Source: Candidatus Bilamarchaeum sp.
GTDB lineage: Archaea; Micrarchaeota; Micrarchaeia; Anstonellales; Bilamarchaeaceae
NCBI GenBank assembly: GCA_035455205.1
Contig: DATIFM010000024.1
Location: 5,959 to 69,958 of the forward strand
Reading direction: 5' to 3'
Length of the DNA: 64,000 bases
Numbering within the stretch: the stretch's first letter is position 1; each line of letters begins with the position of its first letter. Of this stretch, positions 1-64,000 are shown one piece after another. The notes beneath the pieces are model-generated. The model saw only the letters and a program-made list of their open reading frames with translations, did no database searches and was not told where the DNA came from. The position numbers and the translations under genes were made by a program.

Positions 1-345
1 ATGTACGCCTTCGAGCTCGGGAAGGGCGAGGCGATGCGGGCCCAGACGCTCCTCTTCGCGATATTCGTGGTATTCGAGATGGCGGCAGTCTACCTCGTCC
101 GCTGGAGGTACAAGTACAGCCTCGCCTCGAACAAATGGCTCCACATCGCCGTCGTCTCGTCGCTCGCGCTCACCCTCGCGCTCCTCTATTCGCCTTTCGG
201 GGCGTTCTTCGGCACCGTGCCGCTCACGATGGGGGACTGGGACGAGCTACTCCTCACGGTCTTCTCGTTCCTCGTCCTCGTGTGGATTGCGATGAAATTG
301 GAGCCCTTCATACTGGGGCTTGCCGGCGTCAAAAGCCGCGGCTGA
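1..345 (+). CDS. C-terminal fragment of a P-type cation-transporting ATPase (5' end outside window)
   Basis: ORF open at the window edge. Two terminal hydrophobic helices and 'NKWLHIAVVSSLALTLALLYSPFGAFFGTVPLTMGDW' resemble the Cation_ATPase_C region of Ca/Na-type P-type pumps. Confidence 0.65.
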   Translation: MYAFELGKGEAMRAQTLLFAIFVVFEMAAVYLVRWRYKYSLASNKWLHIAVVSSLALTLALLYSPFGAFFGTVPLTMGDWDELLLTVFSFLVLVWIAMKLEPFILGLAGVKSRG

Positions 346-418
346 GCTTCAGACGCCATACATCGCTTTAAAAAAGTTCTGATGGAGAATAACTCATAAC
401 TCGTTCTCCCGTGATTTT

Positions 419-1048
419 ATGGATGATGTAAAGACAAAAGGCGTTCAGACCGGCACCACTACCGTAGGCCTCGTTTGCAAGGACGGGATAGTCCTCGCGA
501 GCGACAGGAGGGCGACGATGGGATACCTCATCGCGAGCAAGGATATCGACAAGATATACCCCGTGAGCGACAGGATTGCCATGACGATAGCCGGCGGCGT
601 TGGCGACGCACAGACCCTCATCCGCTGGATGCAGGCGGAATTGAAGCTCTACGAGCTCCGCCACGAGAAGGCGCCAACGGTCGAGGCGGCCGCTACGCTC
701 CTTGCGAACATACTGACGCAGTACAAGTTCTACCCCTTCTTCGTCCAGCTCCTCATCGGGGGCACCGACGAGAGGCCTAGGCTTTTCTCGGTCGACATGC
801 TGGGCGGCATTACCGAGGAGAAGATGACCTCCACAGGGAGCGGCTCGCCGATAGCGTACGGTGTCCTGGAGGAGCTGTTCCACCCGGACCGCGACATCGC
901 GACGAACCTCCCGATAGCGGCCAAGTCGGTCGCAGCCGCGATGCGGAGGGATGCCGCGAGCGGCGAGAGGGTCGACCTCGTCACCGTGACGAGGAGCGGC
1001 TTCAGGCGCTTTGACAAGGAAGAGATATCAAAGCTCATCCACTCTTAA
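419..1048 (+). CDS. psmB: proteasome subunit beta
   Basis: 209 aa. Short propeptide followed by 'TTTVGLVCKDGIVLASDRRATMG', the Ntn-hydrolase Thr and archaeal beta-subunit signature. Confidence 0.95.
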   Translation: MDDVKTKGVQTGTTTVGLVCKDGIVLASDRRATMGYLIASKDIDKIYPVSDRIAMTIAGGVGDAQTLIRWMQAELKLYELRHEKAPTVEAAATLLANILTQYKFYPFFVQLLIGGTDERPRLFSVDMLGGITEEKMTSTGSGSPIAYGVLEELFHPDRDIATNLPIAAKSVAAAMRRDAASGERVDLVTVTRSGFRRFDKEEISKLIHS

Positions 1049-1095
1049 TTTTCCGTTTTTTCGTTTCCTCTCTTTCAAATTTTCAGGGGTGTTTC

Positions 1096-2991
1096 ATGCA
1101 CTATAAGGACATTGTGAAAAGGATTTCAGAGATAATGCCTCCGGCCTGCGAAGTAACGAAGGTCGAGCCGGAAGGGCTCTCAACCGTCATCTACATCAAG
1201 AACATCAGGGAGTTCTACTCGAACGACCGGCTCATCAAGGAGCTCGCGAGCGCGCTCAAGAAGAAGGTCACGATAAGGGTGGACCCGGCGGGCCTCACGA
1301 ACATGGACGAGGCGAAGGCGATGATAGAGACGCTCGTCCCCAAGGAGGCCGAGATAAAGGGCATCACCTTCGTCCCCGAGATGTGCGAGGTGCGCATCGA
1401 GGCCATAAAGCCGGGCCTCGTTATAGGGAAGGGCGGCTCAATCCTGAAGGAAATCATGCTCAAGACGAACTGGGCTCCCGTGACGCTCCGCGCGCCCACG
1501 ATGCCCTCGGCCACCCTCGACGGCATCCGCAAGATAAACGCGATGGAGGCCGGCGAGCGCAAGAAGTTCCTCGTCAACATAGGCAAGAAGATATGCCAGC
1601 CGTCCCCGCCGGGCGACTGGATACGCGTGATGGCCCTCGGAGGGTTCCGCGAAGTCGGCCGCTCCTGCCTGCTCGTCCAGACTCCGAACAGCAAGGTGCT
1701 GATAGACGTCGGCGTCAACCCGGCGACGGGCGACCCGACCAAGGCATACCCGTACCTGAACCTGACCGGATTCTCGCTTTCCGAGATAGACGCCGTGGTG
1801 ATCAGCCACGGCCACATGGACCACATGGGCTTCCTGCCCTATTTGTTCGCATACGGATACGACGGCCCGGTCTACTGCACGCCGCCGACGCGCGACCTGA
1901 TGGTGCTCCTCCAGCAGGACTACCTGAACCTGTGCAAGAAGGCGTTCAACGTCGAGCCCCCGTACACCAAGAAGGACGTGTACAAGGAGCTCCGGAACGT
2001 CATAACGGTCGATTACGAGGAAGTGGTGGACATCACCCCGGAAATCAAGATGACGCTCTACAACGCCGGTCACATGCTCGGGAGCGCGTCCGTGCACCTC
2101 CACATCGGGGAGGGCGCGCACAACCTCGTGTACTCGGGGGACATCAAGTTCGGCTTCACCCGGCTCTTCGACCCGGCGACCACGCACTTCCCGAGGCTAG
2201 AGACATTGTTCATAGAGAGCACTTACGGAGGAAGGAACGACATCTCCGTCAACCGCTTCGACAGCGAAAAGAGGCTCTTCGACCTGATTAAGGAGACCAC
2301 CGCCAAGCGCGGCAAGGTCCTCATCCCGGTGTTCGCCGTAGGGCGCGCGCAGGAGATGATGCTTGTCCTCGAGGAGCTCGCGAGGCGCGAGCAGGACTTC
2401 AACGTCCCGATATACATTGACGGCATGATTCTCGAGGCCTCGGCAATCCACACGGCCTACCCCGAATACCTGAGGGAGCAGCTCCAGAGGCGCATTCTCT
2501 CGGACCGCAGCCCCTTCGAGTCGCCCCTCATCAAGGTCGCGAAGGGCATGTCGAGGGAGGAGATAGTGAACGGCGAGCCCGCGATTATCCTCGCGCCCTC
2601 GGGCATGCTTACTGGCGGGCCGTCGTACGAATACCTCAAGCTCATGGCCGACAATCCGAGCAACGCCCTCCTCTTCGTCGGATACCAGAGCGCTCTCTCG
2701 CTGGGCAGCAAGCTCCAGCGGGGCATGAAGGAGCTCCCGATACTCGGTGACGACGGCAAGATGAAGACGCTCAACATAAACATGCGCGTCGAGACCGTAG
2801 AGGGCTTCTCCGGCCACTCGGACCGGGCGCAGCTGATGGCGTACATCAAGAACCTGCGCCCGACGCCCGAGCGCGTCATGACGATGCACGGGGACTGGGG
2901 CAAGACCGAGGAATTCGCGCGCTCGATAGGGATGATGATGCGCAAGGACTCGCGCGCCCTTGCAGACCTCGAGGCAGTGCGGCTGAAGTAA
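1096..2991 (+). CDS. aCPSF1-type KH-domain / metallo-beta-lactamase / beta-CASP ribonuclease
   Basis: 631 aa. KH-like 'GLVIGKGGSILKEI', MBL motif 'VISHGHMDHMG', beta-CASP C-terminal motifs 'GFSGHSD' and 'MHGD'. Length and order are typical of archaeal CPSF1. Confidence 0.92.
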   Translation: MHYKDIVKRISEIMPPACEVTKVEPEGLSTVIYIKNIREFYSNDRLIKELASALKKKVTIRVDPAGLTNMDEAKAMIETLVPKEAEIKGITFVPEMCEVRIEAIKPGLVIGKGGSILKEIMLKTNWAPVTLRAPTMPSATLDGIRKINAMEAGERKKFLVNIGKKICQPSPPGDWIRVMALGGFREVGRSCLLVQTPNSKVLIDVGVNPATGDPTKAYPYLNLTGFSLSEIDAVVISHGHMDHMGFLPYLFAYGYDGPVYCTPPTRDLMVLLQQDYLNLCKKAFNVEPPYTKKDVYKELRNVITVDYEEVVDITPEIKMTLYNAGHMLGSASVHLHIGEGAHNLVYSGDIKFGFTRLFDPATTHFPRLETLFIESTYGGRNDISVNRFDSEKRLFDLIKETTAKRGKVLIPVFAVGRAQEMMLVLEELARREQDFNVPIYIDGMILEASAIHTAYPEYLREQLQRRILSDRSPFESPLIKVAKGMSREEIVNGEPAIILAPSGMLTGGPSYEYLKLMADNPSNALLFVGYQSALSLGSKLQRGMKELPILGDDGKMKTLNINMRVETVEGFSGHSDRAQLMAYIKNLRPTPERVMTMHGDWGKTEEFARSIGMMMRKDSRALADLEAVRLK

Positions 2992-3040
2992 TCGCCGTAT
3001 TTGCCCCTATTTTTAAACCTTTTATTCTATCTACTACCAC

Positions 3041-3520
3041 ATGCCTTCTATAATCCACGCAGGCCCAGCCTCCGCTCCACGGCCCCGCAAGGGCATCAAC
3101 GCCCAGGTGCTCGTGGACGGGTTCTCGCCCGGCCCGGCGAGGGACATATTCAACATAGAGCGGGAAATGCACCTTTTGGCAGACTACCTCCTCGAGCGCG
3201 ACCGCGGGTTCAGCCGGATACGCATCACGCAGTCTCCAGACCCTGAATTCATTCTCATATGCAGCACCCCCCTGCGCCTCGACCAGTACAGGCTGGCATT
3301 CGGCATGTCGCTTCTCGAGGATGTCCGGGTCCTCGGCGGCAGGATGGGGTTCAGGCTGCACATGGAAGGCCGCACCGCGGGCAGGTTCGTCCAGCCTGCG
3401 GAGCCCCCCTCATGCATCCGCTTCCTCGAAGCGATAGAAGGCGTCGATGACCTGGAAATCCGGTTCCGCTACCGGGAGCATTTTTCGAACCTGCTTGTCC
3501 GGGGCAGCATCTCAATCTGA
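3041..3520 (+). CDS. hypothetical protein
   Basis: 159-aa ORF with balanced composition filling the gap between flanking genes. No motif recognised. Confidence 0.45.
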   Translation: MPSIIHAGPASAPRPRKGINAQVLVDGFSPGPARDIFNIEREMHLLADYLLERDRGFSRIRITQSPDPEFILICSTPLRLDQYRLAFGMSLLEDVRVLGGRMGFRLHMEGRTAGRFVQPAEPPSCIRFLEAIEGVDDLEIRFRYREHFSNLLVRGSISI

Positions 3521-3982
3521 TTTCCTGAGCTCCCGCTCTATCTCGTGCCTTTCCCAGGGGTAGGCGACCCATGAGGTGGTCGTCATCATGTAGTAGTCGG
3601 GCCTGAACGAGGAGCCCGGCTTGTAGTGTATGGTCGCTATCCTTATCTCCCCGGCGCCCTTTGCGCGCAGGTATTCCTTTGCAGCAGTGAGGCTCCTCCC
3701 GGAGTCGGCCACGTCGTCCACGAGGAGTATCCTCTTCCCCCGGACGTCCATCGAGAGCTCCTGGAATATCACCGGCTTCTCGAGCCTCCTCATGCCCTTG
3801 TAGAAGCTCATGCCGATGATGCCCACCGTTTCCACCGCGAGTATGTCGGACATTATCCTCGAGAGGACCAGGCCGCCCCGGGACAGCCCGACTATCATGT
3901 CCGGCTTGAAATCCGCGCTTTTGTGCGCAAGCGACTCGCAATATCCTATCGTCGCGTCCCAGCTTATCCGAAGAAGGTCCAT
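3512..3982 (-). CDS. purine (hypoxanthine/guanine-type) phosphoribosyltransferase
   Basis: PRPP-binding motif 'ILLVDDVADSGRSL' and typical type I PRT layout. The track ORF starts at TTG 4045, but ATG at 3982 ('MDLLRISW') gives the usual ~156-aa length. Confidence 0.85.
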   Translation of the reverse strand: MDLLRISWDATIGYCESLAHKSADFKPDMIVGLSRGGLVLSRIMSDILAVETVGIIGMSFYKGMRRLEKPVIFQELSMDVRGKRILLVDDVADSGRSLTAAKEYLRAKGAGEIRIATIHYKPGSSFRPDYYMMTTTSWVAYPWERHEIERELRKSD

Positions 3983-4004
3983 GACAGCGTTGCATTCGAG
4001 TATC

Positions 4005-4012
4005 TTTATAAA
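4005..4012 (+). promoter_or_regulatory. TATA-box-like element upstream of the acidic micro-ORF trio
   Basis: TTTATAAA about 35 nt upstream of ATG 4045, compatible with an archaeal promoter giving a short-leader transcript. Confidence 0.35.
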
Positions 4013-4044
4013 TTTTTTGTGTCTAAGCAACGTTCGTGAATCCA

Positions 4045-4137
4045 ATGGACCCGCTTAGAATTGACGAGGACGAAGACACTGATGAAGAGGACACGGACGA
4101 GGATGATTCGTGGGAAGAAGAGGATGATGACGAGTGA
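4045..4137 (+). CDS. hyper-acidic micro-protein 1 (30 aa, MDPLRIDEDEDTDEEDTDEDDSWEEEDDDE)
   Basis: ATG-to-TGA ORF below the track's length cut-off. The N-terminus is conserved with two downstream ORFs, and the stop overlaps the next start (GTGA). Confidence 0.4.
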   Translation: MDPLRIDEDEDTDEEDTDEDDSWEEEDDDE

Positions 4138-4214
4138 AGCCCCTCGGGCTGGATGAAGAGGAAGACCAGGAAGAAGGGGATTTCGAGGAAGACGACTGGG
4201 AAGAGGAGGAATAA
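4134..4214 (+). CDS. hyper-acidic micro-protein 2 (26 aa, (M)KPLGLDEEEDQEEGDFEEDDWEEEE)
   Basis: GTG start overlapping the stop of micro-ORF 1. Its TAA stop overlaps the ATG of micro-ORF 3 (TAATG). Homologous to its neighbours. Confidence 0.35.
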   Translation: MKPLGLDEEEDQEEGDFEEDDWEEEE

Positions 4215-4303
4215 TGATGGACCCGCTACGGATAGACGAGGAGGAAGACTGGGAAGACGAGGATTCCGAAGACGAAGAATGGGAGGAAGAAGAGGACGAG
4301 TAG
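4214..4303 (+). CDS. hyper-acidic micro-protein 3 (29 aa, MMDPLRIDEEEDWEDEDSEDEEWEEEEDE)
   Basis: ATG start overlapping the previous stop, with the same 'MDPLRIDE' N-terminus as micro-ORF 1. Followed by a T-rich tract at 4304-4314. Confidence 0.4.
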   Translation: MMDPLRIDEEEDWEDEDSEDEEWEEEEDE

Positions 4304-4367
4304 TTAATTTTTTAACCAATCTAATTCTATTTAATACGTCGAAGCAATTTGGGCTCGTAGCTCAGTC

Positions 4368-4400
4368 GCACCTTTTTAGGAAAAAGGTGCGCCCAAAAAC
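4368..4400. repeat. intron module copy a (inverted orientation)
   Basis: GCACCTTTTTAGGAAAAAGGTGCGCCCAAAAAC is the reverse complement of the GTTTTTGGGCGC-TTTTTCCTAAAAA-GCGC consensus. Confidence 0.8.
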
Positions 4401-4409
4401 TGCCTGTTT

Positions 4410-4430
4410 GCAAACCCTCGGAGGGTTTGC
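4410..4430. repeat. AACCC-loop-GGGTT hairpin (copy 1, inside the tRNA-Arg D-loop intron)
   Basis: GCAAACCCTCGGAGGGTTTGC, a perfect palindromic stem. Confidence 0.75.
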
Positions 4431-4439
4431 CGACAATCT

Positions 4440-4523
4440 GTTTTGGGGCGCCTCCCTATTGTCCGGCTTTCCGGACAATGGGGCACAAGGAGCATCTGCT
4501 CCTTGTTGTTTTCTAAAAGGCGC
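4440..4523. repeat. intron module copy b (forward, split by a 56-nt insert carrying two further hairpins)
   Basis: GTTTTGGGGCGCC at 4440-4452 and TTTTCTAAAAGGCGC at 4509-4523. The insert contains ATTGTCCGG-CTTT-CCGGACAAT (4458-4479) and ACAAGGAGC-ATCT-GCTCCTTGT (4485-4506). Confidence 0.75.
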
Positions 4524-4574
4524 GGAGCAGCTTGGATAGAGCGGCAGCCTTCTACTTTCGGGAATGGAATCCCC

Positions 4575-4603
4575 GTTTTGGGGCGCCTTTTCCCAAAAGG
4601 CGC
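4575..4603. repeat. intron module copy c (forward, in the 37/38 intron)
   Basis: GTTTTGGGGCGCCTTTTCCCAAAAGGCGC. Confidence 0.85.
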
Positions 4604-4640
4604 AAGCTGTAGGCCGGGGGTTCAAATCCCCCCGGGCCCG

Positions 4641-4675
4641 TTTTTGTCATTCGGCGAACCCTCGGAGGGTTCGCC
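4641..4675 (+). terminator. conserved tRNA 3' trailer: T-run plus GGCGAACCC-TCGGA-GGGTTCGCC hairpin
   Basis: TTTTTGTCATTCGGCGAACCCTCGGAGGGTTCGCC lies directly after the discriminator base. A near-identical trailer follows the Arg-CCT tRNA at 19815-19849 on the minus strand. Confidence 0.5.
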
Positions 4676-4742
4676 AACTGACAGTTTAAATTACTTTACC
4701 CCCACATAATAGCGAGAGCCAAATTCTGCCAGTGGTGGTCAT

Positions 4743-4994
4743 ATGTCGATGGATATTCCCCAGATAAGCACGATGATAGAGGACCTGGTCAACGATACCA
4801 GCATCCCCAAGAACATCCGCCGGGCGCTTTCCGAGGCCAAGACCCGGCTCGACAGCAAGGAGGACAAGTCCGTCAAGATAAGCGCGGCCATATACGTCAT
4901 AGAATCCATAACCGAGGACATAAACATGCCAGCCCACGCGCGGACCCAGATATGGGCCATAATGAGCGCGCTGGAGGCGCTCAACGAGAGGTAA
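4743..4994 (+). CDS. UPF0147 family protein
   Basis: 83 aa. 'DTSIPKNIRRALSEA...KISAAIYVIESITEDINMPAHARTQIWAIMSALE' matches the conserved archaeal UPF0147 helical protein as I remember it. Confidence 0.8.
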   Translation: MSMDIPQISTMIEDLVNDTSIPKNIRRALSEAKTRLDSKEDKSVKISAAIYVIESITEDINMPAHARTQIWAIMSALEALNER

Positions 4995-4995
4995 G

Positions 4996-6414
4996 ATGAA
5001 CTTTGCCGAAAAGGGCATCCGTCTCACAATGGAGGCCGAGGAACTCCTGAAAGCCCACACCTCGGATGAGCTGGTCCAGAAGATAATCCTGCTCGACAAG
5101 GCTTTCATATCGAAAGAGGACATCGAGCCCCTGATCAAGCCCCCCGAAACGGCCCAGGTGAGCCGCCCCTCGGGGTTCTCACCGGTGGCCAAGGACTACG
5201 AGTCCAACATCAAGCTCTACCACTCCCTGGACGTCACTGGCAAGTCGCGCACAAAGGGCGAGGTGGACAACTTCATCGCCCACTTCCGCAACCGCTTCGA
5301 GCGCCTCTCGAGGATGCTCAGGCGGAGCAATTCGGTTCCCGGCATGGAGCTTGCTGACGCGAAGCGCCACCTGAACGAGAAGGTCCGAGTCGTCGTCCTG
5401 ATTTCGGACAAGAAGGTCACGAAGAAGGGCAACCTGCTTTTCGAGGTCGAGGACCTGAGCGGCACGTTCAAGGTGGTCATCTCCAACTCGAAATTCAACG
5501 AGAAAATAGTCGAGAAATCGAAGGGCATACTGATTGACGACGTCGTGGCGATAACCGGGAAAGTCCTCGAGCCCTACATAATCGCGGAGGACATAGAGTG
5601 GCCGGACCTGCCGGTCATCCGCGAGAAGAAGCAGGCCGAGACCGACGTTGCGACAGTATACCTTTCCGACCTGCACTTCGGGAGCCGCTATTTCCTCGGA
5701 AAGCCGCTCAAGGCCTTCACCGACTGGCTCCACGGGCGGGGCGAGATGAAGGAGCTTGCCGGGAAAGTGAAATACATCTGCATCGCCGGCGACATCGTGG
5801 ACGGCATAGGAATCTACCCGAACCAGGAGAAAGAGCTCGTGGTGAAGGACATCTACCAGCAGTATAAGATGTTCGAGGACTTCGTGGAAGACATCCCCGA
5901 CTACATCGACATAATAGTGGCGCCGGGAAACCACGACGCGGTGAGGCGTGGCGAGCCCCAGCCGGCCATTCCTAAGGACCTGATAGCTTCCGAAATTATC
6001 CGGGTGGGAAACCCCTCGACGCTTTCCATCGAGGGCATAAAGCACCTGATGTACCACGGGACGTCGATGGACTCGATGATAGCGAGCCTGCCGGGAGCCT
6101 CGTACATGCACCCGGAGAAAGTCATGGTCGAATACCTCAAGCGGAGGCACCTCTCGCCCCTCTACGGAGGCAACCTCATCATACCCGAAAATGTCGACTA
6201 CATGGTCATCGAGGAGCCCCCGGACATTTTCCATGCCGGGCACGTCCACAAGAACGGCTACACCCAGTATCGCGGGACGCTCGTAATCAACTCCGGGACG
6301 TTCCAGGACCGGACGGATTTCCAGGTCAAGCAGGGCCACATACCGACGCCCGCGCTCGTCCCGGTCTATGAAATGAAATACAACCGCCTCCACACCCTCG
6401 ACTTCAAATCATGA
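4996..6414 (+). CDS. polB: DNA polymerase II (PolD) small subunit DP1
   Basis: 472 aa. OB-fold region followed by calcineurin-like phosphoesterase motifs 'YLSDLHFGS', 'IAGDIVDGIG', 'GNHD' and 'HAGHVH'. Confidence 0.9.
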   Translation: MNFAEKGIRLTMEAEELLKAHTSDELVQKIILLDKAFISKEDIEPLIKPPETAQVSRPSGFSPVAKDYESNIKLYHSLDVTGKSRTKGEVDNFIAHFRNRFERLSRMLRRSNSVPGMELADAKRHLNEKVRVVVLISDKKVTKKGNLLFEVEDLSGTFKVVISNSKFNEKIVEKSKGILIDDVVAITGKVLEPYIIAEDIEWPDLPVIREKKQAETDVATVYLSDLHFGSRYFLGKPLKAFTDWLHGRGEMKELAGKVKYICIAGDIVDGIGIYPNQEKELVVKDIYQQYKMFEDFVEDIPDYIDIIVAPGNHDAVRRGEPQPAIPKDLIASEIIRVGNPSTLSIEGIKHLMYHGTSMDSMIASLPGASYMHPEKVMVEYLKRRHLSPLYGGNLIIPENVDYMVIEEPPDIFHAGHVHKNGYTQYRGTLVINSGTFQDRTDFQVKQGHIPTPALVPVYEMKYNRLHTLDFKS

Positions 6415-6492
6415 CGGAGAGCGCCCCGTCGTCGTAGCAATCTTTATAAATTTAGACTGACAATCGGCTAACGACAGCAATCAGGTGATAAG

Positions 6493-6750
6493 ATGGCTAA
6501 GTACCTCATAGCACGACAACTTTCTGGAAAAAAATTAGTGACAAATGACGGTGAAGACTTCGGTAGGCTCGTTGACATAGAAGTCAATGAAGTCAGCGGA
6601 AAAATCGAGAGCCTTGTTGTAGAACCGAACCCGGACAGCTCTTCGGCATCAAAGATGAAAAAAGACGACGGGATGATTCACATTCCATACGAGAGCGTTC
6701 TTGCCGTCGGCGATTTCATCATCGTTGACAGAAGGAACATGGCCTCCTAA
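6493..6750 (+). CDS. PRC-barrel domain protein
   Basis: 85 aa. 'LSGKKLVTNDGEDFGRLVDIEVNEVSGKIESLVVE...IHIPYESVLAVGDFIIVD' has the typical PRC-barrel pattern. Confidence 0.75.
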   Translation: MAKYLIARQLSGKKLVTNDGEDFGRLVDIEVNEVSGKIESLVVEPNPDSSSASKMKKDDGMIHIPYESVLAVGDFIIVDRRNMAS

Positions 6751-7688
6751 TTCTCAATTTTATCCGTTTTTATGAGTGGCGGCGCAATGCCGCATATCTC
6801 CCTTATTGTCCTGTATACCAGGTCGTTCAGCACAGGGTCCTTCGTTCCGATTTTCCCCAGTGCCGCGTATGCCGCCTCTTCTATCCCCCTGTTGCCCGGG
6901 TTCTGCTCCCACAGTTCCCTGAGGAGCTCGAGGGCGTTGGACACAACGCTGAATGCCGGGTGAACTGCCCTGAGGAGGAGAAGCGACCGGCCCGCCGGGT
7001 TGCCCCCGCTCCTTATGCCCTCGATTATTTCGCGGTCCACCCCGATATCCTCAAGAGCGCGTATCTTCCGGCAGAGCATCGGGACGGCTTCGAGAAGCTC
7101 CGGGTTCCCGGGGTTGCCGGCCGCGATGTCCGAAATCATGACTATCGCGCAGTCCTGGAACGCCGGCTCGTCATGGGCATCGGCGATGCGTATCAGTTCG
7201 GGAACGGCGGCAAGGCCCATCTCATCTATTACGATGCCCCTGACCCTCTCGGCAAGCTCGTAGCCCGTCGAAACGTCCGAGAACAGCCCGACAATCTGGC
7301 CCACCGCCGAAACATCACCGGCCTTGGCCCTCGCGCTGTAGTGCAGATAGGATACCTCGGCAGCAAGCTCCCTCGCGCAGCTCTTGTGCTGCGGATGGGG
7401 CGATTCGGCCTCTATCCTGGCGAGGCTGCCCGCCGCGTCCATGCCGAATGAAAGGACGGCCTCCCTTGCGGCTTCGGCGAGCTCCTCGTCCCCGGATTCC
7501 GCGGCGATGCGGACAAGTGCGGGGATTGCCGCTGCATCCCGCTCCGCGGCGCACTCTGCAATCAGCTCTTGCGGCGTGGAAGACCGCTTCAGTTTCTCGT
7601 GCAGTCCGGCGCCCTCCTCGGCGAGGGGCTCCCCCCTGAAACCGGCAGGCTTGTTCGCGGCCGGCAACCCTTTCTTTTTCTGCTCCAT
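6747..7688 (-). CDS. HEAT/ARM-like repeat protein (hypothetical)
   Basis: 313-aa helical-repeat-looking sequence, with 'IPALVRIAAESGDEELAEAAREAV' and 'AVPELIRIADAHDEPAFQDCAIVMI'. Best-composed frame in this interval. Confidence 0.55.
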   Translation of the reverse strand: MEQKKKGLPAANKPAGFRGEPLAEEGAGLHEKLKRSSTPQELIAECAAERDAAAIPALVRIAAESGDEELAEAAREAVLSFGMDAAGSLARIEAESPHPQHKSCARELAAEVSYLHYSARAKAGDVSAVGQIVGLFSDVSTGYELAERVRGIVIDEMGLAAVPELIRIADAHDEPAFQDCAIVMISDIAAGNPGNPELLEAVPMLCRKIRALEDIGVDREIIEGIRSGGNPAGRSLLLLRAVHPAFSVVSNALELLRELWEQNPGNRGIEEAAYAALGKIGTKDPVLNDLVYRTIREICGIAPPLIKTDKIEN

Positions 7689-7774
7689 GTTATAGTTAAT
7701 GGATGATTACGCTTAAAAACCGCTCCGAAGCCCCCATAAACTCCATTTAAATTGAAATTCGCTGATATCCCCCT

Positions 7775-8416
7775 ATGGACCTGATAGCGGGAGTCGACGA
7801 GGCAGGCCGGGGCCCGGTCATAGGCCCGCTCGTCATTTGCCTTGCTTTCTGCAAGAGGGATGACGAGAAGGCCCTGCGGAAACTCGCTTCCAAGGACTCC
7901 AAGCAGCTCTCGCCCAAGCAGCGCGAGGAAGCCTACGCCGAGCTGAAGAAGTTCGTCACTTTCCGCTGGATTGAGATATCCGCCTCCGACCTCAACACGC
8001 TCATGGCTACGATGTCCCTCAACGACATCGAGGCCAAGGTCATGGCCGACCTGATAAAGAAGCTCGGCGACGGCGACATCATGATAGACATGCCCGACCG
8101 GTACTCCTGGACGTTCAGGAAGCGGATGGAGAAGTTCGGCGTGCGCCGCTTCGAGGCCGAGCACAAGGCGGACGAAAAATACCCCATCGTCGCCGCTGCC
8201 TCGATATGCGCCAAGGTCCACCGCGACCTGAAGATCGAGGAGATAAAAAAGGCGACGTGCGACTTCGGGAGCGGCTATTCCTCGGACCAGAAGACGATAG
8301 ACGCCCTCAAGGACAAGCCGCGCAGGGCGATGCTGGAGCCTTTCATCAGGCAGCGGTGGAAGACACTGGAAAACATAAAGCAGACGAAGCTTTTCCAAGG
8401 TGGCAACGATGGCTAA
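7775..8416 (+). CDS. rnhB: ribonuclease HII
   Basis: N-terminal 'GVDEAGRGPVIGPLV' catalytic motif, 'ADEKYPIVAAASICAK' and 'GSGYSSD'. Confidence 0.93.
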   Translation: MDLIAGVDEAGRGPVIGPLVICLAFCKRDDEKALRKLASKDSKQLSPKQREEAYAELKKFVTFRWIEISASDLNTLMATMSLNDIEAKVMADLIKKLGDGDIMIDMPDRYSWTFRKRMEKFGVRRFEAEHKADEKYPIVAAASICAKVHRDLKIEEIKKATCDFGSGYSSDQKTIDALKDKPRRAMLEPFIRQRWKTLENIKQTKLFQGGNDG

Positions 8417-8690
8417 GGTGATAGTGAAGAACGACGGAGTCACCCTCGAGGTTCCGGACGGGGCCCGCCTGCTCCCCTACCTCTGGGAGAGCACATCCTT
8501 CCCGCAGGGCTGCGAAGACGGCACGACTTCCATCTGCGCCTGCGTCATACTCCGGGGCGAGGAGAACGTGAACCAGAAGAACCACAACGAGATTGTCACG
8601 CTCCAGAAAGCCGGCCAGCCCAATTCCTCGCGAAACCGCCTGGCCTGCCAGATATACGTGAAAAAGGGGGAAATAGAAATAGAATATTGA
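8400..8690 (+). CDS. small 2Fe-2S ferredoxin-like (beta-grasp) protein, putative
   Basis: 96 aa. Cys cluster 'GCEDGTTSICACV' plus a distal 'LACQI'. The beta-grasp-like start 'KVIVKNDGVTLEVPDG' is consistent but not diagnostic. Confidence 0.45.
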   Translation: MATMAKVIVKNDGVTLEVPDGARLLPYLWESTSFPQGCEDGTTSICACVILRGEENVNQKNHNEIVTLQKAGQPNSSRNRLACQIYVKKGEIEIEY

Positions 8691-8807
8691 AAGGAACCGA
8701 GGTTGTCCCTGAACGACGCATCGTTCATGAACATGCTCGCGTTCGGTGCGTCGAACGCGACAGGACAGTCAAGAAACGCGCGCGTTTCTTGCCATCCTCC
8801 TGCTACT

Positions 8808-9557
8808 TTACTGCCCGCCCTGGGCGACGTCGTAGTCGTTCGGCTCGACCTTGATGCTGCCGACCATCAGCTTGTGGGTGGTCGAGTAGTATTCACACTC
8901 GAACGTTTCGTTGAGCTGGATGGTCGCGCTCTTGCCGGGCCCGAGAATCGTGGTGTCGAAAACCTGCTTCCCTGCTATGAAGCATGTTGCCGACCTCGGG
9001 AACGCGCCGGTGTTCTGGAACGTCACGTAGTCGGTCCTCTTGACAGTGATGCTCGAGGGCTCGTAAGTGAAGTCGTGCATCGTTATCGTGTAGGTCTGCG
9101 GCTCGTAGACTTTGGGCTTCTCCTTCTCTATCGTGAATGTCACTTCCTTCGATATGGCCGGGGAGTAGGGAGTCTTGTCATTGTTCATCAGCTCGACTTT
9201 TATCGTGTGCCCGCCCACCGTGAGGCCGCTAAGGACTATGTTCTTGGTCGAGAATACCTGCGGAGCGCCTCCGTCGACAGTGACGCTGAAGTGGCCTTCG
9301 CCGACCTTCTTGGCCCCCGCGGGGGCCTTGAGTATGAGGTTCTGCGTAGTGAGCGTGAGAGTCACGTCGGTTGTGTCTCCCGGGACTACCATCACTTCGC
9401 CTGCGCCCGGGCTCGCTATCGAGAACGACGGCGTCTTCGGGGGCGGCGGTGGCGGCGGAGGCGCAGTGGTATTGTTAGTCACATTCGTCTCGGACTGGAA
9501 AATACAGCCCAATGAAAGCATCGAAACCAGGATAAGCCCTAAAACGAGCGTTCTCAT
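8808..9557 (-). CDS. secreted lipobox protein with poly-Pro linker, a 'GEGHFSVTVDGG' domain and a C-terminal cupredoxin-like domain
   Basis: Signal with lipobox 'LVSMLSLGC' and a PPPPPPPP linker. The C-terminal 'VTFQNTG...CEYYSTTHKLMVGSIKV' has a Cys-x7-His-x2-Met arrangement like type-1 copper sites. Confidence 0.6.
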   Translation of the reverse strand: MRTLVLGLILVSMLSLGCIFQSETNVTNNTTAPPPPPPPPKTPSFSIASPGAGEVMVVPGDTTDVTLTLTTQNLILKAPAGAKKVGEGHFSVTVDGGAPQVFSTKNIVLSGLTVGGHTIKVELMNNDKTPYSPAISKEVTFTIEKEKPKVYEPQTYTITMHDFTYEPSSITVKRTDYVTFQNTGAFPRSATCFIAGKQVFDTTILGPGKSATIQLNETFECEYYSTTHKLMVGSIKVEPNDYDVAQGGQ

Positions 9558-9610
9558 GGGATTCTTCTAATTGATTACTTATTTTAAAGGTTGGCAATAG
9601 TTTTCCACTC

Positions 9611-10252
9611 ATGGCACGGGCGATACTTTTCGATTTCGACGGCGTGGTCGTGCAGTCCGAGCTCCTGCACAAGGAGACGTTCCTCGAGCTGCTCTCTCCA
9701 TACGGCATCCGGGTAACTGACGAGAGGTGGTACCGCGAGTTCGCCGGCACAGGCTCGAGGCATATCTTCGAGGTCCTCACGAAGGAAAACGGCATCCATG
9801 AAAGCCTTGACGCCCTCGTTGAGCGGCGGAAGCGGGTTTACGAGGGCTACGTGCGCTCGGGGCGCCTGAAAGAGACTCCGGGAGTCCGTGGGTTCATAGG
9901 AAAGGCCCGGGCAAGGGGGCTCAAGACGGCGATAGTCTCCGGGAGCCACCGGACGAATGTGCGGGCCGCGCTGGAAACCCTCGGCCTCGCCGGGAACTTC
10001 GACCTGATTGTGAGCGGCGACGACCTGAAGGAGCGCAAGCCCGACCCGAAGCCGTTCCTCGTTGCGGCCGAAAAGCTCGGAATACCCGCCTCCGAGTGCC
10101 TTGTCTTCGAGGATTCTTTCGCCGGCGCCGAGGCGGCGCGGAAAGCCGGCGCGAGGCTCATAGTGCTCGATTCCCCCATCGGGAAGATAATCGCGGGAAA
10201 AGACCTGCTCATCCGGGATTTCAACGACCCCCGCCTCGACTCCGTCCTCTGA
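9611..10252 (+). CDS. HAD-superfamily hydrolase (beta-phosphoglucomutase-like subfamily IA)
   Basis: Motif I 'ILFDFDGVVVQSE', motif II 'AIVSGS', motif IV 'LVFEDSFAGAEAARKAG'. Confidence 0.88.
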   Translation: MARAILFDFDGVVVQSELLHKETFLELLSPYGIRVTDERWYREFAGTGSRHIFEVLTKENGIHESLDALVERRKRVYEGYVRSGRLKETPGVRGFIGKARARGLKTAIVSGSHRTNVRAALETLGLAGNFDLIVSGDDLKERKPDPKPFLVAAEKLGIPASECLVFEDSFAGAEAARKAGARLIVLDSPIGKIIAGKDLLIRDFNDPRLDSVL

Positions 10253-10312
10253 CCGCTTTAAATAACGTTCCGGGCCATCCTTGTCAATACGGAAATCCGC
10301 TCGGGGTGTTTT

Positions 10313-11488
10313 ATGATAAAACTTGAGCTGGACCGGAAAAAGCGAACTCTCTCGGTGAAGGAGCCGTCCGACGTCTCCTCGCTGCAGAACGGCTTTTACG
10401 GCCAGATGAAAAAAGGGGTAATCTCGCTCTATCCGGAAGAAGCCCTCTATGTCATGGATATCCGGAACGGGAAAACCTACGATTCCTCGGGAAACGAGTA
10501 CCAGTTCAACGAGGTCGCCTCGCTTTTCCTGCGGAACAAAAAGCTCCTCGCCCGATATCTCACGTACAAGGACTATCGCGACAAGGGTCTCATCCCAAGG
10601 CCGATGAGCGAAGCCGAGGGAAATTACGGCCGCAGCGTCAGCGTCAAGTACCAAAGCTCGGACTTCAGCCTCGACTCGTATTCCTTCCAGGGGCTGTTCT
10701 TCCCGAACGACCTCATCACGCTCGTGGATGACGAGCGCTCGGGCAAGGAGCTTTACGAGCGGTTCTGGATAGGCCAGTTCGGCACGTACAAGGCGGCGCA
10801 CCGCGGAAAGCTTTCAAAGCTGGACATTTTCGAGACTATCTTCCTCCTCAAGCACGGCGACCTGCACCTCAAGGGGAACAGCCTCGCCGACGTCGAGAAG
10901 AAGGCGCACAAGCGGATAAAGTTCTTCGGCGACATGTACCTGGTTTACGAGGACTGGCGCAAGCGCGGATACGTGGTCAAGACCGGCTTCAAGTTCGGGA
11001 CGCACTTCAGGATATACCTCCCCGGGGCCTCCCCGGTCCGGAGCGAGGACGAGTGGATGCACTCGAAGCACGTCATACACGTTTTCCCGAGGAAGCACAA
11101 GCTGATAATTTCCGAGTGGGCCCGGGCTATACGCGTCGCTCATAGCGTGAAAAAGACGTTTATCCTCGCGATACCCGGCAAGAAGACTGCAATCCAAATC
11201 AACCCGAAAAAGCCGCGCCTGGATTTCCTGCTCTACCACCGCAAGAAGGGAGGGATAGAGACCCCGAAGGAAGGCGCGCCACAATACCTGATGTACTCGC
11301 TCACCGAGGATGAGTACATCGGCGGCGAAGAGCTCGCCGGCGCGCTCGCGGAGTGCGAGCATTTCGGGCTGGAAATGCTCATGGCGATTTCAGACCGCGA
11401 GAGCAGCGTCACCTATTACGTGATAAAGGCGATAGACCTGCCCGGAAGCGAATACGAATATTACGAAATCGAATGGGTGCAACCGTAG
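10313..11488 (+). CDS. endA: tRNA-splicing endonuclease, single-chain three-unit type
   Basis: 391 aa, about twice a homotetrameric EndA.
- N-terminal EndA_N-like unit ('ALYVMD', 'YLTYKDYRDKGLIPRP').
- Central full catalytic unit ('YEDWRKRGYVVKTGFKFGTHFRIY', 'HSKHVIHV', 'AHSVKKTFILAI', giving the Tyr/His/Lys triad).
- Extra C-terminal structural unit. Confidence 0.85.
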   Translation: MIKLELDRKKRTLSVKEPSDVSSLQNGFYGQMKKGVISLYPEEALYVMDIRNGKTYDSSGNEYQFNEVASLFLRNKKLLARYLTYKDYRDKGLIPRPMSEAEGNYGRSVSVKYQSSDFSLDSYSFQGLFFPNDLITLVDDERSGKELYERFWIGQFGTYKAAHRGKLSKLDIFETIFLLKHGDLHLKGNSLADVEKKAHKRIKFFGDMYLVYEDWRKRGYVVKTGFKFGTHFRIYLPGASPVRSEDEWMHSKHVIHVFPRKHKLIISEWARAIRVAHSVKKTFILAIPGKKTAIQINPKKPRLDFLLYHRKKGGIETPKEGAPQYLMYSLTEDEYIGGEELAGALAECEHFGLEMLMAISDRESSVTYYVIKAIDLPGSEYEYYEIEWVQP

Positions 11489-11545
11489 CACCCATTCTCG
11501 CCAAAAGCGCGGCTTTTGTCGATTGAGTGGGTTCAGCCCTGATTT

Positions 11546-12145
11546 TCAGCCCTTTGGCGGAGAGTCTTCCTGCAGGTGAAAGACGAAATAGCTCCTGTCA
11601 TAAACCACGTCTATCCTCGTCTTTATGCTGAACTCCAATCCCAGGGATTCCGGCACTATCCGGTGGAGGACATCGTTCATGAACCTGGGGTCTGCCTTCA
11701 GCTCCGCAAGGGCATCTGCGAGCATTTCCTGCGGAAGCCTGAGCGCGAGGGTGGCAAGGCCGCAAGTTTCATCACCATCCCTCATTATGCCGTGAAATGC
11801 AAGGAACGAGAGCGCGCCAGAGCTCCTCAGTATGGCATAGGAATCCCCGGTCCCGTACGCTTCGCGCGAGATGTCGAACTTGAGGGGCATCAATTCAAGC
11901 GAAACCGCCTTGGCTTCCGCCTCGGGGTCCCTTTCGTGGGCGTGGTGGAGGGCGAGCTCGTCGGAGCACCTGCCTCCCTGGAAGCCGGCTGAGAACGCCC
12001 TGCCTTTGAATCTGGCGACCGACATTTCCGACAGGGACCGAAGGAGCATTTCCCTCCCCGAAACCGGCTCCTCCACTAGGGGAGCGCCGTTCGCCTTGCC
12101 TTTTGCAGTGGTTTCCCTGGGATTGTGCAATAGTTCCTGCGCCAT
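11546..12145 (-). CDS. hypothetical protein
   Basis: 199-aa ORF with normal composition. The opposite-strand ORFs are shorter and low-complexity. Confidence 0.5.
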   Translation of the reverse strand: MAQELLHNPRETTAKGKANGAPLVEEPVSGREMLLRSLSEMSVARFKGRAFSAGFQGGRCSDELALHHAHERDPEAEAKAVSLELMPLKFDISREAYGTGDSYAILRSSGALSFLAFHGIMRDGDETCGLATLALRLPQEMLADALAELKADPRFMNDVLHRIVPESLGLEFSIKTRIDVVYDRSYFVFHLQEDSPPKG

Positions 12146-12205
12146 GTTTGCACTATGGCCTCCAAGTTTTTTTAAATGTTTATAGCGGTATAACTATGTG
12201 ATTAA

Positions 12206-12478
12206 ATGATCAGGGCCAGCCATATCCTTGTGGAAGACGAAAAGACGGCATTGAAGCTATATGCGCAAATCCAGGAAGGCGCGGATTTTGCCAAAACGGC
12301 GAAGAAAAACTCAATCTGCCCCAGCTCGGAAGCCGGCGGGGACCTGGGGTTCTTCGGGAAAGGCCAGATGGTCAGGGAGTTCGAGGACGCGGCGTTCTCC
12401 CTTCCCGTGGGCGTCACCTCGAAGCCCGTCAGGACGGAGTTCGGATACCACCTCATCCTCGTCACCGCGAAGCGGTGA
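12206..12478 (+). CDS. parvulin-type peptidyl-prolyl cis-trans isomerase
   Basis: 90 aa. 'ASHILV', 'GGDLGFFGKGQMVREFEDAAF' and 'SKPVRTEFGYHLILV' are hallmark PpiC/parvulin motifs. Confidence 0.92.
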   Translation: MIRASHILVEDEKTALKLYAQIQEGADFAKTAKKNSICPSSEAGGDLGFFGKGQMVREFEDAAFSLPVGVTSKPVRTEFGYHLILVTAKR

Positions 12479-12527
12479 GCCGGAAAACCTCCCTTTTTAA
12501 TCTATTTGTTTCATAACTTGTATTGGT

Positions 12528-13181
12528 GTGTATATGGGGTGGGTTAGGTATCTTTCAGTTCTACTTATGCTTTCGGCAAGCTTCGCCGTAACCATAATCG
12601 AATCGGGTGACGGCGGTGCAGCTTTCGTGAATGAGACTGCTGCGGCCAAGTGCCAGGAGCCGGACGTCCAGGCAGTATACAAGTGCCTCGGCAACGTCGT
12701 AAGGGTGGTTTCCTCGGTGCCGGGCCAAGGGAGCGCGTTCTACTGGCCCGACGGCAGGGTGGCTTACTGCCCCGTCGTCGAACCTAAGGACATGGGAGCC
12801 GAGTGCCTGGCCATGATGGGCCCGAACTACTGTCCCACGCAGGCCGAATGCGGCGCCGCACCGGTCCCGCAGGTATTCCCGGGCCAGAACGACACCGCGG
12901 AGCAGGTCGGAGACTCCGACTACTACATAATCGAAGGGCAGGCGGCAGCCGCCAACGAGAGCGCCCAAATCGCGCCTCCCCCGCCCCCGGTGAAGACGGA
13001 GCCGAAGAAATCCACGGTCCCGATGAAGAACGAGCTCGAAGTCCCGACGTCATCGAAAGCGCCGGCAGGGAACCTCGACAGCCCCCTTAACTACCTCGTA
13101 TACATAGTCCTTCTGCTAGGGGTAGGGTCGGTCGGAGTGCTCTTCTTCCTGTTCAAGAACAGCATGGCAGAAGACGCCTAA
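12528..13181 (+). CDS. type I membrane / surface protein, Cys-rich ectodomain (hypothetical)
   Basis: N-terminal hydrophobic signal 'YLSVLLMLSASFAV', eight Cys in the first 110 aa, a Pro-rich spacer, and a C-terminal TM 'LVYIVLLLGVGSVGVLFFLF'. Confidence 0.55.
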   Translation: MYMGWVRYLSVLLMLSASFAVTIIESGDGGAAFVNETAAAKCQEPDVQAVYKCLGNVVRVVSSVPGQGSAFYWPDGRVAYCPVVEPKDMGAECLAMMGPNYCPTQAECGAAPVPQVFPGQNDTAEQVGDSDYYIIEGQAAAANESAQIAPPPPPVKTEPKKSTVPMKNELEVPTSSKAPAGNLDSPLNYLVYIVLLLGVGSVGVLFFLFKNSMAEDA

Positions 13182-14560
13182 GAAAGAAGCTTCCTGTACG
13201 CTTTTTCTATTCTTTCCGCTTCGGCAGCAGCGCCCGGCCCCTTCAGGGCGGCGCTGCGCCTGAGCCTCTCTCTTTCCAGCGAAACGAGCGCAGCCCATTT
13301 TTCTTTCGCGATAACGATGCCGAGCATTTTCCCGGCTTCGCCGGCAGGGAGCTTCGAGAGCGTCGTGCCGCGCTCCTCGCAGTATTTCACGAGCTTCCCC
13401 GACTTCTCGTGGGCCTCCCGGAAGGGCATCCCTTCCATGGCAAGGAAATCCGCGATTTCCGTTGCCTGGGCGAAGCCGGAGTCGAGCTCCTCCTCAATCC
13501 GCCTGCGGTCGAATCCGAGGCCCATTACGAGCCCCGGCAGTATCTCCAGGCTTTCCCGGGACTGCTCCAGCCCTGACATGACCGCGTATTTCGTCTCCTG
13601 CATATCCGAGTGGTAACCCGAGATAAGCCCCTTGAGGATGACTAGGCAATGGGTGAGGTTGGAATATACCCTCGCGCACCGGCCCCGGACGAGCTCGAGT
13701 ATGTCCGGGTTCTTCTTGTTCGGCATTATGCTGCTCCCTGTGGTGTGCTCCTCGGAAATCGAGAGAAGCCCCTTTTGCGACAGCCATATCAGCTCCTCGG
13801 AAAGGCGCGAGAGCCGGCACATCAGCAGGGAGAGCGCTGAAAGCACCTCGGCCTCGCACTCGCCCCGCGAGCTGATGGCGTCAAGCTCGTTTTCCTGCAC
13901 TTTGCCGAACGCGAGCATCCTCGCGGTTTCGGCCCGGTCTATCTTCCACGGGGTGCCGGCGATTGCGCAGGCTCCGAGGGGGTTCGAGTTTATCCTTTTG
14001 TAGGCGTCGAGAAGCCTCTCCTTGTCCCGCGAAAGGCCGTCTATCCATGCCTGGCACCAGAACGAGACGGTTATGGGCTGGGCGACGCGCGTGTGCGTGT
14101 ATGATGCCATGGGCCCGTCCTTTTTCGCGAGCGATGCGAATGCTGCCTGGAGCGCCTCGATTGCCCCGATTGCGCGGAGTACTTCATCACGCATGTAGAG
14201 GCGCATGTCGAGGAGGACCTGGTCGTTCCGGGAGCGGGCGGTGTGCATTTTTTTGCCATTTTTTGTCAGTTCGGTGACCGCGGCCTCCACGTTCATGTGA
14301 ACGTCTTCCAGCTCGGCCTTGAGCCTGAACTCCCCCCTTTCCCATCTGGAATAGACCGCCTTCAATGCCGTAACTATCTCCCCGGCCTCGCCCCCGCCCA
14401 GTATGCCCTGTTTTTCGAGCATCTTCACGTGGGCGATGCTGCCCAGTATGTCGTAGGGAATGAGTTTTTCGTCGAGCTGGACGTTCTCTCTGCTGTTGAA
14501 TTCTATCGTCTTGCCGGCCGGGCCCTTGCCGAACCTTCCGCCCCACAGCATTTTCTTCAT
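13178..14560 (-). CDS. argH: argininosuccinate lyase
   Basis: 460 aa. Fumarate-lyase signature 'GSSIMPNKKNPD' and N-terminal 'LWGGRF'. Confidence 0.95.
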   Translation of the reverse strand: MKKMLWGGRFGKGPAGKTIEFNSRENVQLDEKLIPYDILGSIAHVKMLEKQGILGGGEAGEIVTALKAVYSRWERGEFRLKAELEDVHMNVEAAVTELTKNGKKMHTARSRNDQVLLDMRLYMRDEVLRAIGAIEALQAAFASLAKKDGPMASYTHTRVAQPITVSFWCQAWIDGLSRDKERLLDAYKRINSNPLGACAIAGTPWKIDRAETARMLAFGKVQENELDAISSRGECEAEVLSALSLLMCRLSRLSEELIWLSQKGLLSISEEHTTGSSIMPNKKNPDILELVRGRCARVYSNLTHCLVILKGLISGYHSDMQETKYAVMSGLEQSRESLEILPGLVMGLGFDRRRIEEELDSGFAQATEIADFLAMEGMPFREAHEKSGKLVKYCEERGTTLSKLPAGEAGKMLGIVIAKEKWAALVSLERERLRRSAALKGPGAAAEAERIEKAYRKLLS

Positions 14561-14632
14561 GCGAGTCCCTCAGCGGGAAAAATTATGAAACCTGCCGTCA
14601 TCGGCTTTAGCCTCCAGCAGGGGCCTCGAGCG

Positions 14633-15862
14633 CTATTTCTTCTTCCTGTGGGTTATCGCGTGGTGGGCCATCAGGCGGATTGCGTTTATCCTGATGAATC
14701 CGACGGAATCCTTCTGGTTGAACCCGCCCTCGATATCCATGCTCGCGAGGTCCTTGTTGTAGAGCGAGCTCGGCGATTCCCTGCCCTTTATCGTGATGTT
14801 GCCCTTGTAGAGCGAGAGCCAGACCGTGCCGTCAATCAGCTCCTGGCTCTTGTTTATCGCGGCCATGAGGAAGTCCATTTCCGGGCTGAACCAGAATCCG
14901 TAATACACAATCTCGGCGAACTTCGGCGCGAGCATGTCACGGAGGCGCATCACTTCCCTGTCCATCGCCACGGCCTCCACGTCCATGTGGGCCGCGCGCA
15001 GTATCGTCGCCCCCGGAGTCTCGTACACTCCGCGCGACTTGATGCCGACGAACCTGTTCTCGACGATGTCGATGCGGCCCACGCCGTTCTCGGCGCCGAC
15101 CTTGTTGAGGTGCATGTAGAGCTTCAGCGGGTCGGTCTCCGTCACGCCGTTCGTCTTGTCCACGACCTTGACCGGGATGCCGTCCTTGAACTGGATCTCG
15201 AGCTCGGTCTCCTTGTCCGGCGCGTCCTGCGGGGCCTTGGTCCATTCGAACATGTCATGGCCAGGGGGGGACTTGGGGTCCTCGAGCACCCCGGACTCGT
15301 AGCTGATGTGCATGAGGTTCGCGTCCGTGCTGTACGGCTTCGCGTGCGTCGCCTTTATCGGGATGCCCTTCTCCTTGGCGTAGTTTATGAGGTCAGTCCT
15401 GCCCTTGAAGCGGGAAAGGAACTCCTCGTCCTTCCACGGCGCGATGACCTTTATCTTGGGGTTCAGCGCGAAGTAGGTTAGCTCGAAGCGGACCTGGTCA
15501 TTCCCCTTCCCGGTCGCCCCGTGCGAGACATATTCGGCGCCCTCCCTTGCCGCAATCTCCATCTGCTTCTTGGCGATGACCGGCCGCGCGAGCGAGGTGC
15601 CCAAAAGATATCTTCCCTCGTAAATCGCGTTCGCCTTTATCGCGGGGAATATGAAATCCGTGACGAACTCCTTCTTCAGGTCCTCCACGTAGACTTTCGA
15701 CGCCCCGCACTTGAGTGCCTTCTCCTTCGCGGCCTCGAGGTCCTCCTGCTGGCCGACGTCCGCTATGAACGCGACGACCTCGTAACCCTTTTCTATGAGC
15801 CACTTCAGGATGCACGAAGTGTCGAGACCGCCCGAATATGCCAGAACTACCTTTGATTTCAT
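14633..15862 (-). CDS. argG: argininosuccinate synthase
   Basis: 409 aa. '[12 protein letters not shown]' PP-loop, '[15 protein letters not shown]' and '[22 protein letters not shown]'. Confidence 0.95.
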
Positions 15863-15875
15863 AAAAAATCCTCCA

Positions 15876-16418
15876 TTACCTGATAATCGTCATCGGGAGG
15901 GCCGCGGCCTTTTCCGCAAGCGCCTCCGCCTTCTCCCTTCCCAGCCCGTACCAGTAGACTATCCACGGCACGATTGCGAGCGAGCCTTCGCTGTTCTTCT
16001 CATACCAGCATTTGCAGGGGTTTTCTGCAAAAGCGCGCCAGACCAAAGACTCATGCTGGCTTTTAATTGATTCCCAGATTTGCCTCCCCACCCCCCTGCC
16101 CTGCATTTCCGGGTCCACCGCGAACTTGTCAAGGTACGGGACGTTGTCGATACTCTTGATTATCGCTATGCCGCTGAATCCGGGGGCGACGATGGCCATG
16201 CTGAACGGGGCGTCCAAATAGCCTGCGCGAAGCGGCCTGCCGAAGCTGCGCTCGATGAGCTCCCTGGCTTTCGCCTTTTCGGCATCGCTGAAGGAGGAGC
16301 GGAACTCGAGTGCCTTGCCCTGCAGGGGCTCCTCGAGGGGCTTGCCCGAAAATCCGGCATGGAGCGCGGGGGGCGGAATCTTCGCCACTAGGTGCCGGGT
16401 AACCTGCCTCTCAACCAT
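15876..16418 (-). CDS. N-acetyltransferase of the NAGS-type (DUF619-like) family, putative short N-acetylglutamate synthase
   Basis: 180 aa. '[22 protein letters not shown]...[22 protein letters not shown]' resembles the NAT domain of N-acetylglutamate synthases. Sits in the arg cluster. Confidence 0.65.
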
Positions 16419-16422
16419 GTTT

Positions 16423-17355
16423 TCAGTCCTCGCGCAGAATCGGCGCTGTGCAGCATCTCGGGGCCCCCTCGCCCGTCAGGATGCCGTCGAAGCTAAGCGG
16501 AATTACCTTGAAGCCTATGTCCGAGAGCCGTGCGTTAACTTCGTGCGCCGCGGTCGTGGATATCACGGTCTCGGGGTTGACATAGAACAGGTTCGTCCAG
16601 CCCTTGTCGTGCTTGTCGTGGGGCACGAGTATAAGGTGCTCCACTCCCATGCGCTTGGCGAGCTTGTCCACCTGCGCAGTGTCCTGATAAAGCTCCGGGC
16701 ATGCGACCATCGTGCGCATCTTGCCCCGGCCGCCTATCGTGGTGGCGTAATCGAGGTGGAGCGTGCCGGGAACGAGCGGGACCGGGATTATCTCCTTGTT
16801 CCCGATGACGCCCCGGAGCGTCTCCACCGCCATCATGTTAGTCCGGTCGCCGAGCCCGACGAGGACCGCATCAGGGAAAACGAGGACATCGCCGTATTCG
16901 ATTATGTCGCCGGCCTTCCAGGGGTTCCGCGCACCGCAAATCACTCCTGTCTCGGGCGCGCGCTTGCCGTGCTTGAACCGGGCGGCGTAGGCTTCGGAGC
17001 CTATCACCGCAAACGAGTCGCGCTGGTAGACTCCTTCGCTCATTTCCTTGCGCGGCTTCACCGAGACCACCTCGGCCCCCTCGGAAACGAGCGCATTCAC
17101 GAGCATGCCGTGCTCTTCCTTTACCTGGCTGATGGGCGGCGGGAGGTGCGTTCTCTGGACCTCGTTGATCGCTGTCTCCTTGGTCCATGTGAGGTAATCC
17201 GGCGCATGGACCGCCACTTTCCTGAGCTGTCCGTCCTCGGAGTTGCACTTGGCCCCGAGCGCCTTGAGGTCAACGTAGTCGACCAGGGCCGCCTTGCCCT
17301 TGAATCCCGATGCCGTCTGGGCTTCGGGTTTTTTTATCGTCGTCAATTGCTGCAT
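16423..17355 (-). CDS. amidinotransferase-fold (guanidino-group modifying) enzyme, DDAH / arginine-deiminase-like
   Basis: 310 aa. The C-terminal 'GEGAPRCCTAPILRED' places a nucleophile Cys as in DDAH/ADI/amidinotransferases, with an internal 'LHLDYATT' His motif. Confidence 0.7.
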   Translation of the reverse strand: MQQLTTIKKPEAQTASGFKGKAALVDYVDLKALGAKCNSEDGQLRKVAVHAPDYLTWTKETAINEVQRTHLPPPISQVKEEHGMLVNALVSEGAEVVSVKPRKEMSEGVYQRDSFAVIGSEAYAARFKHGKRAPETGVICGARNPWKAGDIIEYGDVLVFPDAVLVGLGDRTNMMAVETLRGVIGNKEIIPVPLVPGTLHLDYATTIGGRGKMRTMVACPELYQDTAQVDKLAKRMGVEHLILVPHDKHDKGWTNLFYVNPETVISTTAAHEVNARLSDIGFKVIPLSFDGILTGEGAPRCCTAPILRED

Positions 17356-17416
17356 CTTGTGCCACTCTCTGTGACACTATCGCGGCGAATCACGCTTATA
17401 AACATTTCGTGAAATA

Positions 17417-17450
17417 TGTTACAAATAGATACCAAGTTGTTACAAATAGA
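17417..17450. promoter_or_regulatory. 13-nt direct repeat TGTTACAAATAGA x2 (21-nt phase) in a divergent intergenic region
   Basis: Exact copies at 17417-17429 and 17438-17450, between the arg-cluster start (17355, minus strand) and the HTH/ACT gene start (17465, plus strand). Confidence 0.4.
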
Positions 17451-17464
17451 ACAAAGGTGGCGCA

Positions 17465-18064
17465 TTGGACAACATCTCACAGCTCGTATGGCTTTACGTG
17501 AAGCAGAGGCCCTTCCTCAAGGAGATACTGCGGGAAAGGATAGTGAATTTCTCGGCGCTCTCGCGCAAGATATCCTCCGAGGCCCTCGGCAGCCCCCGGC
17601 ACGCCAACGCCGTGAAGATGGCCCTCGTGCGCCTCTCGCACAGGATGGAGAGGAGCGAGGACGACCTCGAGGGCAAGATACTCGACGTCCTGCGCCGCAG
17701 CTCTCTTTCCATCCGGACGAAGGTCGCCGTGGTCATCAGCTCCCGCGAGATCGAGGGCCTGAAATACCTCTCTTACGCCGAAAGCCGGGGCGTCATCACT
17801 TACGTGATAGAGGAAAAGGAGCTGGAGAAGGTCGGCCGCTCCCGCACCATACTCAGCACAGAGACGAACCTCAACCTGATTTCAATACACAGCCCGCTCG
17901 AGCTGGAGGGCACGCCCGGCGTGATAGCCCACGTGCTCGACGCGTTCGCGGCCGAGGGCATCAACATAGCCGAGTTCCTCTCGTGCTACACGGACACCCT
18001 CCTCGTGGTGAAGCAGGCGGATACCGAAAGAGTCTACAAGATACTTTCAAGCATCATGGCTTGA
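17465..18064 (+). CDS. ACT-domain protein with N-terminal HTH-like region (putative small-molecule-responsive regulator)
   Basis: 199 aa. The C-terminal 'LEGTPGVIAHVLDAFAAEGINIAEFLSCYTDTLLVV' is an ACT-like beta-alpha-beta-beta-alpha-beta pattern. The N-terminal 'LKEILRERIVNFSALSRKIS' is helix-turn-helix-like. Confidence 0.5.
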   Translation: MDNISQLVWLYVKQRPFLKEILRERIVNFSALSRKISSEALGSPRHANAVKMALVRLSHRMERSEDDLEGKILDVLRRSSLSIRTKVAVVISSREIEGLKYLSYAESRGVITYVIEEKELEKVGRSRTILSTETNLNLISIHSPLELEGTPGVIAHVLDAFAAEGINIAEFLSCYTDTLLVVKQADTERVYKILSSIMA

Positions 18065-18947
18065 AGGGTATCTGCATCTGGACCTTCTTGCCGCTCGTGC
18101 CGCCGTTTTCCCATATTTCGAGCTCCAGGTAAAGCGTCGCATCCGCACCGGCTTCGCCCACATCGTAGAAAGTCAGCGTCTTCGAAACCGCCGCCCCGGG
18201 ATAGACATTGCCCAGTTCCAGCCCGTAGAGCGAAGAGGCCTCGTACTGCCTGCCGTCCATTACAAGCGCGGCATCGGTAATCGTAATCTCCTTCTTGAGC
18301 GAGCCGGCGTTCTTGACGTCCAGGTCGATTTCGTAGTCATTGTAGTATCCGTAGGTGCCGCCCTTGACCAGCTTAACCTGCACGTCGCCCACGGTTGAGC
18401 TTCCAGTGAGATTGTGGAGCTCGCCATCATAGACGTCCGAATAGTTGTAGGTGTAGTTGACGAGGTCGTAGGCCAGGAAGACCGAGCGGTTCTGCTTTAT
18501 GGTTTTCCCGCCGGAGGAAGTGTAGGTGACCTCGAGGTCGGCATAATCCGTCTGCGACTTGGCTATGCCGCTGAACATGACCTTGTGGGTGAACACCTTG
18601 TTGTCATAGAACGGGTAGCCGCTGCTCTTGTCGAAGTCGGCATCCGAGACGGCGGCGCTCCCGGAGTAAAGGATTTTGTCCTCGTCATCCTTCAGCGTGA
18701 TCTCCGCTGTGCCGTTATCCGTGACCACGTTGCCATCGGCATCCTCGAGCGTGAACTGGACGTCGTACCAGTCCTGCGACGCTGCCGCTCCGTACCCCTG
18801 CTTGATATAGAGGTAGCCTATCTTCTCGGCGCTGCCGGAGCTTTCCGTGCCGTTAGCGGCGGAGTCCCCGGGCTGGGCGACCGTCTTCCACGCCCCCGTG
18901 CATCCGAACATCAAAATGAAAACCGCAAAAAGTGCAACAAGTCTCAT
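18054..18947 (-). CDS. secreted lipobox protein (hypothetical)
   Basis: ATG at 18947 gives 'MRLVALFAVFILMFGC', a signal plus lipobox. The body is beta-rich and rich in Tyr/Asp/Gly/Thr. Confidence 0.6.
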   Translation of the reverse strand: MRLVALFAVFILMFGCTGAWKTVAQPGDSAANGTESSGSAEKIGYLYIKQGYGAAASQDWYDVQFTLEDADGNVVTDNGTAEITLKDDEDKILYSGSAAVSDADFDKSSGYPFYDNKVFTHKVMFSGIAKSQTDYADLEVTYTSSGGKTIKQNRSVFLAYDLVNYTYNYSDVYDGELHNLTGSSTVGDVQVKLVKGGTYGYYNDYEIDLDVKNAGSLKKEITITDAALVMDGRQYEASSLYGLELGNVYPGAAVSKTLTFYDVGEAGADATLYLELEIWENGGTSGKKVQMQIPFKP

Positions 18948-18949
18948 AT

Positions 18950-19735
18950 TCACACCTGCCTCGGCTTGAGCATGCCTATGGCTATGAATGCCGCTACGAG
19001 AAGCAGTGCGAACCCGGCTACCCCCGCGAAAATCAGGAGCGGGGCATTGGCCTCCTCGCTCGTCACCACAATCGCCTTCCTCTTCTCCATCATCGTCACG
19101 ACGTCGAAAGTCGCGCTGCTCCCGTTGGTCTCTAATGCGTCCTCAGCCGATGTAATCGACCCGGGCATCACTACGGTGTAAGCAGACTCGACCTTCGCCT
19201 GCCTCAGTATGGCGGCCGAAGCCTTCGCAGAAGTGTCCGTAAATTTGGTTTCCTCGTTGTCGAGGTAATTGCCGAAGGTGTTCCCGTAGGAGCCCTCCGA
19301 GCTGCTCCCGTAGGGCGTGTCGTAATAGTCCCCGTAATAATCATCGTAAGAGCCTGACGAGGAGCCGCCGAAGATTTCGCTGCTCTTGTCCAGGTTCTCG
19401 GTGAAATCAGGCATGCGGTCTATTGTGAGCCTGTACCTCTTGAAGAATATGTCGTCCTTCGTCTCGAACGTATAGAACGCGTCGGAAGGCTTGAACGTCT
19501 TCTTGATTGTGACGATGCCGTCCTCTTCCATGCACACGACGCCTACGTAGGCGCCGCAAATGTTTTCGAGCGTGTCGCTGCCGCCGTATGCGCTCCCGGA
19601 AGCAAGCAGTATGGAGAGGTCCGTGACCTGGGTTATCTCCGCGCTCCCGTCAGCGTTCTGCTTGTGGGTGGTTTCCACCGACAGGCAGCCGGACAGCATT
19701 AATCCCAATGCCAGAACTAGCCATGCCCCCCTCAT
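18950..19735 (-). CDS. surface protein with lipobox signal and C-terminal TM anchor (paralogue of 25185-25913)
   Basis: 'LALGLMLSGC' lipobox and C-terminal 'LLIFAGVAGFALLLVAAFIAIGML' followed by KPRQV. Shares 'ILRQ...YTVVMP...TFDVV...IVVTSEE' with the 25185-25913 protein. Confidence 0.6.
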   Translation of the reverse strand: MRGAWLVLALGLMLSGCLSVETTHKQNADGSAEITQVTDLSILLASGSAYGGSDTLENICGAYVGVVCMEEDGIVTIKKTFKPSDAFYTFETKDDIFFKRYRLTIDRMPDFTENLDKSSEIFGGSSSGSYDDYYGDYYDTPYGSSSEGSYGNTFGNYLDNEETKFTDTSAKASAAILRQAKVESAYTVVMPGSITSAEDALETNGSSATFDVVTMMEKRKAIVVTSEEANAPLLIFAGVAGFALLLVAAFIAIGMLKPRQV

Positions 19736-19814
19736 ACTCGTTCATTTGCCTAAAAATGTTTTTAAACGTGTCTAGAATTGGTAAAGTAACTTACTTTTCA
19801 GTTATTGGCTGTTT

Positions 19815-19835
19815 GCGAACCCCCGGAGGGTTCGC
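19815..19835. repeat. AACCC-loop-GGGTT hairpin (copy 3, in the 3' trailer of tRNA-Arg-CCT)
   Basis: GCGAACCCCCGGAGGGTTCGC. Confidence 0.7.
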
Positions 19836-19849
19836 CGAATGAACAAAAA

Positions 19850-19975
19850 CGGGCCAGGTGAGATTTGAACTCACGACCTTCACCTTCCGCCTTTTGGGAA
19901 AAGGCGGCCCAAAACTGCCTCTCCATTTCCCGAAAATAGGACGGTGCCGCTCTATCCAAGCTGAGCTACAGGCCC
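19850..19975 (-). tRNA. tRNA-Arg (anticodon CCT) with one ~50-nt intron at 37/38
   Basis: Reverse complement reads GGGCCTGTAGCTCAGCTTGGATAGAGCGGCACCGTCCTA-[intron]-AGGTGAAGGTCGTGAGTTCAAATCTCACCTGGCCCG. One U-U mismatch in the acceptor stem and one in the anticodon stem. Confidence 0.8.
19887..19915. repeat. intron module copy d (forward relative to its minus-strand tRNA)
   Basis: The minus strand reads GTTTTGGGCCGCCTTTTCCCAAAAGGCGG. Confidence 0.85.
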
Positions 19976-20076
19976 AAATTTTCCCACAATCTGACTAGGA
20001 AAATGCCCCGAGGGTTACCTCAGAATATCGGATATGTCCCCATGAGTTTAAAAACCGTTTTTCGCATTTTTGAAGC

Positions 20077-20838
20077 ATGATCCTGCAACTCTCCGGGCTT
20101 ATCAGCCGTGCTGTCGAGCAGACCCTCGAAGACCGGATAGCTGTATCATTCTCGGGCGGACTGGACTCGACAGTTATCGCCGCGATAGCCAAAAAACACG
20201 CCGAGGTCGAGCTTTTCACAGCCGGCGTGGCCGGAAGCGAGGACATGGAATATGCCGAAAAGGCCGCCTCCGAGCTCGGGCTCCCGCTCCACAAGGCAAT
20301 AATCGGGGAAAGCGACGCGATAGCAGCATACGGAAAGATACACTCGCTCCTACCAATGGACTTGCTGAAGCTCGAAATACTCGTCCCCGTCTACTTCGTG
20401 GCCGAGGCCGCCGCGAGGCGCGGGCACAAGACCGTGCTTTTCGGGGCTGCGGCGGAGGAGCTGTTCGTCGGCTACGAGCGCTACTACCAGTACAGGGACG
20501 AGGGCAAGGACGTCGACTCGATACTCCGCGAGGAGTTCCGCACGCTCCCCCAGCGCGACATGGCTTACGTGAAGCGCGTCTGCAGGAGCTTCGACATCGA
20601 ATCCCGCTTCCCCCTATACAACAAGGAGCTGGCCGACATAATGTTCTCGGTTCCCCTCGAGGAGAGGATGGACGACCGGGAAATGAAAAAAGGCATCCTC
20701 CGCGAGGCTGCCAAGTATCTCGGCACGCCGTCATTGGTGCTCAGGAGGAAAAAGCGGGCGATGCAGTACGGCTCGGGCGTGCACAAGGTCCTATTGAAGA
20801 AGGCAGACGAGATAAACCGGACCTATCCGGCTTCCTGA
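20077..20838 (+). CDS. asparagine-synthetase-like PP-loop ATPase (synthetase domain only, no glutaminase domain)
   Basis: 253 aa. 'VSFSGGLDSTVIAAIA' PP-loop, 'GAAAEELFVGYERY' and 'ESRFPLYNKEL' match the AsnB C-terminal domain. Confidence 0.8.
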   Translation: MILQLSGLISRAVEQTLEDRIAVSFSGGLDSTVIAAIAKKHAEVELFTAGVAGSEDMEYAEKAASELGLPLHKAIIGESDAIAAYGKIHSLLPMDLLKLEILVPVYFVAEAAARRGHKTVLFGAAAEELFVGYERYYQYRDEGKDVDSILREEFRTLPQRDMAYVKRVCRSFDIESRFPLYNKELADIMFSVPLEERMDDREMKKGILREAAKYLGTPSLVLRRKKRAMQYGSGVHKVLLKKADEINRTYPAS

Positions 20839-21656
20839 GCCGCGCGGACGACGTTCGTTATCAGCATGGCGACGGTCATCGGCCCGACGCCGCCCGGCAC
20901 GGGCGAGCAGTGCGCTTTCTTTATGACGTTCTCGAAATCCACGTCCCCTACGGTCTTGTCGCCGACCCTCGTAGTCCCGACGTCGATGACATAAGCGCCT
21001 TCCTTGACCATTTCCGCCCTGACGAGCTTCGGGACCCCGGCGGCCGCTATGAGTATGTCCGCGTTTTTTGTGTGCTCCCCGAGGTCGCTCGTCCGGGAAT
21101 GGCATATCGTGACTGTGGCGTTCCTCTGGAGAAGCATGAACGCGAGGGGCTTTCCCACGACGTTCCCCCGGCCTATCACAGTCGCGTTCTTCCCTGCAAA
21201 ATCGACTCCGTAATATTCGAGCATCCTGATTATGCCCATCGGCGTGGCCGGCATGAACTTCTCCGATATCCCGAGGAACATCCTGCCTATGTTTGTGGAC
21301 GTCCACCCGTCCACGTCCTTGTCCGGGTGGATTGCCTCGACGATTTTATTGTAGTCGATGTGCTTCGGGAGCGGCGACTGGACTATGAAGCCGTGCACGG
21401 CCTTGTCCATGTTGAGCCTGCCAACGAGCGCGAGAAGCTCTTCCTCCCCGGTCTTCTCATCGAGCCGCTCCAGCCTCGACTCCACGCCTACGGATGCGGC
21501 CTTCTCCATCTTCTTCCTTACGTACAGCTCGGATGCAGGGTCGTTCCCGACGAGAACTATGACGAGAACCGGCTTCCTGCCCATCCTGCTCACCGCGGCC
21601 CTCGCCTCCTCGACGATTGCCGCGGCAGGCTCCCTGCCAGAAAGAGTCTTGTACAT
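20823..21656 (-). CDS. folD: bifunctional methylenetetrahydrofolate dehydrogenase / methenyl-THF cyclohydrolase
   Basis: 277 aa. 'GFIVQSPLP', 'PATPMGI', 'VIGRGNVVGKPLAFML' and 'PVPGGVGPMTVAML'. Confidence 0.93.
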   Translation of the reverse strand: MYKTLSGREPAAAIVEEARAAVSRMGRKPVLVIVLVGNDPASELYVRKKMEKAASVGVESRLERLDEKTGEEELLALVGRLNMDKAVHGFIVQSPLPKHIDYNKIVEAIHPDKDVDGWTSTNIGRMFLGISEKFMPATPMGIIRMLEYYGVDFAGKNATVIGRGNVVGKPLAFMLLQRNATVTICHSRTSDLGEHTKNADILIAAAGVPKLVRAEMVKEGAYVIDVGTTRVGDKTVGDVDFENVIKKAHCSPVPGGVGPMTVAMLITNVVRAAQEAG

Positions 21657-21811
21657 GATTGGTTCAGGCCGCCAAGTCTTTTAAATTGTTTATCGGCAAA
21701 TCAATTCGATTGGGCCTGTAGCTCAGCTAGGTTAGAGCGACGGTCTTATATGACACGATCTAATACAGTCATACTAGACTGAGTGCCTATGAAAGCCGTA
21801 GGTCCGGAGTT

Positions 21812-21840
21812 GCGCCTTTTCAAAAAAGGCGCCCCAAAAC
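21812..21840. repeat. intron module copy e (inverted orientation)
   Basis: GCGCCTTTTCAAAAAAGGCGCCCCAAAAC. Confidence 0.8.
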
Positions 21841-21848
21841 AGGCTGTT

Positions 21849-21870
21849 GAAAAACCCTTTCGGGTTTTTC
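21849..21870. repeat. AACCC-loop-GGGTT hairpin (copy 6, inside a tRNA T-loop intron)
   Basis: GAAAAACCCTTTCGGGTTTTTC. Confidence 0.7.
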
Positions 21871-21915
21871 GGTGAAAACCATTTTGCGAGCGAAGCGAGC
21901 AAAATTAGCAGGCCG

Positions 21916-21944
21916 GTTTTTGGGCGCTTTTTCCTAAAAAGCGC
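21916..21944. repeat. intron module copy f (forward)
   Basis: GTTTTTGGGCGCTTTTTCCTAAAAAGCGC. Confidence 0.85.
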
Positions 21945-22082
21945 ATCGGAATTCAAAATGGACCTCCTGTCTTTTTTTGAATACAGGATGACCATGCGGC
22001 TCTCCGCAGGCCCAATCTATTGCCCTGTGCCAGCCCTGGCCCTGCCTCACGTGTTAATAACAATGCCTGCCAGATTCGGACT

Positions 22083-23675
22083 GTGTGCGGCATAGGCGCG
22101 GTCTTCGGCAAGTCTATCGGCGACGGCGAATCGACGGTCAAAAAAAGCCTGGATGCAATCAGGCACCGGGGCTACAGCCACGATGAAATCGCGGCCGGTG
22201 AGGATTGCGCACTGGGCGCCAACCGGCTCGAAATCGTGGATTCCCCGAATGCGCGCCAGCCCCAGACGAACGAGGACCGGACAATCTTCGCGGTCTTCAA
22301 TGGCGAGATATTCAACCACAACGCCCTCAGGCAGGGGCTGGCCGCCCGGGGCCACGTCTTCAGGACGGCTTCGGATACCGAAGTCCTTGCCCATCTCTAT
22401 GAAGAGCACGGGCCCGGGATGGTGAAGATGCTCGATTCGGAGATGTTCGCGTTCTTCATCTATGACAGGCGAAGAAACTCGTTTTTCGCGGCGCGCGACC
22501 GCTATGGGGTAAAGCCGCTCTACCACGCTCTCGACTCATCCGGAAACCGCCATTTCGCATCTGAAATCAAGCAGCTTTCCCAGTTCGGAGATATCCGGAG
22601 GATAGACTTCTTCCCCCCGGGCCATTTCATGCTTGATGGCAGGCTTACACGCTATTACAGCATTCCCGGGCCCGGGGACAAGATGCCGCAAAGGAGCGAG
22701 GCGATAATCCCGCGCCTCCGGTCCCTGTTCGATTCGGCGGTGAAAAAGCGCGCCGACACGGACCTTCCGCTTTGCGTGTTCCTGAGCGGCGGGGTGGACA
22801 GCACATCCGTGCTCGCGACGGCGAGGAAATTCCATGATTCGGTCACTGCGATAACCGTCGGGCTTCCCGGCTCGCAGGACCTCGCGGTTTCGAAAAAATA
22901 CTGCTCCGAGAACGGCATACGCCATCTCACTTTCAGGCCCCCTTCGGAGAAGGAGCTGGTCCTGATGCTCCCGAAGTTCGTGCGCATCACGGAGAGCTTC
23001 GAACCTCACGTCCTCCGCTATGCGGCGGTGAACTACTTCATCGCCGAGTTTGCCGCAAAGAGCGGCTTCAGGGTAGTGCTCTCAGGGGACGGGGCCGAGG
23101 AGATATTCGCCGGCTATACTGCCTTCGACCGCGCAAAGGATTATGCGGAGGTGTCGAGGATGCTCTATTTGCTCGAAACCGGCCTCCACCGCATGCAGTT
23201 CCAGCGCGTGGACCGGATATCCATGTTCCATACCCTTGAAGTCCGGGTGCCCTTTTTCGACACGGATTTTGCAGATTACGCGATAAGGATTCCGAGCGAG
23301 CTCAAGATAAGGGACTGCGGCGGAAGGAGAGTGGAAAAATGGATATGGCGGGAGGCCATGCGGGACCGGCTTCCGAGCTACATAGCGGACCGCGGGAAAA
23401 GCGTCCTCACCGAGGGCGCCGGATACGGCATAGGCGAGGCCTCGGCCGGGATGTTCCACGAAGCCGCGAACGAATCGATAAGCGACCGGGAGCTTGCCGG
23501 ATTGAGGAGGGCGTACCCCGACTGGAACATAACCGACAAGGAGACTGCATATTACTTCCGCATGTTCCTCGATAACGGCTATGCCAAGGCCGAATTCAGC
23601 AAGGACCGGCCTTATATCCACCGCTCAAGGCTCAGCAGGCTGCAGGCGCTCGTTTCACGCGTACTCCGGCTCTAG
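22083..23675 (+). CDS. asnB: asparagine synthase (glutamine-hydrolysing)
   Basis: GTG at 22083 gives 'MCGIGAVFG', the class II amidotransferase N-terminal Cys. The track start at 22020 would overlap the tRNA. Also 'HRGYSHDE', 'FNGEIFNH', PP-loop 'VFLSGGVDST' and 'SGDGAEEIFAGY'. Confidence 0.9.
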   Translation: MCGIGAVFGKSIGDGESTVKKSLDAIRHRGYSHDEIAAGEDCALGANRLEIVDSPNARQPQTNEDRTIFAVFNGEIFNHNALRQGLAARGHVFRTASDTEVLAHLYEEHGPGMVKMLDSEMFAFFIYDRRRNSFFAARDRYGVKPLYHALDSSGNRHFASEIKQLSQFGDIRRIDFFPPGHFMLDGRLTRYYSIPGPGDKMPQRSEAIIPRLRSLFDSAVKKRADTDLPLCVFLSGGVDSTSVLATARKFHDSVTAITVGLPGSQDLAVSKKYCSENGIRHLTFRPPSEKELVLMLPKFVRITESFEPHVLRYAAVNYFIAEFAAKSGFRVVLSGDGAEEIFAGYTAFDRAKDYAEVSRMLYLLETGLHRMQFQRVDRISMFHTLEVRVPFFDTDFADYAIRIPSELKIRDCGGRRVEKWIWREAMRDRLPSYIADRGKSVLTEGAGYGIGEASAGMFHEAANESISDRELAGLRRAYPDWNITDKETAYYFRMFLDNGYAKAEFSKDRPYIHRSRLSRLQALVSRVLRL

Positions 23676-24067
23676 AGCCACTCCGCCGGCTTCTGCGATA
23701 TCCCCCTCATCATGCTCTCCACGAGGGGATTCTCTATGTCAAACAGCGGGAGCAGCGAATGCATGCAGCATACGGTGAAGGATGCGTCCCTGCCCCCGCT
23801 CCCGAAGCGGACGACGGTGCCCGGGCGCTCCAGCATCCCGAAATCCCCGCCGCTTGCCCGGAACTCGAAATTCTCCTCCTCGCTCGACTCTAACTGCCGC
23901 TCCTTCCTGTGGAGGATGAGGTAAAGAGAGAAATTCCTGGAGTTGCAAAGGACCCTGAGCCGAACGCGCCGGGAAATGAGAAGGCGCGCTATCGTTCCGC
24001 TATCGACTTCTATGAATAGTTCTGCCCGGCCCGCCTCCCCCGAGGGAGTATCGCCGTCAGACTGCAC
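23672..24067 (-). CDS. hypothetical protein
   Basis: 131-aa ORF downstream of the HMG-CoA synthase gene. No motif, and in particular no DUF35-type zinc ribbon. Confidence 0.35.
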   Translation of the reverse strand: MQSDGDTPSGEAGRAELFIEVDSGTIARLLISRRVRLRVLCNSRNFSLYLILHRKERQLESSEEENFEFRASGGDFGMLERPGTVVRFGSGGRDASFTVCCMHSLLPLFDIENPLVESMMRGISQKPAEWL

Positions 24068-24091
24068 GCTACTTTATTTTCCTGAACTTTC

Positions 24092-25132
24092 TTAATCCTT
24101 TATCTTCTTCCTGAATTTTATGTAAGTAGCGTAATCGATGTACCTCTTTTTCGCAATGTAGTCCTTTGTCTTGGGCGCCCTGTCCCTTGCCGCCTCGATT
24201 TTGTCCGTCACGGTCATGGCGAAGGAGTCGCTCCCTGCACCCGAGCCGTAAGACGTAACGAGTATCCTGCTTCCGGCCTTGGCTTCGTCCAGCACGGCGC
24301 TGAGCCCGAGCATCGAGGCACCGGAATATGTGTTGCCGATTATCGGGGTAAGCAGGCCGGCCTTCAGCTTCTCTATCGGGACGCCGAGCTTCTTCCCGAC
24401 TTCGACCGGGAACCGGCCGTTCGGCTGGTGGAAGACCACGTAATCGTAATCCGCCACCTTCGTGCCTGTCTTTTGCAAAAGGCCCATGGTGGCGTTCGTC
24501 ACGTGCTTGAAGTATGCCGGCTTGCCGGTGAATCGGCCGCCGTGCGACGGGTATTCGGCATGCTGCCTCCTCCAGAAGTCCGGAGTGTCCGTCGTGTATG
24601 AGAATGTCGCCTCGACCGTGGCCAGGGATTCCCTGTCCGGCCCGGCTATGAATGCCGCCCCCCCTGAGGCCGCCGAATACTCTAGCGCGTCTCCGGGCCT
24701 TCCCTGGGCCGTGTCTGCGCCGATTGTCATGCCGTACTCTATCATCTTTGCATCGACCATGGCAAGGACAATCTGGAGTCCTGCCGTGCCTGCCTTGCAG
24801 GCGAATTCTAGGTCCGCGCTTGTGAGGTTCGGCGTGGCTCCGAGCGCTTCCGCGACTATCGTGCCCGTGGGCTTGACGGCATACGGGTGGGACTCGCTCC
24901 CCACGTAGAGGGCGCCCATTTTCTTGGGGTTTATTCCAGCCCTCGCCAGGGCGTTCCTGGCTGCTTCGACCGATATGGTCGCCGTGTCCTCGTCCACCCC
25001 GCCGACGGCCTTCTCGATTATGCCGAGGCCGTTCTCGATGCGCTCCGGCTCCTCGCCCCACACCTTTGCGATCTCCCCGCTCTTTATCCTGTAGACCGGG
25101 ACGTAAGAACCGTAACCGACAATACCTGCCAT
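24092..25132 (-). CDS. hydroxymethylglutaryl-CoA synthase (archaeal type)
   Basis: 346 aa. '[16 protein letters not shown]', thiolase-fold '[12 protein letters not shown]' (active-site Cys), '[11 protein letters not shown]' and '[10 protein letters not shown]'. Confidence 0.9.
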
Positions 25133-25184
25133 AAGAGTTTCACCCTCGTTAAAAGTATGGAAACTATGCTGTCTGCTCCCTCTT

Positions 25185-25913
25185 TTAACCCTTCTTTTTC
25201 TTCATCGGCTTCGACCAGAAGAACGAGAAGGCGAGTGCCGCGACGGCTATCAGGCCGATGAAAAGCACGATGTAGCCGAGGTTCAGCTCCCGGCTCCTGA
25301 CCACTATCGGCTTCGACTCCTGCAGGAGCGAGACGAGGTCGAAAGTGACGGTTTTCCCGCTGACCGTGCCGGTGATATTCCCGGCATGGGCCTCGTCGAC
25401 GTCGAAAGGCATGACTATCGTGTATGTGAGGTTGGCCCGTATCTGGCGGAGGATGCCCGCGGCCTCGCGGTTGTTGGCCTCATCCTCGAAGTCTATGGGG
25501 TTGACCGAGCCGGCTCCCTCCGCGGCGCCGCTTATGTTGGCCGCTATGAGGAGCTTCGAAAGGGAGCTTGCGAACTTGTCGTTCGGTATCTTGTTTATGG
25601 TAAGCGTGTAGGCGACCTCGGGTATTCCGTATTCCGAGGAGTATGTGTAGTATCCGCCCGGAGAGAAGCTCTCGGTAATCGTGACCGTCTTGGCCTTGAC
25701 GTCCACAATGCAGTCGAGGTTCTTTCCGGATTCGCAGGCCTGCTTCATCGAGGCGAACGACTTGTTGGTAAGAACCGTCGTGAAGAGCGTGAGCTCCGAG
25801 GTCTTCGATATCGTCGAGGTGCCGTCGCGCGAAACGCTCTGGATGTATGACTGGTCCAGTGCCGCGCACGAAACCGCGAGTAGCGCAAGCAGGATTAATG
25901 CTTCCCGTCTCAT
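25185..25913 (-). CDS. surface protein with lipobox-like signal and C-terminal TM anchor (paralogue of 18950-19735)
   Basis: '[10 protein letters not shown]' signal and C-terminal '[20 protein letters not shown]' followed by SKPMKKKKG. Shares blocks with the 18950-19735 protein. Confidence 0.6.
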
Positions 25914-25943
25914 GCTATCCTCTGGGGGTGCAACAAATAAAAA

Positions 25944-26441
25944 TCAAAGCTCCATGCCGGTAGGCGTGTCGGGAAGCCTGAATGCGGGCCCCTCCTCGCG
26001 CGCGCCGAGGGCAGGCACGGGGATGACCATCTGGAAAGTGCACGAATCCCTCCTTGGAATCATCCCGAACTCGTTCACGACCAGCCTCCCGATTATCTCA
26101 GGAAGCTCGCTCTCGCCGCTGCACATGGCGCAGGAAACGCGTGCGGATTTGAGGCCGAGCCTTCCATCCTCGCTCACGGCTATCGAATAGCTTATCTGCA
26201 GGTCGTCGATTATCCCGGCCTTCAGCTCGTGGCGGAGCTCGAATGCGCTCTTGCGCACCGCCCTCATCGCTATCAGCTCTACGAATCTCGCGGACTCGCT
26301 CTCGGCCTCCGAAAGCCGGCATGTCCCGCTCTCCCTCACGATTTCCTCGGTGGCCGGGCAGTGCCTTCCGGCGACGAAACTAGCGGCCATGGCCGCGCAA
26401 ATGGCCCCGGTCCTGATAAAGCTGGCGCTCCTTGGATTCAT
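25944..26441 (-). CDS. hypothetical protein
   Basis: 165-aa ORF with balanced composition. No motif recognised. Confidence 0.45.
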   Translation of the reverse strand: MNPRSASFIRTGAICAAMAASFVAGRHCPATEEIVRESGTCRLSEAESESARFVELIAMRAVRKSAFELRHELKAGIIDDLQISYSIAVSEDGRLGLKSARVSCAMCSGESELPEIIGRLVVNEFGMIPRRDSCTFQMVIPVPALGAREEGPAFRLPDTPTGMEL

Positions 26442-26451
26442 GTTTCAATAA

Positions 26452-27381
26452 TTAGATATTAGTGTTTTTAACGTTTCCCGATGCCCGTTTCCTGTATTCG
26501 GCGGCCATCTCCCTTATGCCGTCGGCGAGCGGCCTCGGGGCGAAGCCGAGCTCGCTTTTGGCCTTCGTGCAGTCGAAGATGCGGTCGTTCCCGAGGACCG
26601 CGACGTGCTCGCGCGTCATCCTGGGCTTCTTTCCGACGGCCCGGGAGGCGCCCTCCCAGATTCCGGCCGCGAGGCCGGCGAATGCAAGAGGTATGCTTTT
26701 CTTCGGGGGCTCGACGCCGAGCTCCTTGCACGCGACGGAATAGATTTCCATCTGGCTAAGGGGCTCGCCTGCGACTACGTATGTCCCCTGCCCCTTCTCC
26801 AGCGCAGATGCGATGACGGCGGCGACGTCGTCCGCGTGGACGAACGGTATCCTGTTCTTCCCGTCGCCGACTACCCTCATCTTCCCGGCCTTGAGCCTGT
26901 CGAAAATCATGAAATAGTCCTCGAACTGGGGCCCGTAGAGAGTCCCTATCCTGAGGATGACGTGCTGCTTCTGCTTCCGCACGACGCCCTCGGCCTCGAG
27001 CTTCGTCCTCGCGTAGTCCGTGTCGGGCGCGGTTTTCGTGTTCTCATCGGCCGGCTTTTTCGCGAGCTTCTTCCCGTAGACGGATATCGAGCTCGAGAAG
27101 ACGACCTTGCACCCCTCTGGGACGGCGTTCACTATCCTCCACGTGAGGCCGACGTTCGACTCGTGGATGGTCTTGCTGTCCCGGGCGTCTATCGAGCCGG
27201 CGAGGTGGATGACCGCCCTCGCGTCGCCAAGGATGCTCCTCAGCTGGTCCACCGAGAAATCGGTGACTATCTCGCCCTTGAGGCCGGAGGCTCTCCGGAC
27301 GAGCGGGACCGCATTCACCTTCGAAAGGACCGCGGAGGCGAGCCTTCCGCCCGCTCCCGTTACGTAGACCTTACCTGCCAT
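26452..27381 (-). CDS. NAD(P)-dependent epimerase/dehydratase (extended SDR)
   Basis: Rossmann motif 'VYVTGAGGRLASAV', 'VFSSSISVYG' and 'YARTKLEAE' (YxxxK). Confidence 0.85.
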   Translation of the reverse strand: MAGKVYVTGAGGRLASAVLSKVNAVPLVRRASGLKGEIVTDFSVDQLRSILGDARAVIHLAGSIDARDSKTIHESNVGLTWRIVNAVPEGCKVVFSSSISVYGKKLAKKPADENTKTAPDTDYARTKLEAEGVVRKQKQHVILRIGTLYGPQFEDYFMIFDRLKAGKMRVVGDGKNRIPFVHADDVAAVIASALEKGQGTYVVAGEPLSQMEIYSVACKELGVEPPKKSIPLAFAGLAAGIWEGASRAVGKKPRMTREHVAVLGNDRIFDCTKAKSELGFAPRPLADGIREMAAEYRKRASGNVKNTNI

Positions 27382-28984
27382 ATTTCTCAGAAATCTCCTC
27401 GAGCTTCCGGTCGATGCGCTTCTCGGCTTCGAGCCTCTCGAGTGCGTATTCCTTCATGTCCATGAACTTCATGCCCGATGCGAGGGCGGGGTGGACGCGC
27501 TCTATTTCGCGGAACATCTGCTGGGCGACCTCGCGGTAGTCCGCATGCCCCTGCATGCCGCTCCGGAGCTCGAGCATGTGGTAGGCCTCCCTCAGGTTCA
27601 TCGTCATGTACCAGCGGATGTTGTACGCGAGCGGGATTACATACTGCGCCTCGCGGGGGTATTTTTCCGCTATCGCTTCGTAGGCATTTTTCGCGCCTTC
27701 CATGACGTCGGTGAACTCCTTCCCGTAGCCTGCCTCGACTATCTCGCGCGGCATCTTGAACCCTAGGTGCGGGGAAAGGTACTGCCGCTCCTGCGTCAGC
27801 ACCCTGTGGCGGTGCAGGTCCCTGTACGCGCCGTAATTGGCGCAGATGTCGAACGTGTAGGAAATGTGCTCGAACGCGCGGCCGGGCTTGTGCCTCCTGT
27901 TTTCCCGCTGGTTCACGTACGCGCGGATAACCGCATCCCTCTCCTGCTTCCCCATCCGCCCGACCTTTTCGAGCACCTCGGAAAGGGGGCAGTTCATCTG
28001 CGGGTAGAGCGCGAAGGCCGCGGCCTTCCGCTCGGCGTCCTCTTCGTACTCGACGAGCTCAACGAGCGGGCCTTTCGCGACCGAGTCGTGCCTGCGGGCC
28101 TCGGCGCCGACGTCCTTCCGGACGCGCCTGAAATACTCCTGCATCGAGGTGCCGTACTTGTCGTTCGCCCTCTTAACGAAGGACGGTATGACTTTGGCCA
28201 GCTCGCCCTGCATCAATGCCGCGATTCCGCGCATCTCTGCAAGGTCGTCCGAGTAAAGTTTTGTAAGCAGGTATTCGTAGGCCCGGCCGTCCCCGAAGAA
28301 CCCCATGTTCGTGATTGTGGATGCCGGAAGGAGGCCGCGCAGTATGTCGCACGTCTTTGCCCTTATCGTGGACTTGTACGCGCGGTCGCTCGTGTCCGCG
28401 TCCTTGGGCGTGCGCTCCGTTACGTAAGCTGAAATCTTCGGAATCAACTCGGCATAGGTCTGGAAGCAGCGGTCGCACGTCTTTACGTAAAGCTCCGCGA
28501 ACTCGGAATCCATGAGGGTCTTCTCGCGGTGGTAGCGCCATGTGCCGTCCTCGCGCTTGTTGTCGAAATACACGTACCTCGTGGATTTTTCGAGGGGCGA
28601 GAGCCCGAGGCGCGAGTCCTGGAGGGTCTTTGTTGCGAGTATCGATATGTCCTCCACCGCCACGTGGCATCCGGCAAGTTCAGCGACCGAGTCGTCGCCA
28701 TAGCCGACAAGGACCCTTTCGTAGAACTCCTCGGCTTTCCTCGTCTGCACCGGCCCGGCCTGGTTTTTGGGAAGGGCGCCGAGGATTTCGGCCATCCCGG
28801 TCTCTGGGGCAAGCATGAACTCATCAAGGAGCACCCGCCTCAGGCTTTTCGCGCTCCTTGAATATCTCGAGAAAAGCGCGCCCTTCACTACTTCTGGAAG
28901 GTTGGTCAGTGCAAAAATCGGCTTGTCGAGGTTGCTCACAAAAGGCTCAAGGAGCTGCCTCTCCCTCTCGCTGAATTCCTCCAT
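27371..28984 (-). CDS. long ThyX-like (Thy1 family) FAD-dependent thymidylate synthase homologue
   Basis: 537 aa. The C-terminal half has the ThyX signature region 'YRDLHRHRVLTQERQ'. The N-terminal half carries 'ALFSRYSRSAKSLR', a second degenerate ThyX-like unit. Confidence 0.7.
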   Translation of the reverse strand: MEEFSERERQLLEPFVSNLDKPIFALTNLPEVVKGALFSRYSRSAKSLRRVLLDEFMLAPETGMAEILGALPKNQAGPVQTRKAEEFYERVLVGYGDDSVAELAGCHVAVEDISILATKTLQDSRLGLSPLEKSTRYVYFDNKREDGTWRYHREKTLMDSEFAELYVKTCDRCFQTYAELIPKISAYVTERTPKDADTSDRAYKSTIRAKTCDILRGLLPASTITNMGFFGDGRAYEYLLTKLYSDDLAEMRGIAALMQGELAKVIPSFVKRANDKYGTSMQEYFRRVRKDVGAEARRHDSVAKGPLVELVEYEEDAERKAAAFALYPQMNCPLSEVLEKVGRMGKQERDAVIRAYVNQRENRRHKPGRAFEHISYTFDICANYGAYRDLHRHRVLTQERQYLSPHLGFKMPREIVEAGYGKEFTDVMEGAKNAYEAIAEKYPREAQYVIPLAYNIRWYMTMNLREAYHMLELRSGMQGHADYREVAQQMFREIERVHPALASGMKFMDMKEYALERLEAEKRIDRKLEEISEKYGR

Positions 28985-29035
28985 GCACCCCTTCTACCTG
29001 CCAACCTTTAAAATTGATTTCAACCTTTTCAGCGT

Positions 29036-29554
29036 ATGCGGAAAGTCATACTTTTCATAGCATCCAGCCTCGACATGTTCATAGCGAGGAAAGACGGCTC
29101 GGTGGACTGGCTTTTCACCGATGGCGACTACGGCTACCGGAAATTCTACGAATCCGTGGACACGGTCCTCATGGGCAGGAAGACATACGAGCTTGCGCTT
29201 AAGCTCGGCGACAGCTTCGGGGGAAAGAACTGCGTCGTCTTCTCGCGCTCGGCCGGGAGAAAGGCAAAGGGCAACGTGAAGTTCGCGAGTGACCCCGCAT
29301 CTTTCACCGAAAAGCTCCGCGCCGCTCCAGGAAAGGACATTTACCTCGTGGGCGGCGGGCAGATAGTCTCGGCCCTGCTGAATGCCGGGCTCGTGGACGA
29401 GATAGTCCTTTCAATCCACCCGATAATACTCGGCACCGGAATCCCGCTTTTCGATTCCATCGGAAAGTCCGTCAAGCTCAGCCTCGAAGGCTCTGAAAAA
29501 TTCCCGAGCGGACTCGTCCAGCTGAAATACTCTGTCGCAAAAGCCGCTTTTTAA
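29036..29554 (+). CDS. RibD_C-type dihydrofolate-reductase-like protein
   Basis: 172 aa. 'KVILFIASSLDMFIARKDGSVDWL', 'VDTVLMGRKTYE' and 'IYLVGGGQIVSALLNAGLVDEIVLSIHPIILGTGIPLF'. Confidence 0.85.
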   Translation: MRKVILFIASSLDMFIARKDGSVDWLFTDGDYGYRKFYESVDTVLMGRKTYELALKLGDSFGGKNCVVFSRSAGRKAKGNVKFASDPASFTEKLRAAPGKDIYLVGGGQIVSALLNAGLVDEIVLSIHPIILGTGIPLFDSIGKSVKLSLEGSEKFPSGLVQLKYSVAKAAF

Positions 29555-29577
29555 ATTGTTTTATTTTAAGTAAATTC

Positions 29578-30099
29578 ATGAGGGAAGGGGGGACAAGGTT
29601 TTTGCATGCACGGAGGGCCGCGCCGCTCGTGCTCTCGGCACTGATTTCCGCGTGCGCGCGCCCCAGTTATCCGGCTCCGGCCCGACCGATGGAGGAGCCC
29701 CGCATCTTTTCCGAGTGGTCCGGCGGGACCTGCGAATTTTCTTCACAGTCCCTGACCTATTCGGATTCGACGAGCGGAGCGCACTCGAGCCGGACGCTCG
29801 ATGTCCCCGACTGCTCGCCCTCGCGCATCCTGTGCGGGGAAGAGTACACCGTCCTCTTCAGCGGCACGCGGGCGGTCGTGGCCCTCGGCGCCCGGTCAGT
29901 CCTCAACGGGACGGAGATGCTCGGGTTCATCGGCGGCCGTTTCACGCCAGCAAACTCCTATTCGATAAACATCAGGGACCCGGCATCCGAGCGCATCCTG
30001 TCTGCCCGCGTCGAGCGCCGCGAGCTCTGCATTGAAACCGGCAAAGGGAACAGCTGGTGCATAGACCTCTCGGACCCGCGGGAATGGAATATTTATTAG
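29578..30099 (+). CDS. putative lipoprotein (hypothetical)
   Basis: Signal plus lipobox 'LVLSALISAC', followed by a ~140-aa Cys-containing domain. Confidence 0.45.
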   Translation: MREGGTRFLHARRAAPLVLSALISACARPSYPAPARPMEEPRIFSEWSGGTCEFSSQSLTYSDSTSGAHSSRTLDVPDCSPSRILCGEEYTVLFSGTRAVVALGARSVLNGTEMLGFIGGRFTPANSYSINIRDPASERILSARVERRELCIETGKGNSWCIDLSDPREWNIY

Positions 30100-30725
30100 A
30101 TTGGATTGAGAATCCGTTTCGTGATATTATGGCAGGACCAAGGAGACGACCGGCAGAAACGCAGACTCCCCAGCTGAGCGAGGATGAAGTACGGAACAGG
30201 GCGCAGAGGAGCTTCGACTCCTCCCTGAACGCAGTGATACAGGCCCGCTTCAGCGCAAGGCCCCCCGCGGCCGAGATAGCGGCCGTGCGCCGCATGATAG
30301 ACGAGTCGGGCGCGAGCGACATCACCCCCGCGGTCAGGCGCTACTCCGAAGAGAATCCCAACTCCGTGATTGCAAGATACTTCAGCTACACTAGCTCGAC
30401 GGGCTGGCTTCTAACGCCGACTGGCACCGTCGGCTTCAACCCGGCCCAGCTTGCCGCGGACGTCCGGGCCATCGCGGGCGCCGCGAGGCAGCAGGTGGCG
30501 AGCTCCTTCGTTTCCCTCTTCCAGCAGTCGAGGAGGCAGAACCCGGACTTCACGTTCGCGGACGTCCCGCTCACAAACCTCGATTACGTGGGCACGGACA
30601 TCGCGCGGTCAATGGTCAATAGCACGAATGGAGGCCCGAACGCAGTCCCGGTTTTCATAGCGAGCGAGAGGGACGCCGGCACTTTCAGGATTGCGCTGAA
30701 GGAATCCACGCAGGGCCCCGGATGA
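30084..30725 (+). CDS. hypothetical protein
   Basis: ATG at 30084 ('MEYLLDWIENPF') overlaps the previous stop by 16 nt. 213 aa with no recognised motif. Confidence 0.45.
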   Translation: MEYLLDWIENPFRDIMAGPRRRPAETQTPQLSEDEVRNRAQRSFDSSLNAVIQARFSARPPAAEIAAVRRMIDESGASDITPAVRRYSEENPNSVIARYFSYTSSTGWLLTPTGTVGFNPAQLAADVRAIAGAARQQVASSFVSLFQQSRRQNPDFTFADVPLTNLDYVGTDIARSMVNSTNGGPNAVPVFIASERDAGTFRIALKESTQGPG

Positions 30726-30726
30726 A

Positions 30727-31947
30727 TCAGGAGGGGAGAAGCCCCCTCAATATCCCGATTAGCTGAGGCCGCCCGGCGAGCGTCTTGGCGACCGATGGCG
30801 CGAAATTCCCGGCCATGATGTCTGCAAGGTCCTTCTGCCCTATGCAGTCGAAAATGTGGTTCAGGTCGTCGTCGCTCACTTTTTCCAGCACCTTGCGCAA
30901 AAGCAGCCTCTTCCCCATCGTGGGGCCAGGGGCAGCCCTCCATTTCTTTTCGTATTCGTAGAGCGTCTCCTTCCTGAAGTCCTTCTTCGCGTGCGCCTTG
31001 AGCGCGACATCCGCCGCCATCACGCCCGATTCCATCCCGAGGCCGATTCCGCCCCCGTGTATCGGGTCGACCTGCTTGGCGGCGGTTCCCACGACCATGC
31101 AGTTGTCCTTCACGAATTCGTTGATGGGCGCGCCCACCGATATGACGCCGCCGAAATCCAGCAGCGTGCTCGCGTCCTTCAATTGACCGTTGCTTTTGAT
31201 GAACTCGTCAAGGAGCGGCTTGGGCGCGGCCCCCGGCATCCCCCCGAGCTTCTGCCCGCTCGAGACGAGTCCGCCTATCCCTATCCCGACGTTCGCCTTC
31301 CTGTCCGCCTTGGGGAAAATCCATACGTAGCCCCTCGGGGCGATTTTGTTGCCGAAATAAAGCTCGATGAGGTTCTCGTGCTCGTAAGGCTTCATCTCGT
31401 ACTCGTAGCATGTGTCGACGTCGTAAAGGGCGTGGACGGTCTTGAACCCCATCTGCCTCGCCATCAGCGACTCCATGCCCTCGGCCGAGACGATGAGAGG
31501 CGCGCGCACCTCGAAAGGGTCCCTCCCGCCGTGGCTCACCACGAGGCCCTCGGGCCTCCCTTTCTCGTCCTTGAGCACGGAAAGCGCCCGTGTGTAGGTC
31601 CGGACGTGCGCGCCTTTCTCGACCGCAAGCTCGCAGAGCCACTTGTCGAAGAACTTCCTTTCAAGGATATAGCCGCGCGTTCCCTCGTCCTTCCAGACGA
31701 TGGACTTTCCGCCCGGGGCGATTATCTTGGCCCCCTCGACCTCTATCGAATATGCCCATTTCGGGACTTCGAGGGATTCCCTCGCCGGTTCGCTCAGCCC
31801 AAGGGCCTCGCCGCACCTCACCGGCACGCCGATTTCCTTGCGCTTGTCTATCACGAGCACGTCGAGCCCGCCGGCTGCCGCCACCCTCGCGAATGTGGCC
31901 CCGGTCGGTCCGCCCCCGATTACTATAACGTCGTGGTCGTATTCCAT
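30727..31947 (-). CDS. geranylgeranyl reductase (digeranylgeranylglycerophospholipid reductase family)
   Basis: 406 aa. FAD motif 'DVIVIGGGPTGATFA', 'RCGE' and 'PRGYVWIFPK' are typical of archaeal GGR. Confidence 0.9.
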   Translation of the reverse strand: MEYDHDVIVIGGGPTGATFARVAAAGGLDVLVIDKRKEIGVPVRCGEALGLSEPARESLEVPKWAYSIEVEGAKIIAPGGKSIVWKDEGTRGYILERKFFDKWLCELAVEKGAHVRTYTRALSVLKDEKGRPEGLVVSHGGRDPFEVRAPLIVSAEGMESLMARQMGFKTVHALYDVDTCYEYEMKPYEHENLIELYFGNKIAPRGYVWIFPKADRKANVGIGIGGLVSSGQKLGGMPGAAPKPLLDEFIKSNGQLKDASTLLDFGGVISVGAPINEFVKDNCMVVGTAAKQVDPIHGGGIGLGMESGVMAADVALKAHAKKDFRKETLYEYEKKWRAAPGPTMGKRLLLRKVLEKVSDDDLNHIFDCIGQKDLADIMAGNFAPSVAKTLAGRPQLIGILRGLLPS

Positions 31948-31956
31948 CCGCTCACG

Positions 31957-32175
31957 CTATCCGTATTCCGCCCCGGGAGGGAGGTCCTTGGGCCCCTTCA
32001 CTCCCTTGTACATCTGTATCACGTTGGCCGGGCACGCCTTCACGCAGAGGCCGCAGTCTATGCACTTATCCGCAAAATGCTCCATCCTCGTGCCTACGAC
32101 CTCGATTGCGTTCGTCGGGCAGACCGATGAGCACCCGACGCACAATATGCACCCGTCATGCTTTATCGTTATCAT
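31957..32175 (-). CDS. 2x[4Fe-4S] ferredoxin
   Basis: 72 aa. 'CILCVGCSSVCP' and 'CIDCGLCVKACP'. Located directly upstream of the GGR gene in the same operon. Confidence 0.9.
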   Translation of the reverse strand: MITIKHDGCILCVGCSSVCPTNAIEVVGTRMEHFADKCIDCGLCVKACPANVIQMYKGVKGPKDLPPGAEYG

Positions 32176-32178
32176 GTT

Positions 32179-32697
32179 TCACCTTCTTTTTAGCATCGAG
32201 GCAAGCTCGGCGCCGAACATCCCCGCGCTCTGCGGCCCGTCCGCTGTGACGACGAGGCCGTCGACCACGACCGGCTCGTTCCTGTAATTGCATTCCGTGT
32301 TCCGCAGGAGCGCGATGGCGCTCCTTGACGGCCAGACTGTCGCATTCTTCCCCGCAAGGATGCCGGCCTTGGCAAGAGTCATCGGGCCGAGGCAGATTGC
32401 AGATGTGAGCTTCTTCTTCGCGCCCATTGCTATCACGAAGTCTATGACTTCGCGCGTTTCAGAGAGGGCCGGCGAGCCCGGGCCGCCCACTACGACGACT
32501 GCGTCGAAGAAGTCTGCATTGGCCTCATAGACCGCCATGTCCGGCTGGACGACCGCTCCCTTGCTTCCCGAGGCCTTCATGCGCGTGATGCTCGCCACCT
32601 TCACGCTGTGCCCCTCCCGCTCGAGAATCTCCTTCGGGATGAGCAGCTCCTCGTCCCTGAAGCCCTGCTGTGCGATAATCATGAGGACTTTTGCCAT
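32179..32697 (-). CDS. DJ-1/PfpI family protein
   Basis: 172 aa. 'VVVVGGPG' and the nucleophile elbow 'LTSAICLGPMTLA'. Confidence 0.88.
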   Translation of the reverse strand: MAKVLMIIAQQGFRDEELLIPKEILEREGHSVKVASITRMKASGSKGAVVQPDMAVYEANADFFDAVVVVGGPGSPALSETREVIDFVIAMGAKKKLTSAICLGPMTLAKAGILAGKNATVWPSRSAIALLRNTECNYRNEPVVVDGLVVTADGPQSAGMFGAELASMLKRR

Positions 32698-32731
32698 GGG
32701 TGTCTGATGATTAGATTATTTTTTATTGGAT

Positions 32732-33706
32732 TCACTTGTCGGCCATGTCAAGGAACTTGGGGCCCCACCTTTCGTATCCCAGCACCGCGAGTCCGGTAAT
32801 CAGCTGGGGGACCATCCTGTCCCTGTTCGCGCGCAGGTAGGCTGAGACTGCCACTGCTTCGAGCGGCACTGTGTCGATGACGGGAACCTCCTCGTAGTGC
32901 CTCGAATTTTTCCTGTGCTGCTCTATCTGGGCCGGGCTGAGCATCGTCCTGAGCTCTCCGAGAATGCCCACCGCCCCCCTGAACATCAGGGGGTCCAGCA
33001 TTAGGCCCAGGTACCGGACCGAGTGCCTCAATGCGTATCCGAGGGTTCCCAGCTCGCTTACGCTGCTAATGGCCCATGCCTCCATTTCCGACCCGGACGA
33101 GAGCAGATTCGCCCCGACCATGGAGCTCGTGGCGAGCGTCAGCTGCGCGGCTCCTTCTGCCGGCGCGAGGAAAACCTCGCTTCCCATCTTCGGCTCGCTC
33201 GGCTTCCTGCCCCTCTGCCCTATGATGAGAACCTCGTGTCCGCCTTCCATGGCCGTCAGGTGGGTGTTGGTGTCCAGCTTGAAGGCCCCGCGCGCCGATA
33301 TATCCGCGAACGTGTCGTCCCTCATGGCCGCAATCTGGCTGAACTGCATCCTCTTTACCAGGATGGAAAGCGTGCTCCTGAAGCTGAGCGCCGAAACCAC
33401 GGCAAGCTTCTCGCCGTCTATCCAGCTCCCCCCCACCGCCGCATTCTCCCTGGCCGAGATTGCCGCCGCATAGTCCATGACCTCTTTGGGAAGCTCCAGC
33501 CTCGGGGGCGGGTATCCGTTGGCCGGACCTATTATGACCGTCGTCGGGCGGCCGGTCTTGCTCTCGTCGCTGATATGCACCGGGACGCAGCCCCCCTCTA
33601 TGACGCTTTTGAATTTCTGGAACGTTTTCTTCTCGAACATCTCCCTCAGCCGCTTCATCGGAAGGATATCCTTCGGGCTGAGGCTGACGAACCTGCTGTC
33701 TTGCAT
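32732..33706 (-). CDS. hypothetical protein
   Basis: 324-aa ORF with balanced composition. No motif recognised. Confidence 0.5.
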   Translation of the reverse strand: MQDSRFVSLSPKDILPMKRLREMFEKKTFQKFKSVIEGGCVPVHISDESKTGRPTTVIIGPANGYPPPRLELPKEVMDYAAAISARENAAVGGSWIDGEKLAVVSALSFRSTLSILVKRMQFSQIAAMRDDTFADISARGAFKLDTNTHLTAMEGGHEVLIIGQRGRKPSEPKMGSEVFLAPAEGAAQLTLATSSMVGANLLSSGSEMEAWAISSVSELGTLGYALRHSVRYLGLMLDPLMFRGAVGILGELRTMLSPAQIEQHRKNSRHYEEVPVIDTVPLEAVAVSAYLRANRDRMVPQLITGLAVLGYERWGPKFLDMADK

Positions 33707-33801
33707 GAACCGACTTTGCGATGAAGCTGTTTAAAATGTTTCTTTTTTAGGGATTTTGTGTAATCCTCCATTTTTTTAACCTCACCTGGCAATAAAATAA
33801 C

Positions 33802-34638
33802 ATGAAGCTCGCTTCGCCGACTTTTTCCGACCTGATGGAACCCAACATCGAGTTCAAGACCTTCCCGGACGGGGACAACTACGTCCGGATAAAGGACATA
33901 AAATCTTGCCAGGGCGAGGATGTGTTCCTTTTCCACAGGCTCTACCCGGACCAGAACAGCTCCATATTCAACGCGGTCCTGCTCCTTGATACCCTCAAGC
34001 GCGTGGGGGCGCGAGTCACGCTCGTCTGCCCCTATCTCCCGTACTCGCGGCAGGACAAGACGTTCCTCGAGGGCGAGGCGCTCTCGGCGCAAATCCTATG
34101 CCGCCTGCTGGCTGAAGCCGGCGCTGAGCGCCTCATCACGCTCGACTGCCATTTCCTCAAGAAGGAGGGCGATTTCGAGTACAGCGGCCTGAAGATACGC
34201 AACATCAGCGCGAACAAGGTCCTCGTGGAGCATGCCCGCAGGAAGGTCGCCCTCGAGCCCCTCGAGGTTATTTCGCCCGACCAGGGCGCAAGCTACCTCG
34301 TGAGCGAGTTCGGCGGCAAGGCAATGAGCAAGGTCCGTGGCCAGTACGAGAAGGGCAAGGAGGCATACCGCGCCATCGAGAAGGTGGAACGCGGCTTCGA
34401 TGTGAGCGGAAAGAACGTGCTCATAATAGACGACATGATTTCAACCGGCGGCACGATGATCAAGGCCGTCGAGAACGTGAAGAAGGGCGGGGCAAAGAAG
34501 GTCTTCTGCGCCGCCACCCACGGCTTCTTCCTGAAGGGCTCCTTCGACTCGCTGCGAAAGATGTGCGACGGCCTCTTCACCACGAATTCAGTGCCGAACC
34601 TCGCGGCGGAGGTCGACATCCGGAGCCTCATCCAGTAG
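33802..34638 (+). CDS. prs: ribose-phosphate pyrophosphokinase
   Basis: 278 aa. 'PYLPYSRQDK' and the PRPP-binding 'VLIIDDMISTGGTM'. Confidence 0.92.
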   Translation: MKLASPTFSDLMEPNIEFKTFPDGDNYVRIKDIKSCQGEDVFLFHRLYPDQNSSIFNAVLLLDTLKRVGARVTLVCPYLPYSRQDKTFLEGEALSAQILCRLLAEAGAERLITLDCHFLKKEGDFEYSGLKIRNISANKVLVEHARRKVALEPLEVISPDQGASYLVSEFGGKAMSKVRGQYEKGKEAYRAIEKVERGFDVSGKNVLIIDDMISTGGTMIKAVENVKKGGAKKVFCAATHGFFLKGSFDSLRKMCDGLFTTNSVPNLAAEVDIRSLIQ

Positions 34639-35980
34639 CTATCTTTTTGTATTCGTCCGCAAGCTTCCGCGCTTCCTCCGGCGTTTTGGCTTCTGCGAAA
34701 ACCCGAACGTAGTTTTCCGTTCCGGAGGCGCGGACTATGACCCAGCCGGAATTGAAGTCCATGCGCACCCCGTCCACGGTTACATGCGCGAGCTTCTCCT
34801 TTTTCGCGTGCGCCAGCACGCGTCCGACGATTTCCTTTTTCCCCTTCTCGTCCGCCTCGATTTTCGTCTTGACGTTGTAATACTCCGGAACTTCCTCCAG
34901 CCACTCGCTGAGGGGCCTTTGGCAGAGCGCCTCGGCCATCTTCGCGGCAGTCAGGAACCCGTCCTTGGCAAGCGAAAGCTCGGGCCAGATGACTCCGCCC
35001 ACTTCCTCGCCGCCCATCGCCGCGGGCTTTTTCAGCATCTCCTCGCAGAGGTATGGGGCGCCTATCGCAGTGAACCTGACCTTTGACCCGAATTTTTTCG
35101 CGACATCCTCGGCGCACCTGCTCGTCGCAACCGTGGTCACCATGTCCCCGCCGAGCTTCCCGCCCCTTCCGAGGGCCTTCCACATTATTGAAAGCGCGAA
35201 GACCTTGTCGCCTATCACGTAGTTCCCTTTCTCATCGACGAATATCACGCGGTCCCCGTCCCCGTCCCAGGCCACGCCTGCGTCCGCACCGCTGGATTTC
35301 ACGAGGGCGATAAGCTCCTTCACGTTCGCTTCCGCAGGCTCGCTCGGCCGCCCGGGGAAGCGGCCGTCCATGTGCGCGTTGAGGCTGAGGATTTGGCAGC
35401 CGAGGTTCTTGAAAAGGCCCGGCGCCACCATTGCGCCGGCCCCGTTCCCGCAGTCTATGACTATCTTCGGCTTTTTTTGCCTGATGGCCCCTCCATTGAC
35501 AAGGCCCGCGATGGCCCGGATGTGCTCGGCGGCCGCCATGTCATTCTTGGTTATTTTCCCCGCCCTGTCCCACCGCGCCAGCTCCGGTTTTTGTTTTTCT
35601 ATCTCCGCACCACGCTCTTTCGAGATTGCGGCCCCGTTTCCGTCCACTACCTTGAGCGCGTTCCACTCCGGGGGGTTGTGCGACGCGCTGACTATGACGC
35701 ACCCCGCGGCCTTCTCCTTCCTTATCATCCATTCCGCGGTCGGGGAGCTTGCGACATCCAGGTCGACAACCTGGCAGCCTACGCTCGCGAGGCCCGCGAT
35801 GACGCTGTTCTTGAGTATCTCCCCGGTGAGCCTGCAGTCGCGGGCTGCGATGACTTTTCCTCCCTTGAAGTAGGTCCCGGTTTTCTGCGCAAGGGCCAGC
35901 GCCTCGGCCGGGCCCAGCTCGCCGAAAAGGCCCCTCGCCCCGTTAGTGCCGAAATGAACCATGGGGAAAATCCTCGCCAA
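34628..35980 (-). CDS. phosphoglucosamine mutase / phosphomannomutase family (alpha-D-phosphohexomutase)
   Basis: 450 aa. Active-site 'VSASHNPPEWNALK', Mg-binding 'AWDGDGDRVIF' and 'GGEEVGGVIW'. Confidence 0.9.
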   Translation of the reverse strand: MARIFPMVHFGTNGARGLFGELGPAEALALAQKTGTYFKGGKVIAARDCRLTGEILKNSVIAGLASVGCQVVDLDVASSPTAEWMIRKEKAAGCVIVSASHNPPEWNALKVVDGNGAAISKERGAEIEKQKPELARWDRAGKITKNDMAAAEHIRAIAGLVNGGAIRQKKPKIVIDCGNGAGAMVAPGLFKNLGCQILSLNAHMDGRFPGRPSEPAEANVKELIALVKSSGADAGVAWDGDGDRVIFVDEKGNYVIGDKVFALSIMWKALGRGGKLGGDMVTTVATSRCAEDVAKKFGSKVRFTAIGAPYLCEEMLKKPAAMGGEEVGGVIWPELSLAKDGFLTAAKMAEALCQRPLSEWLEEVPEYYNVKTKIEADEKGKKEIVGRVLAHAKKEKLAHVTVDGVRMDFNSGWVIVRASGTENYVRVFAEAKTPEEARKLADEYKKIATG

Positions 35981-35988
35981 TTGTTTAA

Positions 35989-36747
35989 CTAGCTTTCTAT
36001 CCTGCTGAAAAGGTAGGCGCCGGCAAAGGTCGTGAGGACGAAGAATCCCGCGAGCACTGCTATGCTGAGCGTGAGGGGCATCGTGGAGCTCCCGATTATG
36101 AGCGCCCTGAGGGCCTCGACCGCGTAGGTCAGCGGGTCGACATAGGAAATGTACCTGACGATTTCAGGCGCGTCGCCGATGGGGAAGAGCGCGCCCGATA
36201 GGAAGAACATCGGCATCACGAGGAAATTCATCACGAGCTGGAATCCCTGCATGTCCTCCATGAGCGAGCCGAACGCGATTCCCATAGACACGAAGGACAT
36301 CGATATCAGGGCCATGACCGCGAGTATGAGCGGGAGGTTCGCGAGGTCGATTGTCGCCCCGAGGGCGAGCGCGAGGGCCATCATTATGAGGCCCTGGAAT
36401 ACCGCCGTGGTAGCGCCCCCGAGCGACTTCCCGATTACTATGCTCGTGCGCGAGACCGGGGCGACGAGCGTCTCCTTTAGGAATCCGAACTGCCTGTCCA
36501 TTATCACGATTATGCCGCTGAATATCGAGCCGAAAAGCAGGACCATGCCGAGGATTCCGGGCATGATGAACTCGAGGTAGCTCCCGTTCCCGGAAGGGAG
36601 GCTCATCGCACCGTTCAGGCTGGTCCCGAGTATCGCGAGGTAGAAGAACGGCATCCCGAGGCTGCCGATGATGCGGCTCTTCGAGCGGAAGAAGCGAATC
36701 AGCTCCCGCTTCCACATGAAATAGACTGCAGTAAGCTCGCTGTTCAT
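35989..36747 (-). CDS. ABC-2 type transporter permease
   Basis: ATG at 36747 ('MNSELTAVYFMWKRELIRFFR') overlaps the ATPase stop (ATGA). Six hydrophobic segments. The longer track ORF N-terminus is an Arg/Gly-rich artefact. Confidence 0.85.
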   Translation of the reverse strand: MNSELTAVYFMWKRELIRFFRSKSRIIGSLGMPFFYLAILGTSLNGAMSLPSGNGSYLEFIMPGILGMVLLFGSIFSGIIVIMDRQFGFLKETLVAPVSRTSIVIGKSLGGATTAVFQGLIMMALALALGATIDLANLPLILAVMALISMSFVSMGIAFGSLMEDMQGFQLVMNFLVMPMFFLSGALFPIGDAPEIVRYISYVDPLTYAVEALRALIIGSSTMPLTLSIAVLAGFFVLTTFAGAYLFSRIES

Positions 36748-37760
36748 CTTGCCCTGCCCCTCCCCCACGCCTTCATCCTCATCCTGTTGGAGTCCTTCAC
36801 CGACGCCCCCTCGGCCCGGATGTCCCGCCCGGTGTAGTAGAGGAAAACGTCGTCCAGAGTCGGCTTGTGCATCCCGACCGAGAGCACCTGCACCCCGCTC
36901 TTTCCGGCAAGCTCCACGAGCTCGGCGACCCTTTTTTCGCCCTGGGTCACGTTTATGTTTATCGCGCCGTCGTCCATCTTCGCGCCCTTGACCCATTTGA
37001 TGCCTTTCACAGCATCCTTCATCTTCAGCGCCTCTTTCGACTTTATCACGACTATGTCCCCGCCCAGGGAGTCCTTCAGCTCGGACGGCGTGCCGTCCGC
37101 GATTATCTTCCCGTGGTCTATAATCGCGATGCGGTCGCAGAGGCTGTCCGCTTCCTCCATGTAATGAGTGGTCATCACTACCGTTATCCCGTGCTCGTCC
37201 TTCAGCTTCTTTATGTAGTCCCAGACGTGCTTCCGGGTCTGGGGGTCGAGGCCGATTGTGGGCTCGTCGAGGAAGAGGATTTTCGGGTAGTGCAGGAGGC
37301 CGCGCGCTATCTCCAGCCTCCGCCTCATGCCGCCGGAGAAAGTCTTGACTAGGTCGCGCAGGCGGTCGGTAAGCTCGACTGTTTCGGCGACTTCGCGAAT
37401 CCTCCGGCCGCGCTCGGAAGGCGGAAGGCCGTACATCGCCGCATGGAGCTCGAGGTTCTCGTACGCGGTCAGTTCCTCGTCGAGCGAGGGGTCCTGGAAG
37501 ACTATCCCGATGCTGCGCCTCGTGCTGTCGGCGTCCCTGACCACGTCGAAGCCGTTCACGGTCGCGCTCCCGGCGGTCGGCTTCCTCATCGTGACGAGCA
37601 TGGAAATCGTCGTGGTCTTCCCGGCGCCGTTCGGCCCCAGCAGGCCGAAAATCTCGCCCTCCTTTATCTCAAGCGAAATGCCGTCCACTGCCGTGAGCGT
37701 GCCGAATTTCTTCGTGAGGTTCCTGATTGAGATTATCGCCACGCGTCTTTCACTCATCAT
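36744..37760 (-). CDS. ABC transporter ATP-binding protein (DrrA/ABC-2 exporter type)
   Basis: Walker A 'GLLGPNGAGKTT', signature 'FSGGMRRRLEIA' and Walker B 'ILFLDEPT'. Confidence 0.93.
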   Translation of the reverse strand: MMSERRVAIISIRNLTKKFGTLTAVDGISLEIKEGEIFGLLGPNGAGKTTTISMLVTMRKPTAGSATVNGFDVVRDADSTRRSIGIVFQDPSLDEELTAYENLELHAAMYGLPPSERGRRIREVAETVELTDRLRDLVKTFSGGMRRRLEIARGLLHYPKILFLDEPTIGLDPQTRKHVWDYIKKLKDEHGITVVMTTHYMEEADSLCDRIAIIDHGKIIADGTPSELKDSLGGDIVVIKSKEALKMKDAVKGIKWVKGAKMDDGAININVTQGEKRVAELVELAGKSGVQVLSVGMHKPTLDDVFLYYTGRDIRAEGASVKDSNRMRMKAWGRGRAR

Positions 37761-37795
37761 AACGTTAAAAAGAAAACCCTAACCAAGAAGTTACC

Positions 37796-38347
37796 ATGGA
37801 AATCTCGGTCCTCAGGCTCGGCCACCGCTTGCCGCGAGACGAGCGGATATCCACGCACGTCGCGCTCGTCGCGAGGGCGTTCGGCGCGCAATCCGTGGCG
37901 TACTCGGGCCAGCACGATTCGGGCCTCGAGGAAAGCGTGAAACGAATCTGCCAGAACTGGGGGGAGCGCAGCGCGTCCGGCTCCCCGTTCTCCATCGAAT
38001 ACCAGAAGAGCGCGGTGCCTTTCATCAGGGCCAGGAAGCGCGAAGGCTTTGCAGTCGTCCACCTTACGATGTACGGCCTCCCCATCTCCGCGCCGCTCCC
38101 CGAGATCCGTTCGAAAGGGAAGCTTCTGATCGTGGTCGGCTCAGAGGCAGTCCCGGGGGAAATCTACCAGCTTGCCGACTTCAACATCGCAATCACAAAC
38201 CAGCCCCACAGCGAAGTTGCCGCGCTCGCAGTCGCCCTGGACCGGATACTCGACGGGCAGGCGCTAAGGGGCATCGACCACTCGGGCAAAAAGCGCATCG
38301 AGCCGATGCCCCGGGGTAAAAAGGTCGTCGAAACAGGTCAATCGTGA
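37796..38347 (+). CDS. trm56: tRNA (cytidine56-2'-O)-methyltransferase aTrm56
   Basis: 183 aa. 'ISVLRLGHRLPRDERISTHVALVARAFGA' and 'LLIVVGSEAVPGEIYQLADFNIAITNQPHSEVAALAV' show the SPOUT knot. Confidence 0.85.
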   Translation: MEISVLRLGHRLPRDERISTHVALVARAFGAQSVAYSGQHDSGLEESVKRICQNWGERSASGSPFSIEYQKSAVPFIRARKREGFAVVHLTMYGLPISAPLPEIRSKGKLLIVVGSEAVPGEIYQLADFNIAITNQPHSEVAALAVALDRILDGQALRGIDHSGKKRIEPMPRGKKVVETGQS

Positions 38348-38451
38348 CAATCCATTTATATTTCTTTCCGCACACAATTCTTTAGGTAAGAAAAGTCCAG
38401 TGTCATTCAGGTAATCCTGCTCATCCCGGGGGATGGTAAGGAACCGGTACG

Positions 38452-41400
38452 ATGACCAGCGAAACTCGAAATCAGGAAAAAAAGGGGGCAGAGGGAGGCC
38501 AATCGCTTTCTCCGGCCCTTTCCCGCGCGAGGACTTTCAGCAGGCATTTCCGTCTTGTGGAATCCATTCTCCTCAGCGTTAGCTATATTAACGCCATTGG
38601 CCAGAATCAAGCCATGGCGGAGCCGATTCCCAGGCAACTCGATTCAGAAAGGATAAACCAGCTCAACCAGCTTGCCGAACAGGCTTTCGAGGCTTTCCGC
38701 TCGTACGTGATAAGCGGCTCCCAGTCGAGCAAGGACAAGTTCCTGCGCATCTGGAACGCCAACAAGGATGACGACGCGTTCTTCAACCGCTTCCAGGCAG
38801 GCATCACCGGGAGCCCGGAGGTTTTCCGCACGCTCCTCAACGCGTACAAGGCGCAGAAGGGCGGATACCCCTCGCCGGAGGAATTCATCGCCGCCATCCA
38901 GGCGTGCTATGCCGAGCTGCTGCGCCCGAGGAGCGAAAGGAACGTTTCGCAGATCACGCAGGACTACGGCCCGGCATTCGTGGCCGAGCTGGACCGGATG
39001 GTCACCGCCCGCTCAGTGCCGGTCCGCGTCCCGACGCAGGTCGATGACAGCACGATAAACGCGTTCCTCAACATGCTGCAGGTCAGCGGGACGAGGCCGA
39101 ACGCCCCGGCGCAGGAGCGCCTGCAGTTCATCATTGATGCAATCGACCAGCAGTTCGCCCTCCACAGCCGCGAGAACGCCTCAGGCATAGCGCAGGCCCT
39201 GCTCTATGCATATACGCTCATGAATGCCGAGGACCGCTCCCGCTTCTCCACCTGGCTCCGGACGATGAAGAGCGCCGACCGCACGGCCCTCGCGAACCAG
39301 ATAGTGACTTCCGTGGCGTCGAGGCAGATACGCCTTCCCTACGAACTCGTGCGGACTTCGTTCGAGGCATGGAAGCAGAACACCGAGAGGCAGAGGGCCG
39401 AAGTGGCGCGCCTCGAGGCCGAGCTGAGGCTCTATCCGCCGCATATCCGCGAGGGGACTCTCATTTCCCTGTCGCACTCGTTCGCGCAGGCGCCGACCGA
39501 CTATGCCCTCGAGAACATCGGGAGGCGCGTGGAATATGTCCGCAAAAGGATTGACATGCTTACGATGATGGCGACGCCACAGAGCAGGCAGCAGGCAGAG
39601 CAGCTCCGCGAGGAGCTCGGCCTGCTCACCACGTGGCTGGGCGGCCTCGGCATAACCGCGACAAGGCCCGAGGACGGCCTCAGCCGCCTCGCGGCAGGAA
39701 TCAACGCGCTCCAGAACTTCTACTATGCGATGAACCCCGAGCGCCCCGAGCTTGCCGACTACCTTTCGGCAGTCCAGTCGAACGGGACGCTTTCGGCAAT
39801 CTACCGTCGCTTCATACTCGCCGTGGATGCGCGCACTTCGAGGATATTTTCCGGCCTAAATGCCGACTCGCCCACCTTCGTTGTCCAGATGCAGGAGCGC
39901 ATTTCCAGCCGGGTGAGCGCGGCGCGCGTCCGGCGCGGGCAGGCGCAGTGGAACTCGGATTACTACCCGCTCCTCTCGCCCCTTTTTGCCCCCCCGCCCA
40001 CGACTTCCGGTGCGGTCCCGTCGAGCACATCATTCGACGCGCAGATGTACAACCGGACGTCCACGCTGGAGCCCCTGCTTGCGGTCGCGTTCCTCGATTA
40101 CCTCGAGGTCGCCGCCCGGAACGGCCTCACGGGCGCCCAGGAGCACCGGATTGTAGCGGCCACGGTGTCCCGCCTCTACGCGGTCAACCCGCTCCTCGTG
40201 GTGAAATATTTCGCGGCAGCAAAGAACCTCGCCACTATCTGCGAGGACAATTCCGAGGCGTTCCTCCGGGCGCTCACGGACATAGCCGCGAGGATATCGG
40301 TCGAGGCGGCCCCTGTCATATCCGGGGTTTCCCCCACGCAGATACTCCCGCTGAACGTCCGCCGCATCATCACGCGCCTCGCAAGCTCGATGGAAGCGAT
40401 AGCGCAGATTCCGAGGAGCTCGGTTGCCCAGTACGACCGGCTCAACCTCCTTGACGAGCGCCTCCAGATACAGCCGTACGCGCCGCACTCGATTGAGCAG
40501 AGGCCCTCAGGCTACATGCCGAACCTCCTTGTGAACCCGAACCAGCCCGCGACGCTCCTTCCGCCGTACCCGTTCCCGCAGTACCTCGTGACGCCCACGC
40601 CGACTTCGCCATTCACGGCAGGCGGGCTGTTCACTTCCCCGCCGACATACTCGGGCAACATCACGCTCCCGACTTTCTCGCCCATCGAGGTCTTCACCGG
40701 CGCGGCCTCGGTCGGAACTTCGATGCGCTATTACCTGAATCCCGAGCACCCCGTGGTCTCGATTTCGCAGTACCTTCCGGGCGTGAACATAAACGGCCTT
40801 AGCATGACGAGGCTCCTCAACGAGATACAGCGCGCCTTCATCCCGACGGACCGCCCCGACTACAGCAGGCAGATAATTTCCGGCGGAGGCGCGGGCGGGG
40901 TTATGGGCACGAAGCCCTCGGAAACCGACCCGTGGAATGTGGGCGGCGCCGGAATGGGGACGCTCATCACGCCTACGGGCGGGGCCTCGCTCGGCGGAGG
41001 GCGGCAGGACACGACGACTTTCGGAGGGCTCTCTGCGGTCGCGGTCCCGGTAGGCATCCCCGTGCTCGGCGGCCCATCGGCCGGCAGGAAAGTCACCGGC
41101 ATAGACAGCGCTGTCGCGGGAGTGCAGAGGCTGGACGACGGGACGCAGCAGGTCCTCCTAAGCGCAGTCCAGACCATGTGGGACCCGAACAACCCCAGCC
41201 AGATGCTCCTCTCGCTCAACCAGCAGCAGGATGCCCTCGGGACGAAATACATGACCGCGCGTTACTTCTTCATCGACAAGCAGGGCACGATTTTCGAGCT
41301 AAAGGGCGGGCAGAACGACCTCGTGGACGTGCTGAATTTCGCCGCGGGCTACGCCGACAACCTGTTCATGACGCCGACCACGAGCGCCTGGAACTACGAG

Positions 41401-43548
41401 CCCACGATACAGCGTGGAGGAGGCGTCCTCGCCGTAGATATCGGCAAGAGCCCATTCCTCGTGCACGCCCAGGCCGTGCCGTTCTTCCTCCCCGAGGGAA
41501 CCCCCCAGCCTTTCCTCCTCGAGTGGACAGGCGCGGGCGCGACCACGGTGGAAAACGCGTCGCCGCGCAGGACGACGATTTTCGAGGTCGGCCTCCCGGG
41601 CAAGATAATGCGCTTCCAGAACCCGATAGACCCCACGAGGACGGACAACTTCACGATGCAGGAAGTGGACTTCATGCTCAGGCGCGTGCAGAGGCCCGAC
41701 GCATGGGAGCTCAGAGTCGGCGGGGGCGGCGCGCAGACGCCCGTCGGCCCGGCGGCCAAGGGGGGAATATTCATAAGGACGCAGAGGCTGGAGCCGCCCA
41801 AGTCGTGGTTCGGCGGCGGCGCCTTCTACGAGGGCGGGGCGACGAACATGCAGGCAATCGCTCTCCTTTCCCAGTCTGCCGACGCCGCGGCTTACATCGA
41901 AAGCCTGCACCGCATCGGGGCGACTCTCTACGGGAGCCGTGAGAACTCGGACCGCCTCCTCGTGGGAGCGCTCGCCCATGTCGTTGCCCAGCTCCGCCAG
42001 GATGCGACGACAGACCCTGCGACCGGGCAGGTGACGCTCGGAAAGCTCAGGTACGACCAGACGTTCTACCGGTTCGTCGGCCTCCTCATCGGGCTGCGGA
42101 ACGCCGCGCGCCTCGACGTCGGGCGGTATTCCGGGCTCGACCAGATGATAAACGACTACCAGGCCATGGCGTCGCAGGTCGCGAACGACCCGTCGCAGGC
42201 GGCGGCGCTCACCCAGCAGTTCCAGGCGACTTACGCATCGCTGCTCCAGCAGGTCTTCGACAACTACCAGCTCGGCATCCAGATTAACCGCGACTTCTCG
42301 CTCGAGGCGACGCTCCTCATGCGCGAGCAGGCGAACAAGTGGACCGACCAGGTGCCTGACACGATTTCCGGGCGCGTCCTCTTCACGTGGAGCACAGGCT
42401 TCTGGCGCGCGTTCGCCTCGGTCCCGCTCCTTGGAGGGAGCACTTTCGGCTCTGCCGGAGCCCAGAGCCCCCTCGGGTATGTGCCGCCCGTACAGACCTC
42501 CACCACAACCACCGGGACCACGGGAACTGTGGCCCCTGTTACAACTGCCCCCCCGACGAGCGCGGGCATCATCGGAACCGGCCTCGGGGTGGACCTCGTG
42601 AACGACGTCTTCATGCAGAGGGCCGCGGCGGATGTCGGCCTCCTCGTTGCAAGGTATGAAGTTGCGCAGGCTGCAACGACCACCACGACCGGGGCCCCGC
42701 CTACGACCGGAGTCACATCCCCCACCGCGCCTACAGTGACAAACGCCCTCACCCCCGTCCAGCCCTGGTTCAAGGCGGGCTGGTTCGTGCAGGGCGCGGT
42801 CAGAATCTTCTCGAACGTGATGGAGGACTCCAACCAGTACCGGCGCCTCGTCACCGACTACGAAGGATACCTCGAGCGCATCCGCGACGGGCGCACCGAC
42901 GACATCACCGAAGCCGTGCGTTCGAAGATGTGCGACGCGATAGACACGAGCGCGTTCCCCCCCGAACTCGTACGGCGTATACGCTCCGGAGCGAGGGTTA
43001 CCCTCACGGCCGACCAGACGAGGCAGCTCGAGAGGGCACTCTGGAACGGCTGGTTCTACGACCGGAAATTCGAAGTCCAGCGCAAGTTCAACGGCCACCT
43101 CCGCGCGTTCCTTGCGGCGAGCGGATACGTTTACAACGACCGCACCTACTGGGACATAGGCACTTTCATCGAGAGCGTCGACCGCTTCAAGGCATACCTG
43201 ATAACCGCCCAGCGCGAGGAGCTCGGCGTGTTCGCGGGTGCCGAGGTCACCTCCGGGCGCGTGCGCGTCGCGGCCATGGGAGGCGGAACGAAAAGCGGAT
43301 TCGGGGCGGCCGCGTCAATCGGCTACAAAATTGGCACCCACACTGTCCCGGTAGAGATCGGCCTCTCGGGCTACGGGCGGAGCGCGGTCATACCGGATTA
43401 CTCCGCGCCATTCTTCATACCCCCCCAGCGCACGGGGACGCCGGAATTCGGCTCGCTGTTCTTCTACACCATCGGGAGCACGCGGGGAGTGTCGGGCCTG
43501 GCGCCGCCGAACCCGAACATCGCCCCCCCGATGAGATACAATTATTAG
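38452..43548 (+). CDS. giant protein A (1698 aa), predicted exported; paralogue of B; no recognised domain family
   Basis: - 5.1-kb uninterrupted frame with balanced composition.
- Leader ending 'NQAMA|EP'.
- 'AFRSYVISG' module, Gly-rich core and Thr-rich linkers.
- Beta-rich C-terminus ending 'PPMRYNY'. Confidence 0.88.
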   Translation: MTSETRNQEKKGAEGGQSLSPALSRARTFSRHFRLVESILLSVSYINAIGQNQAMAEPIPRQLDSERINQLNQLAEQAFEAFRSYVISGSQSSKDKFLRIWNANKDDDAFFNRFQAGITGSPEVFRTLLNAYKAQKGGYPSPEEFIAAIQACYAELLRPRSERNVSQITQDYGPAFVAELDRMVTARSVPVRVPTQVDDSTINAFLNMLQVSGTRPNAPAQERLQFIIDAIDQQFALHSRENASGIAQALLYAYTLMNAEDRSRFSTWLRTMKSADRTALANQIVTSVASRQIRLPYELVRTSFEAWKQNTERQRAEVARLEAELRLYPPHIREGTLISLSHSFAQAPTDYALENIGRRVEYVRKRIDMLTMMATPQSRQQAEQLREELGLLTTWLGGLGITATRPEDGLSRLAAGINALQNFYYAMNPERPELADYLSAVQSNGTLSAIYRRFILAVDARTSRIFSGLNADSPTFVVQMQERISSRVSAARVRRGQAQWNSDYYPLLSPLFAPPPTTSGAVPSSTSFDAQMYNRTSTLEPLLAVAFLDYLEVAARNGLTGAQEHRIVAATVSRLYAVNPLLVVKYFAAAKNLATICEDNSEAFLRALTDIAARISVEAAPVISGVSPTQILPLNVRRIITRLASSMEAIAQIPRSSVAQYDRLNLLDERLQIQPYAPHSIEQRPSGYMPNLLVNPNQPATLLPPYPFPQYLVTPTPTSPFTAGGLFTSPPTYSGNITLPTFSPIEVFTGAASVGTSMRYYLNPEHPVVSISQYLPGVNINGLSMTRLLNEIQRAFIPTDRPDYSRQIISGGGAGGVMGTKPSETDPWNVGGAGMGTLITPTGGASLGGGRQDTTTFGGLSAVAVPVGIPVLGGPSAGRKVTGIDSAVAGVQRLDDGTQQVLLSAVQTMWDPNNPSQMLLSLNQQQDALGTKYMTARYFFIDKQGTIFELKGGQNDLVDVLNFAAGYADNLFMTPTTSAWNYEPTIQRGGGVLAVDIGKSPFLVHAQAVPFFLPEGTPQPFLLEWTGAGATTVENASPRRTTIFEVGLPGKIMRFQNPIDPTRTDNFTMQEVDFMLRRVQRPDAWELRVGGGGAQTPVGPAAKGGIFIRTQRLEPPKSWFGGGAFYEGGATNMQAIALLSQSADAAAYIESLHRIGATLYGSRENSDRLLVGALAHVVAQLRQDATTDPATGQVTLGKLRYDQTFYRFVGLLIGLRNAARLDVGRYSGLDQMINDYQAMASQVANDPSQAAALTQQFQATYASLLQQVFDNYQLGIQINRDFSLEATLLMREQANKWTDQVPDTISGRVLFTWSTGFWRAFASVPLLGGSTFGSAGAQSPLGYVPPVQTSTTTTGTTGTVAPVTTAPPTSAGIIGTGLGVDLVNDVFMQRAAADVGLLVARYEVAQAATTTTTGAPPTTGVTSPTAPTVTNALTPVQPWFKAGWFVQGAVRIFSNVMEDSNQYRRLVTDYEGYLERIRDGRTDDITEAVRSKMCDAIDTSAFPPELVRRIRSGARVTLTADQTRQLERALWNGWFYDRKFEVQRKFNGHLRAFLAASGYVYNDRTYWDIGTFIESVDRFKAYLITAQREELGVFAGAEVTSGRVRVAAMGGGTKSGFGAAASIGYKIGTHTVPVEIGLSGYGRSAVIPDYSAPFFIPPQRTGTPEFGSLFFYTIGSTRGVSGLAPPNPNIAPPMRYNY

Positions 43549-43569
43549 CTTGACCTGAGGCTTTAGCTT

Positions 43570-44001
43570 ATGAAAGTCGAATCCATCGACATACTTTCCG
43601 GGGATTTCAGGAAGGCCGGCCGCCAGGCCCAGCAGACGATGAACATGAACATAAACCTCGTCGGCGCTCGGGCCGAGGGCAGCCTCCTCGACATCGATTT
43701 CGAATTCGTCGCCACTTACTATCCGGACGGCAGCCACATACGCATTCTCGGCAAGGCATTCCTCCGTGGGACCGAGGAGGAAGCGGCCGGGGCGGCCGCG
43801 GAGTGGGCTTCCTCGGGAAAGGTGGGCGGCGAGGCCGGGGAGCTGATAATCAACGCGATAAACTATTCGTGCTCGATAAACTCGGTTCTCGTTTCAAGGG
43901 CCATCAACATCGCCCCGCCAATCGTCCTTCCCACGCTGACTCTCGGGGAAACCGCTTCCGAGCCGGCAAAGAAAGCCCCGAAGCCCCCGAGAAAAAAATG
44001 A
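43570..44001 (+). CDS. small protein, SecB-like pattern (paralogue 1)
   Basis: 143 aa, 21 nt after A. Strand-rich first half ('LLDIDFEFVATYY', 'HIRILGKAFL'), then a helix 'GELIINAINYSCSINSVLVSRAINIAPPIVLPTLTL' and a Lys/Pro tail. Confidence 0.7.
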   Translation: MKVESIDILSGDFRKAGRQAQQTMNMNINLVGARAEGSLLDIDFEFVATYYPDGSHIRILGKAFLRGTEEEAAGAAAEWASSGKVGGEAGELIINAINYSCSINSVLVSRAINIAPPIVLPTLTLGETASEPAKKAPKPPRKK

Positions 44002-44051
44002 CGTTTCGATAGATTTTTATTAGATGCCCGATTTTACTCATCGGGATTCTT

Positions 44052-44471
44052 ATGCTGGAACTTATGCAGGTAATGCTGAATGGCGCAGAAGTAAAGAAGC
44101 TCTCAAACGACGTCCCGAAAGAAGTCTCGGTCAACCTCGATGTCGAGAAGCTGACCGCACGCACCCCCGACACCCTCATTGTCGAGTTCGTCTATTCAAT
44201 CGAATACAAGCCCAGCGTAGGCATGATGAAGTTCATGGGCGAAGCGCTCTGCCGGGACAGCCCGGACAACGTGAAGAAGATACTCGCAGAATACAAGAAG
44301 ACCAAGATGATTTCTTACGAGATGGGAGCGAACGCGATAAACATGATAAACGCGAACGTCGGCATGAACGCGATTTTCGTTTTGAGGCCGTTCGGGCTCA
44401 TCCCGCACTTCCTTCCGCCGCCGATTTCGGTCCCTCCGGTCGAGGAAAAGGCCCCGGCGAAGAAAAAGTAG
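44052..44471 (+). CDS. small protein, SecB-like pattern (paralogue 2)
   Basis: 139 aa. Collinear with paralogue 1 ('LIVEFVYSIEY', 'MMKFMGEALC', 'GANAINMINANVGMNAIFVLRPFGLIPHFLPPPISV', Lys/Pro tail). Confidence 0.7.
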   Translation: MLELMQVMLNGAEVKKLSNDVPKEVSVNLDVEKLTARTPDTLIVEFVYSIEYKPSVGMMKFMGEALCRDSPDNVKKILAEYKKTKMISYEMGANAINMINANVGMNAIFVLRPFGLIPHFLPPPISVPPVEEKAPAKKK

Positions 44472-44481
44472 CTGCCAGTTT

Positions 44482-44517
44482 GTCAACCCCTTCGGGGTTG
44501 ACCATGTCCTTTTTTTT
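44482..44517 (+). terminator. hairpin plus T8 terminator of the A / small-paralogue operon
   Basis: GTCAACCCC-TTCG-GGGTTGAC at 44482-44502, followed by TTTTTTTT at 44510-44517. Confidence 0.6.
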
Positions 44518-44583
44518 AATAATTATTTGTTCCTACTGCTGCCAAAAAAATTAATTAAAAAAAGACCGGTCAGTATGAACCCC

Positions 44584-44636
44584 GTTTGGTCAGTTTGTCA
44601 ACCCGAAGGGTTGACCGACTCACCAACTGACCAAAC
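44584..44636. repeat. compound palindrome downstream of giant gene B
   Basis: Outer 12-bp arms GTTTGGTCAGTT (44584-44595) and AACTGACCAAAC (44625-44636) enclose the inner hairpin GTCAACCC-GAA-GGGTTGAC (44597-44615). A/T runs at 44541-44565 give oligo-T on the minus strand. Confidence 0.6.
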
Positions 44637-44687
44637 CGGACAGTATGTTTGGTGAAGCTTTGACGTTCTCTTCTCTTGGCAAAGCTT

Positions 44688-47600
44688 CTACCACTGGAAC
44701 TGGCCGTAGAGCATGAAGCCCCAGCCCCCCGGGAACGTCCGTATCTGGTCGCGCCATGACGGGAGCGCCTCTGGCCTCGAAGTCTCGCCCGGAAGCACCG
44801 GCCAGCTGCCCGTGTACGCGGTTCCCGTAAGCTGGTAGCGCTGCGGAAGGATGCTCGTGCGGGGCTGCCTCGTGTATTCCCAGCTGATGCCGGCGCGGCC
44901 GATGAAGTCGGTCCGCTCGCCTGCCGGGGAAGTCGTTCCGCCCACCGTAGTTGACGTGAATTCCCTGCGCTGCTCGGCGCCACCCTCGAAGAAGAAGTGG
45001 ACCGCCATCCTGTCCCCGGCCACGAGGTCCGCCCTTGCCCAGGTTATGCCCGCGCCGCCCGTGGTCCTCGAAAGAGTCCCGAGGTCCGAGCACTGCCCGC
45101 CGCTTAGCGTCTGGCAGACGCGCGAAAGCTCGTCGGGGTTGTTGAACACGCTGTCGGAGGCGAAAACCACCTGCCTCGTGGCCCTGTTGAAGAACACGTA
45201 AGAGAACAGCTGGTCGCTCATCGTTGCGGTGTTTATCGCCTGGAACCTGTGCGAGAGCGTTATCGTCCACTGGTCCCACCTCTCGTTCCCGTACTCCCTC
45301 ACGCCATAGAACGCCCCCGCGAGGAGGTCGTGCCTGTGGTCCTGGAGCACCTGGAGCAGTCCTCCGACGCTCCAGTTCCCCGCCGGGTTCCAGATGTCGA
45401 GGCCCGAGCCGGTCAATGGGAGCGTCACGCCGCCCATGAACCTTACTGCCGTGAGCGCGCGCAGCCTCCTGTCGCCCGAGCATACGAGGCTGTACTGGTC
45501 CCCGTCCTGCCTGACTTCGACCCTCGTCACTCCCCGGCCTATCGTGTGGCCCTGCTGCTGCCACTCCGCGTAATCGTCGTCGTCGCCGATGACGAGCGAG
45601 CCCCTCGCTTCAGGGCGGTCGGCGACCGGAGTGTGGAGGACATAATATGTGGTCCTTCTCTGGGTGCGGCCCTCCGGGCTGGCAAGGTGCGTGCCGAGCA
45701 GGACGTCATACCTTTCGGGGCTGAGGCCTATCCTTGAATCTGAATTCGTCACCGAGACGAGGACGTCCAGCATGTTCTGCTCGAATATCCTCTGGAGCTC
45801 GGGGCCGGTCACATCCGCCCGTGCAGGGGGCTGGGTGATGCTGGCGCCGGCTATGCGGTTCTCCGCGCTCCCGCTCCTCTGCCCGCGGGTGCCAAGCTCG
45901 CGCTCAAGCCGGTCCTGAGGAAGCAGTATCCAGTCCAGGTCCGTGCTCCTCCTTTCGACTAGGTCCACGAGGTCCCTCGTGTACTGGCGCTCGAGGCGCG
46001 CCCTGTCGGGCGACGCGCGCCGGAGCTCGGTGAATATGTCTATCACGGCCGAGGCCGCGCCGCTTCTCCTGAGGTTGAGTATCTGCGTCGCCACTGCATC
46101 ATCCTGCCCGCGCCTCCTCGTTAGCTCTGCCGTGACTTCGCTCTCTGGCCGGATTGCCCAGCTGAGGCCGTCCCTTGCCGCGAGCACCGAGTCAACGGCT
46201 TCCCTGCCGTACACGCGTGCGAGCCTCTGCCTGTCGAATGCGGTGCTTCCGAGGTCGCGGTAAATGTTGCGCAGCGCGTCGCCCTGCGTCACCGTCCGCC
46301 TCACCGTCGCGGTCCTTTCATAGCGCTGGAGGTCTATCGAAGGCCAGTCCAGGATCCCGAATCCGGTGTAGAGGTCGACGTACGGCCTGTACTGGCCCCT
46401 GTTCACCTCGAAGCCCCCGGTCGTTCCCGGGTTCTCGCTGATGACGAGGGGCGAGTAGCCGTATGCGTGGCTCATTATGTCCGCGTACCACCTCGTCGGC
46501 CTTCCGAAGAGGAAGAGCGCGTAGAGGTTGCCGTACGAGGTCTGGTCCCCGGTCCACTGGCCGGCCCCGACGACGTATGCCCTGAGCCTCTCGCCGTCAT
46601 AGCCATATGCAATCGAGAACCTCCAGATGTCCCTGTTGAGGTCGTCGCGCAGGGAGCGGGAAAGGTTCTGCAGTATCTGGGCCTCGTTCGCCGGGTTCCT
46701 CTGGATTTCGAGCATGGCCTGGTCTATCCTCTCGTAGAGCCTGCTGAAGCCCGGGACGCGCTGGGCGCCCACGAGTATGCCGTGGCGCTGGGCCCAGTAC
46801 ATGAACATGGCCGATGCAAAGTGCTGCTCCGGGTTTCCGCCCGGGCCGCTCGCCTCCTGCCTGTAGCCGGTGGGCGAAGTCGGGTCGCGGACTGTCCAGT
46901 CCTCCATCCTCGCGTACATGTAGCTTCCCGCCACGAGGTAGCCCGTGTCCCTCGCGTCGTCTTCCGACCAGTGGTAGAAGCTCGCGAGCACGGTGTGCAT
47001 CCTCGCGTATATCTGGTCGGCCTGCGTGTCCACTGCGCGGAATTCGCGCAGAAGGTCAATATCGTTGTACGCGCCTGCGAGGCCGTAACCGACTCTCCTG
47101 TATCTAGACTGCGGAATCTCGTGCCTCCACCTGGCGCCGACTATGGGCGTCGCGCCGTCCCTGGACCTCTGCGCGCCTCCGACCACGCGGAGCTCCATCT
47201 GGTGCTCCATCGGGTCGATGCGCATCCTTCTCCACATCAGCTCTCCGGTCGCCGTTGCCCAGCGGACGTCGCTTATGTGCGTCCTGTCCGCGGGGTCGAC
47301 GGTGGTGAGCTGGGCCCCCCTGTAGAAAGCCGCATAGACGTCCCTCGCCCTTCTGTCCCGGACGAGGTCTGTGACGGCAGTCCCGACTGCCTGTTCTATG
47401 TGCACCGGGTCCATCGTGCTCATGTTGCGGACTAACTGGCCAAGGGCGAGCGCCGAGAAGCTGTCGCCGCCTGTTCTTGGAACGGTGAACCCCACTGCCG
47501 CGCCGTCGAAACCGCCGGCGGCCGAGTCGCCGCTAAGCATCCCGCGTCCGACGGTCCTTGCCCCTGCCAGCACCTGCTGGGTGTTCACGCCGCCGTAAAG

Positions 47601-50600
47601 GTAGTTCAGGAGCTGGGCGTTGCTGTCGAAGCCGTAAGCAAGCTGGTATATGTTGCCTTCGGCGGTGACGAAATACAGCCTCGAGCGCAGCGCGTCCCTG
47701 GGCTGCTGGACGACGTTTCCTCCCGCGTCCCTGAGCTCCGGAAGGTGCTCGCCAGTAACGAAGAGGAGCATGTCCGTGGAGTTCTGCCTCGCTATCCTCG
47801 AATACGTTTCGAGGAGGCCTGCGGTCCTTTCGCGCGTTACCGTGTCCGTGGTGGTGGTCGGGCCGCCGGGCGTCTGCGTGGTGTCCGTCCGTGTGTCGGC
47901 CCTCTCGTAATGGAACTCGTTCCTGTGCCTGATTATGCCCCTCGCCTCGTCGGCTCCGCCTATCGGGATGACGCCCGCAACCGGATACGGGAGGCCCGCG
48001 GCCTGGCCCGTGACATCGACCTGGTCGGTCGTGGTCGTCTGCCTGTTGCCTTCTGGCCCCGCCGCCGTAGATGCGCGCTGCCATGTCCCGAGCCCTCTCG
48101 CGCCTCCGCTAAGTGTGCGCCCGCCTGCTGCGGCCCCGAGGCCGCCGCGCTGGGTGACTGCGGTGCCCGAGCCCTCTGCGCCATACATGAAGCCGGCTTC
48201 GCCGAACGCGCTCAGCCAGTAGTCGCTGTAGTTGATGGGCATCGGCCCGAACAGCTCGTTTATCCTCCTGATTATCGTGGAAGGCCCGAGCGTCCCTATC
48301 CTGTACTGGGGCGGGACCCTCTGCCTGAACATCCTTGCCGCGGGGGGCCGGAGGCCGTCGTACATCCTGCTGAACAGGTCGTCGGCGCCCGAAAGGACGC
48401 TCAACCCGCCCGGCACCGGGAGCCTGAGCCTCGTGTCCGAGAACGGCCTCGGGAGGAGGGACGGGAATCCGCCCTGCTGGCCGTAAAGCTGGGGAAGCGG
48501 GTCGAGCCCCTCGCCGTTCCACCATCCGGGCCTGTACCTGTAGAGCCTCGGGTCGAGGTATCCTTCATCGGTCCTCGGCTCGGGAACCAGCCTCAATTCG
48601 TCCTCGAGCTGGTTGTGGTCGAAAGAACTTACGATTTCAGGCAGCCGATCGCCAATCGCCTGGAAGACGCGCAGGAAATACTGCCTGTTGAGGAGCGTGC
48701 TGTACGCGATTTCCCTCAGGCCGGATTCGTACCTCTGCACGAAGATTGCGTTGAATGCCTCCATCGCCGCGACGAGCGTACGCTCGTCGTGCGAAGCCGC
48801 GATGAACGCCGGGAGCACCTGCGTGAGGTACGGCCCCACGAGGTAAGGGTCCCTCTGCGAGATGATGAGAATCGAGTTCATCATCGCCTGCGCGGCCCGC
48901 CTGTTGAACGCGGACGCGCCCCCTCCGATTTCAGGTATCGCGATTCCCATGTAGAGCGCGTCGAGTATCGAGAGGTTCTGCCTCAGCCCCGTGACCGCGG
49001 CGTCCGTGTAGTCGCCCGTAGTCGGGTGGAAGTTCGCGTCCTGCCTCGCCTGAAGATACTCGGTCTCGACCTGGTTGTAGAATTCCCTTCCCCTCTGGAT
49101 GAGCTGCCTGCCGGCCTCGGAATTGAAGAACCTCGCGAGCTCCTCGGGGCTGTCGATTCCGTCAGCCGCCCACGCAGGGAGGTCTATGCCCCTGTACCTG
49201 CGTGCAAGCTCCCGGAGCCTCTGGCTGAAGAGCGGCAGGTTGATGTACTGGTTGAAGAGGTAGTCGTTCGAGCCGAACAGCTGGCGGTAGAGCGTGACCG
49301 CCTGCGTGAAGTTCGTGCCGAGCGTGTCCGTTGCGCTCGCAAGGCCGAGCGAGCTCCGGAGCGTCCCGAAAATCCTCGGCAGGTTGTCGGCCATGAAGCC
49401 GAAGTTCGTCATGAACGTCGCCCTGCCCGCGCCCGGGCCTGCCTCGTATCCGGCATTCAGCTGCTCAAGGAGCGGCGCGGGGAGCGCGAGCATGTCGTCG
49501 AGCCTCGCAGACGGGCTTTCAAGGAACCCGAGCTGGGTCATGTTGGCCGAGACCCTGTCCACGAATGCCCTTCCGTATGCGCCGCGGAGCTCGTTCAGCC
49601 TCTGCTCGAAATTCTCAAGGTCCGCGCGCTGGGCACCGCGCGCCGGCCTCGTGCGGAGCACGGCGTAGACCTGCCCCATGTCGCGGAACATCGCGTCGTC
49701 CTGGCGCCTGTAAGCCCTCTGAAGTGCGAGCACGGTCCGGGAATATGCCCCGGGGTATGCGGCGGTGATTGCGCTCCTCACGGCCTGCGGAAGGCGGAGC
49801 ACGTCCTCCACGTTCGCGCCCGAAGTCCCGAGCGCCGTGAGGTTTGCCCTCTGCGCTTCCACGGCCGCAACGAAGTCCGCTCCGAAAAGCGCGACCATCG
49901 TTTCACGGTCCTCGCCCGGCTGGGGGTTCGTTATGGCCCTGTAGCACCTGATGACTATGCCCGCGTAAAGCGCGTTCTCCCCCTGGCGCAGGTCGCGGAC
50001 TGTAATGGATGGGGAATCAAGGAACCTGAAGTTCGGGGCCTGCCTCTCCATGAGGGAAACGAACCTTTCGCCGTAAAGGCCGACCAGGACAGCCCGCGTG
50101 TCGGTCCCCCTGCGCTGCGTGAAAGTGTAAGTGCGCTGGACGCCGGCGAAGAAATTCGGCTCGTCCATGCTGACAATCATGTCATAGAGGTTCGAGTCCG
50201 CGCGCCTGAGCACGGCCGAGACGACGTCGCCGACGACCTGCTGCTTCTCGGGGAAGCGCGACATGCCCCTGTACCATGTGAGGAGCGTGTTCATAGTGCC
50301 CTGGTCGGTTCCGCTCGTGGTCGCCCCGGGCGGAGCCCTCGCGAGGTCGCCGCCGGTCTCGGCAAGGTGGATCATGGCGAATGCCATCTCGACCGACCTG
50401 CGCAGGTCGGCGGGGCTCAGCATCTGGTCCATCAGCCTCTGCTGCTCGTCAACGAGCCTCTGGAGTTCCCCGGGGTCCGAAGTTTCTGCGGCCCTCAGCC
50501 TGATGTCCTGGTTCCTCCTGCTCCACTCGGTTATCCACCGCTCGAGCAAGGGGCGCACCGGCTCCATCGCGCTGTGGCGCAGCTGGCCCCTGAGGTTCTC

Positions 50601-53090
50601 GAGGTCGCCCTCGTACCTTCTTGCCCTCGACTCGATCTCGGCCCTGCGCGCGAGCGCGGCTTCCGGAGCTATCGATGGCACTGTGCCGGCCTGCCTCACG
50701 GCGACCGGTGCAGTGAATATGGTGCCGAGCGAGTCCCTCGCGTCCGCCTGCGCGATGCCGCCCCTGCTCGAGGCCTGCCTCGCGCGCGCAACCGCGTAAA
50801 CGAACTGCACCGGAGTGTATGGATAGAACCTGCCGCGGAGCGCCCTCGCGTATTCGTCTGTCCTGTCGACGAGCTCGCGCTCGATATCGGCCTGGCTCCC
50901 GGAGAGCCACTGGAGGTTGCTCCTGTTGGTCTGCACGTACTGGACGAGCTCTGCCCCGTATGCTGCCTCGAGCCTCGAGCGGTCGGCGCTCGGGCGTCCG
51001 AGCTCGGCGTAAATGTCGCGGAGGGCCGCTGAAAGCGTGCCGACGCTGAAGCCGAACGTCCTCGTGATAGACCTGACCGTCTGGTCGCTTCCCATCCTCG
51101 ATGTCATCTGGCTCTCTATGTCCTCCACCGGGCGCAGCAGCCAGCTGAACCCGTCGAGGTTGCGCGATACGTGGTCGAACAGCTCCTGCCCGTAATTCTG
51201 AACGAGCTGCTGGCGCCTTGCGCGGAGTGCCTGTATCTCCGTGTATGCCCTCGAAAGGACCGCGCCGCCGTTTGTCGGCACTCTCGCGCGGAGCGAAACC
51301 GCTATCGGGTCCGGCGTCCTTCCGCCGGCCCTCCTGTCCAGCTCGCGCTGGACGTCCGCAGGCGTGCCTGCGAGCCATCCCAATGAGTCGAAATTCGCCT
51401 CGATGATGTCGAGCGGGGCGTCCGCGAGCGCCCTCCTCCTGACTCTCTCGTCTACGAGCGCGGAATACGTTTCCGAGACCGCCCTGCTCATCGGCGGGGG
51501 CCTGTCCGTTCCCTGGACGTTGGGAAGCCTTATCCTCGAAAGCCCGGCCGCCGTCGGGTCCTCGAGCCTCGCCCTCCGCGTTATCTCGGTGCTGATGTCG
51601 GCCTCGGGGCGCAGCAGCCAGCTGAGGTTCCTCATGTTCTGCTGGACGAGAGTCACGAGAGCGCTGTCATAATCCGAATTGAGCCTGGTCATGTTCGGGC
51701 TCTGCCTGCTCAATTCGACGTAGATGTCGCGGAGCGCGATGGGGAGGATATTCCGCTGGTAGCTCCTCGAGAGCGATAAAAGCGTCCTGTTCTGCGTGAT
51801 TTCCTGCGTGTAGAGCCTCTGGAACTCGGTCCAGAAGACGGTGTTGTTCTCGACTGTCGGGACCGAGAGAGTCCCGTTCGTGACCATCGCCAGCCTGCCG
51901 CCCAGAATCTGCGAGAAGTTGTCCGCGGCGCTCTGGCTTCCAGTGGAAAGTACGTCGCGCACGAGGCGCACCGCCCGCCCTGCCATTCCGCGCGCCACTA
52001 TCTGGAGCAGCGGGTCCACGACGTCCGCTCCCTCGCGGTCCCTCAGCCTCTGAATCTCGTCGACATTTCCGCTCTGCGCCGCGCGGTAGATGTCGCTCAC
52101 CGCCCGGGCGAACTCGTTCGGGTCCGTCCCGTGGTGGCGCGTGTTGTAGGCCTGCGCCACCGTCGCGAGGCCTGAGCCGCTGTCGCGGAATATCCTCGCT
52201 GTGAATTCCCTCGTGAATGCGGTAGTGAAAGTCTGGGACGTGTTCGCGTCGAAAATCCCCCTGAAGGCGTCCATCATCTGGGTGTCGCCGCTCAGCATGA
52301 ATTCCCGCAGGAACACGACCGACCTCCTTGCGAGCTCGTTCGGCATGTTCTCGGACACGACCTGCGTGAGCCTCTCGCCGTACCTCGCGACGGTCTCCTC
52401 CCTCGCGGTCCTTTCGAGCTCGGTGCGCGCGGCATCCTCTATGGACATGCCGCCCGTGACCGACTGCCTCATCCTCGCGAGGTCGGAGTCGCGCTGGGGC
52501 TCGCGCCTCCCGAGGTCGCGGTACCTTTGCGCCAGAGCCTGCACCCTCTCGTCCGATGCCGTCGCGGTCTGGAGCCTCGAGCGGACATTGAACACCGCCT
52601 CGATGAAGTCCGTCATCACCACGGGCTCCATCTGCACTCCCCATATGCGGTCGCGGTCCCTCGTGTAAGCGTCGAGATAAACCCTGAACTGCCTGTTTCC
52701 TGAGAGCGAGTCCATCTGGCTGAACAATTCGCTCATGAATTCGCGGTTCTCGCTGAGGCCGACCCCCCTGTACTGGCGGTTGTAGATTTCCCAGAAACGC
52801 GTCCTGTTCGCGGGGTCCCCGCTGATGACATAATCCCTGAAGGCGTTCGCAGCTTCCCTCGCCTGTCTTTGCAGTCCCTGTACATCCTCCCGTTCAGCTG
52901 GTGGTCGCGGCTGTGCCATAGCAACACTTCCTCCGAGATTGTTTAAATTCGTTCCGCTCGTTAACGTCAGGATTCCGGCGACAGCCGATGCTGTGAACTC
53001 GTTGAAGTATCTCCTGAAAACCGAGCGCCTCCTCAACTCGAAGCTGCTGCGGCGCTCGTGTTCGGTCTCTTTCTGCCTCTGGCCGGACAT
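44688..53090 (-). CDS. giant protein B (2800 aa), predicted exported; paralogue of A; internal ~55-aa repeats
   Basis: - 8.4-kb uninterrupted frame; ATG preceded by GGAGGAG.
- Leader ending 'SVAMA|QP'.
- Three 'FR(D/E)(Y/F)(V/M)(I/L)SG' modules and nine ~55-aa repeats.
- Beta-rich C-terminus ending 'MLYGQFQW'. Confidence 0.88.
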   Translation of the reverse strand: MSGQRQKETEHERRSSFELRRRSVFRRYFNEFTASAVAGILTLTSGTNLNNLGGSVAMAQPRPPAEREDVQGLQRQAREAANAFRDYVISGDPANRTRFWEIYNRQYRGVGLSENREFMSELFSQMDSLSGNRQFRVYLDAYTRDRDRIWGVQMEPVVMTDFIEAVFNVRSRLQTATASDERVQALAQRYRDLGRREPQRDSDLARMRQSVTGGMSIEDAARTELERTAREETVARYGERLTQVVSENMPNELARRSVVFLREFMLSGDTQMMDAFRGIFDANTSQTFTTAFTREFTARIFRDSGSGLATVAQAYNTRHHGTDPNEFARAVSDIYRAAQSGNVDEIQRLRDREGADVVDPLLQIVARGMAGRAVRLVRDVLSTGSQSAADNFSQILGGRLAMVTNGTLSVPTVENNTVFWTEFQRLYTQEITQNRTLLSLSRSYQRNILPIALRDIYVELSRQSPNMTRLNSDYDSALVTLVQQNMRNLSWLLRPEADISTEITRRARLEDPTAAGLSRIRLPNVQGTDRPPPMSRAVSETYSALVDERVRRRALADAPLDIIEANFDSLGWLAGTPADVQRELDRRAGGRTPDPIAVSLRARVPTNGGAVLSRAYTEIQALRARRQQLVQNYGQELFDHVSRNLDGFSWLLRPVEDIESQMTSRMGSDQTVRSITRTFGFSVGTLSAALRDIYAELGRPSADRSRLEAAYGAELVQYVQTNRSNLQWLSGSQADIERELVDRTDEYARALRGRFYPYTPVQFVYAVARARQASSRGGIAQADARDSLGTIFTAPVAVRQAGTVPSIAPEAALARRAEIESRARRYEGDLENLRGQLRHSAMEPVRPLLERWITEWSRRNQDIRLRAAETSDPGELQRLVDEQQRLMDQMLSPADLRRSVEMAFAMIHLAETGGDLARAPPGATTSGTDQGTMNTLLTWYRGMSRFPEKQQVVGDVVSAVLRRADSNLYDMIVSMDEPNFFAGVQRTYTFTQRRGTDTRAVLVGLYGERFVSLMERQAPNFRFLDSPSITVRDLRQGENALYAGIVIRCYRAITNPQPGEDRETMVALFGADFVAAVEAQRANLTALGTSGANVEDVLRLPQAVRSAITAAYPGAYSRTVLALQRAYRRQDDAMFRDMGQVYAVLRTRPARGAQRADLENFEQRLNELRGAYGRAFVDRVSANMTQLGFLESPSARLDDMLALPAPLLEQLNAGYEAGPGAGRATFMTNFGFMADNLPRIFGTLRSSLGLASATDTLGTNFTQAVTLYRQLFGSNDYLFNQYINLPLFSQRLRELARRYRGIDLPAWAADGIDSPEELARFFNSEAGRQLIQRGREFYNQVETEYLQARQDANFHPTTGDYTDAAVTGLRQNLSILDALYMGIAIPEIGGGASAFNRRAAQAMMNSILIISQRDPYLVGPYLTQVLPAFIAASHDERTLVAAMEAFNAIFVQRYESGLREIAYSTLLNRQYFLRVFQAIGDRLPEIVSSFDHNQLEDELRLVPEPRTDEGYLDPRLYRYRPGWWNGEGLDPLPQLYGQQGGFPSLLPRPFSDTRLRLPVPGGLSVLSGADDLFSRMYDGLRPPAARMFRQRVPPQYRIGTLGPSTIIRRINELFGPMPINYSDYWLSAFGEAGFMYGAEGSGTAVTQRGGLGAAAGGRTLSGGARGLGTWQRASTAAGPEGNRQTTTTDQVDVTGQAAGLPYPVAGVIPIGGADEARGIIRHRNEFHYERADTRTDTTQTPGGPTTTTDTVTRERTAGLLETYSRIARQNSTDMLLFVTGEHLPELRDAGGNVVQQPRDALRSRLYFVTAEGNIYQLAYGFDSNAQLLNYLYGGVNTQQVLAGARTVGRGMLSGDSAAGGFDGAAVGFTVPRTGGDSFSALALGQLVRNMSTMDPVHIEQAVGTAVTDLVRDRRARDVYAAFYRGAQLTTVDPADRTHISDVRWATATGELMWRRMRIDPMEHQMELRVVGGAQRSRDGATPIVGARWRHEIPQSRYRRVGYGLAGAYNDIDLLREFRAVDTQADQIYARMHTVLASFYHWSEDDARDTGYLVAGSYMYARMEDWTVRDPTSPTGYRQEASGPGGNPEQHFASAMFMYWAQRHGILVGAQRVPGFSRLYERIDQAMLEIQRNPANEAQILQNLSRSLRDDLNRDIWRFSIAYGYDGERLRAYVVGAGQWTGDQTSYGNLYALFLFGRPTRWYADIMSHAYGYSPLVISENPGTTGGFEVNRGQYRPYVDLYTGFGILDWPSIDLQRYERTATVRRTVTQGDALRNIYRDLGSTAFDRQRLARVYGREAVDSVLAARDGLSWAIRPESEVTAELTRRRGQDDAVATQILNLRRSGAASAVIDIFTELRRASPDRARLERQYTRDLVDLVERRSTDLDWILLPQDRLERELGTRGQRSGSAENRIAGASITQPPARADVTGPELQRIFEQNMLDVLVSVTNSDSRIGLSPERYDVLLGTHLASPEGRTQRRTTYYVLHTPVADRPEARGSLVIGDDDDYAEWQQQGHTIGRGVTRVEVRQDGDQYSLVCSGDRRLRALTAVRFMGGVTLPLTGSGLDIWNPAGNWSVGGLLQVLQDHRHDLLAGAFYGVREYGNERWDQWTITLSHRFQAINTATMSDQLFSYVFFNRATRQVVFASDSVFNNPDELSRVCQTLSGGQCSDLGTLSRTTGGAGITWARADLVAGDRMAVHFFFEGGAEQRREFTSTTVGGTTSPAGERTDFIGRAGISWEYTRQPRTSILPQRYQLTGTAYTGSWPVLPGETSRPEALPSWRDQIRTFPGGWGFMLYGQFQW
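45879..46277 (-). repeat. B repeat copies R8-R9 (protein-level ~55-aa repeat)
   Basis: 'ALRNIYRDLGSTAFDRQRLARVYGREAVDSVLAARDGLSWAIRPESEVTAELTRRR' and 'AVIDIFTELRRASPDRARLERQYTRDLVDLVERRSTDLDWILLPQDRLERELGTR'. Confidence 0.8.
49476..51743 (-). repeat. B repeat copies R1-R7 (protein-level ~55-aa repeat array, aa ~450-1205)
   Basis: Examples are 'ALRDIYVELSRQSPNMTRLNSDYDSALVTLVQQNMRNLSWLLRPEADISTEITRR' and 'ALRDIYAELGRPSADRSRLEAAYGAELVQYVQTNRSNLQWLSGSQADIERELVDR'. Five further, more divergent copies follow the same pattern. Confidence 0.8.
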
Positions 53091-53095
53091 GGAAA

Positions 53096-53102
53096 CTCCT
53101 CC
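53096..53102 (-). promoter_or_regulatory. Shine-Dalgarno-like GGAGGAG 5 nt upstream of the giant gene B start
   Basis: The minus strand reads GCAGGAGGAGTTTCC-ATG. Confidence 0.45.
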
Positions 53103-53246
53103 TGCGGAGGCAGAAAGCCATTCCCCCCATCCTTTATGGCCCCCGATTTTTCTCTTTCTAACACTCGTCTCTCTGCATTTATTCTGTCGGGAAAGAAATA
53201 AAAAGAGGTGTCACAGTTAATGGCGCAGGATGATACACCGGAGCCT

Positions 53247-55619
53247 TCAGCCCGGCTGTATGACGCGCCTTCTCGAGCCCGGCTGGGGCTCGACCTGCGT
53301 CGGCGGCGGCTCCTGCCTCTGCTGCGGAGGAGCCTGCGGCCTGATGTTGATGGACTGGCCCCAGTCCCCGACGTTCGCGTTCGGGTTCGCCATCCTCCAT
53401 GAGTAGACTGCCATCGCGGCAAGGAGCCTCGGGTCCGTTACGCCGGTCGGGTCGTAGTCGTCCCTGCCCATGCTGAAGCCCTGCCTGTAGAGGAGCGCCA
53501 AATCCTGCCTGAGCCTCGTGTAGACGTCGCCGCTCCTCTGCGCCTCCTGGTTGATGAAGCGGGCCATCGCCCTCATCACCACCCGCCTGTCGGCCTCGGA
53601 AGTTGTCCCGCTGAGGCGCGTTGATTCGCGCGCGACTCCGGTGAAGTCCGAGTTGTCGCGGCAGAACTGGAGGAATGCGGTGTTCGAGTGGAGGTAGTCG
53701 TTGAAGACCCTGTCGAACGCGTCCCTGATGTCCGTGCGGTTCAGCGCTCGGAGCGCGTCCTCGATTGAAGAGTATCCCTGCGGGAGGTTGCGCATTATCG
53801 TGACAATCCCGGCCGGCCTGCCTCCCTGCACGTTCTGGTAGAGCTCGGTCGCGAGGTTGCGCCAGTTCCTGTCGGCAAAATCCTGGAGCGCGCTCCTCGA
53901 TTCGGCCGCGCCTATCGTCCTTCCGAAGGCTGCCTGCGCCACCTGCCTCGCGATGACGTCCCTTCCGGCGTCGCTCGGGTGCAGGTGGTCGGGGTCGGTC
54001 TCCCTCTCGTACTGGGCCCTGAGCCTCGGCGGGTTGCCCTCGCCGATTAGCGCGGCCGTGTCAATGAAAACTACGTTCCCGTCCGCAGTCGCCTGCTCCC
54101 TGAGCCACTGGTTGAACTGCGTCGTCCTGCGCTGGAGGTCCGAAGTGGAGGTGGACGCGCCGGCCCACGGGAGGAGCCCGAGTATGACAACGCGCATGTT
54201 CCCGTCCCTCGCTGCGCGGATGAACTGGGCGTACCTGCCTTCGAGCTGCTCGACCGTCCCGCTCCCTATCCCGTTCACTCCCGCGTGTATCACGACAACG
54301 TTGTAGGGCGGCTGGTGGCCAAGGACGTCCCGGTTGAACCTGCTCCGCACGTGCGAGAGGTCCTCCCCGGAGACCCCGTAGGAATCCACGGCCGCGTCCG
54401 GAGTCGCCCCCGCGCCCTCGCGCAAAAGCCTCTGCAATGTGGTCCCTATCCTGTTGCCGGCTATGAGCGAGTCTCCCACGACGGCAACGCGAGGCACTGT
54501 TACTGTCGGGGCCTGAGGCTGGACCGGCGCGGCGGTCCCCTCGAGGGGAACCACCTGCGGCGCTGCCCACTGGTCTATCTGGCCATCTTCCCTTCCCCGG
54601 CCGCGCTCCGGATGCTCCTGCGTCCATCTCCTTATGTAGAGCGAAGACGCGGTGACGGTGTCTGCGTCCATCGCGCCGCCGAGGTTCATGGATATGAATG
54701 CGAATCGCGTCCTTTCATCCGGCTGCCTGCCTGAAGTCGCGGTGAACGTCCGCGCCTCATGTATGCGCGCCCTCACCCTTTCGGCGTTCGGAAGCTGTGC
54801 GACTTCGGCCCTGTACCTTGCGTTCGCGTCGTTCGGCGCGACGAAGCCGAGCAGGAAATACCTGACGTACATGTCCGCCGCGCGGATTATTTCGGCGTTC
54901 GCCTGCTCGCTCAGCATCTCCGGCCTCCCCGGCTCGGTGAGGAACGACTGGAGCTGAACGAACTGCGGGAAGTATTCGGCCTGCGTCGCGGCCACCGATG
55001 AAAGGTAGAGCCTGAACGCGGGAATCTGGTAGAGCGAGTTGAATACCGCTATCGTCGTGTCCCGCTGGTTGGCGGTCCTCAATGTGCCCCTCTGCAAATC
55101 CGACGAAAGGTACTGGTTGAGGAATTCCCTGTTGGTGTGGAGCGTGGAAGCAGCGGCGACCGAGCGGCGCTCGTCCCTCGCGGCTTCGCGGAGCTGGAGC
55201 GTGACCCACGGAATCACTTCAGTCGCCTGCGTCGGGAAAGTGCGCCTCGGCGTGGCTGCGCGCACGTCGCGCCCTCTCCCCTCGTCGCGGCGCTCCTCCC
55301 TTCTTTCCCTCCTCGGGGGTGGCTCGCGCCTCGCAGGCTCGTCGCGCCTCTCTTCCCTCCGCTGGGGCTGGGCAGGCTGCGCCTCCGGATTGAGCTGGCG
55401 GTAAATCGTCCTCGCGGCTCCGTTCACGTCGGTCCGTCCGACGTCAATCCCTGCGCCGTCGAAGAAGTTGCGGACGTTGGCGAGGGCGGCGTTAATCGCG
55501 CCGCGTATGTCCGCCTCGGACATCCCTGCCCGCACCGACACTCCGGACGACCTGGAAGTGCCTCCGGCCACTATGACTATCGTGTTTCCCTGAAGCCGAA
55601 CTTCTGCCATGTTTTTCAC
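53247..55619 (-). CDS. 790-aa multidomain protein C with a central SGNH/GDSL hydrolase domain
   Basis: - SGNH blocks: I 'VAVVGDSLIAGN', II 'SYGVSGED', III 'VIHAGVNG', V 'DPDHLHPSDAG' (aa ~376-566).
- Arg/Glu-rich spacer at aa 80-125.
- Flanking helical modules related to A and B.
- The start is either GTG 55619, overlapping the D stop, or ATG 55610. Confidence 0.85.
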   Translation of the reverse strand: MKNMAEVRLQGNTIVIVAGGTSRSSGVSVRAGMSEADIRGAINAALANVRNFFDGAGIDVGRTDVNGAARTIYRQLNPEAQPAQPQRREERRDEPARREPPPRRERREERRDEGRGRDVRAATPRRTFPTQATEVIPWVTLQLREAARDERRSVAAASTLHTNREFLNQYLSSDLQRGTLRTANQRDTTIAVFNSLYQIPAFRLYLSSVAATQAEYFPQFVQLQSFLTEPGRPEMLSEQANAEIIRAADMYVRYFLLGFVAPNDANARYRAEVAQLPNAERVRARIHEARTFTATSGRQPDERTRFAFISMNLGGAMDADTVTASSLYIRRWTQEHPERGRGREDGQIDQWAAPQVVPLEGTAAPVQPQAPTVTVPRVAVVGDSLIAGNRIGTTLQRLLREGAGATPDAAVDSYGVSGEDLSHVRSRFNRDVLGHQPPYNVVVIHAGVNGIGSGTVEQLEGRYAQFIRAARDGNMRVVILGLLPWAGASTSTSDLQRRTTQFNQWLREQATADGNVVFIDTAALIGEGNPPRLRAQYERETDPDHLHPSDAGRDVIARQVAQAAFGRTIGAAESRSALQDFADRNWRNLATELYQNVQGGRPAGIVTIMRNLPQGYSSIEDALRALNRTDIRDAFDRVFNDYLHSNTAFLQFCRDNSDFTGVARESTRLSGTTSEADRRVVMRAMARFINQEAQRSGDVYTRLRQDLALLYRQGFSMGRDDYDPTGVTDPRLLAAMAVYSWRMANPNANVGDWGQSINIRPQAPPQQRQEPPPTQVEPQPGSRRRVIQPG

Positions 55620-58600
55620 CGCGGGGGCTGTGCTGCCTGACGCCTCCTATTTGTGTATTCTATTATATAATTCTGCAGTGCCTCGCCGGTGGTCCTCATG
55701 TTCGGGATTTCCACGCGGAGCGTCGGGCCCGTGCCCGAAACGGTTATTCCCCAGGACTGCCTGAGCCTCACCTCGACCGGGTTGGTGCTCGTGAGGAACC
55801 TGTAAATCTCAGCATCAATCTGGCTGATTGCTTCAGGAGGGACGACTATCTGGTTGCCTGAGTCCAGCGTAGGGATGCCGAAGACCGCGCTCAGCCTGCC
55901 GCCGTCGCTCGTCGCGCTGCTGTAGCTGACCGTGCCGTTCCGTATCGTGGCCCCGGTCTGGAACATCCTCATCAGCCTTCCCTCGATTGCAGCCCCAAGG
56001 CCCGCGGCCCTGTCGCTCTCGTAGAACTGCCTCGCCTCCTGCGTCAATTGGGGCGGAGCCTGCACCTGCGTGTCGGCCGGCGCCTCAACGCGGTCCTGCG
56101 GTGCCATCTCGAAGCCGGGCTGCCTCGGGTTCCTCTGGACCGCGCGGTCGCGAAGGAGGTCTTCCCTCGAGCGCTCCCTCTGCCCGCCGGGCCCTCCGCC
56201 CGGAGTGCCCGCCCGCCTTCTCGCGTCCTCCTCGGCCTGCTGCCTCTCGGCAGGGGTCGGCCCCCTCCACCAGCCGCTCGTCCTGAACGTCTCGACCTGC
56301 TGGGTGGCATAGTTCTCGATGTCTGTCGGGCTCATCGCAGATGCCTGCGCGTTCTGCGAAAGCGATATTATTATCGCCGAAAGGTTGACTATCTGCGTCC
56401 TGTGCCTCGTGAGCCACTGCCTCAGGCCGTGCTGGTCGTCGGAATGGCTGCGCACGAACTGCACTAGCGGCGCCGCGCTCGTTGATGAGAGGAGCGAGCG
56501 GTCTATGTCGCCCAATATCCTCGGGCCGACGAACCCCCTTTCCCTCGCCCTCGCAAGCGCGGTGTCCGGGTTCTCCACAATCAGCCTCGCGAGGGCCTCG
56601 GCGTCGCCGTAAATGGCCTCGCCGTTCTCGCCCTCCATGAGGTTGAAGCGGTTGAATGCGCGGAGCGCGTCCTGGTTTTCCCTGTATGTCGAGAGTATCC
56701 TCTCGAAAACAGGCCTGAACGTCGCGTCCTGCGATGCGCGGACGTCGAGGATTCCAAGGAACGAGTTCTGCCTGATGCCCTCGACCTGCCCCCGGACGCC
56801 TGCCGGCACCTCGAAGAAGAGGTGCTCGCGCACCAGCGTGTCGCGGAGCTGCGAGTCGAGCGTCGTCGTCCCAGTCACCCTGCTCCTGATTCCGGCGAGC
56901 ACCCCGTCCCTCTGGAGGACCGCGAGCGCGTCGTCGATGTAGTTGATGGGTATCGTCCCCTGCTGGACTCCCTGCCAGAGGAACACGAACACGTCCGTGT
57001 TCTGCGAAAGGAAGCCCGCGGCCCCCTGTCCCCTCTGCACGCTGATTCCGCAGTCGCTGAGGAACGTCTCGATGACGAAATCCCTGAACCTGAGCGCGAT
57101 TCCCCTTGCGACCCAGTCGTCCATCCTCAATTCGGCCATGTCCGTTATGTCGAGCGACGTTTTGTTCTTCCTCGCAAGGAGCCTGTCGACTGCGTCGCGG
57201 GTTATGTGGAAGCCGGTGAGTATCTCGTTCAGCCTCCGCGTTGCGTCCGCGGCGCCGTCCCCTCCAGCCCTGCTCGTCGTAAGGAGCGAGTTGATGTCGC
57301 CAAGCCTCGCGGACATCGCCCTGCCGTCGGAAAGGACGTCATCGAGCCTGCTCGGATCGATGAGAATCTCGTTGCGCTCTAGCGCCCTGCGCAGGTCCTG
57401 CACGTTGCCCGGCGGCTGGTATGTGTACGGGAACAGGTTCGGGAGGTAGTCGAAGAACGTCCTTCCGTTCCCCGCCTCGCGGACGAACCTCGCGTTCTCC
57501 TCGCTGATGCTCACTCCCCATCTCCTGCGGACTTCCTCGCGCCCCTGCTGGACCGTGCCGGAGCCTGTGAGCGCTTCCCGGATTCCGGGCCACGCGTAGC
57601 GCGAGAGCGCCCAGAACTCGGCGCCCCAGATTATCATCTGGAGGCCGATTCTTCCGTAGCCGCCCATCCTTCCGACCGACAGCGCCGATTCGCCCATCGC
57701 CGGGTTGCGGAGGATTTCCCTTCCCTGCTGCATGAACCTGTACTGTCCCCTTATGGGAATCTCGTAGAAAAGTCCGCGGAGCGCGCGCCTCGCGAAGCTT
57801 CCCTGCCACCATTCGGCTACGGCCTGCGGCGCGGTCCTCGTGGCCTGCCTGCCGACCATTCCCGCGCTGTCCATCGCCTCGCCGGCGATTGTCATCACCC
57901 TCTGGTCGAGCGCGGAGAGCACCGCGAAATGGTCCGAGAGCGATGTCCTTGCGGCCCTCGCGAAATTGGCGACGCCCGCTCCTGTCTCGCCCGGAATCTC
58001 GAGCTGGTTGAGCCTTGCAATCACGTCGTCGAGGCTGCCGCCGAGGACCGCCTGCCTGTACGAGTCGGCAGCCCTCTGGCCGTACCTTGCGCGCACGGCG
58101 CCGAACATGTCCTCGCTCCTTAGCACTCCGAGTACCGCGTCCTCTGCCGTCCCGCCTGCGCCTACCGACCTCTCGACGCCCTGCGCCATGGCCTGCACGA
58201 CCGGGTTTTCGGCTGTCGGAATCGCGCGGACCGCGCCTATCGCGGCCCGGCCGGTATCGACATATGCGCCGACGACCGCATCGTTCGGAACCACCCCTGT
58301 TTCGTTGAGCCTGAGCACCGCCTGTATCGTTTCAGGTGAGTATGTGGTCCCGGGCGGGAGTATTTCCTGCCCCACGAGCGTGCCGCCGCCCGAGGCGAAG
58401 CTCGTGCCGAGCATCCTCTGCGTGGTCGCAAGGGGCGCGTTGGCCGGGTTCCTCACGAATGAAGTGTAGCCGTCGAGCTGGCTCCTCGCGGTCGCAAGGT
58501 CTGATTCGAGCGACTCGACCCTCGCCTGCGCGCGCGTCTGGGCCCTGCCCGTGGCCGCCTGGGCCGCCCTTCTCTGGGCGGCTATCTGCTCCTGGAGCTG

Positions 58601-61600
58601 GGGAATCCTCGTCGACTCGAGCTGGTCTATCCTCGCGCGGACGTCCCGCATCGAAAGGAAGTTCCTCGGGTTTGTCGGGTCCCTCATGCCCACGTTCTTC
58701 TCAATGCCCTCTATGATGAGAAGCACTTCGTCGCTCCCCATCGGCTGCCTCGTAAGAACTTCCCGCAGGCCTGATGTCGAAAGGCCCCTTGCCCTCGCCG
58801 CGCTCGTGAGCGCCGTGTCCGCGCCCCTCATCACCCTCGCGAGCTGGGCATCCCCCTGCGCCATCTCGGTGAATGCCGCCCGGACATTCGGGTGCGACAT
58901 GATCCTTATTATCGCCCTCCAGGCGATTTCCTGCTGTGCCCTCGGCGTCTGGCGGCTCGTCGCGGTCTCGTAGAGCCCCTTCACTATGTTCGCTAGCCTC
59001 GTCGGTGCGCTCCTCACGAATGCGCCGACTTCGGCCTGCCCGTTCGCGGGCGCGGAAACTTCGGCCGCGGCCGCTATCTGGTCCATCATCCCCTGCGGAG
59101 CGACCGAGCCTATAGTGTCCTCCATTCCCCTCCTTGCCGTGGAAACGAAATCTTCTGGAACCGTCGTCGCTTCGCCCCTTGCGCTCCTGGCGGCGCGGTA
59201 CTGCCTCCAGCGCATCGATATGGAGCGCCCCCATAACGTGAGCCGGCCCGGAATCCTGCCCTGCTCTCCCGGATAAAGAAGGGTGTTCGGGTCCATCTCC
59301 CTTGGCGCAGGCTGGGGCGCTTCCCTCGGCTGCTGCTGGGGCTGGGCCTCCTGAGGCGGAGCCTGCTGGCGCGGGCCCTGCCTCGGGACACTTCCCCTCG
59401 GCGACGGGGCACCCGTGTCCCCGCCTTCCCCGCCCGGCCTCACTACGGGCGGGACGACTACTGGCGGCGGGCCCTGCCCTTCGCCTCCCCCGGATGCGCG
59501 TATCGGCGGCATCCTTCCGCCGCCGAACTGCGGCTGCGGGTTGGGAACTTCCTGCGGAACTATTTCCGGCTGGAGCGCGAGCGCGCCATCGACCTGCGCC
59601 GCGTACTGCCCGAACGCCTGCTGCTCCGCGGCGACGACGTCCGGCGGTATTATGTCCGCGAGGCGCCCCGTGGCCGTGCGGATTGCGCCGAGCGTCGCGC
59701 GCTGGGTGAATGGCGTGCTTTGCCCGCCCCCCAGTTCCTGGGAGAGGCTCGGGTTGTTGAGCAATGCGTCTATCACCGTGCCCGCATCTGGGTGCGCCGA
59801 GCGTATCGATGATAGCCTCGCCCTCGCCGCAGCCCTCTGCGCGAGCGCGGGCTGGGCTGCCGTATCGGGTATGAGAAGGTCCGAAAGGAATCCCCTTAGC
59901 CCTTCGGGGTTGAGCAGGCCCGCGGCGTCTATCTGCGGCCTCGTGCCCCTCGGTCCTCCGCCCGGCCCCTCCGGCGGCGGCATGTCGAATCCCCTAATCG
60001 CCCCTGCAAGCACTTCGTCTATGGCCCGGATGTTTATCGGCATCCTGCCTGCCGCGAGCTCGTCGGCTGCGTTCAGCACGCTGGTGTCCGCCGCGAGCCG
60101 CTCGATTATCGGGCGCATGTGGCGAGGGAGCGAGTTGAGTATCATGTCCCTTGCCGCGGGCGAGGCCCTCGCGAAGCTCCTAAGGAAACGCAGCAGGCTT
60201 CGGGGCTCTGCAATCCCCCTTGCCGCCGCGACCTCCGGAATCTCCGTCGGGCGCACCGTCGGCTGGCCTTCTACCTGCCTCGGTATGACGTTCTCGAGTA
60301 TCTGCGCGGCCTCGATTGTAGCGGCCCTCGCGCGCACCTGCACCCTGTAGTTGCTGTACGCGCTGATTCCTGCGCGGGCCATCATGAAGCCGCCGAACGC
60401 GGCCATGCCGAGGTTGAGTATGCCTTCCTCGGTCCTGCCGGCGCGGAGCGCCTGTATGCCGGTGTATGTCCCGTAGCCCATCATGCCGACGCCTATCGTG
60501 AGGTTCGTCACGTTCGCGATTGTCGCCGCGGTCCTGAATCCAGTTGCGAGCCTGCCGGCGGTCATCACCTCGCTTGCGACCCTGAACCCTGCGCCAAGGC
60601 CGCCAAGGCCGAGCGTGCCGACCGTGAGGCCGAGCATCACCCACGCCTCGGTGGATGCGTGGCCGTTCACGCGGATTTCCATCTGCACCCTGTCGACGGC
60701 GAGGTACGTGAATATCGCGCCGCTTATTGCCCAGCCTATTTTCGGTATGAACATCGCCGCGATGCCCACGCCTATCATCGTGTACATTTCGACTTTGCGG
60801 TCGTGCTCGTACCTCTGCCTCATCCACTCGAGGTCGCGCTCGGCCATCTGGAAATATCCGTCGGTCAGCTGCCTTCCGGCTTCGCCTCCGTATCCCTGCG
60901 AAACTATGCCGCGCATGTGCGCGCGCATCTCCCTCTGGCGGGGCGCGTAGTCCGTGAGAAGCATGCTCCTCACTTCCCCGGCGGGCGCGGCGAAAGTGGA
61001 AACCTCGGTAATCGCAAGCGCCCTCGCGACATCCTGCAGGCGCTGGCTTGTGAACTCGCTCGACGCGCTGGTGTTGAGGACCGCCCTCCTCCCTCCGTCC
61101 GCGTCAACGAACCCGTCCCTGTGCCCGGTAAGCAGCTGGCTGAAGACCTCGCACGAGCCGGTCCTGTAGAACTCGAACTCCTGCGTCGCGTACTGCGCGC
61201 GCAGCACCGGGAAGAACCTCAGGTCCAGGCCGGTCGGCGAAATGTCCGTGGCCCGGGGCCGCGGGAGCGGCACGAGCCTAACTACGTCGCCCATGTCGAC
61301 CTGGTCTATAGTCGGGCTGTCCTCTGCCCTGTAGAATATGAGCGCCTCCATCTTCTGGCTGACTGCATTCCTGTACTCCTGGTATGCGCCTTCCAGGTCG
61401 CCGGAAAGAAGAAGCGCCCTCGCGTTGGAGTAGTGGTTGCCCGCGTCAACGAGGTGGCGTGCGATGCCTGCGGCGCGGTCGCTCCGCTCGGAGGCCACCG
61501 CCCTCCTGAACTGCTCGTTGCTGTCTATCTGCTGGTTCAGGTATGCAAGCGTCTGGCCGATGCGGCTCTCCCTGTTGAGGTCCGAGAGTATCTGGCCGTA

Positions 61601-64000
61601 TTCGTCGATCGGGATTGCCCCGGTCGCGTTCTCGAGGGCGGCGAGCCTGCGGTCGAGGTCATCGAGCCTTGTGGTTATCGCATCGATAGCCTGCTGCCTT
61701 ATCGCCCGGCCCCTGGGATTGCCGTTGTACGCCGCACCGTCATAGTGCGCCCTAAGCTGGGCGATTGCCGCGCGCTGGTCGCGTATCTGCCCGCGAATCT
61801 GGTCGATGTTCTTCTGGCGCAGAGTCCTCGTGATTACGAGCGAGAGCCTTGCCTGGAACGCTTCCACTGCGCGGTTGTATGCTGCCATGTCGCCGCGCTC
61901 TGCCGCCCTCTGGACCCTTTCGCGGAGCTGCTCAAGTGTTGGCGCCGCGTCGCGGCCGCTTCCCCTGAGAACCGTGTCCGATGCCGCATGGTCCCTGTCG
62001 TAGTTCCTGATTTCCTCAAGCGTGACGTACTGCTGGTCCGTGACTCCGGCGGGCATCTCGAGAGGAATCCTTCCCACCGTGTCCGTCCTGCCGCTGATGA
62101 AGGCCGTGCGCCCCATGTACCTGTCGCTGAGCGCGCCGTAGTTCGCAAGGAGCGTCTCGGTGTCCTGTATCCTTGCCGCGCCGTCCTGGAACAGCATCAT
62201 GGCCGACCGCCTCGTCCGCTCGTCGGTGGCGTCTATCTCCAGCCTGATTGCCTGGAGCATGTCTCGCCTCCCGCTCTCGTAGCCCTGGACGCGCGCCGCG
62301 CCCGAGCCTGTGAATATGTCGTACCTCCATCCCTCAGACCTCGCGGCCACGGGCGGCCTTCCGCCGGATGCGGCCTGCGAAGGTGAGGCTATGCCGTAGA
62401 ATTCCCTGACGTATTCAAGGAGGATTATGGCCGCCGGGTAGTCCCCGCGCGATGCCCTCGCCCTCGCCTCTGCAATCGCCCGGTTGACGTCCTCCCTCCC
62501 GAATTCCCTGCGGGTTGCGAACCTCTCGAGCCGCTCGGATTCCCTCGCGACATAGAGGAGCTGGACTGCGTTGTAGCTCTCGGTGAAAACCTCGTATGCG
62601 TTCCTGCCCCCTGCGGTGCCCTCGCCCCCCGAGAGCGCGCGCATGGCGCTGCGCATGCCGTCGAACCCGGGCGCGTCGAGCGAGACGTATTCCCTGCCGC
62701 GCCTCACGCCGAGCCTCTGGACCGATTCGACGAACATGACCGCGAGCGTAAGGACCCTCTGCGCATCCCTGATGTTCCCTTCGCGCGCGAGCGTGTCGGC
62801 CCTCGCCAGCGCATCCTCGACAATCCTCTTGTCGTCGCTGAGCGCCCTGCCCCACGATGATAGCCCTGTGCGGAGCTGGTCCGCCCTGCCGCTCAATGTC
62901 TGGTAGCTCACCGCATTTCCGAATGCGTCGGACGCGTTCTGCCCGTTCCTTTCCTGGTCTATCGCCGCCTCCATCTGCGGGGAGCCCACCGGGTTCCTCC
63001 ACCTCGCCTGCTCCATTATGTCGATATAGACCGCGATCATCTCGATGAGCCTTCTTGCGCCGGCCATGTCGCCGCGCATCGCCCTTTCCCTCGCGACATC
63101 CATCGCGCCGGATATCCTGTCCCTGCGCTCGCGGCTGCCGAGCCTTGCCGTGTCCCTGCGTATCTTGTCCGAGTCGGCGAGAACGGTCGCGAGCTCGAGC
63201 TGGTACGAGAACCGGCTAAGCATCGCCGGCGTGAGCGTAAGCCCTGAAGTTATCGCGGTCCGTATCTCCTGGTAGTTGCCGAGGAAAGACTGCGCGCCGC
63301 CCGTGCTCCCGGCGCTTGCGCGCGTGAGGAGCGCCATGCCGAGCGCCATCCTCGCGAGGCTCACGTTGCCCGCGTCGAGCAGCGTGATTGCCTGCTGGGC
63401 GTACCATTCGGTGGAGTTGTCCGCCACGGTCCTGCCGGTGCCGCGAATCTCCCTCGCGGTAGTCATGAGCGAGTCGAACGTTTCCTGCTCGTTGGCGGGC
63501 CCGCTCCTCCCCGTAAGAATCCTGTACCTCTGCGTGAGCGACTCGATGTCCGAAACTGAAACATCCTGCCTCCTCTCGAGCCTCCGGATCACCGCGTCAA
63601 TCTCGTCCTTGAGCGCCTGCAGCATCCTCCTTGCCTGCTCGTCCCTCTCGGTCCTGATAAGCTCGGCAAGCTCGGTCGTCCACTGCCTGTAGTCCCTCAG
63701 GGTGTTCGCCCTGAACTCGGTGCGGACCTGCGTGCGTATCGTTTCGAGGTTGGCCGTGAACCTGCTGACGGTTTCCTGGTCGGCCCTGTCCTGGTCCTCG
63801 CCGTATTCGCGCCTCGCCCTGGAATCCTGGCCTTTCTGTATGACGAAAGTGAATATCCCGTCCCTCTCGGTGCGTATCCCGGGGTTGTCGGCGTTGTATA
63901 TGTTCGGGTTCTCCACGTAGAGCCTGAGCGCCCCCGTGCCGTTCGCGAACCTGCGCTGGTTGAGTATGAGCCCCTCGAGGGCATCGAACAGCGTCACCAT
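55616..64000 (-). CDS. giant membrane protein D (at least 2794 aa; N-terminus probably outside window)
   Basis: - 8.4-kb uninterrupted frame reaching the window edge.
- Helical ~100-aa repeats at aa ~196-890.
- Gly-rich TM bundle at aa ~1073-1215.
- Pro/Gln-rich linker at aa ~1484-1570.
- Long C-terminal soluble region. Confidence 0.85.
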   Translation of the reverse strand: MVTLFDALEGLILNQRRFANGTGALRLYVENPNIYNADNPGIRTERDGIFTFVIQKGQDSRARREYGEDQDRADQETVSRFTANLETIRTQVRTEFRANTLRDYRQWTTELAELIRTERDEQARRMLQALKDEIDAVIRRLERRQDVSVSDIESLTQRYRILTGRSGPANEQETFDSLMTTAREIRGTGRTVADNSTEWYAQQAITLLDAGNVSLARMALGMALLTRASAGSTGGAQSFLGNYQEIRTAITSGLTLTPAMLSRFSYQLELATVLADSDKIRRDTARLGSRERRDRISGAMDVARERAMRGDMAGARRLIEMIAVYIDIMEQARWRNPVGSPQMEAAIDQERNGQNASDAFGNAVSYQTLSGRADQLRTGLSSWGRALSDDKRIVEDALARADTLAREGNIRDAQRVLTLAVMFVESVQRLGVRRGREYVSLDAPGFDGMRSAMRALSGGEGTAGGRNAYEVFTESYNAVQLLYVARESERLERFATRREFGREDVNRAIAEARARASRGDYPAAIILLEYVREFYGIASPSQAASGGRPPVAARSEGWRYDIFTGSGAARVQGYESGRRDMLQAIRLEIDATDERTRRSAMMLFQDGAARIQDTETLLANYGALSDRYMGRTAFISGRTDTVGRIPLEMPAGVTDQQYVTLEEIRNYDRDHAASDTVLRGSGRDAAPTLEQLRERVQRAAERGDMAAYNRAVEAFQARLSLVITRTLRQKNIDQIRGQIRDQRAAIAQLRAHYDGAAYNGNPRGRAIRQQAIDAITTRLDDLDRRLAALENATGAIPIDEYGQILSDLNRESRIGQTLAYLNQQIDSNEQFRRAVASERSDRAAGIARHLVDAGNHYSNARALLLSGDLEGAYQEYRNAVSQKMEALIFYRAEDSPTIDQVDMGDVVRLVPLPRPRATDISPTGLDLRFFPVLRAQYATQEFEFYRTGSCEVFSQLLTGHRDGFVDADGGRRAVLNTSASSEFTSQRLQDVARALAITEVSTFAAPAGEVRSMLLTDYAPRQREMRAHMRGIVSQGYGGEAGRQLTDGYFQMAERDLEWMRQRYEHDRKVEMYTMIGVGIAAMFIPKIGWAISGAIFTYLAVDRVQMEIRVNGHASTEAWVMLGLTVGTLGLGGLGAGFRVASEVMTAGRLATGFRTAATIANVTNLTIGVGMMGYGTYTGIQALRAGRTEEGILNLGMAAFGGFMMARAGISAYSNYRVQVRARAATIEAAQILENVIPRQVEGQPTVRPTEIPEVAAARGIAEPRSLLRFLRSFARASPAARDMILNSLPRHMRPIIERLAADTSVLNAADELAAGRMPINIRAIDEVLAGAIRGFDMPPPEGPGGGPRGTRPQIDAAGLLNPEGLRGFLSDLLIPDTAAQPALAQRAAARARLSSIRSAHPDAGTVIDALLNNPSLSQELGGGQSTPFTQRATLGAIRTATGRLADIIPPDVVAAEQQAFGQYAAQVDGALALQPEIVPQEVPNPQPQFGGGRMPPIRASGGGEGQGPPPVVVPPVVRPGGEGGDTGAPSPRGSVPRQGPRQQAPPQEAQPQQQPREAPQPAPREMDPNTLLYPGEQGRIPGRLTLWGRSISMRWRQYRAARSARGEATTVPEDFVSTARRGMEDTIGSVAPQGMMDQIAAAAEVSAPANGQAEVGAFVRSAPTRLANIVKGLYETATSRQTPRAQQEIAWRAIIRIMSHPNVRAAFTEMAQGDAQLARVMRGADTALTSAARARGLSTSGLREVLTRQPMGSDEVLLIIEGIEKNVGMRDPTNPRNFLSMRDVRARIDQLESTRIPQLQEQIAAQRRAAQAATGRAQTRAQARVESLESDLATARSQLDGYTSFVRNPANAPLATTQRMLGTSFASGGGTLVGQEILPPGTTYSPETIQAVLRLNETGVVPNDAVVGAYVDTGRAAIGAVRAIPTAENPVVQAMAQGVERSVGAGGTAEDAVLGVLRSEDMFGAVRARYGQRAADSYRQAVLGGSLDDVIARLNQLEIPGETGAGVANFARAARTSLSDHFAVLSALDQRVMTIAGEAMDSAGMVGRQATRTAPQAVAEWWQGSFARRALRGLFYEIPIRGQYRFMQQGREILRNPAMGESALSVGRMGGYGRIGLQMIIWGAEFWALSRYAWPGIREALTGSGTVQQGREEVRRRWGVSISEENARFVREAGNGRTFFDYLPNLFPYTYQPPGNVQDLRRALERNEILIDPSRLDDVLSDGRAMSARLGDINSLLTTSRAGGDGAADATRRLNEILTGFHITRDAVDRLLARKNKTSLDITDMAELRMDDWVARGIALRFRDFVIETFLSDCGISVQRGQGAAGFLSQNTDVFVFLWQGVQQGTIPINYIDDALAVLQRDGVLAGIRSRVTGTTTLDSQLRDTLVREHLFFEVPAGVRGQVEGIRQNSFLGILDVRASQDATFRPVFERILSTYRENQDALRAFNRFNLMEGENGEAIYGDAEALARLIVENPDTALARARERGFVGPRILGDIDRSLLSSTSAAPLVQFVRSHSDDQHGLRQWLTRHRTQIVNLSAIIISLSQNAQASAMSPTDIENYATQQVETFRTSGWWRGPTPAERQQAEEDARRRAGTPGGGPGGQRERSREDLLRDRAVQRNPRQPGFEMAPQDRVEAPADTQVQAPPQLTQEARQFYESDRAAGLGAAIEGRLMRMFQTGATIRNGTVSYSSATSDGGRLSAVFGIPTLDSGNQIVVPPEAISQIDAEIYRFLTSTNPVEVRLRQSWGITVSGTGPTLRVEIPNMRTTGEALQNYIIEYTNRRRQAAQPPR

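Follow-up and report, generated by a model that had tools for sequence, protein, structure and literature searches.

A hairpin module at the ends of tRNA introns in a micrarchaeal genus and the probable copying of hairpin-ended cassettes between tRNA genes

The locus and its interrupted tRNA genes

The DNA analysed comprises a window, the whole stretch of 64,000 nt to which the coordinates below refer, together with the rest of the 1.39-Mb assembly (82% complete) of a Micrarchaeum-like DPANN archaeon. The window carries three tRNA genes, interrupted by six introns, and a gene for a tRNA splicing endonuclease:

4351..4640, + strand: tRNA-Arg(TCT) gene, with exons 4351-4365, 4531-4554 and 4605-4640
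4366..4530, + strand: composite intron in the D-loop (position 15/16) of Arg-TCT, 165 nt
4555..4604, + strand: canonical (37/38) intron of Arg-TCT, 50 nt
10313..11488, + strand: gene for a three-unit (epsilon2-type) tRNA splicing endonuclease, 391 aa, with Pfam domains PF01974 and PF02778
19850..19975, - strand: tRNA-Arg(CCT) gene (Rfam tRNA, 41.8 bits; called with an intron by ARAGORN)
19886-19936, - strand: 37/38 intron of Arg-CCT, 51 nt
21712..22014, + strand: tRNA-Ile(TAT) gene, with exons 21712-21750, 21794-21809, 21952-21957 and 22001-22014
21751-21793, + strand: 37/38 intron of Ile-TAT, 43 nt, without the module described below
21810..21951, + strand: composite intron in the T-arm (53/54) of Ile-TAT, 142 nt
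21958-22000, + strand: 59/60 intron of Ile-TAT, 43 nt, without the module

With default settings (no intron mode), ARAGORN called no tRNA in the window, missing the unspliced Arg-TCT gene, and an Rfam search of the window matched Arg-CCT as the only tRNA. The exons of Arg-TCT and Ile-TAT were placed by hand and then checked by in silico splicing. Both spliced products are 75 nt long and are called by ARAGORN as intron-less, one as tRNA-Arg(tct) with a normal cloverleaf and the other as tRNA-Ile(tat) with a perfect one, and the D-loop of spliced Arg-TCT is identical to that of its Arg-CCT paralogue. Intron removal restores the canonical cloverleaf (Arg-TCT and Ile-TAT as spliced, Arg-CCT as called with its 37/38 intron), and it is on this restoration, together with predicted structure, that the splice sites used here are based.

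Six copies of a palindromic module

A first-pass annotation had reported that all tRNA introns of the window share a short palindromic module, present in both orientations and in six copies. The copies themselves are all confirmed, against a chance expectation of zero (E values are those of covariance model R1):

4368..4400, - strand: copy a, inverted; hairpin 4368-4390, tail 4391-4400; E=4e-6
4440..4523 (4440-4452 plus 4509-4523), + strand: copy b, forward, split; found by sequence inspection
4575..4603, + strand: copy c, forward; exact consensus match; E=1e-10
19887..19915, - strand: copy d, forward relative to its tRNA; consensus match; E=2e-11
21812..21840, - strand: copy e, inverted; consensus match; E=2e-8
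21916..21944, + strand: copy f, forward; consensus match; E=2e-6

The 29-nt consensus, searched with up to three mismatches, matched copies c, d, e and f and found nothing in 100 dinucleotide shuffles of the window, and R1 scored a, c, d, e and f with per-genome E values from 2e-11 to 4e-6. In copy a the T/A tract is longer, and a 56-nt insertion interrupts copy b; on inspection both are plainly recognisable. The word "all" is nonetheless wrong, because two of the three tRNA-Ile introns (37/38 and 59/60) lack the module, which leaves it in four of the six. The composite layout described for the two long introns holds, each running from an inverted module through an AACCC-type hairpin and a spacer to a forward module.

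The module consists of a G-T4-GG tail followed by a hairpin made up of a 5-bp GC stem, a T4 run, a YCY loop, an A4 run and the closing stem, and its orientation can be defined because the loop is asymmetric. The two alternative folds proposed for it both exist, as a local hairpin at -11.4 kcal/mol and a tail-loop stem at -6.8 kcal/mol, but a weightier competitor than the tail-loop stem, absent from the first-pass annotation, is one in which the centre of the module pairs with the 5' end of the intron.

Covariation and distribution of the module

A structural scan of the 1.39-Mb assembly, specifying a 5-bp arm, at least T4, a short loop, at least A4 and a closing arm without requiring the tail, returned about 36 hairpins, nearly every one preceded by G-T4. 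In the reciprocal scan, which was blind to the stem (tail and T/A tracts required, stem free), 23 of 26 sites had 5/5 outer pairs and at least nine different arm sequences were found; the outer stem therefore truly covaries. An alignment of 24 sequences also contains double changes at 4 of 9 stem pairs, with pairs almost all Watson-Crick; its sequences were selected for pairing, so the stem-blind scan alone counts as the covariation test.

Across the whole genome R1 gave 39 matches at E<=1e-3, one of which lies inside a ksgA-like ORF, looks like chance and was left out, giving 38 real copies. Introns of 24 of the approximately 44 tRNA genes contain 29 of these (76%), and since these genes total 6.8 kb, or 0.49% of the assembly, the module is enriched there some 150-fold. 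The genome-wide covariance search suggested earlier as a check on restriction to tRNA introns thus bears out the concentration but not the exclusivity: nine of the 38 copies lie elsewhere, two in a tRNA leader or trailer and seven in intergenic spacers, and the module is neither a randomly scattered repeat nor confined to introns. In a relative whose copies were inspected one by one, tRNA introns account for about 19 of the 25. Within the genomes searched the module is genus-specific: 20 of 24 congeneric species carry it (1-46 copies each), whereas among 16 genomes that represent other families of the order it occurs in 2.

This distribution bears on the possibility that the module is a generic REP-, RPE- or MITE-like, or terminator-like, palindrome that is tolerated in dispensable sequence and has no part in splicing. 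The likeness is real, in that the module is a short, Watson-Crick-only palindrome, present in many copies (38 here) and in both orientations, some of them after stop codons, in 5' leaders, after RNase P RNA and past an SRP RNA match, and that it travels in company of the same kind: the central AACCC hairpin of the composite introns is mostly intergenic (86 of 101 copies) and the two-hairpin element nested in copy b has counterparts in frame inside ORFs of one relative. The mainly extragenic placement typical of REP, RPE and MITE elements is, however, found in the AACCC hairpin family and not in the module, three-quarters of whose copies crowd into less than one two-hundredth of the genome. What further tells against a passenger repeat is its relation to splice sites and intron ends.

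Placement at splice sites and predicted folds

Overall, inverted copies begin 1-5 nt past the 5' splice site and forward copies stop 0-7 nt short of the 3' splice site. In 16 canonical introns of the genome, the inverted hairpin starts 1-5 nt in and the forward hairpin ends 0-5 nt before the 3' splice site, copies c and d each ending 1 nt before it. The two long non-canonical introns of the window (Arg-TCT D-loop and Ile 53/54) have the same geometry, with 2 nt before the inverted hairpin and 7 nt after the forward one, and in both these 7 nt comprise one base, the 4-nt strand of a central helix and two bulge bases. This predicted 4-bp helix joins 4360-4363 with 4525-4528 in the Arg-TCT D-loop intron, with 3-nt flanking bulges (context fold), and 21804-21807 with 21946-21949 in the Ile 53/54 intron, with a 3-nt bulge (MFE fold), and in both introns the splice site is predicted to lie inside a 3-nt bulge. 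In the MFE folds, the inverted and forward modules pair to give a single long duplex that extends from the central helix, and this duplex is predicted to be the h' helix of a canonical hBHBh' motif, above a 3-4-3 bulge-helix-bulge (BHB). A mismatch between splice junctions and module-defined structures, which the first-pass annotation had considered damaging to its own proposal, did not appear, as the junctions and the module-defined helices coincide. Imposing local hairpins costs 1.7 kcal/mol in the Arg D-loop intron and 4.7 kcal/mol in the Ile T-arm intron, and in several composite introns the two modules carry different GC arms, so that in these the local hairpins are favoured over pairing in trans; both conformers are plausible given the small energy gap and these differing arms. 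From the folds we infer that the paired form of the module would be the splicing substrate.

In the short canonical introns, the first 10-15 nt are complementary to the T4-YCY-A4 centre of the single forward module. The 5' end of the Arg-TCT 37/38 intron (4555-4564) is thus complementary to the centre of copy c, and this intron has two near-isoenergetic folds (-24.8 and -24.7 kcal/mol), the second of which has 3-4-3 BHB geometry with an imperfect central helix. Of the four pairs of the central helix, Arg-TCT forms three and Arg-CCT fewer, and the BHB motif of these canonical introns is relaxed. Because MFE folding of whole pre-tRNAs misfolds the canonical introns and Arg-CCT, arm-only folds were used. 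The helix between intron 5' end and module centre was evaluated by per-sequence duplex folding with shuffles, since column-wise pair counting is defeated by bulges that put the MAFFT alignment out of register. In a set of 21 such introns drawn from numerous species and isotypes, the mean energy of the cognate duplex was -9.7 kcal/mol, compared with -3.4 kcal/mol for shuffled 5' ends and -1.1 kcal/mol for the intron middle, and 59 of 62 loop bases were paired with the intron 5' end. At the third loop position, C is always found with G and T with A (six) or G (two), never C with A, and the single ACT loop pairs with AGT. Given this covariation, the "loop" of the module would not be a loop in one functional fold. 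It is the strongest evidence that the module may serve splicing and does not simply ride along. A passenger repeat would not impose covariation between the intron 5' end and the module loop, nor would one be expected at a fixed distance from splice sites or within homology that, as described in the next section, spans whole introns beyond the module itself; a generic repeat without any part in splicing is hence an unlikely account of the module.

The endonuclease encoded in the window matches the ARMAN-2 EndA of PDB entry 4fz2 over its full length (E=1.9e-130). As reported in PMC3239211, the epsilon2 enzyme of ARMAN-2 cuts strict as well as relaxed BHB motifs, and 56% of the tRNA genes in that organism are disrupted, one with two T-loop introns. 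By full-length homology, then, the genome appears to encode an endonuclease able to cut non-canonical motifs. The first-pass annotation had offered as an alternative that the module is a recognition scaffold for this enzyme, which stands in the sense of a structural role but not of sequence-specific recognition.

One intron family across genes, positions and species

The proposal that the introns form one family, spread between tRNA genes and positions, finds support in homology between introns of unlike genes. Over 117 nt the Ile 53/54 intron shares 85% identity with the intron at 37/38 in tRNA-Gly(GCC) on contig 9, and over 161 columns the Arg-TCT 15/16 intron shares 73% identity with one at 37/38 in a class-II tRNA (Ser) on contig 7. 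The latter two, both 165 nt long and with the same predicted fold, align end to end, the alignment extending through the 56-nt insert, whose hairpins show compensatory changes, and the central REP-like hairpin is flipped between them. Introns of the module family thus occur at positions 15/16, 37/38 and 53/54, and since the host genes of both pairs are of different isotypes, their similarity does not stem from host-gene duplication. Copies c and d have another origin: the Arg-TCT and Arg-CCT genes are 82% identical over 110 nt (exon 2, intron and exon 3) and have similar trailers, and the two copies are, to judge by these sequences, related by duplication of an Arg tRNA gene and not by transposition. 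Spread between genes and positions is consequently upheld for a, b, e and f through cross-gene homology but not for the paralogous c and d. Vertical descent combined with tRNA gene duplication, with no movement between genes, would suffice for c and d, given their similar downstream flanks, and would agree with the retention of the canonical intron by orthologues; for a, b, e and f it is contradicted by the Ile-Gly and Arg-Ser intron pairs, each of which spans two isotypes and two positions, and the presence of different intron families at the same D-loop site in orthologues also opposes it, so that as a general account it is very improbable.

The recommended comparison of orthologues proved informative at the D-loop site of tRNA-Arg(TCT), which ranges from empty to 165 nt. 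The syntenic site is empty in two species and elsewhere holds a 31-nt minimal hairpin, introns of about 50 nt (one of another hairpin family), an intron of about 85 nt with the same inverted module but neither the REP hairpin nor the 56-nt insert, or forms of about 95 nt; content at one site therefore turns over fast. The orthologous canonical intron of Arg-TCT almost always keeps its forward module, with arm changes compensated, and the last 6-7 nt of the D-loop intron, which pair with the exon, are conserved across orthologues.

An insertion model with target-site duplication was rejected as a general account. The flanks of the Ile 53/54 intron resemble an imperfect 7-nt direct repeat, but the Arg D-loop introns of every species, like a T-loop intron of tRNA-Pro in one relative, have a 3' end that complements the upstream exon and does not repeat it, so that these ends are not duplications. 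As to a mobilising enzyme, the 82%-complete genome gave no match to PF01797 or PF07282 (Y1/RAYT transposase, TnpB). Copying would take place at the DNA level; that the stem pairs are almost all Watson-Crick agrees with such copying no less well than with selection at the RNA level.

Nested and accompanying palindromic elements

Besides the module, the composite introns of the window contain other palindromes:

4407..4433, strand not assigned: central AACCC-type hairpin of the Arg-TCT D-loop intron, a member of a REP-like family
4453..4508, + strand: two-hairpin element nested inside copy b, 56 nt
21849..21870, strand not assigned: central hairpin of the Ile 53/54 intron, of the AACCC-type family

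The 56-nt insert is not unique sequence, as a diverged homologue lies on contig 7 and others in relatives. It is a separate repeat, present in 9 of 40 genus genomes, which in tRNA introns always separates the GC arm of a module, forward or inverted, from its T-run, and which some orthologous introns have and others lack. It also occurs in tRNA leaders and, in one relative, elements of this type form in-frame parts of the V-ATPase subunit I and NAC-alpha genes. The split form of the module seen in copy b recurs on contig 7 and in relatives. The suggestion that these introns accept nested insertions is thus borne out by a repeated element at a fixed module junction, with presence and absence among orthologues. 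The AACCC hairpin family numbers 101 perfect-stem copies in the genome, 13-15 of them in tRNA genes and at least 86 outside; extragenic members typically lie just past a T-run behind genes, and one stands behind each of the two Arg tRNA genes of the window. With at least three kinds of palindromic element in them, the introns are thus mosaics.

Copies of the module outside introns

In every non-intron copy examined, the hairpin adjoins a functional unit and the tail faces the spacer. An inverted module lies directly 3' of the RNase P RNA, an arrangement that at least 7 of 24 congeners share and in which the arms covary, and another lies 83 nt past the Rfam match of the SRP RNA, directly behind a 9-nt repeat of the 3' end of that RNA. 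A composite cassette starts 6 nt after tRNA-Pro(GGG), and in one relative a similar cassette is found inside the T-loop of tRNA-Pro(GGG). In three species, 1-3 nt separate tRNA-Ser from a forward module upstream of it. The remaining non-intron copies follow stop codons or stand just before ribosome-binding sites and have T5-T6 runs, as do the trailer copies (RNase P RNA, SRP RNA, tRNA-Pro); intron copies have mostly T4. A candidate C/D-box sRNA beside an intergenic copy (contig 8, approximately 97,190-97,225) was dropped, its boxes being too close together.

The pattern suits a cassette that inserts as a unit and suits equally well 3'-end and leader hairpins that have been borrowed by introns. 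On a further reading, the composite introns would be the fused trailers and leaders of genes that were, or still are, split, the inverted module representing a 3'-end or terminator hairpin and the forward module a leader element. The inverted modules behind RNase P RNA, with stems covarying among congeners, after tRNA-Pro and near the SRP RNA end, and the forward modules just upstream of tRNA-Ser, would be natural relics of such an arrangement, as would the REP-like hairpin of the composite introns, which is of the kind found behind a T-run after both Arg tRNA genes. Yet separate half-tRNA genes were not found, the composite introns contain no clear TATA-like box, and single-module introns and intron-less orthologues are fitted as well by insertion and loss of cassettes; fusion of trailers and leaders is, on balance, quite improbable, more so than the generic repeat considered above.

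Discussion

The explanation that we favour, and hold to be probably correct though well short of certain, is that the module is the unit from which the ends of protein-spliced BHB tRNA introns are built in a genus-specific family whose cassettes are copied between genes. The basic unit would be a hairpin-ended cassette in which an inverted module is followed, often by way of a central REP-like hairpin, by a forward module, with the hairpins abutting the exons and the G-T4-GG tails facing inward. In the long introns, pairing of the inverted with the forward copy would give the intron-side helix (h'), situated directly above the BHB, in which a 4-bp central helix lies between the two 3-nt bulges that the epsilon2 endonuclease would cut. 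In the short canonical introns, which have an intact forward copy alone, the same helix would be built by the T4-YCY-A4 centre of that copy and the intron 5' end, in competition with the local hairpin. Whole cassettes would be copied between tRNA genes and between positions 15/16, 37/38 and 53/54, and would acquire further small palindromic elements. As copies of the module also flank the ends of other stable RNAs and follow some genes, the module would be part of a wider population of small palindromic repeats, one that probably spreads at the DNA level.

Several known systems offer points of comparison. Bacterial REP/BIME sequences and the Rickettsia palindromic elements (RPE) are short, multi-copy, imperfect palindromes, non-autonomous and located in spacers, the RPE also in frame in genes. 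The module resembles them as a short multi-copy palindrome found in either orientation, and differs in being concentrated in tRNA introns at a fixed distance from splice sites and in that no Y1/RAYT transposase was found in the 82%-complete genome. With ARMAN-2, as depicted in PMC3239211, PMC3488258 and PMC12397907, the present organism shares a homologue of the 4fz2 enzyme, many tRNA genes with introns at various positions, relaxed BHB motifs and a tRNA with two T-loop introns; the ARMAN-2 introns are not described, in the accessible text of PMC3239211, as having a shared module or kinship with intergenic repeats. Split and permuted tRNA genes of Nanoarchaeum and Caldivirga, cited in PMC3239211 and PMC4033280, likewise have inverted complementary flanks that join tRNA pieces and form a BHB, but here both flanks are in one gene and no separate half genes were found.

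The closest precedent is the intron transposition described in Thermoproteales (Fujishima et al. 2010, Mol Biol Evol 27:2233), relayed in PMC4090602 and PMC3239211, where similar introns also occur in different isoacceptors and at different tRNA positions. Measured against that account, the present case differs in its host (Micrarchaeota, DPANN) and enzyme (epsilon2), in having as the shared unit a hairpin module of about 30 nt placed in inverted pairs at intron ends, in introns that are mosaics of several hairpin elements, and in the presence of the module outside tRNA genes as well. The literature searched contained no description of such a module in Micrarchaeota.

It is an open question how protein-spliced tRNA introns come to occupy additional genes and positions. 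A census of Asgard introns from 2026 identified no route of arrival that applies generally and stresses that the matter is unsettled, and Thermoproteales have so far been the sole accepted case of copying between genes. This genus would be a second and much more legible case, with a hairpin of about 30 nt and a clear position rule, in which orthologous sites range from empty to 165 nt and sister copies outside tRNA genes point to a source at the DNA level. The predicted structural role of the module can be tested with an epsilon2 enzyme that has already been crystallised. A further step, which we put forward tentatively as a possibility somewhat less remote than that of a generic repeat, is that the hairpin-ended cassette is a non-autonomous mobile DNA element whose terminal hairpins pre-form the intron-side helix, the same ends being those that serve as 3'-end and leader hairpins. 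If that were true, landing in a tRNA gene could by itself give a spliceable intron, and the cassette would be the first identified donor element for the gain of archaeal tRNA introns. With its module in about half of the tRNA genes and beside a few other stable-RNA genes, this genome offers a concrete case through which the spread of introns in archaea may be followed.

tRNA introns, a splicing endonuclease and an EndA-like protein

Three introns interrupt the tRNA-Ile gene of the window (21712-22014; anticodon TAT), at 37/38, 53/54 and 59/60, and the T-arm/loop holds two of them, a combination that resembles ARMAN-2, in which one tRNA reportedly carries two T-loop introns (PMC3239211). Alongside the introns built on the module, a ~30-nt palindromic hairpin that lies forward or inverted relative to the tRNA, there is a second hairpin intron family, in which T4-GC...GC-A4 surrounds a T4-CGC...GCG-A4 core. 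It occupies the D-loop of several tRNAs and, in the orthologous tRNA-Arg(TCT) of some species, takes the place of the module-type intron. Its sites are listed here with those of two non-tRNA genes (G000, the genome under study; C, its contigs; L, locus extracts):

G000:C23:4037-4081, and L034, L048, L054, L056, L079 and L082: second hairpin intron family, D-loop 15/16
G000:C29:59919-60296 (L088): RNase P RNA
G000:C1:9423-9796 (L093): SRP RNA match

Across the genus, the synteny anchor for tRNA-Arg(TCT) was provided by short ORFs of extreme acidity, rich in D and E, of which most species have one or two upstream of the gene (window 4215-4305; L034-L062). In addition to the three-unit epsilon2 endonuclease of the window (10313-11488), the genome has on contig 16 the gene for another EndA-like protein, 165 aa long (L032:1291-1785); it matches PF01974 with 37.5 bits, and the enzyme it comes closest to is the alpha4 enzyme of M. 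jannaschii, 1a79.

Other palindromic elements

A T-run followed by an AACCC-type hairpin lies 3' of both Arg tRNA genes (window 4651-4675 and 19813-19838); the two hairpins are near-identical and belong to a genome-wide REP-like family. The two-hairpin element, known from the 56-nt insert that splits the forward module (copy b) in the D-loop intron of tRNA-Arg(TCT), recurs in the relative G018 in frame within two genes, one for V-ATPase subunit I and one for NAC-alpha (L099:1501-1554; L108:1501-1552). There it would contribute ~18 residues, including APG[AV]PLSGTPDNR, and in this it resembles the Rickettsia palindromic elements.

Module copies beside RNA genes

Extra hairpins hold the RNase P RNA to a score of just 44 bits, short of the gathering score of 84; one of them resembles hairpin 1 of the 56-nt insert. 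An inverted module begins directly at its 3' end, an arrangement kept in at least seven of 24 congeners. After the SRP RNA match, which at 70 bits stays under its gathering score, come 82 nt whose last 9 nt repeat the 3' end of the RNA; next to them stands an inverted module. This layout could reflect an insertion or an intron near the 3' end of the SRP RNA.

A composite cassette (inverted, then forward module) stands 6 nt downstream of tRNA-Pro(GGG) in this genome (G000:C20:45090-45232), and in the relative G023 a similar one lies within the T-loop of the orthologous gene (L080). Upstream of tRNA-Leu (G000:C28:42748-42841, L097) there is a variant of the module that is rich in A and T; after it come 8 nt that duplicate the 5' end of the tRNA, then a hairpin. 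The arrangement could be what is left of a duplication, or else a leader structure that has escaped recognition. At tRNA-Ser, in three species (G000:C28:23841-23871; L085; L101), a forward module stops 1-3 nt upstream of the 5' end, interrupted in one of them by the two-hairpin element; a module so placed raises the question of how the leader is removed.

Follow-up and report, generated by a model that had tools for sequence, protein, structure and literature searches.

Known systems for the export and display of large proteins

Bacterial autotransporters can use the chaperone SecB. Giant surface proteins of Nanohaloarchaeota, known as SPEARE proteins, were reportedly described by Hamm and colleagues in 2019; they are defined by protease (serine), adhesion and restriction-endonuclease domains. 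MJ0357 of Methanocaldococcus jannaschii is a reported SecB homologue (Ha et al. 2004, in PMC4361572), and the same source has archaea without SecA, the partner of bacterial SecB. [quoted passage not shown] Micrarchaeum harzensis is ~101 kDa in size, and an outer membrane or BAM machinery is not known in the phylum (bioRxiv 10.1101/2021.04.28.441871).

The locus described here may be read, with a probability of about one half, as a lineage-specific cluster for chaperone-assisted export of giant envelope proteins, accompanied by membrane-anchored giant scaffolds. A role in the envelope, in secretion or in cell-cell contact, as in the original prediction, is suggested by the anatomy of the genes.

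A conserved gene cluster of Micrarchaeota

The window, that is, the whole stretch of 64,000 nucleotides that was analysed, comes from an archaeon of the Micrarchaeota (DPANN) annotated as "Candidatus Bilamarchaeum sp.". Identical proteins carry Candidatus Bilamarchaeum or Micrarchaeota names, and the flanking genes are archaeal (FttA, the PolD small subunit, aTrm56, geranylgeranyl reductase and tRNA-intron endonuclease), which bears out the earlier suggestion of a DPANN-like host. The four giant and two small open reading frames first noticed in the last part of the window were all recovered at the coordinates originally given, with one start codon revised (see below):

38452-43548, plus strand: A, open reading frame of 1698 aa, putatively exported giant, shortened paralogue of B, accessory
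43570-44001, plus strand: s1, 143 aa, predicted SecB-fold protein, partner of A
44052-44471, plus strand: s2, 139 aa, predicted SecB-fold protein, partner of B, the conserved type
44688-53090, minus strand: B, open reading frame of 2800 aa, putatively exported giant, core member of the cluster
53247-55610, minus strand: C, 787 aa, no leader, central SGNH/GDSL hydrolase domain
55616-64000, minus strand: D, last 2794 aa of a membrane-anchored giant of 2942 aa

This region is part of a conserved Micrarchaeota gene cluster that is undescribed in the literature searched. Its order is E-f-D-C-B-s2, with aTrm56 adjoining, and synteny is kept in at least 14 Micrarchaeota MAGs; that count refers to the order D-C-B-s2-Trm56 and includes 12 GTDB species representatives. 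The genes f and E lie outside the window, upstream of D, and are so placed in all four loci in which that flank is present. A and s1 are an add-on found in four lineages only (the window, L001, L010 and L016). The early view that the genes belong together is supported, with A and s1 as accessory members. Several of the cluster proteins, of 800-2,900 residues, are without known relatives, and two of them appear to be exported.

The genes had been called an island, and a mobile, viral or horizontally acquired element, or an assembly artefact, would be suggested by the GC content of the region (0.62-0.68, vs 0.55-0.61 upstream) and by the giant, unannotated genes. However, the same chromosomal neighbourhood of Trm56, an ABC transporter and PGM is present in at least 14 genomes, and the shift in GC agrees with the richness of the proteins in Arg, Ala and Gly. 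A search of 2.9 million viral contigs yielded no relatives, and no PHROG or PADLOC family was matched, except that the SGNH domain of C matches an unannotated PHROG (E 4.6e-4). Identical sequences were assembled independently (in one NCBI MAG and in Logan contigs), and orthologues from independent assemblies, among them homologues of A, B and D, match the open reading frames of the window in length, so that the long frames are not products of chance or misassembly. The conserved neighbourhood and the independent orthologues of equal length effectively refute a foreign or artefactual origin, which is scarcely credible, and the idea of a foreign insertion has to be given up. The cluster is a core locus that is inherited vertically, adjoins housekeeping genes and is specific to Micrarchaeota.

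Antisense open reading frames of up to 1095 aa also occur within the giant genes; they are GC-rich shadow frames.

Leaders and putative expression signals of A and B

The signal-like leaders first noticed on A and B are conserved features of both proteins, and short elements that may govern expression surround the two genes:

38357-38374, plus strand: promoter-like element of A, TATATTTCTTTCCGCACA, TATA-like, AT-rich, 78-95 nt 5' of the ATG
38452-38619, plus strand: leader of A, aa 1-56, basic n-region, weak h-region, ...QNQAMA followed by EP
44482-44616, no strand assigned: convergent terminator region, two hairpins with T-runs and an AT-rich spacer between them
52914-53090, minus strand: leader of B, aa 1-59, RRR-x-VF n-region, weak h-region, SGTNLNNLGGSVAMA followed by QP
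53096-53102, minus strand: ribosome-binding site of B, GGAGGAG, 5 nt before the ATG
53185-53202, minus strand: promoter-like element of B, TTTATTTCTTTCCCGACA, motif shared with the element of A

The two leaders resemble each other (BLASTP 3e-8) and follow one pattern, in which a basic, often RR-containing n-region and a weakly hydrophobic h-region precede ...N(L/I)NNxGGxxAMA and then QP. That of A is conserved in its orthologue P0002, and that of B in all 16 loci, including those in which gene callers begin at the Met of AMAQP. Judged from these features, the leaders look cleavable and of the export type. When the n-regions were compared by eye with the twin-arginine motif of Tat substrates, (S/T)RRxFLK, roughly 9-12 of the 16 B leaders showed RR(R)x(V/L)F, which is absent from A; the AMA site is conserved. 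The public annotation begins A at Met55 and so removes the leader; trimming of this kind in A and in several B orthologues has hidden the putative export of these proteins.

Within the window the 18-nt promoter-like motif is confined to two sites, one 5' of A and one 5' of B, with 0 occurrences expected by chance, and its core TATTTCTTTCC is also present upstream of B in L001/L002 and L011. The ribosome-binding site proposed for B is present, and the A-side genes do converge on B across hairpins and oligo-T: one hairpin, GTCAACCCCTTCGGGGTTGAC followed by T8, serves the plus-strand genes, and the other, GTCAACCCGAAGGGTTGAC (44598-44616), followed by T-runs on the minus strand, serves B.

Architecture of A and B

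The segments of A and B that could be delimited are the following:

38890-39045, plus strand: helical module, single copy in A, aa 147-198, jackhmmer domain E 9e-8
40402-42237, plus strand: core of A homologous to the central core of B, A aa 651-1262
44691-45338, minus strand: C-terminal amphipathic beta-rich domain of B, aa 2585-2800, ends ...PGGWGFMLYGQFQW
45879-46280, minus strand: two further module copies in B, aa 2271-2404, jackhmmer, AlphaFold2 pLDDT 80-90
46608-48641, minus strand: conserved central core of B, common to A, aa 1484-2161, hhalign, dense invariant columns
49488-50144, minus strand: three more divergent module copies in B, aa 983-1201, jackhmmer
50853-51746, minus strand: four tandem helical modules of B, aa 449-746, jackhmmer domain E 8e-29 to 6e-16

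A is a shortened paralogue of B, because the two share the N-terminal BLASTP match, one module, a core aligned at hhalign probability 98.2 (A 651-1262 onto B 1484-2161, E 4.2e-14) and the 18-nt motif. The shared core is Gly/Thr/Pro-rich; in A it consists of a Pro-rich linker, a Gly-rich stretch and a beta-rich and helical part, and in B it includes six long Gly/Thr-rich beta strands at aa 1627-1756 (AlphaFold2, pLDDT 65-78). The ~60-residue helical module is private to A and B, with 10-11 copies in B and one in A. Modules had originally been proposed to link A, B and C; the link holds between A and B, and C shares modules with neither. C and D have nothing significant in common with B.

The A orthologue P0002 has 1701 aa and is 64% identical. 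B matches 15 proteins, its own copy included, and the other 14 are 33-74% identical and 2529-3080 aa long, apart from one partial homologue of 1921 aa; 12 GTDB species representatives carry B, and all named homologues are from Micrarchaeota. Neither A nor B has a match in Pfam, NCBIfam, PHROG, PADLOC or PDB sequences, and the 14 B homologues have none in Pfam. In particular, toxin, S-layer (e.g. PF05123), protease, adhesion and restriction-endonuclease domains were not found by Pfam in A, B or their homologues.

Like SPEARE proteins, these giants are several thousand residues long, occupy a substantial fraction of a DPANN genome of ~1 Mb and presumably act at the cell surface. Unlike those, A, B, C, D and their homologues have no serine protease, adhesion or restriction-endonuclease domains, B is not fast-evolving (33-74% identity, vs 56-72% for Trm56, PGM and the ABC ATPase), and the giants have a fixed place in a multi-gene cluster, next to genes for a putative chaperone and an esterase. 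With SLP_Mh, A and B share the phylum, an N-terminal signal sequence and a probable nature as secreted envelope proteins, but they are 180-300 kDa in size and contain no S-layer domain.

The C-terminus of B had been described as beta-rich and aromatic-terminated, and this description agrees with the long strands of the AlphaFold2 model (pLDDT only 25-76) and with the conserved last residue: among the 14 loci whose C-terminus is complete, 13 end in Trp or Phe, and in L010 Trp lies two residues from the end. The C-terminal motif is conserved, and the C-termini are among the most conserved parts of B. With its leader, very large passenger and aromatic-ended amphipathic beta domain, B has the order of type Va autotransporters (EspP, AIDA-I, EstA). 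Autotransporter beta-domains are among its top Foldseek matches, none of them significant (E at least 0.025, TM <0.25), but no Pfam autotransporter or OMP domain is present in B or in 14 homologues.

These features raise the question of a host-contact or pore apparatus, in which B (with A in loci that have it) would oligomerise, by way of its long beta hairpins and aromatic-ended C-terminal domain, into a large secretin- or autotransporter-like envelope beta-barrel that docks to or perforates a partner cell, with D and E as its cytoplasmic base. Such an apparatus would be a more specific version of the preferred explanation. The modelled strands of B are antiparallel and 12-19 residues long, those of the C-terminus are amphipathic, and the Foldseek list, although non-significant, consists mostly of TonB-dependent receptors, autotransporter beta-domains, BamA and beta pore-forming toxins. 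Moreover, cryo-ET of the Micrarchaeota strain ARM-1 has revealed a 21-nm barrel-shaped envelope complex whose composition is not known (PMC11329633). However, AlphaFold2 gave only a poor model for aa 1601-2800 of B (mean pLDDT 55, pTM 0.36), whose best Foldseek match has E 0.013 and TM <0.25, the strands at aa 1627-1756 are polar rather than lipid-facing, and cultured Micrarchaeota have a single membrane and an S-layer (bioRxiv 10.1101/2021.04.28.441871). In addition, no B homologue bears the name of a cultured strain, and the clade is thought to be less host-dependent (PMC8561730, PMC12892359). A contact or pore apparatus of this kind is thus quite unlikely.

The small proteins s1 and s2 and their predicted SecB fold

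The two small genes that follow A had been noted as paralogues of ~140 aa and as chaperone-like, and both descriptions are upheld. The proteins are 24% identical (E 3e-13), and s1 belongs in the family alignments of s2. With an alignment of 104 sequences, AlphaFold2 gave a model of s2 with pLDDT 94.8 and pTM 0.80, in which four long antiparallel strands (E3-16, E24-38, E41-53, E57-68) are followed by two helices (H71-84, H89-114). The top 13 Foldseek matches of this model are all SecB or the SecB-like Rv1957 (probability 0.97-1.00), and full-length matches have TM 0.52-0.62. A SecB chaperone fold is therefore confidently predicted for s2.

The four strands, the two helices and a flexible C-terminal tail are features of the SecB type, s2 resembles the SecB of E. 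coli and H. influenzae and the Rv1957 of M. tuberculosis over its full length (TM up to 0.62), and the size of ~140 aa is that of SecB. As with Rv1957 of the TAC system, the s genes adjoin a dedicated client-like gene: s1 adjoins A in all four loci with A, s2 adjoins B in every locus with that flank present, and the neighbours of s1 and s2 in all loci are A, B and Trm56. At the sequence level, no resemblance of the family to SecB could be detected. Neither s1 nor s2 matches PF02556/SecB at E up to 1, no SecB match was obtained among 104 family members or in PDB profile searches, and hhalign of the family against a hand-entered E. coli SecB sequence gave a probability of <1%. The family has instead its own conserved tail motif, RPFNLxPPxxPP, and its presumed clients are giants of 180-300 kDa, not antitoxins or ordinary preproteins. 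Unlike Rv1957, s1 and s2 have no toxin-antitoxin pair beside them in any locus, and PADLOC found none. The host differs from those of SecB as an archaeon without SecA, so that a SecB-like handover mechanism is not simply transferable to s1 and s2.

MJ0357 resembles the s proteins as a small archaeal protein proposed to be SecB-like, and is ~18% identical to E. coli SecB; unlike them, it is not reported to be paired with giant secreted proteins.

At 50% identity the s family falls into at least 500 clusters, and the five members that bear an organism name are all from Micrarchaeota. Distant members adjoin Cdc48-type or TPR-AAA+ ATPases; one adjoins another giant gene with a beta-rich, Phe-terminated C-terminus, and two of three are not beside giants. 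The predicted SecB fold of the family could serve another role.

A further reading would make s1 and s2 immunity proteins, with A and B as contact-dependent effectors or polymorphic toxins. A small cognate gene accompanies each of the secreted giants, this arrangement has been duplicated (A/s1 and B/s2), and the s profile matches the colicin E5 immunity protein, although weakly and non-significantly (E 0.66). However, the conserved C-termini of B are not variable toxin tips, toxin domains were not detected, PADLOC found no such system, s2 is convergent with B rather than downstream in the same operon, and its predicted fold is that of SecB (Foldseek probability 1.0). Toxin and immunity functions are therefore very improbable.

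Proteins C, D, E and f

The SGNH core recognised early in C is confirmed by a match of aa 380-553 to PF13472 (69.2 bits vs a cut-off of 32.9, E 8.5e-19). Further features of C and D are the following:

53961-54482, minus strand: SGNH domain of C, catalytic blocks GDS / G / GxN / DxxH
55640-56062, minus strand: C-terminal ~130-aa domain of D, common to giant E, BLASTP
60365-60781, minus strand: Gly-rich bundle of D, ~4 transmembrane helices, full-length aa 1222-1360

The alignment of C comprises 12 sequences, two of which were not cut back to a start, and shows conservation of at least 80% at GDS, G, GG.N and D.LHP; by its sequence, C is an SGNH esterase with catalytic residues intact. Because all orthologues begin MAxVxL, the start of C is most likely the ATG at 55610 rather than 55619, where the original reading frame began; the 5-nt spacing suggested for its junction with D holds for this ATG, which the TGA of D precedes by 5 nt. 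C adjoins D in all loci, and B begins 156 nt after C.

D was seen to run off the window, and its identical copy P0003 (100%, 2942 aa) extends 148 aa beyond the edge. Three full-length homologues (~2900 aa) and one partial one are 31-45% identical, and D has no Pfam or PDB match. The central Gly-rich transmembrane bundle reported for D is conserved, since the alignment-averaged hydropathy peaks are present in four orthologues. The C-terminal domain is 28-40% identical to that of E homologues (E 1e-8 to 1e-19). Because the number of transmembrane helices is even and no leader is present, D probably lies in the cytoplasm for most of its length.

D, E, f and C are tied to B by synteny only, and the cluster might combine two unrelated functions, with D, E, f and C forming a tethered cytoplasmic scaffold (e.g. 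for shape, division or membrane remodelling) and B/s2 and A/s1 acting as independent surface proteins with their chaperones. The ~2800 residues of D predicted to be cytoplasmic and helical, the separate promoter-like element and ribosome-binding site of B, and the inversion of the D-C block relative to s2-B in L013, L017 and L019 are consistent with this division. However, the D-C and B-s2 blocks lie directly side by side in all genomes that were examined, even though inversions have occurred and the sequences have diverged by 30-50%, which argues for functional linkage. Two unrelated functions are accordingly rather unlikely.

A model of chaperone-assisted export

In the preferred reading, that of chaperone-assisted export, s1 and s2 would be holdases of the cytoplasm, maintaining the 180-300-kDa precursors in an unfolded or soluble state until they are exported. 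The precursors of A and B would then be exported via Sec or Tat and, once the leader is cleaved, be assembled in the cell envelope. Export of folded protein by Tat, as the Tat-like RR of many B leaders might indicate, fits the holdase model poorly. D, E and f would make up a scaffold that is anchored in the membrane and lies mostly in the cytoplasm, and C may take an acyl or acetyl ester off some substrate. All parts together would build and maintain a lineage-specific envelope structure, possibly for cell-cell contact.

A bolder form of the model is decidedly unlikely. It would be a private Micrarchaeota export pathway, in which SecB-fold chaperones hand the 180-300-kDa precursors to the translocon, exported B and A oligomerise into a giant envelope barrel via amphipathic, OMP-like beta domains that end in an aromatic residue, and D, E and f provide the cytoplasmic base. 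If true, a SecB-fold chaperone family would be newly recognised in archaea, B and A would be an archaeal analogue of autotransporters or secretins, and their barrel would be a candidate for the 21-nm barrel-shaped docking complex of the cultured Micrarchaeota strain.

Significance for Micrarchaeota

DPANN genomes are ~1 Mb in size, yet this clade devotes ~30 kb, by estimate about 2-3% of its genome, to coding for six to eight proteins. The type species of the genus has a genome of 1.27 Mb (PMC8561730). Most of the cluster proteins, the SGNH domain of C excepted, match nothing in Pfam, NCBIfam or PDB. The gene order is held while the copies are only 30-75% identical, which implies an important, as yet unnamed function. 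For post-translational export in archaea, which proceeds without SecA, a putative holdase beside giant clients would offer an experimental handle. The OMP-like, aromatic-terminated beta domain of B occurs in a phylum whose envelope is debated (two membranes vs one membrane and an S-layer), and the barrel-shaped envelope complexes seen by cryo-ET in a cultured member of the Micrarchaeota (PMC11329633) add interest to B.

Conservation of the cluster and reality of its genes

The last part of the window, first described as an island, is instead about 25.5 kb of a conserved cluster, which is estimated to span 30-32 kb in full and runs past the window edge. The giant and small ORFs originally predicted for this region were reproduced at their positions by an ORF scan.

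Cluster genes in the window (ORF scan)
38452-43548, plus strand: A, giant protein of 1698 aa
43570-44001, plus strand: s1, small protein beside A, 143 aa
44052-44471, plus strand: s2, small protein beside B, 139 aa
44688-53090, minus strand: B, giant protein of 2800 aa
53247-55619, minus strand: C; likely start, ATG at 55610
55616-64000, minus strand: D, giant protein, 2794 aa to the window edge

Co-occurrence of these genes was examined in DNA fetched around A, B and D homologues and around B-profile matches in GTDB species representatives, every ORF of which was compared with the window proteins. The order D-C-B-s2 recurs, and at least 14 Micrarchaeota MAGs, with B identity down to 30%, share the arrangement D-C-B-s2-Trm56-(ABC)-PGM (Trm56, aTrm56; PGM, phosphoglucomutase). 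Upstream of D, in all four loci that extend this far, two genes are found that lie beyond the window edge: f, which encodes a basic protein of ~105 aa (56-63% identity between genomes), and a second giant, E, of ~1380 aa, whose C-terminal ~130 aa are common to D. In one genome (Micrarchaeia GCA_046331685.1, locus L004, 1026-18688) D is duplicated in tandem, the paralogues of 2825 and 2895 aa being 51% identical and separated by an f gene. A and s1 are restricted to four lineages, in which the arrangement Trm56-A-s1-s2 converging on B is invariable. The D-C block is flipped relative to s2-B in three genomes, where both blocks are still adjacent, and a reading of the cluster as two unrelated modules that merely happen to be neighbours is rather unlikely. 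The recurrence of gene order and neighbours across MAGs indicates that the cluster locus is inherited vertically. A viral or mobile origin was rejected on the locus comparison across genomes, which shows a conserved context, and on two scans of viral contigs, which gave no match for A or B; that the region is a mobile element or an artefact is scarcely credible.

The G+C content is 0.62-0.68 in the giant-gene region vs 0.55-0.61 upstream, and the ORF scan also returned antisense ORFs of up to 1095 aa nested in the giants.

Antisense ORFs nested in the giant genes
47745-51032, plus strand: in B, 1095 aa
60119-62386, plus strand: in D, 755 aa
41299-43098, minus strand: in A, 599 aa

These ORFs, rich in Arg, Pro and Glu, are shadows of GC-rich coding DNA and not genes; because shadow ORFs are also long at this G+C content, ORF length by itself is no proof of a gene. 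A, B and D are genuine, since each has orthologues of matching length: an A orthologue of 1701 aa (64% identity), 14 additional B homologues of 2529-3080 aa, one of them partial (1921 aa), and D homologues of which three are full-length at ~2900 aa and one is partial. D is present as predicted, but its first 148 aa fall outside the window; an independent assembly has the identical protein in full (2942 aa). The start of C is most likely the ATG at 55610, because all C orthologues begin MAxVxL, and this ATG lies 5 nt past the D stop. A GGAGGAG ribosome-binding site stands 5 nt ahead of the B ATG, and two related hairpins with T-runs lie between the convergent s2 and B, so that these local features were all borne out. 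The stems of the two terminator hairpins (44482-44502 and 44598-44616) are near-identical (GTCAACCC...GGGTTGAC), pointing to a terminator element that is duplicated or shared.

The paralogous giants A and B

No known family was matched by A or B in Pfam, NCBIfam, PHROG or PADLOC, nor did Pfam match any of 14 B homologues or 5 D homologues; PDB-sequence profile searches with the B, D and s families returned nothing meaningful. Faint matches to ZorA (E 0.38), spectrin and dCache were judged to be chance.

The signal-like leaders predicted for both proteins are supported by conservation. In B, the n-region is basic, commonly with RRRx(V/L)F, and the h-region of 13-16 residues is weakly hydrophobic; (S/G)xN(I/L)NNxGGxxAMA|QP comes next, and this leader is kept in 16/16 B loci, including those whose gene calls start at the Met of AMAQP. 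The A leader is built alike, with AMA|EP at its end. By their RR motif and weak h-region the leaders look Tat-like, though the RR is not universal. The public annotation of A begins at Met55 (1644 aa) and cuts off the leader (38452-38616), and B gene calls on other contigs that start at the AMAQP Met (L001, L004, L006 and L010) have likewise lost it; truncated starts thus conceal the predicted export signal of both giants.

The family-specific modules originally ascribed to A, B and C are common to A and B only, the comparison giving no support for sharing by C. A private helical module of ~60 residues (...ALRDIYxELxRxxPDRxRLExxYGxxLVxxVExNxxxLxWxxRPxxEVxxELxRR) is present in 10-11 copies in B and one in A, and is absent from C, D and E. 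Some B orthologues (P0015, P0016 and P0017) carry additional copies within the beta-rich core (aa ~1780-1920); since these are inserted in an otherwise conserved core, the module behaves as an insertable unit. The two giants are also related through a central core (B 1484-2161 and A 651-1262; hhalign probability 98.2, E 4e-14), which is the most conserved portion of B and opens with a Pro-rich linker followed by six long Gly/Thr-rich strands.

The C-terminal domain of B consists of predicted long amphipathic strands with the conserved end WPLxPGExTRPEYL...PGGWxxMLHGxFQW, and the terminal residue is Trp or Phe in 13/14 complete loci, in agreement with the beta-rich, aromatic-terminated C-terminus foreseen for it. 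Mapped crudely for amphipathic periodicity, A and B showed just a beta tendency in their C-terminal halves. AlphaFold2 modelling of B aa 1601-2800 (pLDDT 55, pTM 0.36) was poor overall and confident for the helical repeats only, the two C-proximal module copies forming small helical bundles (pLDDT 80-90). Foldseek with this model found no significant match (best E 0.013, TM <0.25); the list consisted mostly of TonB-dependent receptors, autotransporter beta-domains, BamA and beta pore-forming toxins. Because the list is not significant, a beta-barrel or pore-former fold for B is only a lead and is not claimed. The proposal that the cluster encodes a more specific barrel or pore apparatus appears improbable.

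An 18-nt AT-rich, TATA-like motif, T(A/T)TATTTCTTTCC(G/C)(C/G)ACA, occurs exactly twice in the 64-kb window (0 expected by chance), ~80-110 nt ahead of the A and B start codons.

Occurrences of the 18-nt motif
38357-38374, plus strand: upstream of A
53185-53202, minus strand: upstream of B

Its core is also found ahead of B in related genomes. The motif probably represents an archaeal promoter or 5' element common to both genes, and its presence in both upstream regions points to co-regulation of the paralogues.

The small proteins s1 and s2

The predicted paralogy of s1 and s2 was borne out: the s family comprises two types, of which the s2 type stands beside B in every assessable locus and the s1 type beside A in 4/4. 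Pfam, NCBIfam and PDB profile searches gave no match for the family, and hhalign found no similarity to E. coli SecB; a tape-measure match of s1 (E 0.13) was judged to be chance. Among 1.84 billion representative proteins, searched exhaustively with HMMER, there were at least 500 relatives at E up to 1e-3 and 92 at E up to 1e-10. Among the matches listed (150) all are small, mostly 125-165 aa; 0/104 members scanned have a Pfam domain, and 5/5 with an organism name are Micrarchaeota.

In the structure of s2 predicted by AlphaFold2 from an alignment of these matches (pLDDT 94.8, pTM 0.80), four long antiparallel strands are accompanied by two helices and by an extended tail bearing the family motif RPFNLxPPxxPP. 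The top 13 Foldseek matches in the PDB (probability 0.97-1.00; TM 0.52-0.62 for matches of ~135 residues) are all SecB (1FX3, 1QYN, 1OZB) or the SecB-like chaperone Rv1957 (5MTW). As far as the fold goes, this model supports the original description as chaperone-like; the s family is tied to SecB by its predicted fold only and falls outside the SecB family by sequence. In 2004 the protein MJ0357 was described as an archaeal SecB homologue (as cited in PMC4361572). A toxin-immunity system, in which each small protein would protect against the adjoining giant, is very unlikely, because the C-termini are conserved and s has a predicted SecB fold.

Distant s members are found directly upstream of a Cdc48-type AAA+ ATPase (L026, 10001-12755), downstream of a TPR-AAA+ ATPase (L024, 8304-10381) and near Trm56, convergent with a gene that encodes at least 1308 aa (L025, 10001-14316). 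The product of this gene, whose Gly-rich C-terminus is of amphipathic beta type and ends ...LTVGGTF, is only analogous to A and B, because hhalign shows no homology to them. These neighbours fit a role in protein quality control.

C, D, E and f

C lacks a leader; its SGNH domain is central, and one stretch of low complexity is rich in Arg and Glu. The SGNH core recognized originally was confirmed as the sole match from Pfam, NCBIfam, PHROG and PADLOC scans of the cluster proteins, and its four catalytic blocks are conserved in aligned orthologues. D had no Pfam/NCBIfam or PDB-sequence match; the central Gly-rich transmembrane bundle proposed for it corresponds to one conserved cluster of about four helices in alignment-averaged hydropathy (full-length aa 1222-1360). 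Most simply, both huge flanks of D would be cytoplasmic, because there is no leader and the helix count is even. E and f matched no family in database scans, including PHROG and PADLOC.

Host and genomic neighbourhood

The upstream 38 kb of the window hold archaeal housekeeping genes, including FttA/aCPSF1, the DNA polymerase D small subunit, a double-length tRNA-intron endonuclease, argH, argG, asnB, ThyX, geranylgeranyl reductase, phosphoglucomutase, an ABC-2 transporter and aTrm56.

Selected upstream features
10313-11488, plus strand: double-length tRNA-intron endonuclease, 391 aa, near the 126-nt tRNA gene
19850-19975, minus strand: tRNA gene, 126 nt (Rfam match, no ARAGORN call)
27371-28984, minus strand: ThyX, 537 aa, ~2x usual length, with two Thy1-domain stretches

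The tRNA gene most likely contains an intron. The ThyX orthologue in locus L001 has 577 aa. Identical copies of A and B carry the annotation "Candidatus Bilamarchaeum sp."; with the archaeal flanking genes, these names show that the earlier guess of a DPANN host was correct. Candidatus Bilamarchaeum is placed in the order Anstonellales (Micrarchaeota), a DPANN lineage whose metabolism is comparatively rich (PMC8561730; PMC12892359). Names of the cultured Micrarchaeota A_DKE, Mia14 and ARM-1 are absent among the D and B homologue matches.

Proposed role of the cluster

The multi-gene cluster is conserved, and it holds two paralogous giants with export-type leaders and a cognate SecB-fold protein beside each; an intact predicted esterase, C, starts directly behind the membrane-anchored giant D. 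In a composite reading, to which we give a probability of about 0.5, s1 and s2 would keep the giant precursors export-competent, and A and B would be exported, undergo processing after AMA and then assemble in the envelope. A membrane-tethered scaffold would be formed by D, E and f, C would deacylate a substrate, and the whole cluster would serve a lineage-specific envelope structure, perhaps in cell-cell contact.

The s family shares its predicted fold with bacterial SecB and SecB-like chaperones but has no sequence link to them, and its partners differ. B has the same order of parts as autotransporters, although no autotransporter Pfam match was found in B or 14 homologues, and SPEARE-type DPANN giants have no domains in common with the cluster giants. 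S-layer identity of the giants was rejected: S-layer domains are absent, and A and B are distinct from the S-layer protein known from Micrarchaeota (~101 kDa). The envelope of a cultured Micrarchaeota strain contains, by cryo-ET, a 21-nm barrel-shaped complex of as yet unidentified components (PMC11329633); to regard B as one of them is pure speculation, and improbable. Full-text literature searches on Micrarchaeota/DPANN giant genes, Bilamarchaeum, Anstonellales and archaeal SecB-like proteins found no account of the cluster. Chaperone-assisted export of giant surface proteins is a known kind of system; here it would be built, in an archaeon, from families without known relatives.

Follow-up and report, generated by a model that had tools for sequence, protein, structure and literature searches.

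Transmembrane beta-barrels count as a defining trait of the outer membranes of bacteria, mitochondria and plastids, and we know of neither a BAM/Omp85 system nor a characterised transmembrane beta-barrel protein in archaea. The locus described here raises the question of whether a giant exported protein of the Micrarchaeota, which are tiny symbiotic archaea, ends in a module of this type, and of what such a module would do in their envelope. The sequence analysed, a 64-kb stretch referred to below as the window, is part of a chromosome of the Micrarchaeota (DPANN archaea). It encodes aTrm56, FttA, the small subunit of PolD, tRNA intron endonuclease and geranylgeranyl reductase, in agreement with the archaeal origin put forward in the initial annotation, and the giant protein B and all of its homologous loci are likewise from Micrarchaeota. 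A bacterial contaminant or a recently transferred island is ruled out, as the archaeal synteny is kept across related loci.

Architecture and genomic setting of protein B

Translation of gene B located the reading frame and its peptide segments where they had been placed initially, and the protein ends in ...GGWGFMLYGQFQW-stop (the coordinates of all features are collected in Table 1). Orthologues of B are full length, share 43-56% identity and occupy a syntenic position in Micrarchaeota loci, the gene being single copy, syntenic and slowly evolving, while B yielded zero Pfam or NCBIfam matches over its full length. The N-terminal motif NLNNLGxNxAMAQP is kept across the orthologues and is common to protein A (E 3e-8), and Sec-type signal cleavage would be expected after AMA. 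The signal is followed by a passenger of approximately 2,450 aa that precedes the beta module, as in autotransporters, and that contains at least seven copies of a helical repeat of approximately 56 aa; in addition to the two copies listed in Table 1, further copies are situated at aa 452-506, 548-584, 610-665, 688-744 and 1057-1095, and a BLASTP search of B with one repeat matched the remaining copies at E 1e-13 to 2e-5. The layout originally proposed for B is real and conserved: a signal peptide comes first, then a huge passenger, and a beta module closing with an aromatic residue makes up the C-terminus. A hydropathy scan of B detected no TM helix, as no 19-residue window is hydrophobic to TM-helix strength, and a PGF-CTERM or helix anchor is consequently ruled out; no other recognisable anchor was found in B.

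Table 1. Features of the giant-protein locus in the window (positions are those of the window)
Feature	Position	Strand	Basis or characteristics
Gene A, 1698-aa paralogue of B	38452..43548	+	Translation, similarity to B
C-terminal region of A, Gly/Ala-rich, beta-like, ends RYNY-stop	43096..43545	+	Segments located in translation
Small conserved ORF, 143 aa, adjoins 3' end of B	43570..44001	+	tblastn
Second small ORF, 139 aa, paralogue of the 143-aa ORF	44052..44471	+	Translation, tblastn
Gene B, 2800-aa giant exported protein	44688..53090, including stop codon	-	ORF and translation
Last strand and terminal aromatic of B, WGFMLYGQFQW-stop	44691..44723	-	Orthologue and family comparison
Predicted OMP-like beta module, ten long antiparallel strands (B aa 2549-2800)	44691..45446	-	AlphaFold2, Foldseek
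Long variable loop, two short helices and Cys pair VCQTLSGGQC (residues 192-221 of 350)	45078..45167	-	AlphaFold2
Junction alpha/beta subdomain before the beta module (B aa 2451-2548; model residues 1-98)	45447..45740	-	AlphaFold2
Helical repeat, approximately 56 aa, two copies in passenger (B aa 2272-2402)	45885..46277	-	BLASTP
Signal peptide of B, aa 1-59	52914..53090	-	Arg-rich n-region, moderately hydrophobic h-region, NLNNLGGSVAMA followed by QP
SGNH/GDSL hydrolase-domain protein, 790 aa	53247..55619	-	Pfam Lipase_GDSL_2, E 8.5e-19
Gene C, at least 2794 aa, first gene of the C-SGNH-B array	55616..64000, to window edge	-	Translation

The SGNH gene directly precedes B and is oriented alike; its position upstream of B is kept in 9 of the related loci (L004, L006, L010-L013, L015, L016), and it overlaps gene C by 4 bases. 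Protein C, which matched nothing in Pfam, NCBIfam or PDB sequence searches, has a hydrophobic stretch resembling a TM helix around aa 1070-1200, where hydropathy peaks at aa 1074-1092; in locus L016 a C homologue has its C-terminus upstream of the SGNH gene, and a 1628-aa gene occupies the position of C in locus L018. The three-gene C-SGNH-B operon occupies some 19 kb of the genome, and lysine is almost absent from all three of its products. At the other end of B, the 143-aa ORF has tblastn matches at the same position in every Micrarchaeota locus, and neither this ORF nor its 139-aa paralogue matched a family or a PDB entry. A 176-aa ORF at 44024-44554, which overlaps the 139-aa ORF, was rejected as a wrong frame, the tblastn matches of both frames being overlapping.

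The signal peptide, a module at the N-terminus and a motif in the mid-region are common to proteins A and B. Outside this window, L015 alone of the related loci carries gene A (63% identity), which sits between Trm56 and the small ORFs as an insertion, and A matched nothing in Pfam, NCBIfam or PDB sequence searches. The C-terminal segments of A that had been listed in the initial annotation are present in the translation, which ends in ...PPMRYNY-stop, and the only two relatives found likewise end in RYNY (63% and 86% identity). The further proposal that the C-termini of A and B are of the same style did not hold at the level of homology, as no relationship was found between the two ends: comparisons of the A and B C-termini by BLASTP and by hhalign (starting from one sequence and from a profile of three) were non-significant, as were searches of the A C-terminus against the family HMM (hmmsearch) and against all family C-termini (sensitive BLASTP). 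The only recurrent lead paired 'KAGWFVQGAVRIFSN' of A with strand 1 of B, 'NWSVGGLLQVLQD', at E 0.04-0.2. A homologue search with the A C-terminus returned one protein, too few for a profile, and the period-2 moment of the A C-terminus is marginal (z about 1.5-1.8, the value of A being reached by 23-38 of 500 shuffles).

A predicted ten-stranded module at the C-terminus of B

The last 350 or so residues of B represent a domain confined to the C-terminus of Micrarchaeota giant proteins. Its family comprises 38 clusters among 1.84 billion, all annotated solely as 'hypothetical protein', and full-text literature searches on Micrarchaeota or DPANN beta-barrels and on giant proteins returned no description of it. 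AlphaFold2 was run on the last 350 aa with an alignment of 25 sequences and returned a model with a pLDDT of 82.5 and a pTM of 0.66, in which an alpha/beta junction subdomain (pLDDT about 76-95, except for its first ~10 residues, which are disordered) is followed by a predicted antiparallel meander of ten strands, most of these strand blocks having a pLDDT above 85. In the numbering of the last 350 residues the strands were placed at 99-105, 122-133, 137-150, 153-170, 174-191, 222-238, 243-261, 272-291, 300-310 and 340-349; they are 7-20 residues long, with tight turns between most of them. The junction subdomain is kept in the family and, on reading of the sequences, is duplicated in the distant members P0035, P0039 and P0041. 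All ten segments that had been picked out in B from the letters of the sequence coincide with strands of this confident model, and the sandwich or solenoid fold that would have spoken against a barrel did not appear.

It is very improbable that the barrel-like model is a prediction artefact and that this beta-rich region in reality adopts another fold, such as a sandwich or a domain of several sheets. Such an artefact would be in keeping with an alignment depth of 25, a pTM of 0.66, weak Foldseek matches and the pLDDT of 43 given by a run with 4 sequences only, which was unreliable and was discarded; however, 140 residues of the 25-sequence model have a pLDDT of at least 90, its five models range from 72.9 to 82.5, and the strand positions are alike in the 4- and 25-sequence runs and agree with the indel positions of the family alignment and with the segments initially assigned from the sequence alone.

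As the ten predicted strands are antiparallel, both termini of the module would lie on one side, and the two sides differ. The turns on the terminus side measure 3, 3, 4 and 8 aa and are nearly fixed in length across the family (sd 0-1.8), whereas the loops on the opposite side measure 16, 30, 10 and 29 aa and vary considerably (sd 3.6-7.5), this side also holding one tight 2-aa turn; short terminus-side turns opposed to long variable loops are an arrangement expected of OMPs. One of the long loops carries helices at 196-200 and 202-211 and a Cys pair, which may form a disulfide; C209 is invariant in the 15 close homologues aligned, and the length of this loop ranges from 9 to 31 aa across the family. 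The conserved motifs of the domain include GNERWDQWT, RTTGGxGxTWAR and HFFFEGG.

The terminal aromatic residue noted at the outset is borne out by comparison, since W ends all 13 of the 13 genome orthologues even though the residues preceding it vary, indicating that it is under selection. Among distant family members, W or F is terminal or at most 3 residues from the C-terminus in about 20 of 26, and a free C-terminal aromatic is not universal, as four distant members possess a tail of 13-30 aa beyond the last strand. The last strand of B further corresponds to the beta-signal, with W at position 0, I/F/V at -2, L/I/F at -6, F/I/L at -8 and W at -10, its Gly being situated at -4 as compared to -5 in the beta-signal; M343 in this strand is nearly invariant.

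Likeness to outer-membrane barrels and competing readings

The initial annotation had likened the C-terminus of B to outer-membrane barrels, and the structural comparison upheld this as regards the nearest folds but not as regards significance or sequence relationship. Nearly all of the best 50 PDB neighbours of the B model in Foldseek are integral beta-barrel membrane proteins, including Dot/Icm porin I, YncD, PqqU, FadL, OprC, BamA, Sam50/Tom40, FhaC, OmpT and OmpG, and the best match in the viral library, itself weak, is an OMP too. These matches are weak (best E 1.2e-3, none at E <= 0.001, TM 0.2-0.4, rmsd 10-20 A), and the B model is on this account not a canonical 8-, 10- or 12-stranded OMP; its highest query-normalised TM-scores, of 0.35-0.40, were with 22-stranded TonB-dependent transporters. 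No OMP or autotransporter family and no solved OMP was matched by B in Pfam, NCBIfam and PDB profile searches, and the last 350 aa gave no Pfam match even at E <= 10.

The strands themselves speak in both directions. Nine of them contain 4-6 alternate positions that are essentially without charge family-wide, with W/Y/F and R/D at the borders, and on the other face conserved charges may pair across strands (D138-R165 and R225-E256) if the simplest hairpin register is assumed. The alternation of hydrophobic and polar residues originally reported for B was not above chance, the period-2 moment having z = -0.5 to -1.0 against 500 shuffles; this test has low power, as of two control sequences OmpA gave z = 3-4 and OmpX, which also failed it, z = 0-1. 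Both faces are apolar in several strands (LL, FY, YVFF, FFF, FVF, WGFML), strands 1-5 show little contrast in hydrophobicity between the faces, and Gly and Ala abound on the putative outer face. The excess variability expected of a lipid-facing side was not detected, the hydrophobic face and the polar face not differing significantly in conservation (entropy 2.22 versus 2.08, p = 0.29).

These properties bear on a serious alternative, to which we assign a little over a third of our belief, namely that the module is a soluble extracellular barrel or strongly curved sheet, outside any lipid, that docks on a protein partner such as the S-layer or protein C, or on itself by oligomerisation, its likeness to OMPs being only geometric. 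The absence of excess period-2 amphipathicity, the many positions that are apolar on both faces, the conservation of the above motifs and of the Cys pair, and Foldseek scores under significance are all compatible with a soluble module, one sheet face of which could be covered by the two helices and the junction subdomain, and S-layers are present in cultivated Micrarchaeota (10.1101/2021.04.28.441871; PMC11329633). Against this stand the near absence of soluble beta folds among the top neighbours in the PDB and viral libraries, the turn/loop asymmetry, the aromatic-bounded charge-free belts and the terminal aromatic, which are typical of membrane barrels, and the want of another anchor in B.

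The reading that we tentatively prefer, at somewhat less than an even chance, is that B is a conserved Sec-exported giant of which the predicted OMP-type C-terminal module anchors the passenger in a lipid membrane. B carries an undescribed, predicted OMP-like beta-barrel module, which most likely closes into a barrel and is probably the envelope anchor of the protein, its insertion into lipid being plausible. According to this model, the last ~250 residues would fold into a ten-stranded antiparallel, OMP-type and putatively closed beta meander, with the chain entering and leaving on the side of the short, fixed-length turns, and with the long variable loops, one of them bearing the conserved Cys pair, projecting from the opposite side; the last strand would end in the aromatic residue. 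The module would secure the helical-repeat passenger of ~2,450 aa in a hydrophobic layer of the envelope, that is, a lipid membrane, and the autotransporter-like layout of B would have arisen with a module whose origin is independent of the bacterial OMP families.

A more specific proposal, which we consider rather unlikely, is that of a native archaeal integral barrel that dispenses with BAM and resides in a second, outer lipid layer or in the membrane of the host, with the membrane-anchored giant C and SGNH completing a conserved lysine-free tether that would span the envelope or link the two cells. Any membrane barrel, that of the preferred reading included, has against it that no Omp85/POTRA protein is encoded within the 64-kb window and that in the cultivated relatives A_DKE and ARM-1 a single membrane is overlain by an S-layer (bioRxiv 10.1101/2021.04.28.441871; PMC11329633).

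It is improbable that the beta domain of B inserts after export in the host membrane, alone or as a multimer such as an oligomeric pore, with C in the membrane of the symbiont and the SGNH protein remodelling the host envelope, the whole tethering or connecting the two cells. Such a tether would accord with the host dependence of Micrarchaeota and with the conserved C-SGNH-B array, in which only C has a hydrophobic segment, and the likeness to TonB transporters would fit a weakly curved partial barrel that closes with partners. An uncharacterised 21-nm barrel-shaped envelope complex is present at the host contacts of ARM-1 (PMC11329633), and the avoidance of lysine in C, SGNH and B recalls the 'lysine deserts' that evade Lys-targeted tagging (PMC10665810). 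B is, however, similar to no pore-forming toxin or secretin: MACPF, aerolysin, leukocidin and secretin domains were absent from B in Pfam, and its model is a ten-strand meander per chain. The Cys pair on the loop side would moreover face the host cytoplasm if the termini are outside the host, and the slow evolution, single copy and synteny of B are unlike those of a diversifying host-range factor.

Comparison with known systems and meaning for the Micrarchaeota

The closest likeness in layout is to the type Va autotransporters of diderm bacteria, with which B shares a Sec signal whose n-region is long and charged, a passenger of very large size and, at the C-terminus, an all-beta module of approximately 250 aa with an aromatic residue closing its last strand. 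The beta domain of B differs from theirs in that the Autotransporter Pfam family is not matched and about 10 strands are predicted as compared to 12. Where type Va autotransporters have a pore-filling helix, B appears to have its alpha/beta junction subdomain, the AlphaFold2 secondary structure of the C-terminus comprising in addition to the strands this subdomain and short loop helices. Autotransporter passengers are as a rule a beta-helix, whereas that of B consists of helical repeats, and the organism is an archaeon without a known outer membrane or BAM. The barrels of the MBB clan (OmpA, OmpX, OmpT, FadL and the porins), which are the nearest structural neighbours of the predicted module, resemble it in their long antiparallel meander, turn/loop asymmetry, terminal W/F and aromatics at both ends of charge-free alternate positions. 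They are set apart from it by TM-scores of 0.2-0.4, below significance, by the lack of sequence homology, and by the weak amphipathicity and Gly/Ala-rich putative outer face of the B module, which occurs at the ends of giants only and never stand-alone.

Among archaea, Ignicoccus and the Altiarchaeales are lineages with an established or proposed outer lipid layer, and to our knowledge neither has yielded a characterised beta-barrel outer-membrane protein. A possible relative of a PopA-like porin has been noted in Altiarchaeales (PMC12228718), and an outer lipid layer was once proposed for Micrarchaeota/ARMAN as well (10.1101/2021.04.28.441871). In contrast to the second membrane established or proposed in Ignicoccus and Altiarchaeales, the cultivated Micrarchaeota examined so far have an S-layer. 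With the SPEARE proteins of Nanohaloarchaeota, B has in common a very large size, export, a small symbiont genome and presumed contact with the host, giant proteins of nanohaloarchaea having been discussed previously (PMC10266531); no sequence relationship was detected between the B family and SPEARE or other DPANN giants, and B is a conserved syntenic core gene of the Micrarchaeota only.

The predicted OMP-like module is found throughout the lineage, at the end of the largest exported protein of the Micrarchaeota. The envelope of this group was first described as two-layered and later as a single membrane covered by an S-layer. The presence of the module on B therefore provides a testable molecular handle on three questions: the make-up of the DPANN envelope, the anchoring of giant proteins that have neither a helix nor a sortase signal, and the attachment of symbiont to host. 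Should the module prove to be soluble, it would still represent an undescribed conserved domain that marks a core three-gene giant-protein operon of these archaea.

Family and predicted fold of the C-terminal domain of B

When the last 350 residues of B, a giant exported protein, were used as query against a word-indexed database of 5.8 billion proteins, 3 and then 7 proteins were recovered, and an exhaustive HMM scan across 1.84 billion cluster representatives gave 38 matches, of which those of full length are 1.7-3.1-kaa proteins carrying the domain at the C-terminus, the remainder being short entries and apparently fragments. No sequence match was obtained in Pfam, NCBIfam or PDB, the sole named database members are entitled 'hypothetical protein [Candidatus Micrarchaeota archaeon]', and full-text literature searches returned no description of this family or of any Micrarchaeota beta-barrel. 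This C-terminal module is a domain not previously described and confined to one lineage. AlphaFold2 modelling from a 4-sequence alignment gave a pLDDT of 43 and was not used; with 25 sequences (20-59% identity) the pLDDT was 82.5 and the pTM 0.66, with pLDDT >= 90 for 140 residues. The latter model comprises an alpha/beta junction subdomain of ~98 aa followed by ten antiparallel strands of 7-20 residues each, and all ten segments marked by eye in the initial annotation as resembling strands of bacterial outer-membrane proteins (OMPs) coincide with these strands. That the fold is a modelling artefact, the third rival explanation, is rated as very improbable by us. Foldseek comparison with the PDB returned, among its top 50 matches, integral beta-barrel membrane proteins almost exclusively (Dot/Icm porin I, YncD, PqqU, FadL, OprC, BamA, Sam50/Tom40, FhaC, CymD, OmpT, OmpG and MOMP), none of them at E <= 0.001 (best 1.2e-3), with TM-scores of 0.2-0.4 and rmsd of 10-20 A. 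A viral structure library concurs, its best match being a Legionella-type major outer-membrane protein (E 6e-3). As modelled, the fold class is OMP-like, with putative closure of the sheet into a barrel, and is clearly neither sandwich nor solenoid; the module is no close copy of any solved barrel. A confident sandwich or solenoid was an outcome that would have spoken against the initial annotation, and its OMP-like reading of B survives.

The 13 genome orthologues all end in ...GW[SW]xM[LG]xxxxxW-stop, the residues before this end being variable, and by manual count W or F lies at or within 3 residues of the end in ~20 of 26 more distant members, while 4 distant members extend 13-30 aa beyond the last strand. 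The terminal aromatic residue to which the initial annotation drew attention is thus W in every orthologue, though as a free end it is absent from the four tailed proteins. The residue is therefore selected, though not universal as a free C-terminus, a pattern that points to a structural function and not to a strict recognition tag. Three distant members (P0035, P0039 and P0041; compare locus L018) have a duplicated junction subdomain ahead of the beta module, and in place of an aromatic end they carry a tail rich in Ser, Thr, Pro and Gly after the last strand.

Sequence tests of the membrane-barrel reading

In favour of a membrane barrel, the ten antiparallel strands of the model place both termini on one side, where the turns (3, 3, 4 and 8 aa) are nearly invariant in length across the family; the loops of the opposite side (16, 30, 10 and 29 aa) vary strongly in length, and one long loop contains two helices and a conserved Cys pair. 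In the family profile nine strands have 4-6 alternate positions essentially without charged residues, flanked by aromatics (W123, Y145, W158, F166, W234, F279, W287/Y289, Y302, W340 and W350, numbered within the last 350 aa) and by Arg or Asp. Under the simplest hairpin registers we infer that the charge-free positions align on one face in strands 1-6 and that the opposite face holds the most conserved polar residues, with pairing of D138-R165 and R225-E256.

Other results speak against a membrane barrel or do not favour it. The hydrophobic/polar alternation claimed for B, measured as the mean period-2 hydrophobic moment of its last 229-270 aa, was not above that of shuffles on two scales (z = -0.5 to -1.0). 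This is a weak test, since with approximate control sequences OmpA reached z = 3-4 and OmpX only 0-1, yet it lends the amphipathicity no support. Mean hydrophobicity differs little between the two faces in strands 1-5, their conservation does not differ (entropy 2.22 vs 2.08, p = 0.29), Gly and Ala are abundant on the putative outer face, and the runs YVFF, FFF and WGFML are apolar on both faces. The main rival, in which the barrel or curved sheet is soluble, lies outside the cell and serves docking or oligomerisation, is a real possibility to which we give rather less than even credence. Membrane insertion of the modelled module is hypothetical.

For protein A, the segments listed in the initial annotation and the RYNY-stop end are present and kept in both relatives found, and its period-2 amphipathicity is marginally above shuffles. 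No sequence or profile method tried linked the A C-terminus to the B domain. Its approximately eight short Gly/Ala-rich segments could, speculatively, form a small barrel, and the barrel claim for A is a lead only. Overall, the original observation is largely real, its amphipathicity component not being above chance.

Gene organization, lysine avoidance and source organism

Both A and B begin with a long n-region rich in Arg, followed by a moderately hydrophobic segment and a motif ...NLNNLGxxxAMA/QP or AMA/EP, which is common to the two proteins (E 3e-8) and kept in B orthologues; this probably represents a cleavable Sec signal. A hydropathy scan of A and B detected no segment of transmembrane-helix strength. 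B contains at least 7 copies of a ~56-aa helical repeat, with a consensus like ...RDIYxELxRxxxDRxRLExxYGxxLVxxVxxNxxxLxWLxxxxxDIExEL..., divided between its N-terminal third and the stretch just ahead of the C-terminal domain; A has one weak copy.

Coordinates of the features discussed (window positions unless stated)
Feature	Position	Strand	Remark
tRNA-intron endonuclease gene	10313-11488		
tRNA match	19850-19975	-	126 nt; Rfam, 41.8 bits
Gene A	38452-43548	+	1698 aa
Small ORF	43570-44001	+	143 aa; adjoins B 3' end
Small ORF	44052-44471	+	139 aa; paralogue of 143-aa ORF
Gene B	44688-53090	-	2800 aa
Helical repeat copies in B	45885-46277, 50859-51737 and others		
C-SGNH gene array upstream of B	53247-64000	-	conserved
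Predicted strands, last 350 aa of B (residues)	99-105, 122-133, 137-150, 153-170, 174-191, 222-238, 243-261, 272-291, 300-310, 340-349		AlphaFold2

The B orthologues that are full length in the fetched loci share 43-56% identity with B and follow giant C and a 790-aa SGNH/GDSL-domain protein, with 1-2 opposite-strand small ORFs and then Trm56 and an ABC transporter beyond; B is not a fast-evolving adhesin. The far more distant P0035 (1926 aa) shares this neighbourhood, with Trm56, phosphoglucomutase and DJ-1. A is a paralogue of B placed between Trm56 and the small ORFs, and was found only in the window and in locus L015 (63% identity). C, which reaches the window edge, has at least 2794 aa and a hydrophobic region near aa 1070-1200; its gene overlaps the SGNH gene by 4 bases. 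Read from its listed start, the SGNH protein shows no clear signal peptide. At least one copy of the small ORF beside the B 3' end is kept in every related locus; the two copies here both end in a tail rich in Lys and Pro, and neither matched any family or PDB entry. A mechanically listed 176-aa ORF (44024-44554) was rejected as a wrong frame of the 139-aa ORF.

Lysines number 2 of 2800 residues in B, 1 of 790 in the SGNH protein, 12 of 2794 in C and 30 of 1698 in A, compared with 7.4% in 15 housekeeping proteins of the window; the giant proteins have twice as much arginine, and B orthologues of all 13 species likewise have 0.2-0.5% K. The distant members P0036 and P0037 are K-rich. 'Lysine deserts' have been discussed as evasion of lysine-directed tagging and proteolysis (PMC10665810). 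The shared avoidance sets the C-SGNH-B array apart as a single functional unit under one shared constraint. That the B module is a host-membrane-inserting or oligomeric device, acting together with C and the SGNH hydrolase, is the second rival and seems unlikely. G+C is 0.61-0.68 over the giant-gene region (38000-64000) vs 0.55-0.62 in the housekeeping part (1-38000), which fits the Lys-to-Arg shift and, given the conserved synteny, not recent transfer.

The archaeal origin assumed at the outset was borne out by the window genes (aTrm56, the FttA/aCPSF1 transcription termination factor, DNA polymerase D small subunit, geranylgeranyl reductase, a proteasome subunit, tRNA-intron endonuclease and HMG-CoA synthase) and by the 13 homologue-bearing loci, all from MAGs, 10 titled Micrarchaeota or Micrarchaeia and 3 simply archaeon. 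The window derives from a member of the Micrarchaeota, a DPANN phylum. The Rfam-only tRNA match, which lacks an ARAGORN call, would fit an archaeal tRNA with an intron.

A candidate envelope anchor

Micrarchaeota/ARMAN were at first taken to possess two membranes, and an S-layer was later shown for Ca. Micrarchaeum harzensis A_DKE (bioRxiv 10.1101/2021.04.28.441871); an S-layer is likewise present in the DPANN archaeon ARM-1, whose envelope bears an uncharacterised 21-nm barrel-shaped complex at host contacts (PMC11329633). Mention has also been made of a possible porin-like relative in Altiarchaeales (PMC12228718). The results do not support placing B in the autotransporter family or in the bacterial OMP superfamily, owing to the lack of homology, the different strand number and the absence of BAM in the window, and the likeness to these proteins is one of functional analogy only. 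Our best reading, held tentatively and at a little under even confidence, is that the module would be an OMP-like beta-barrel of independent origin which, in an autotransporter-like layout, may anchor a giant Sec-exported protein by its C-terminus in a hydrophobic layer of the envelope.
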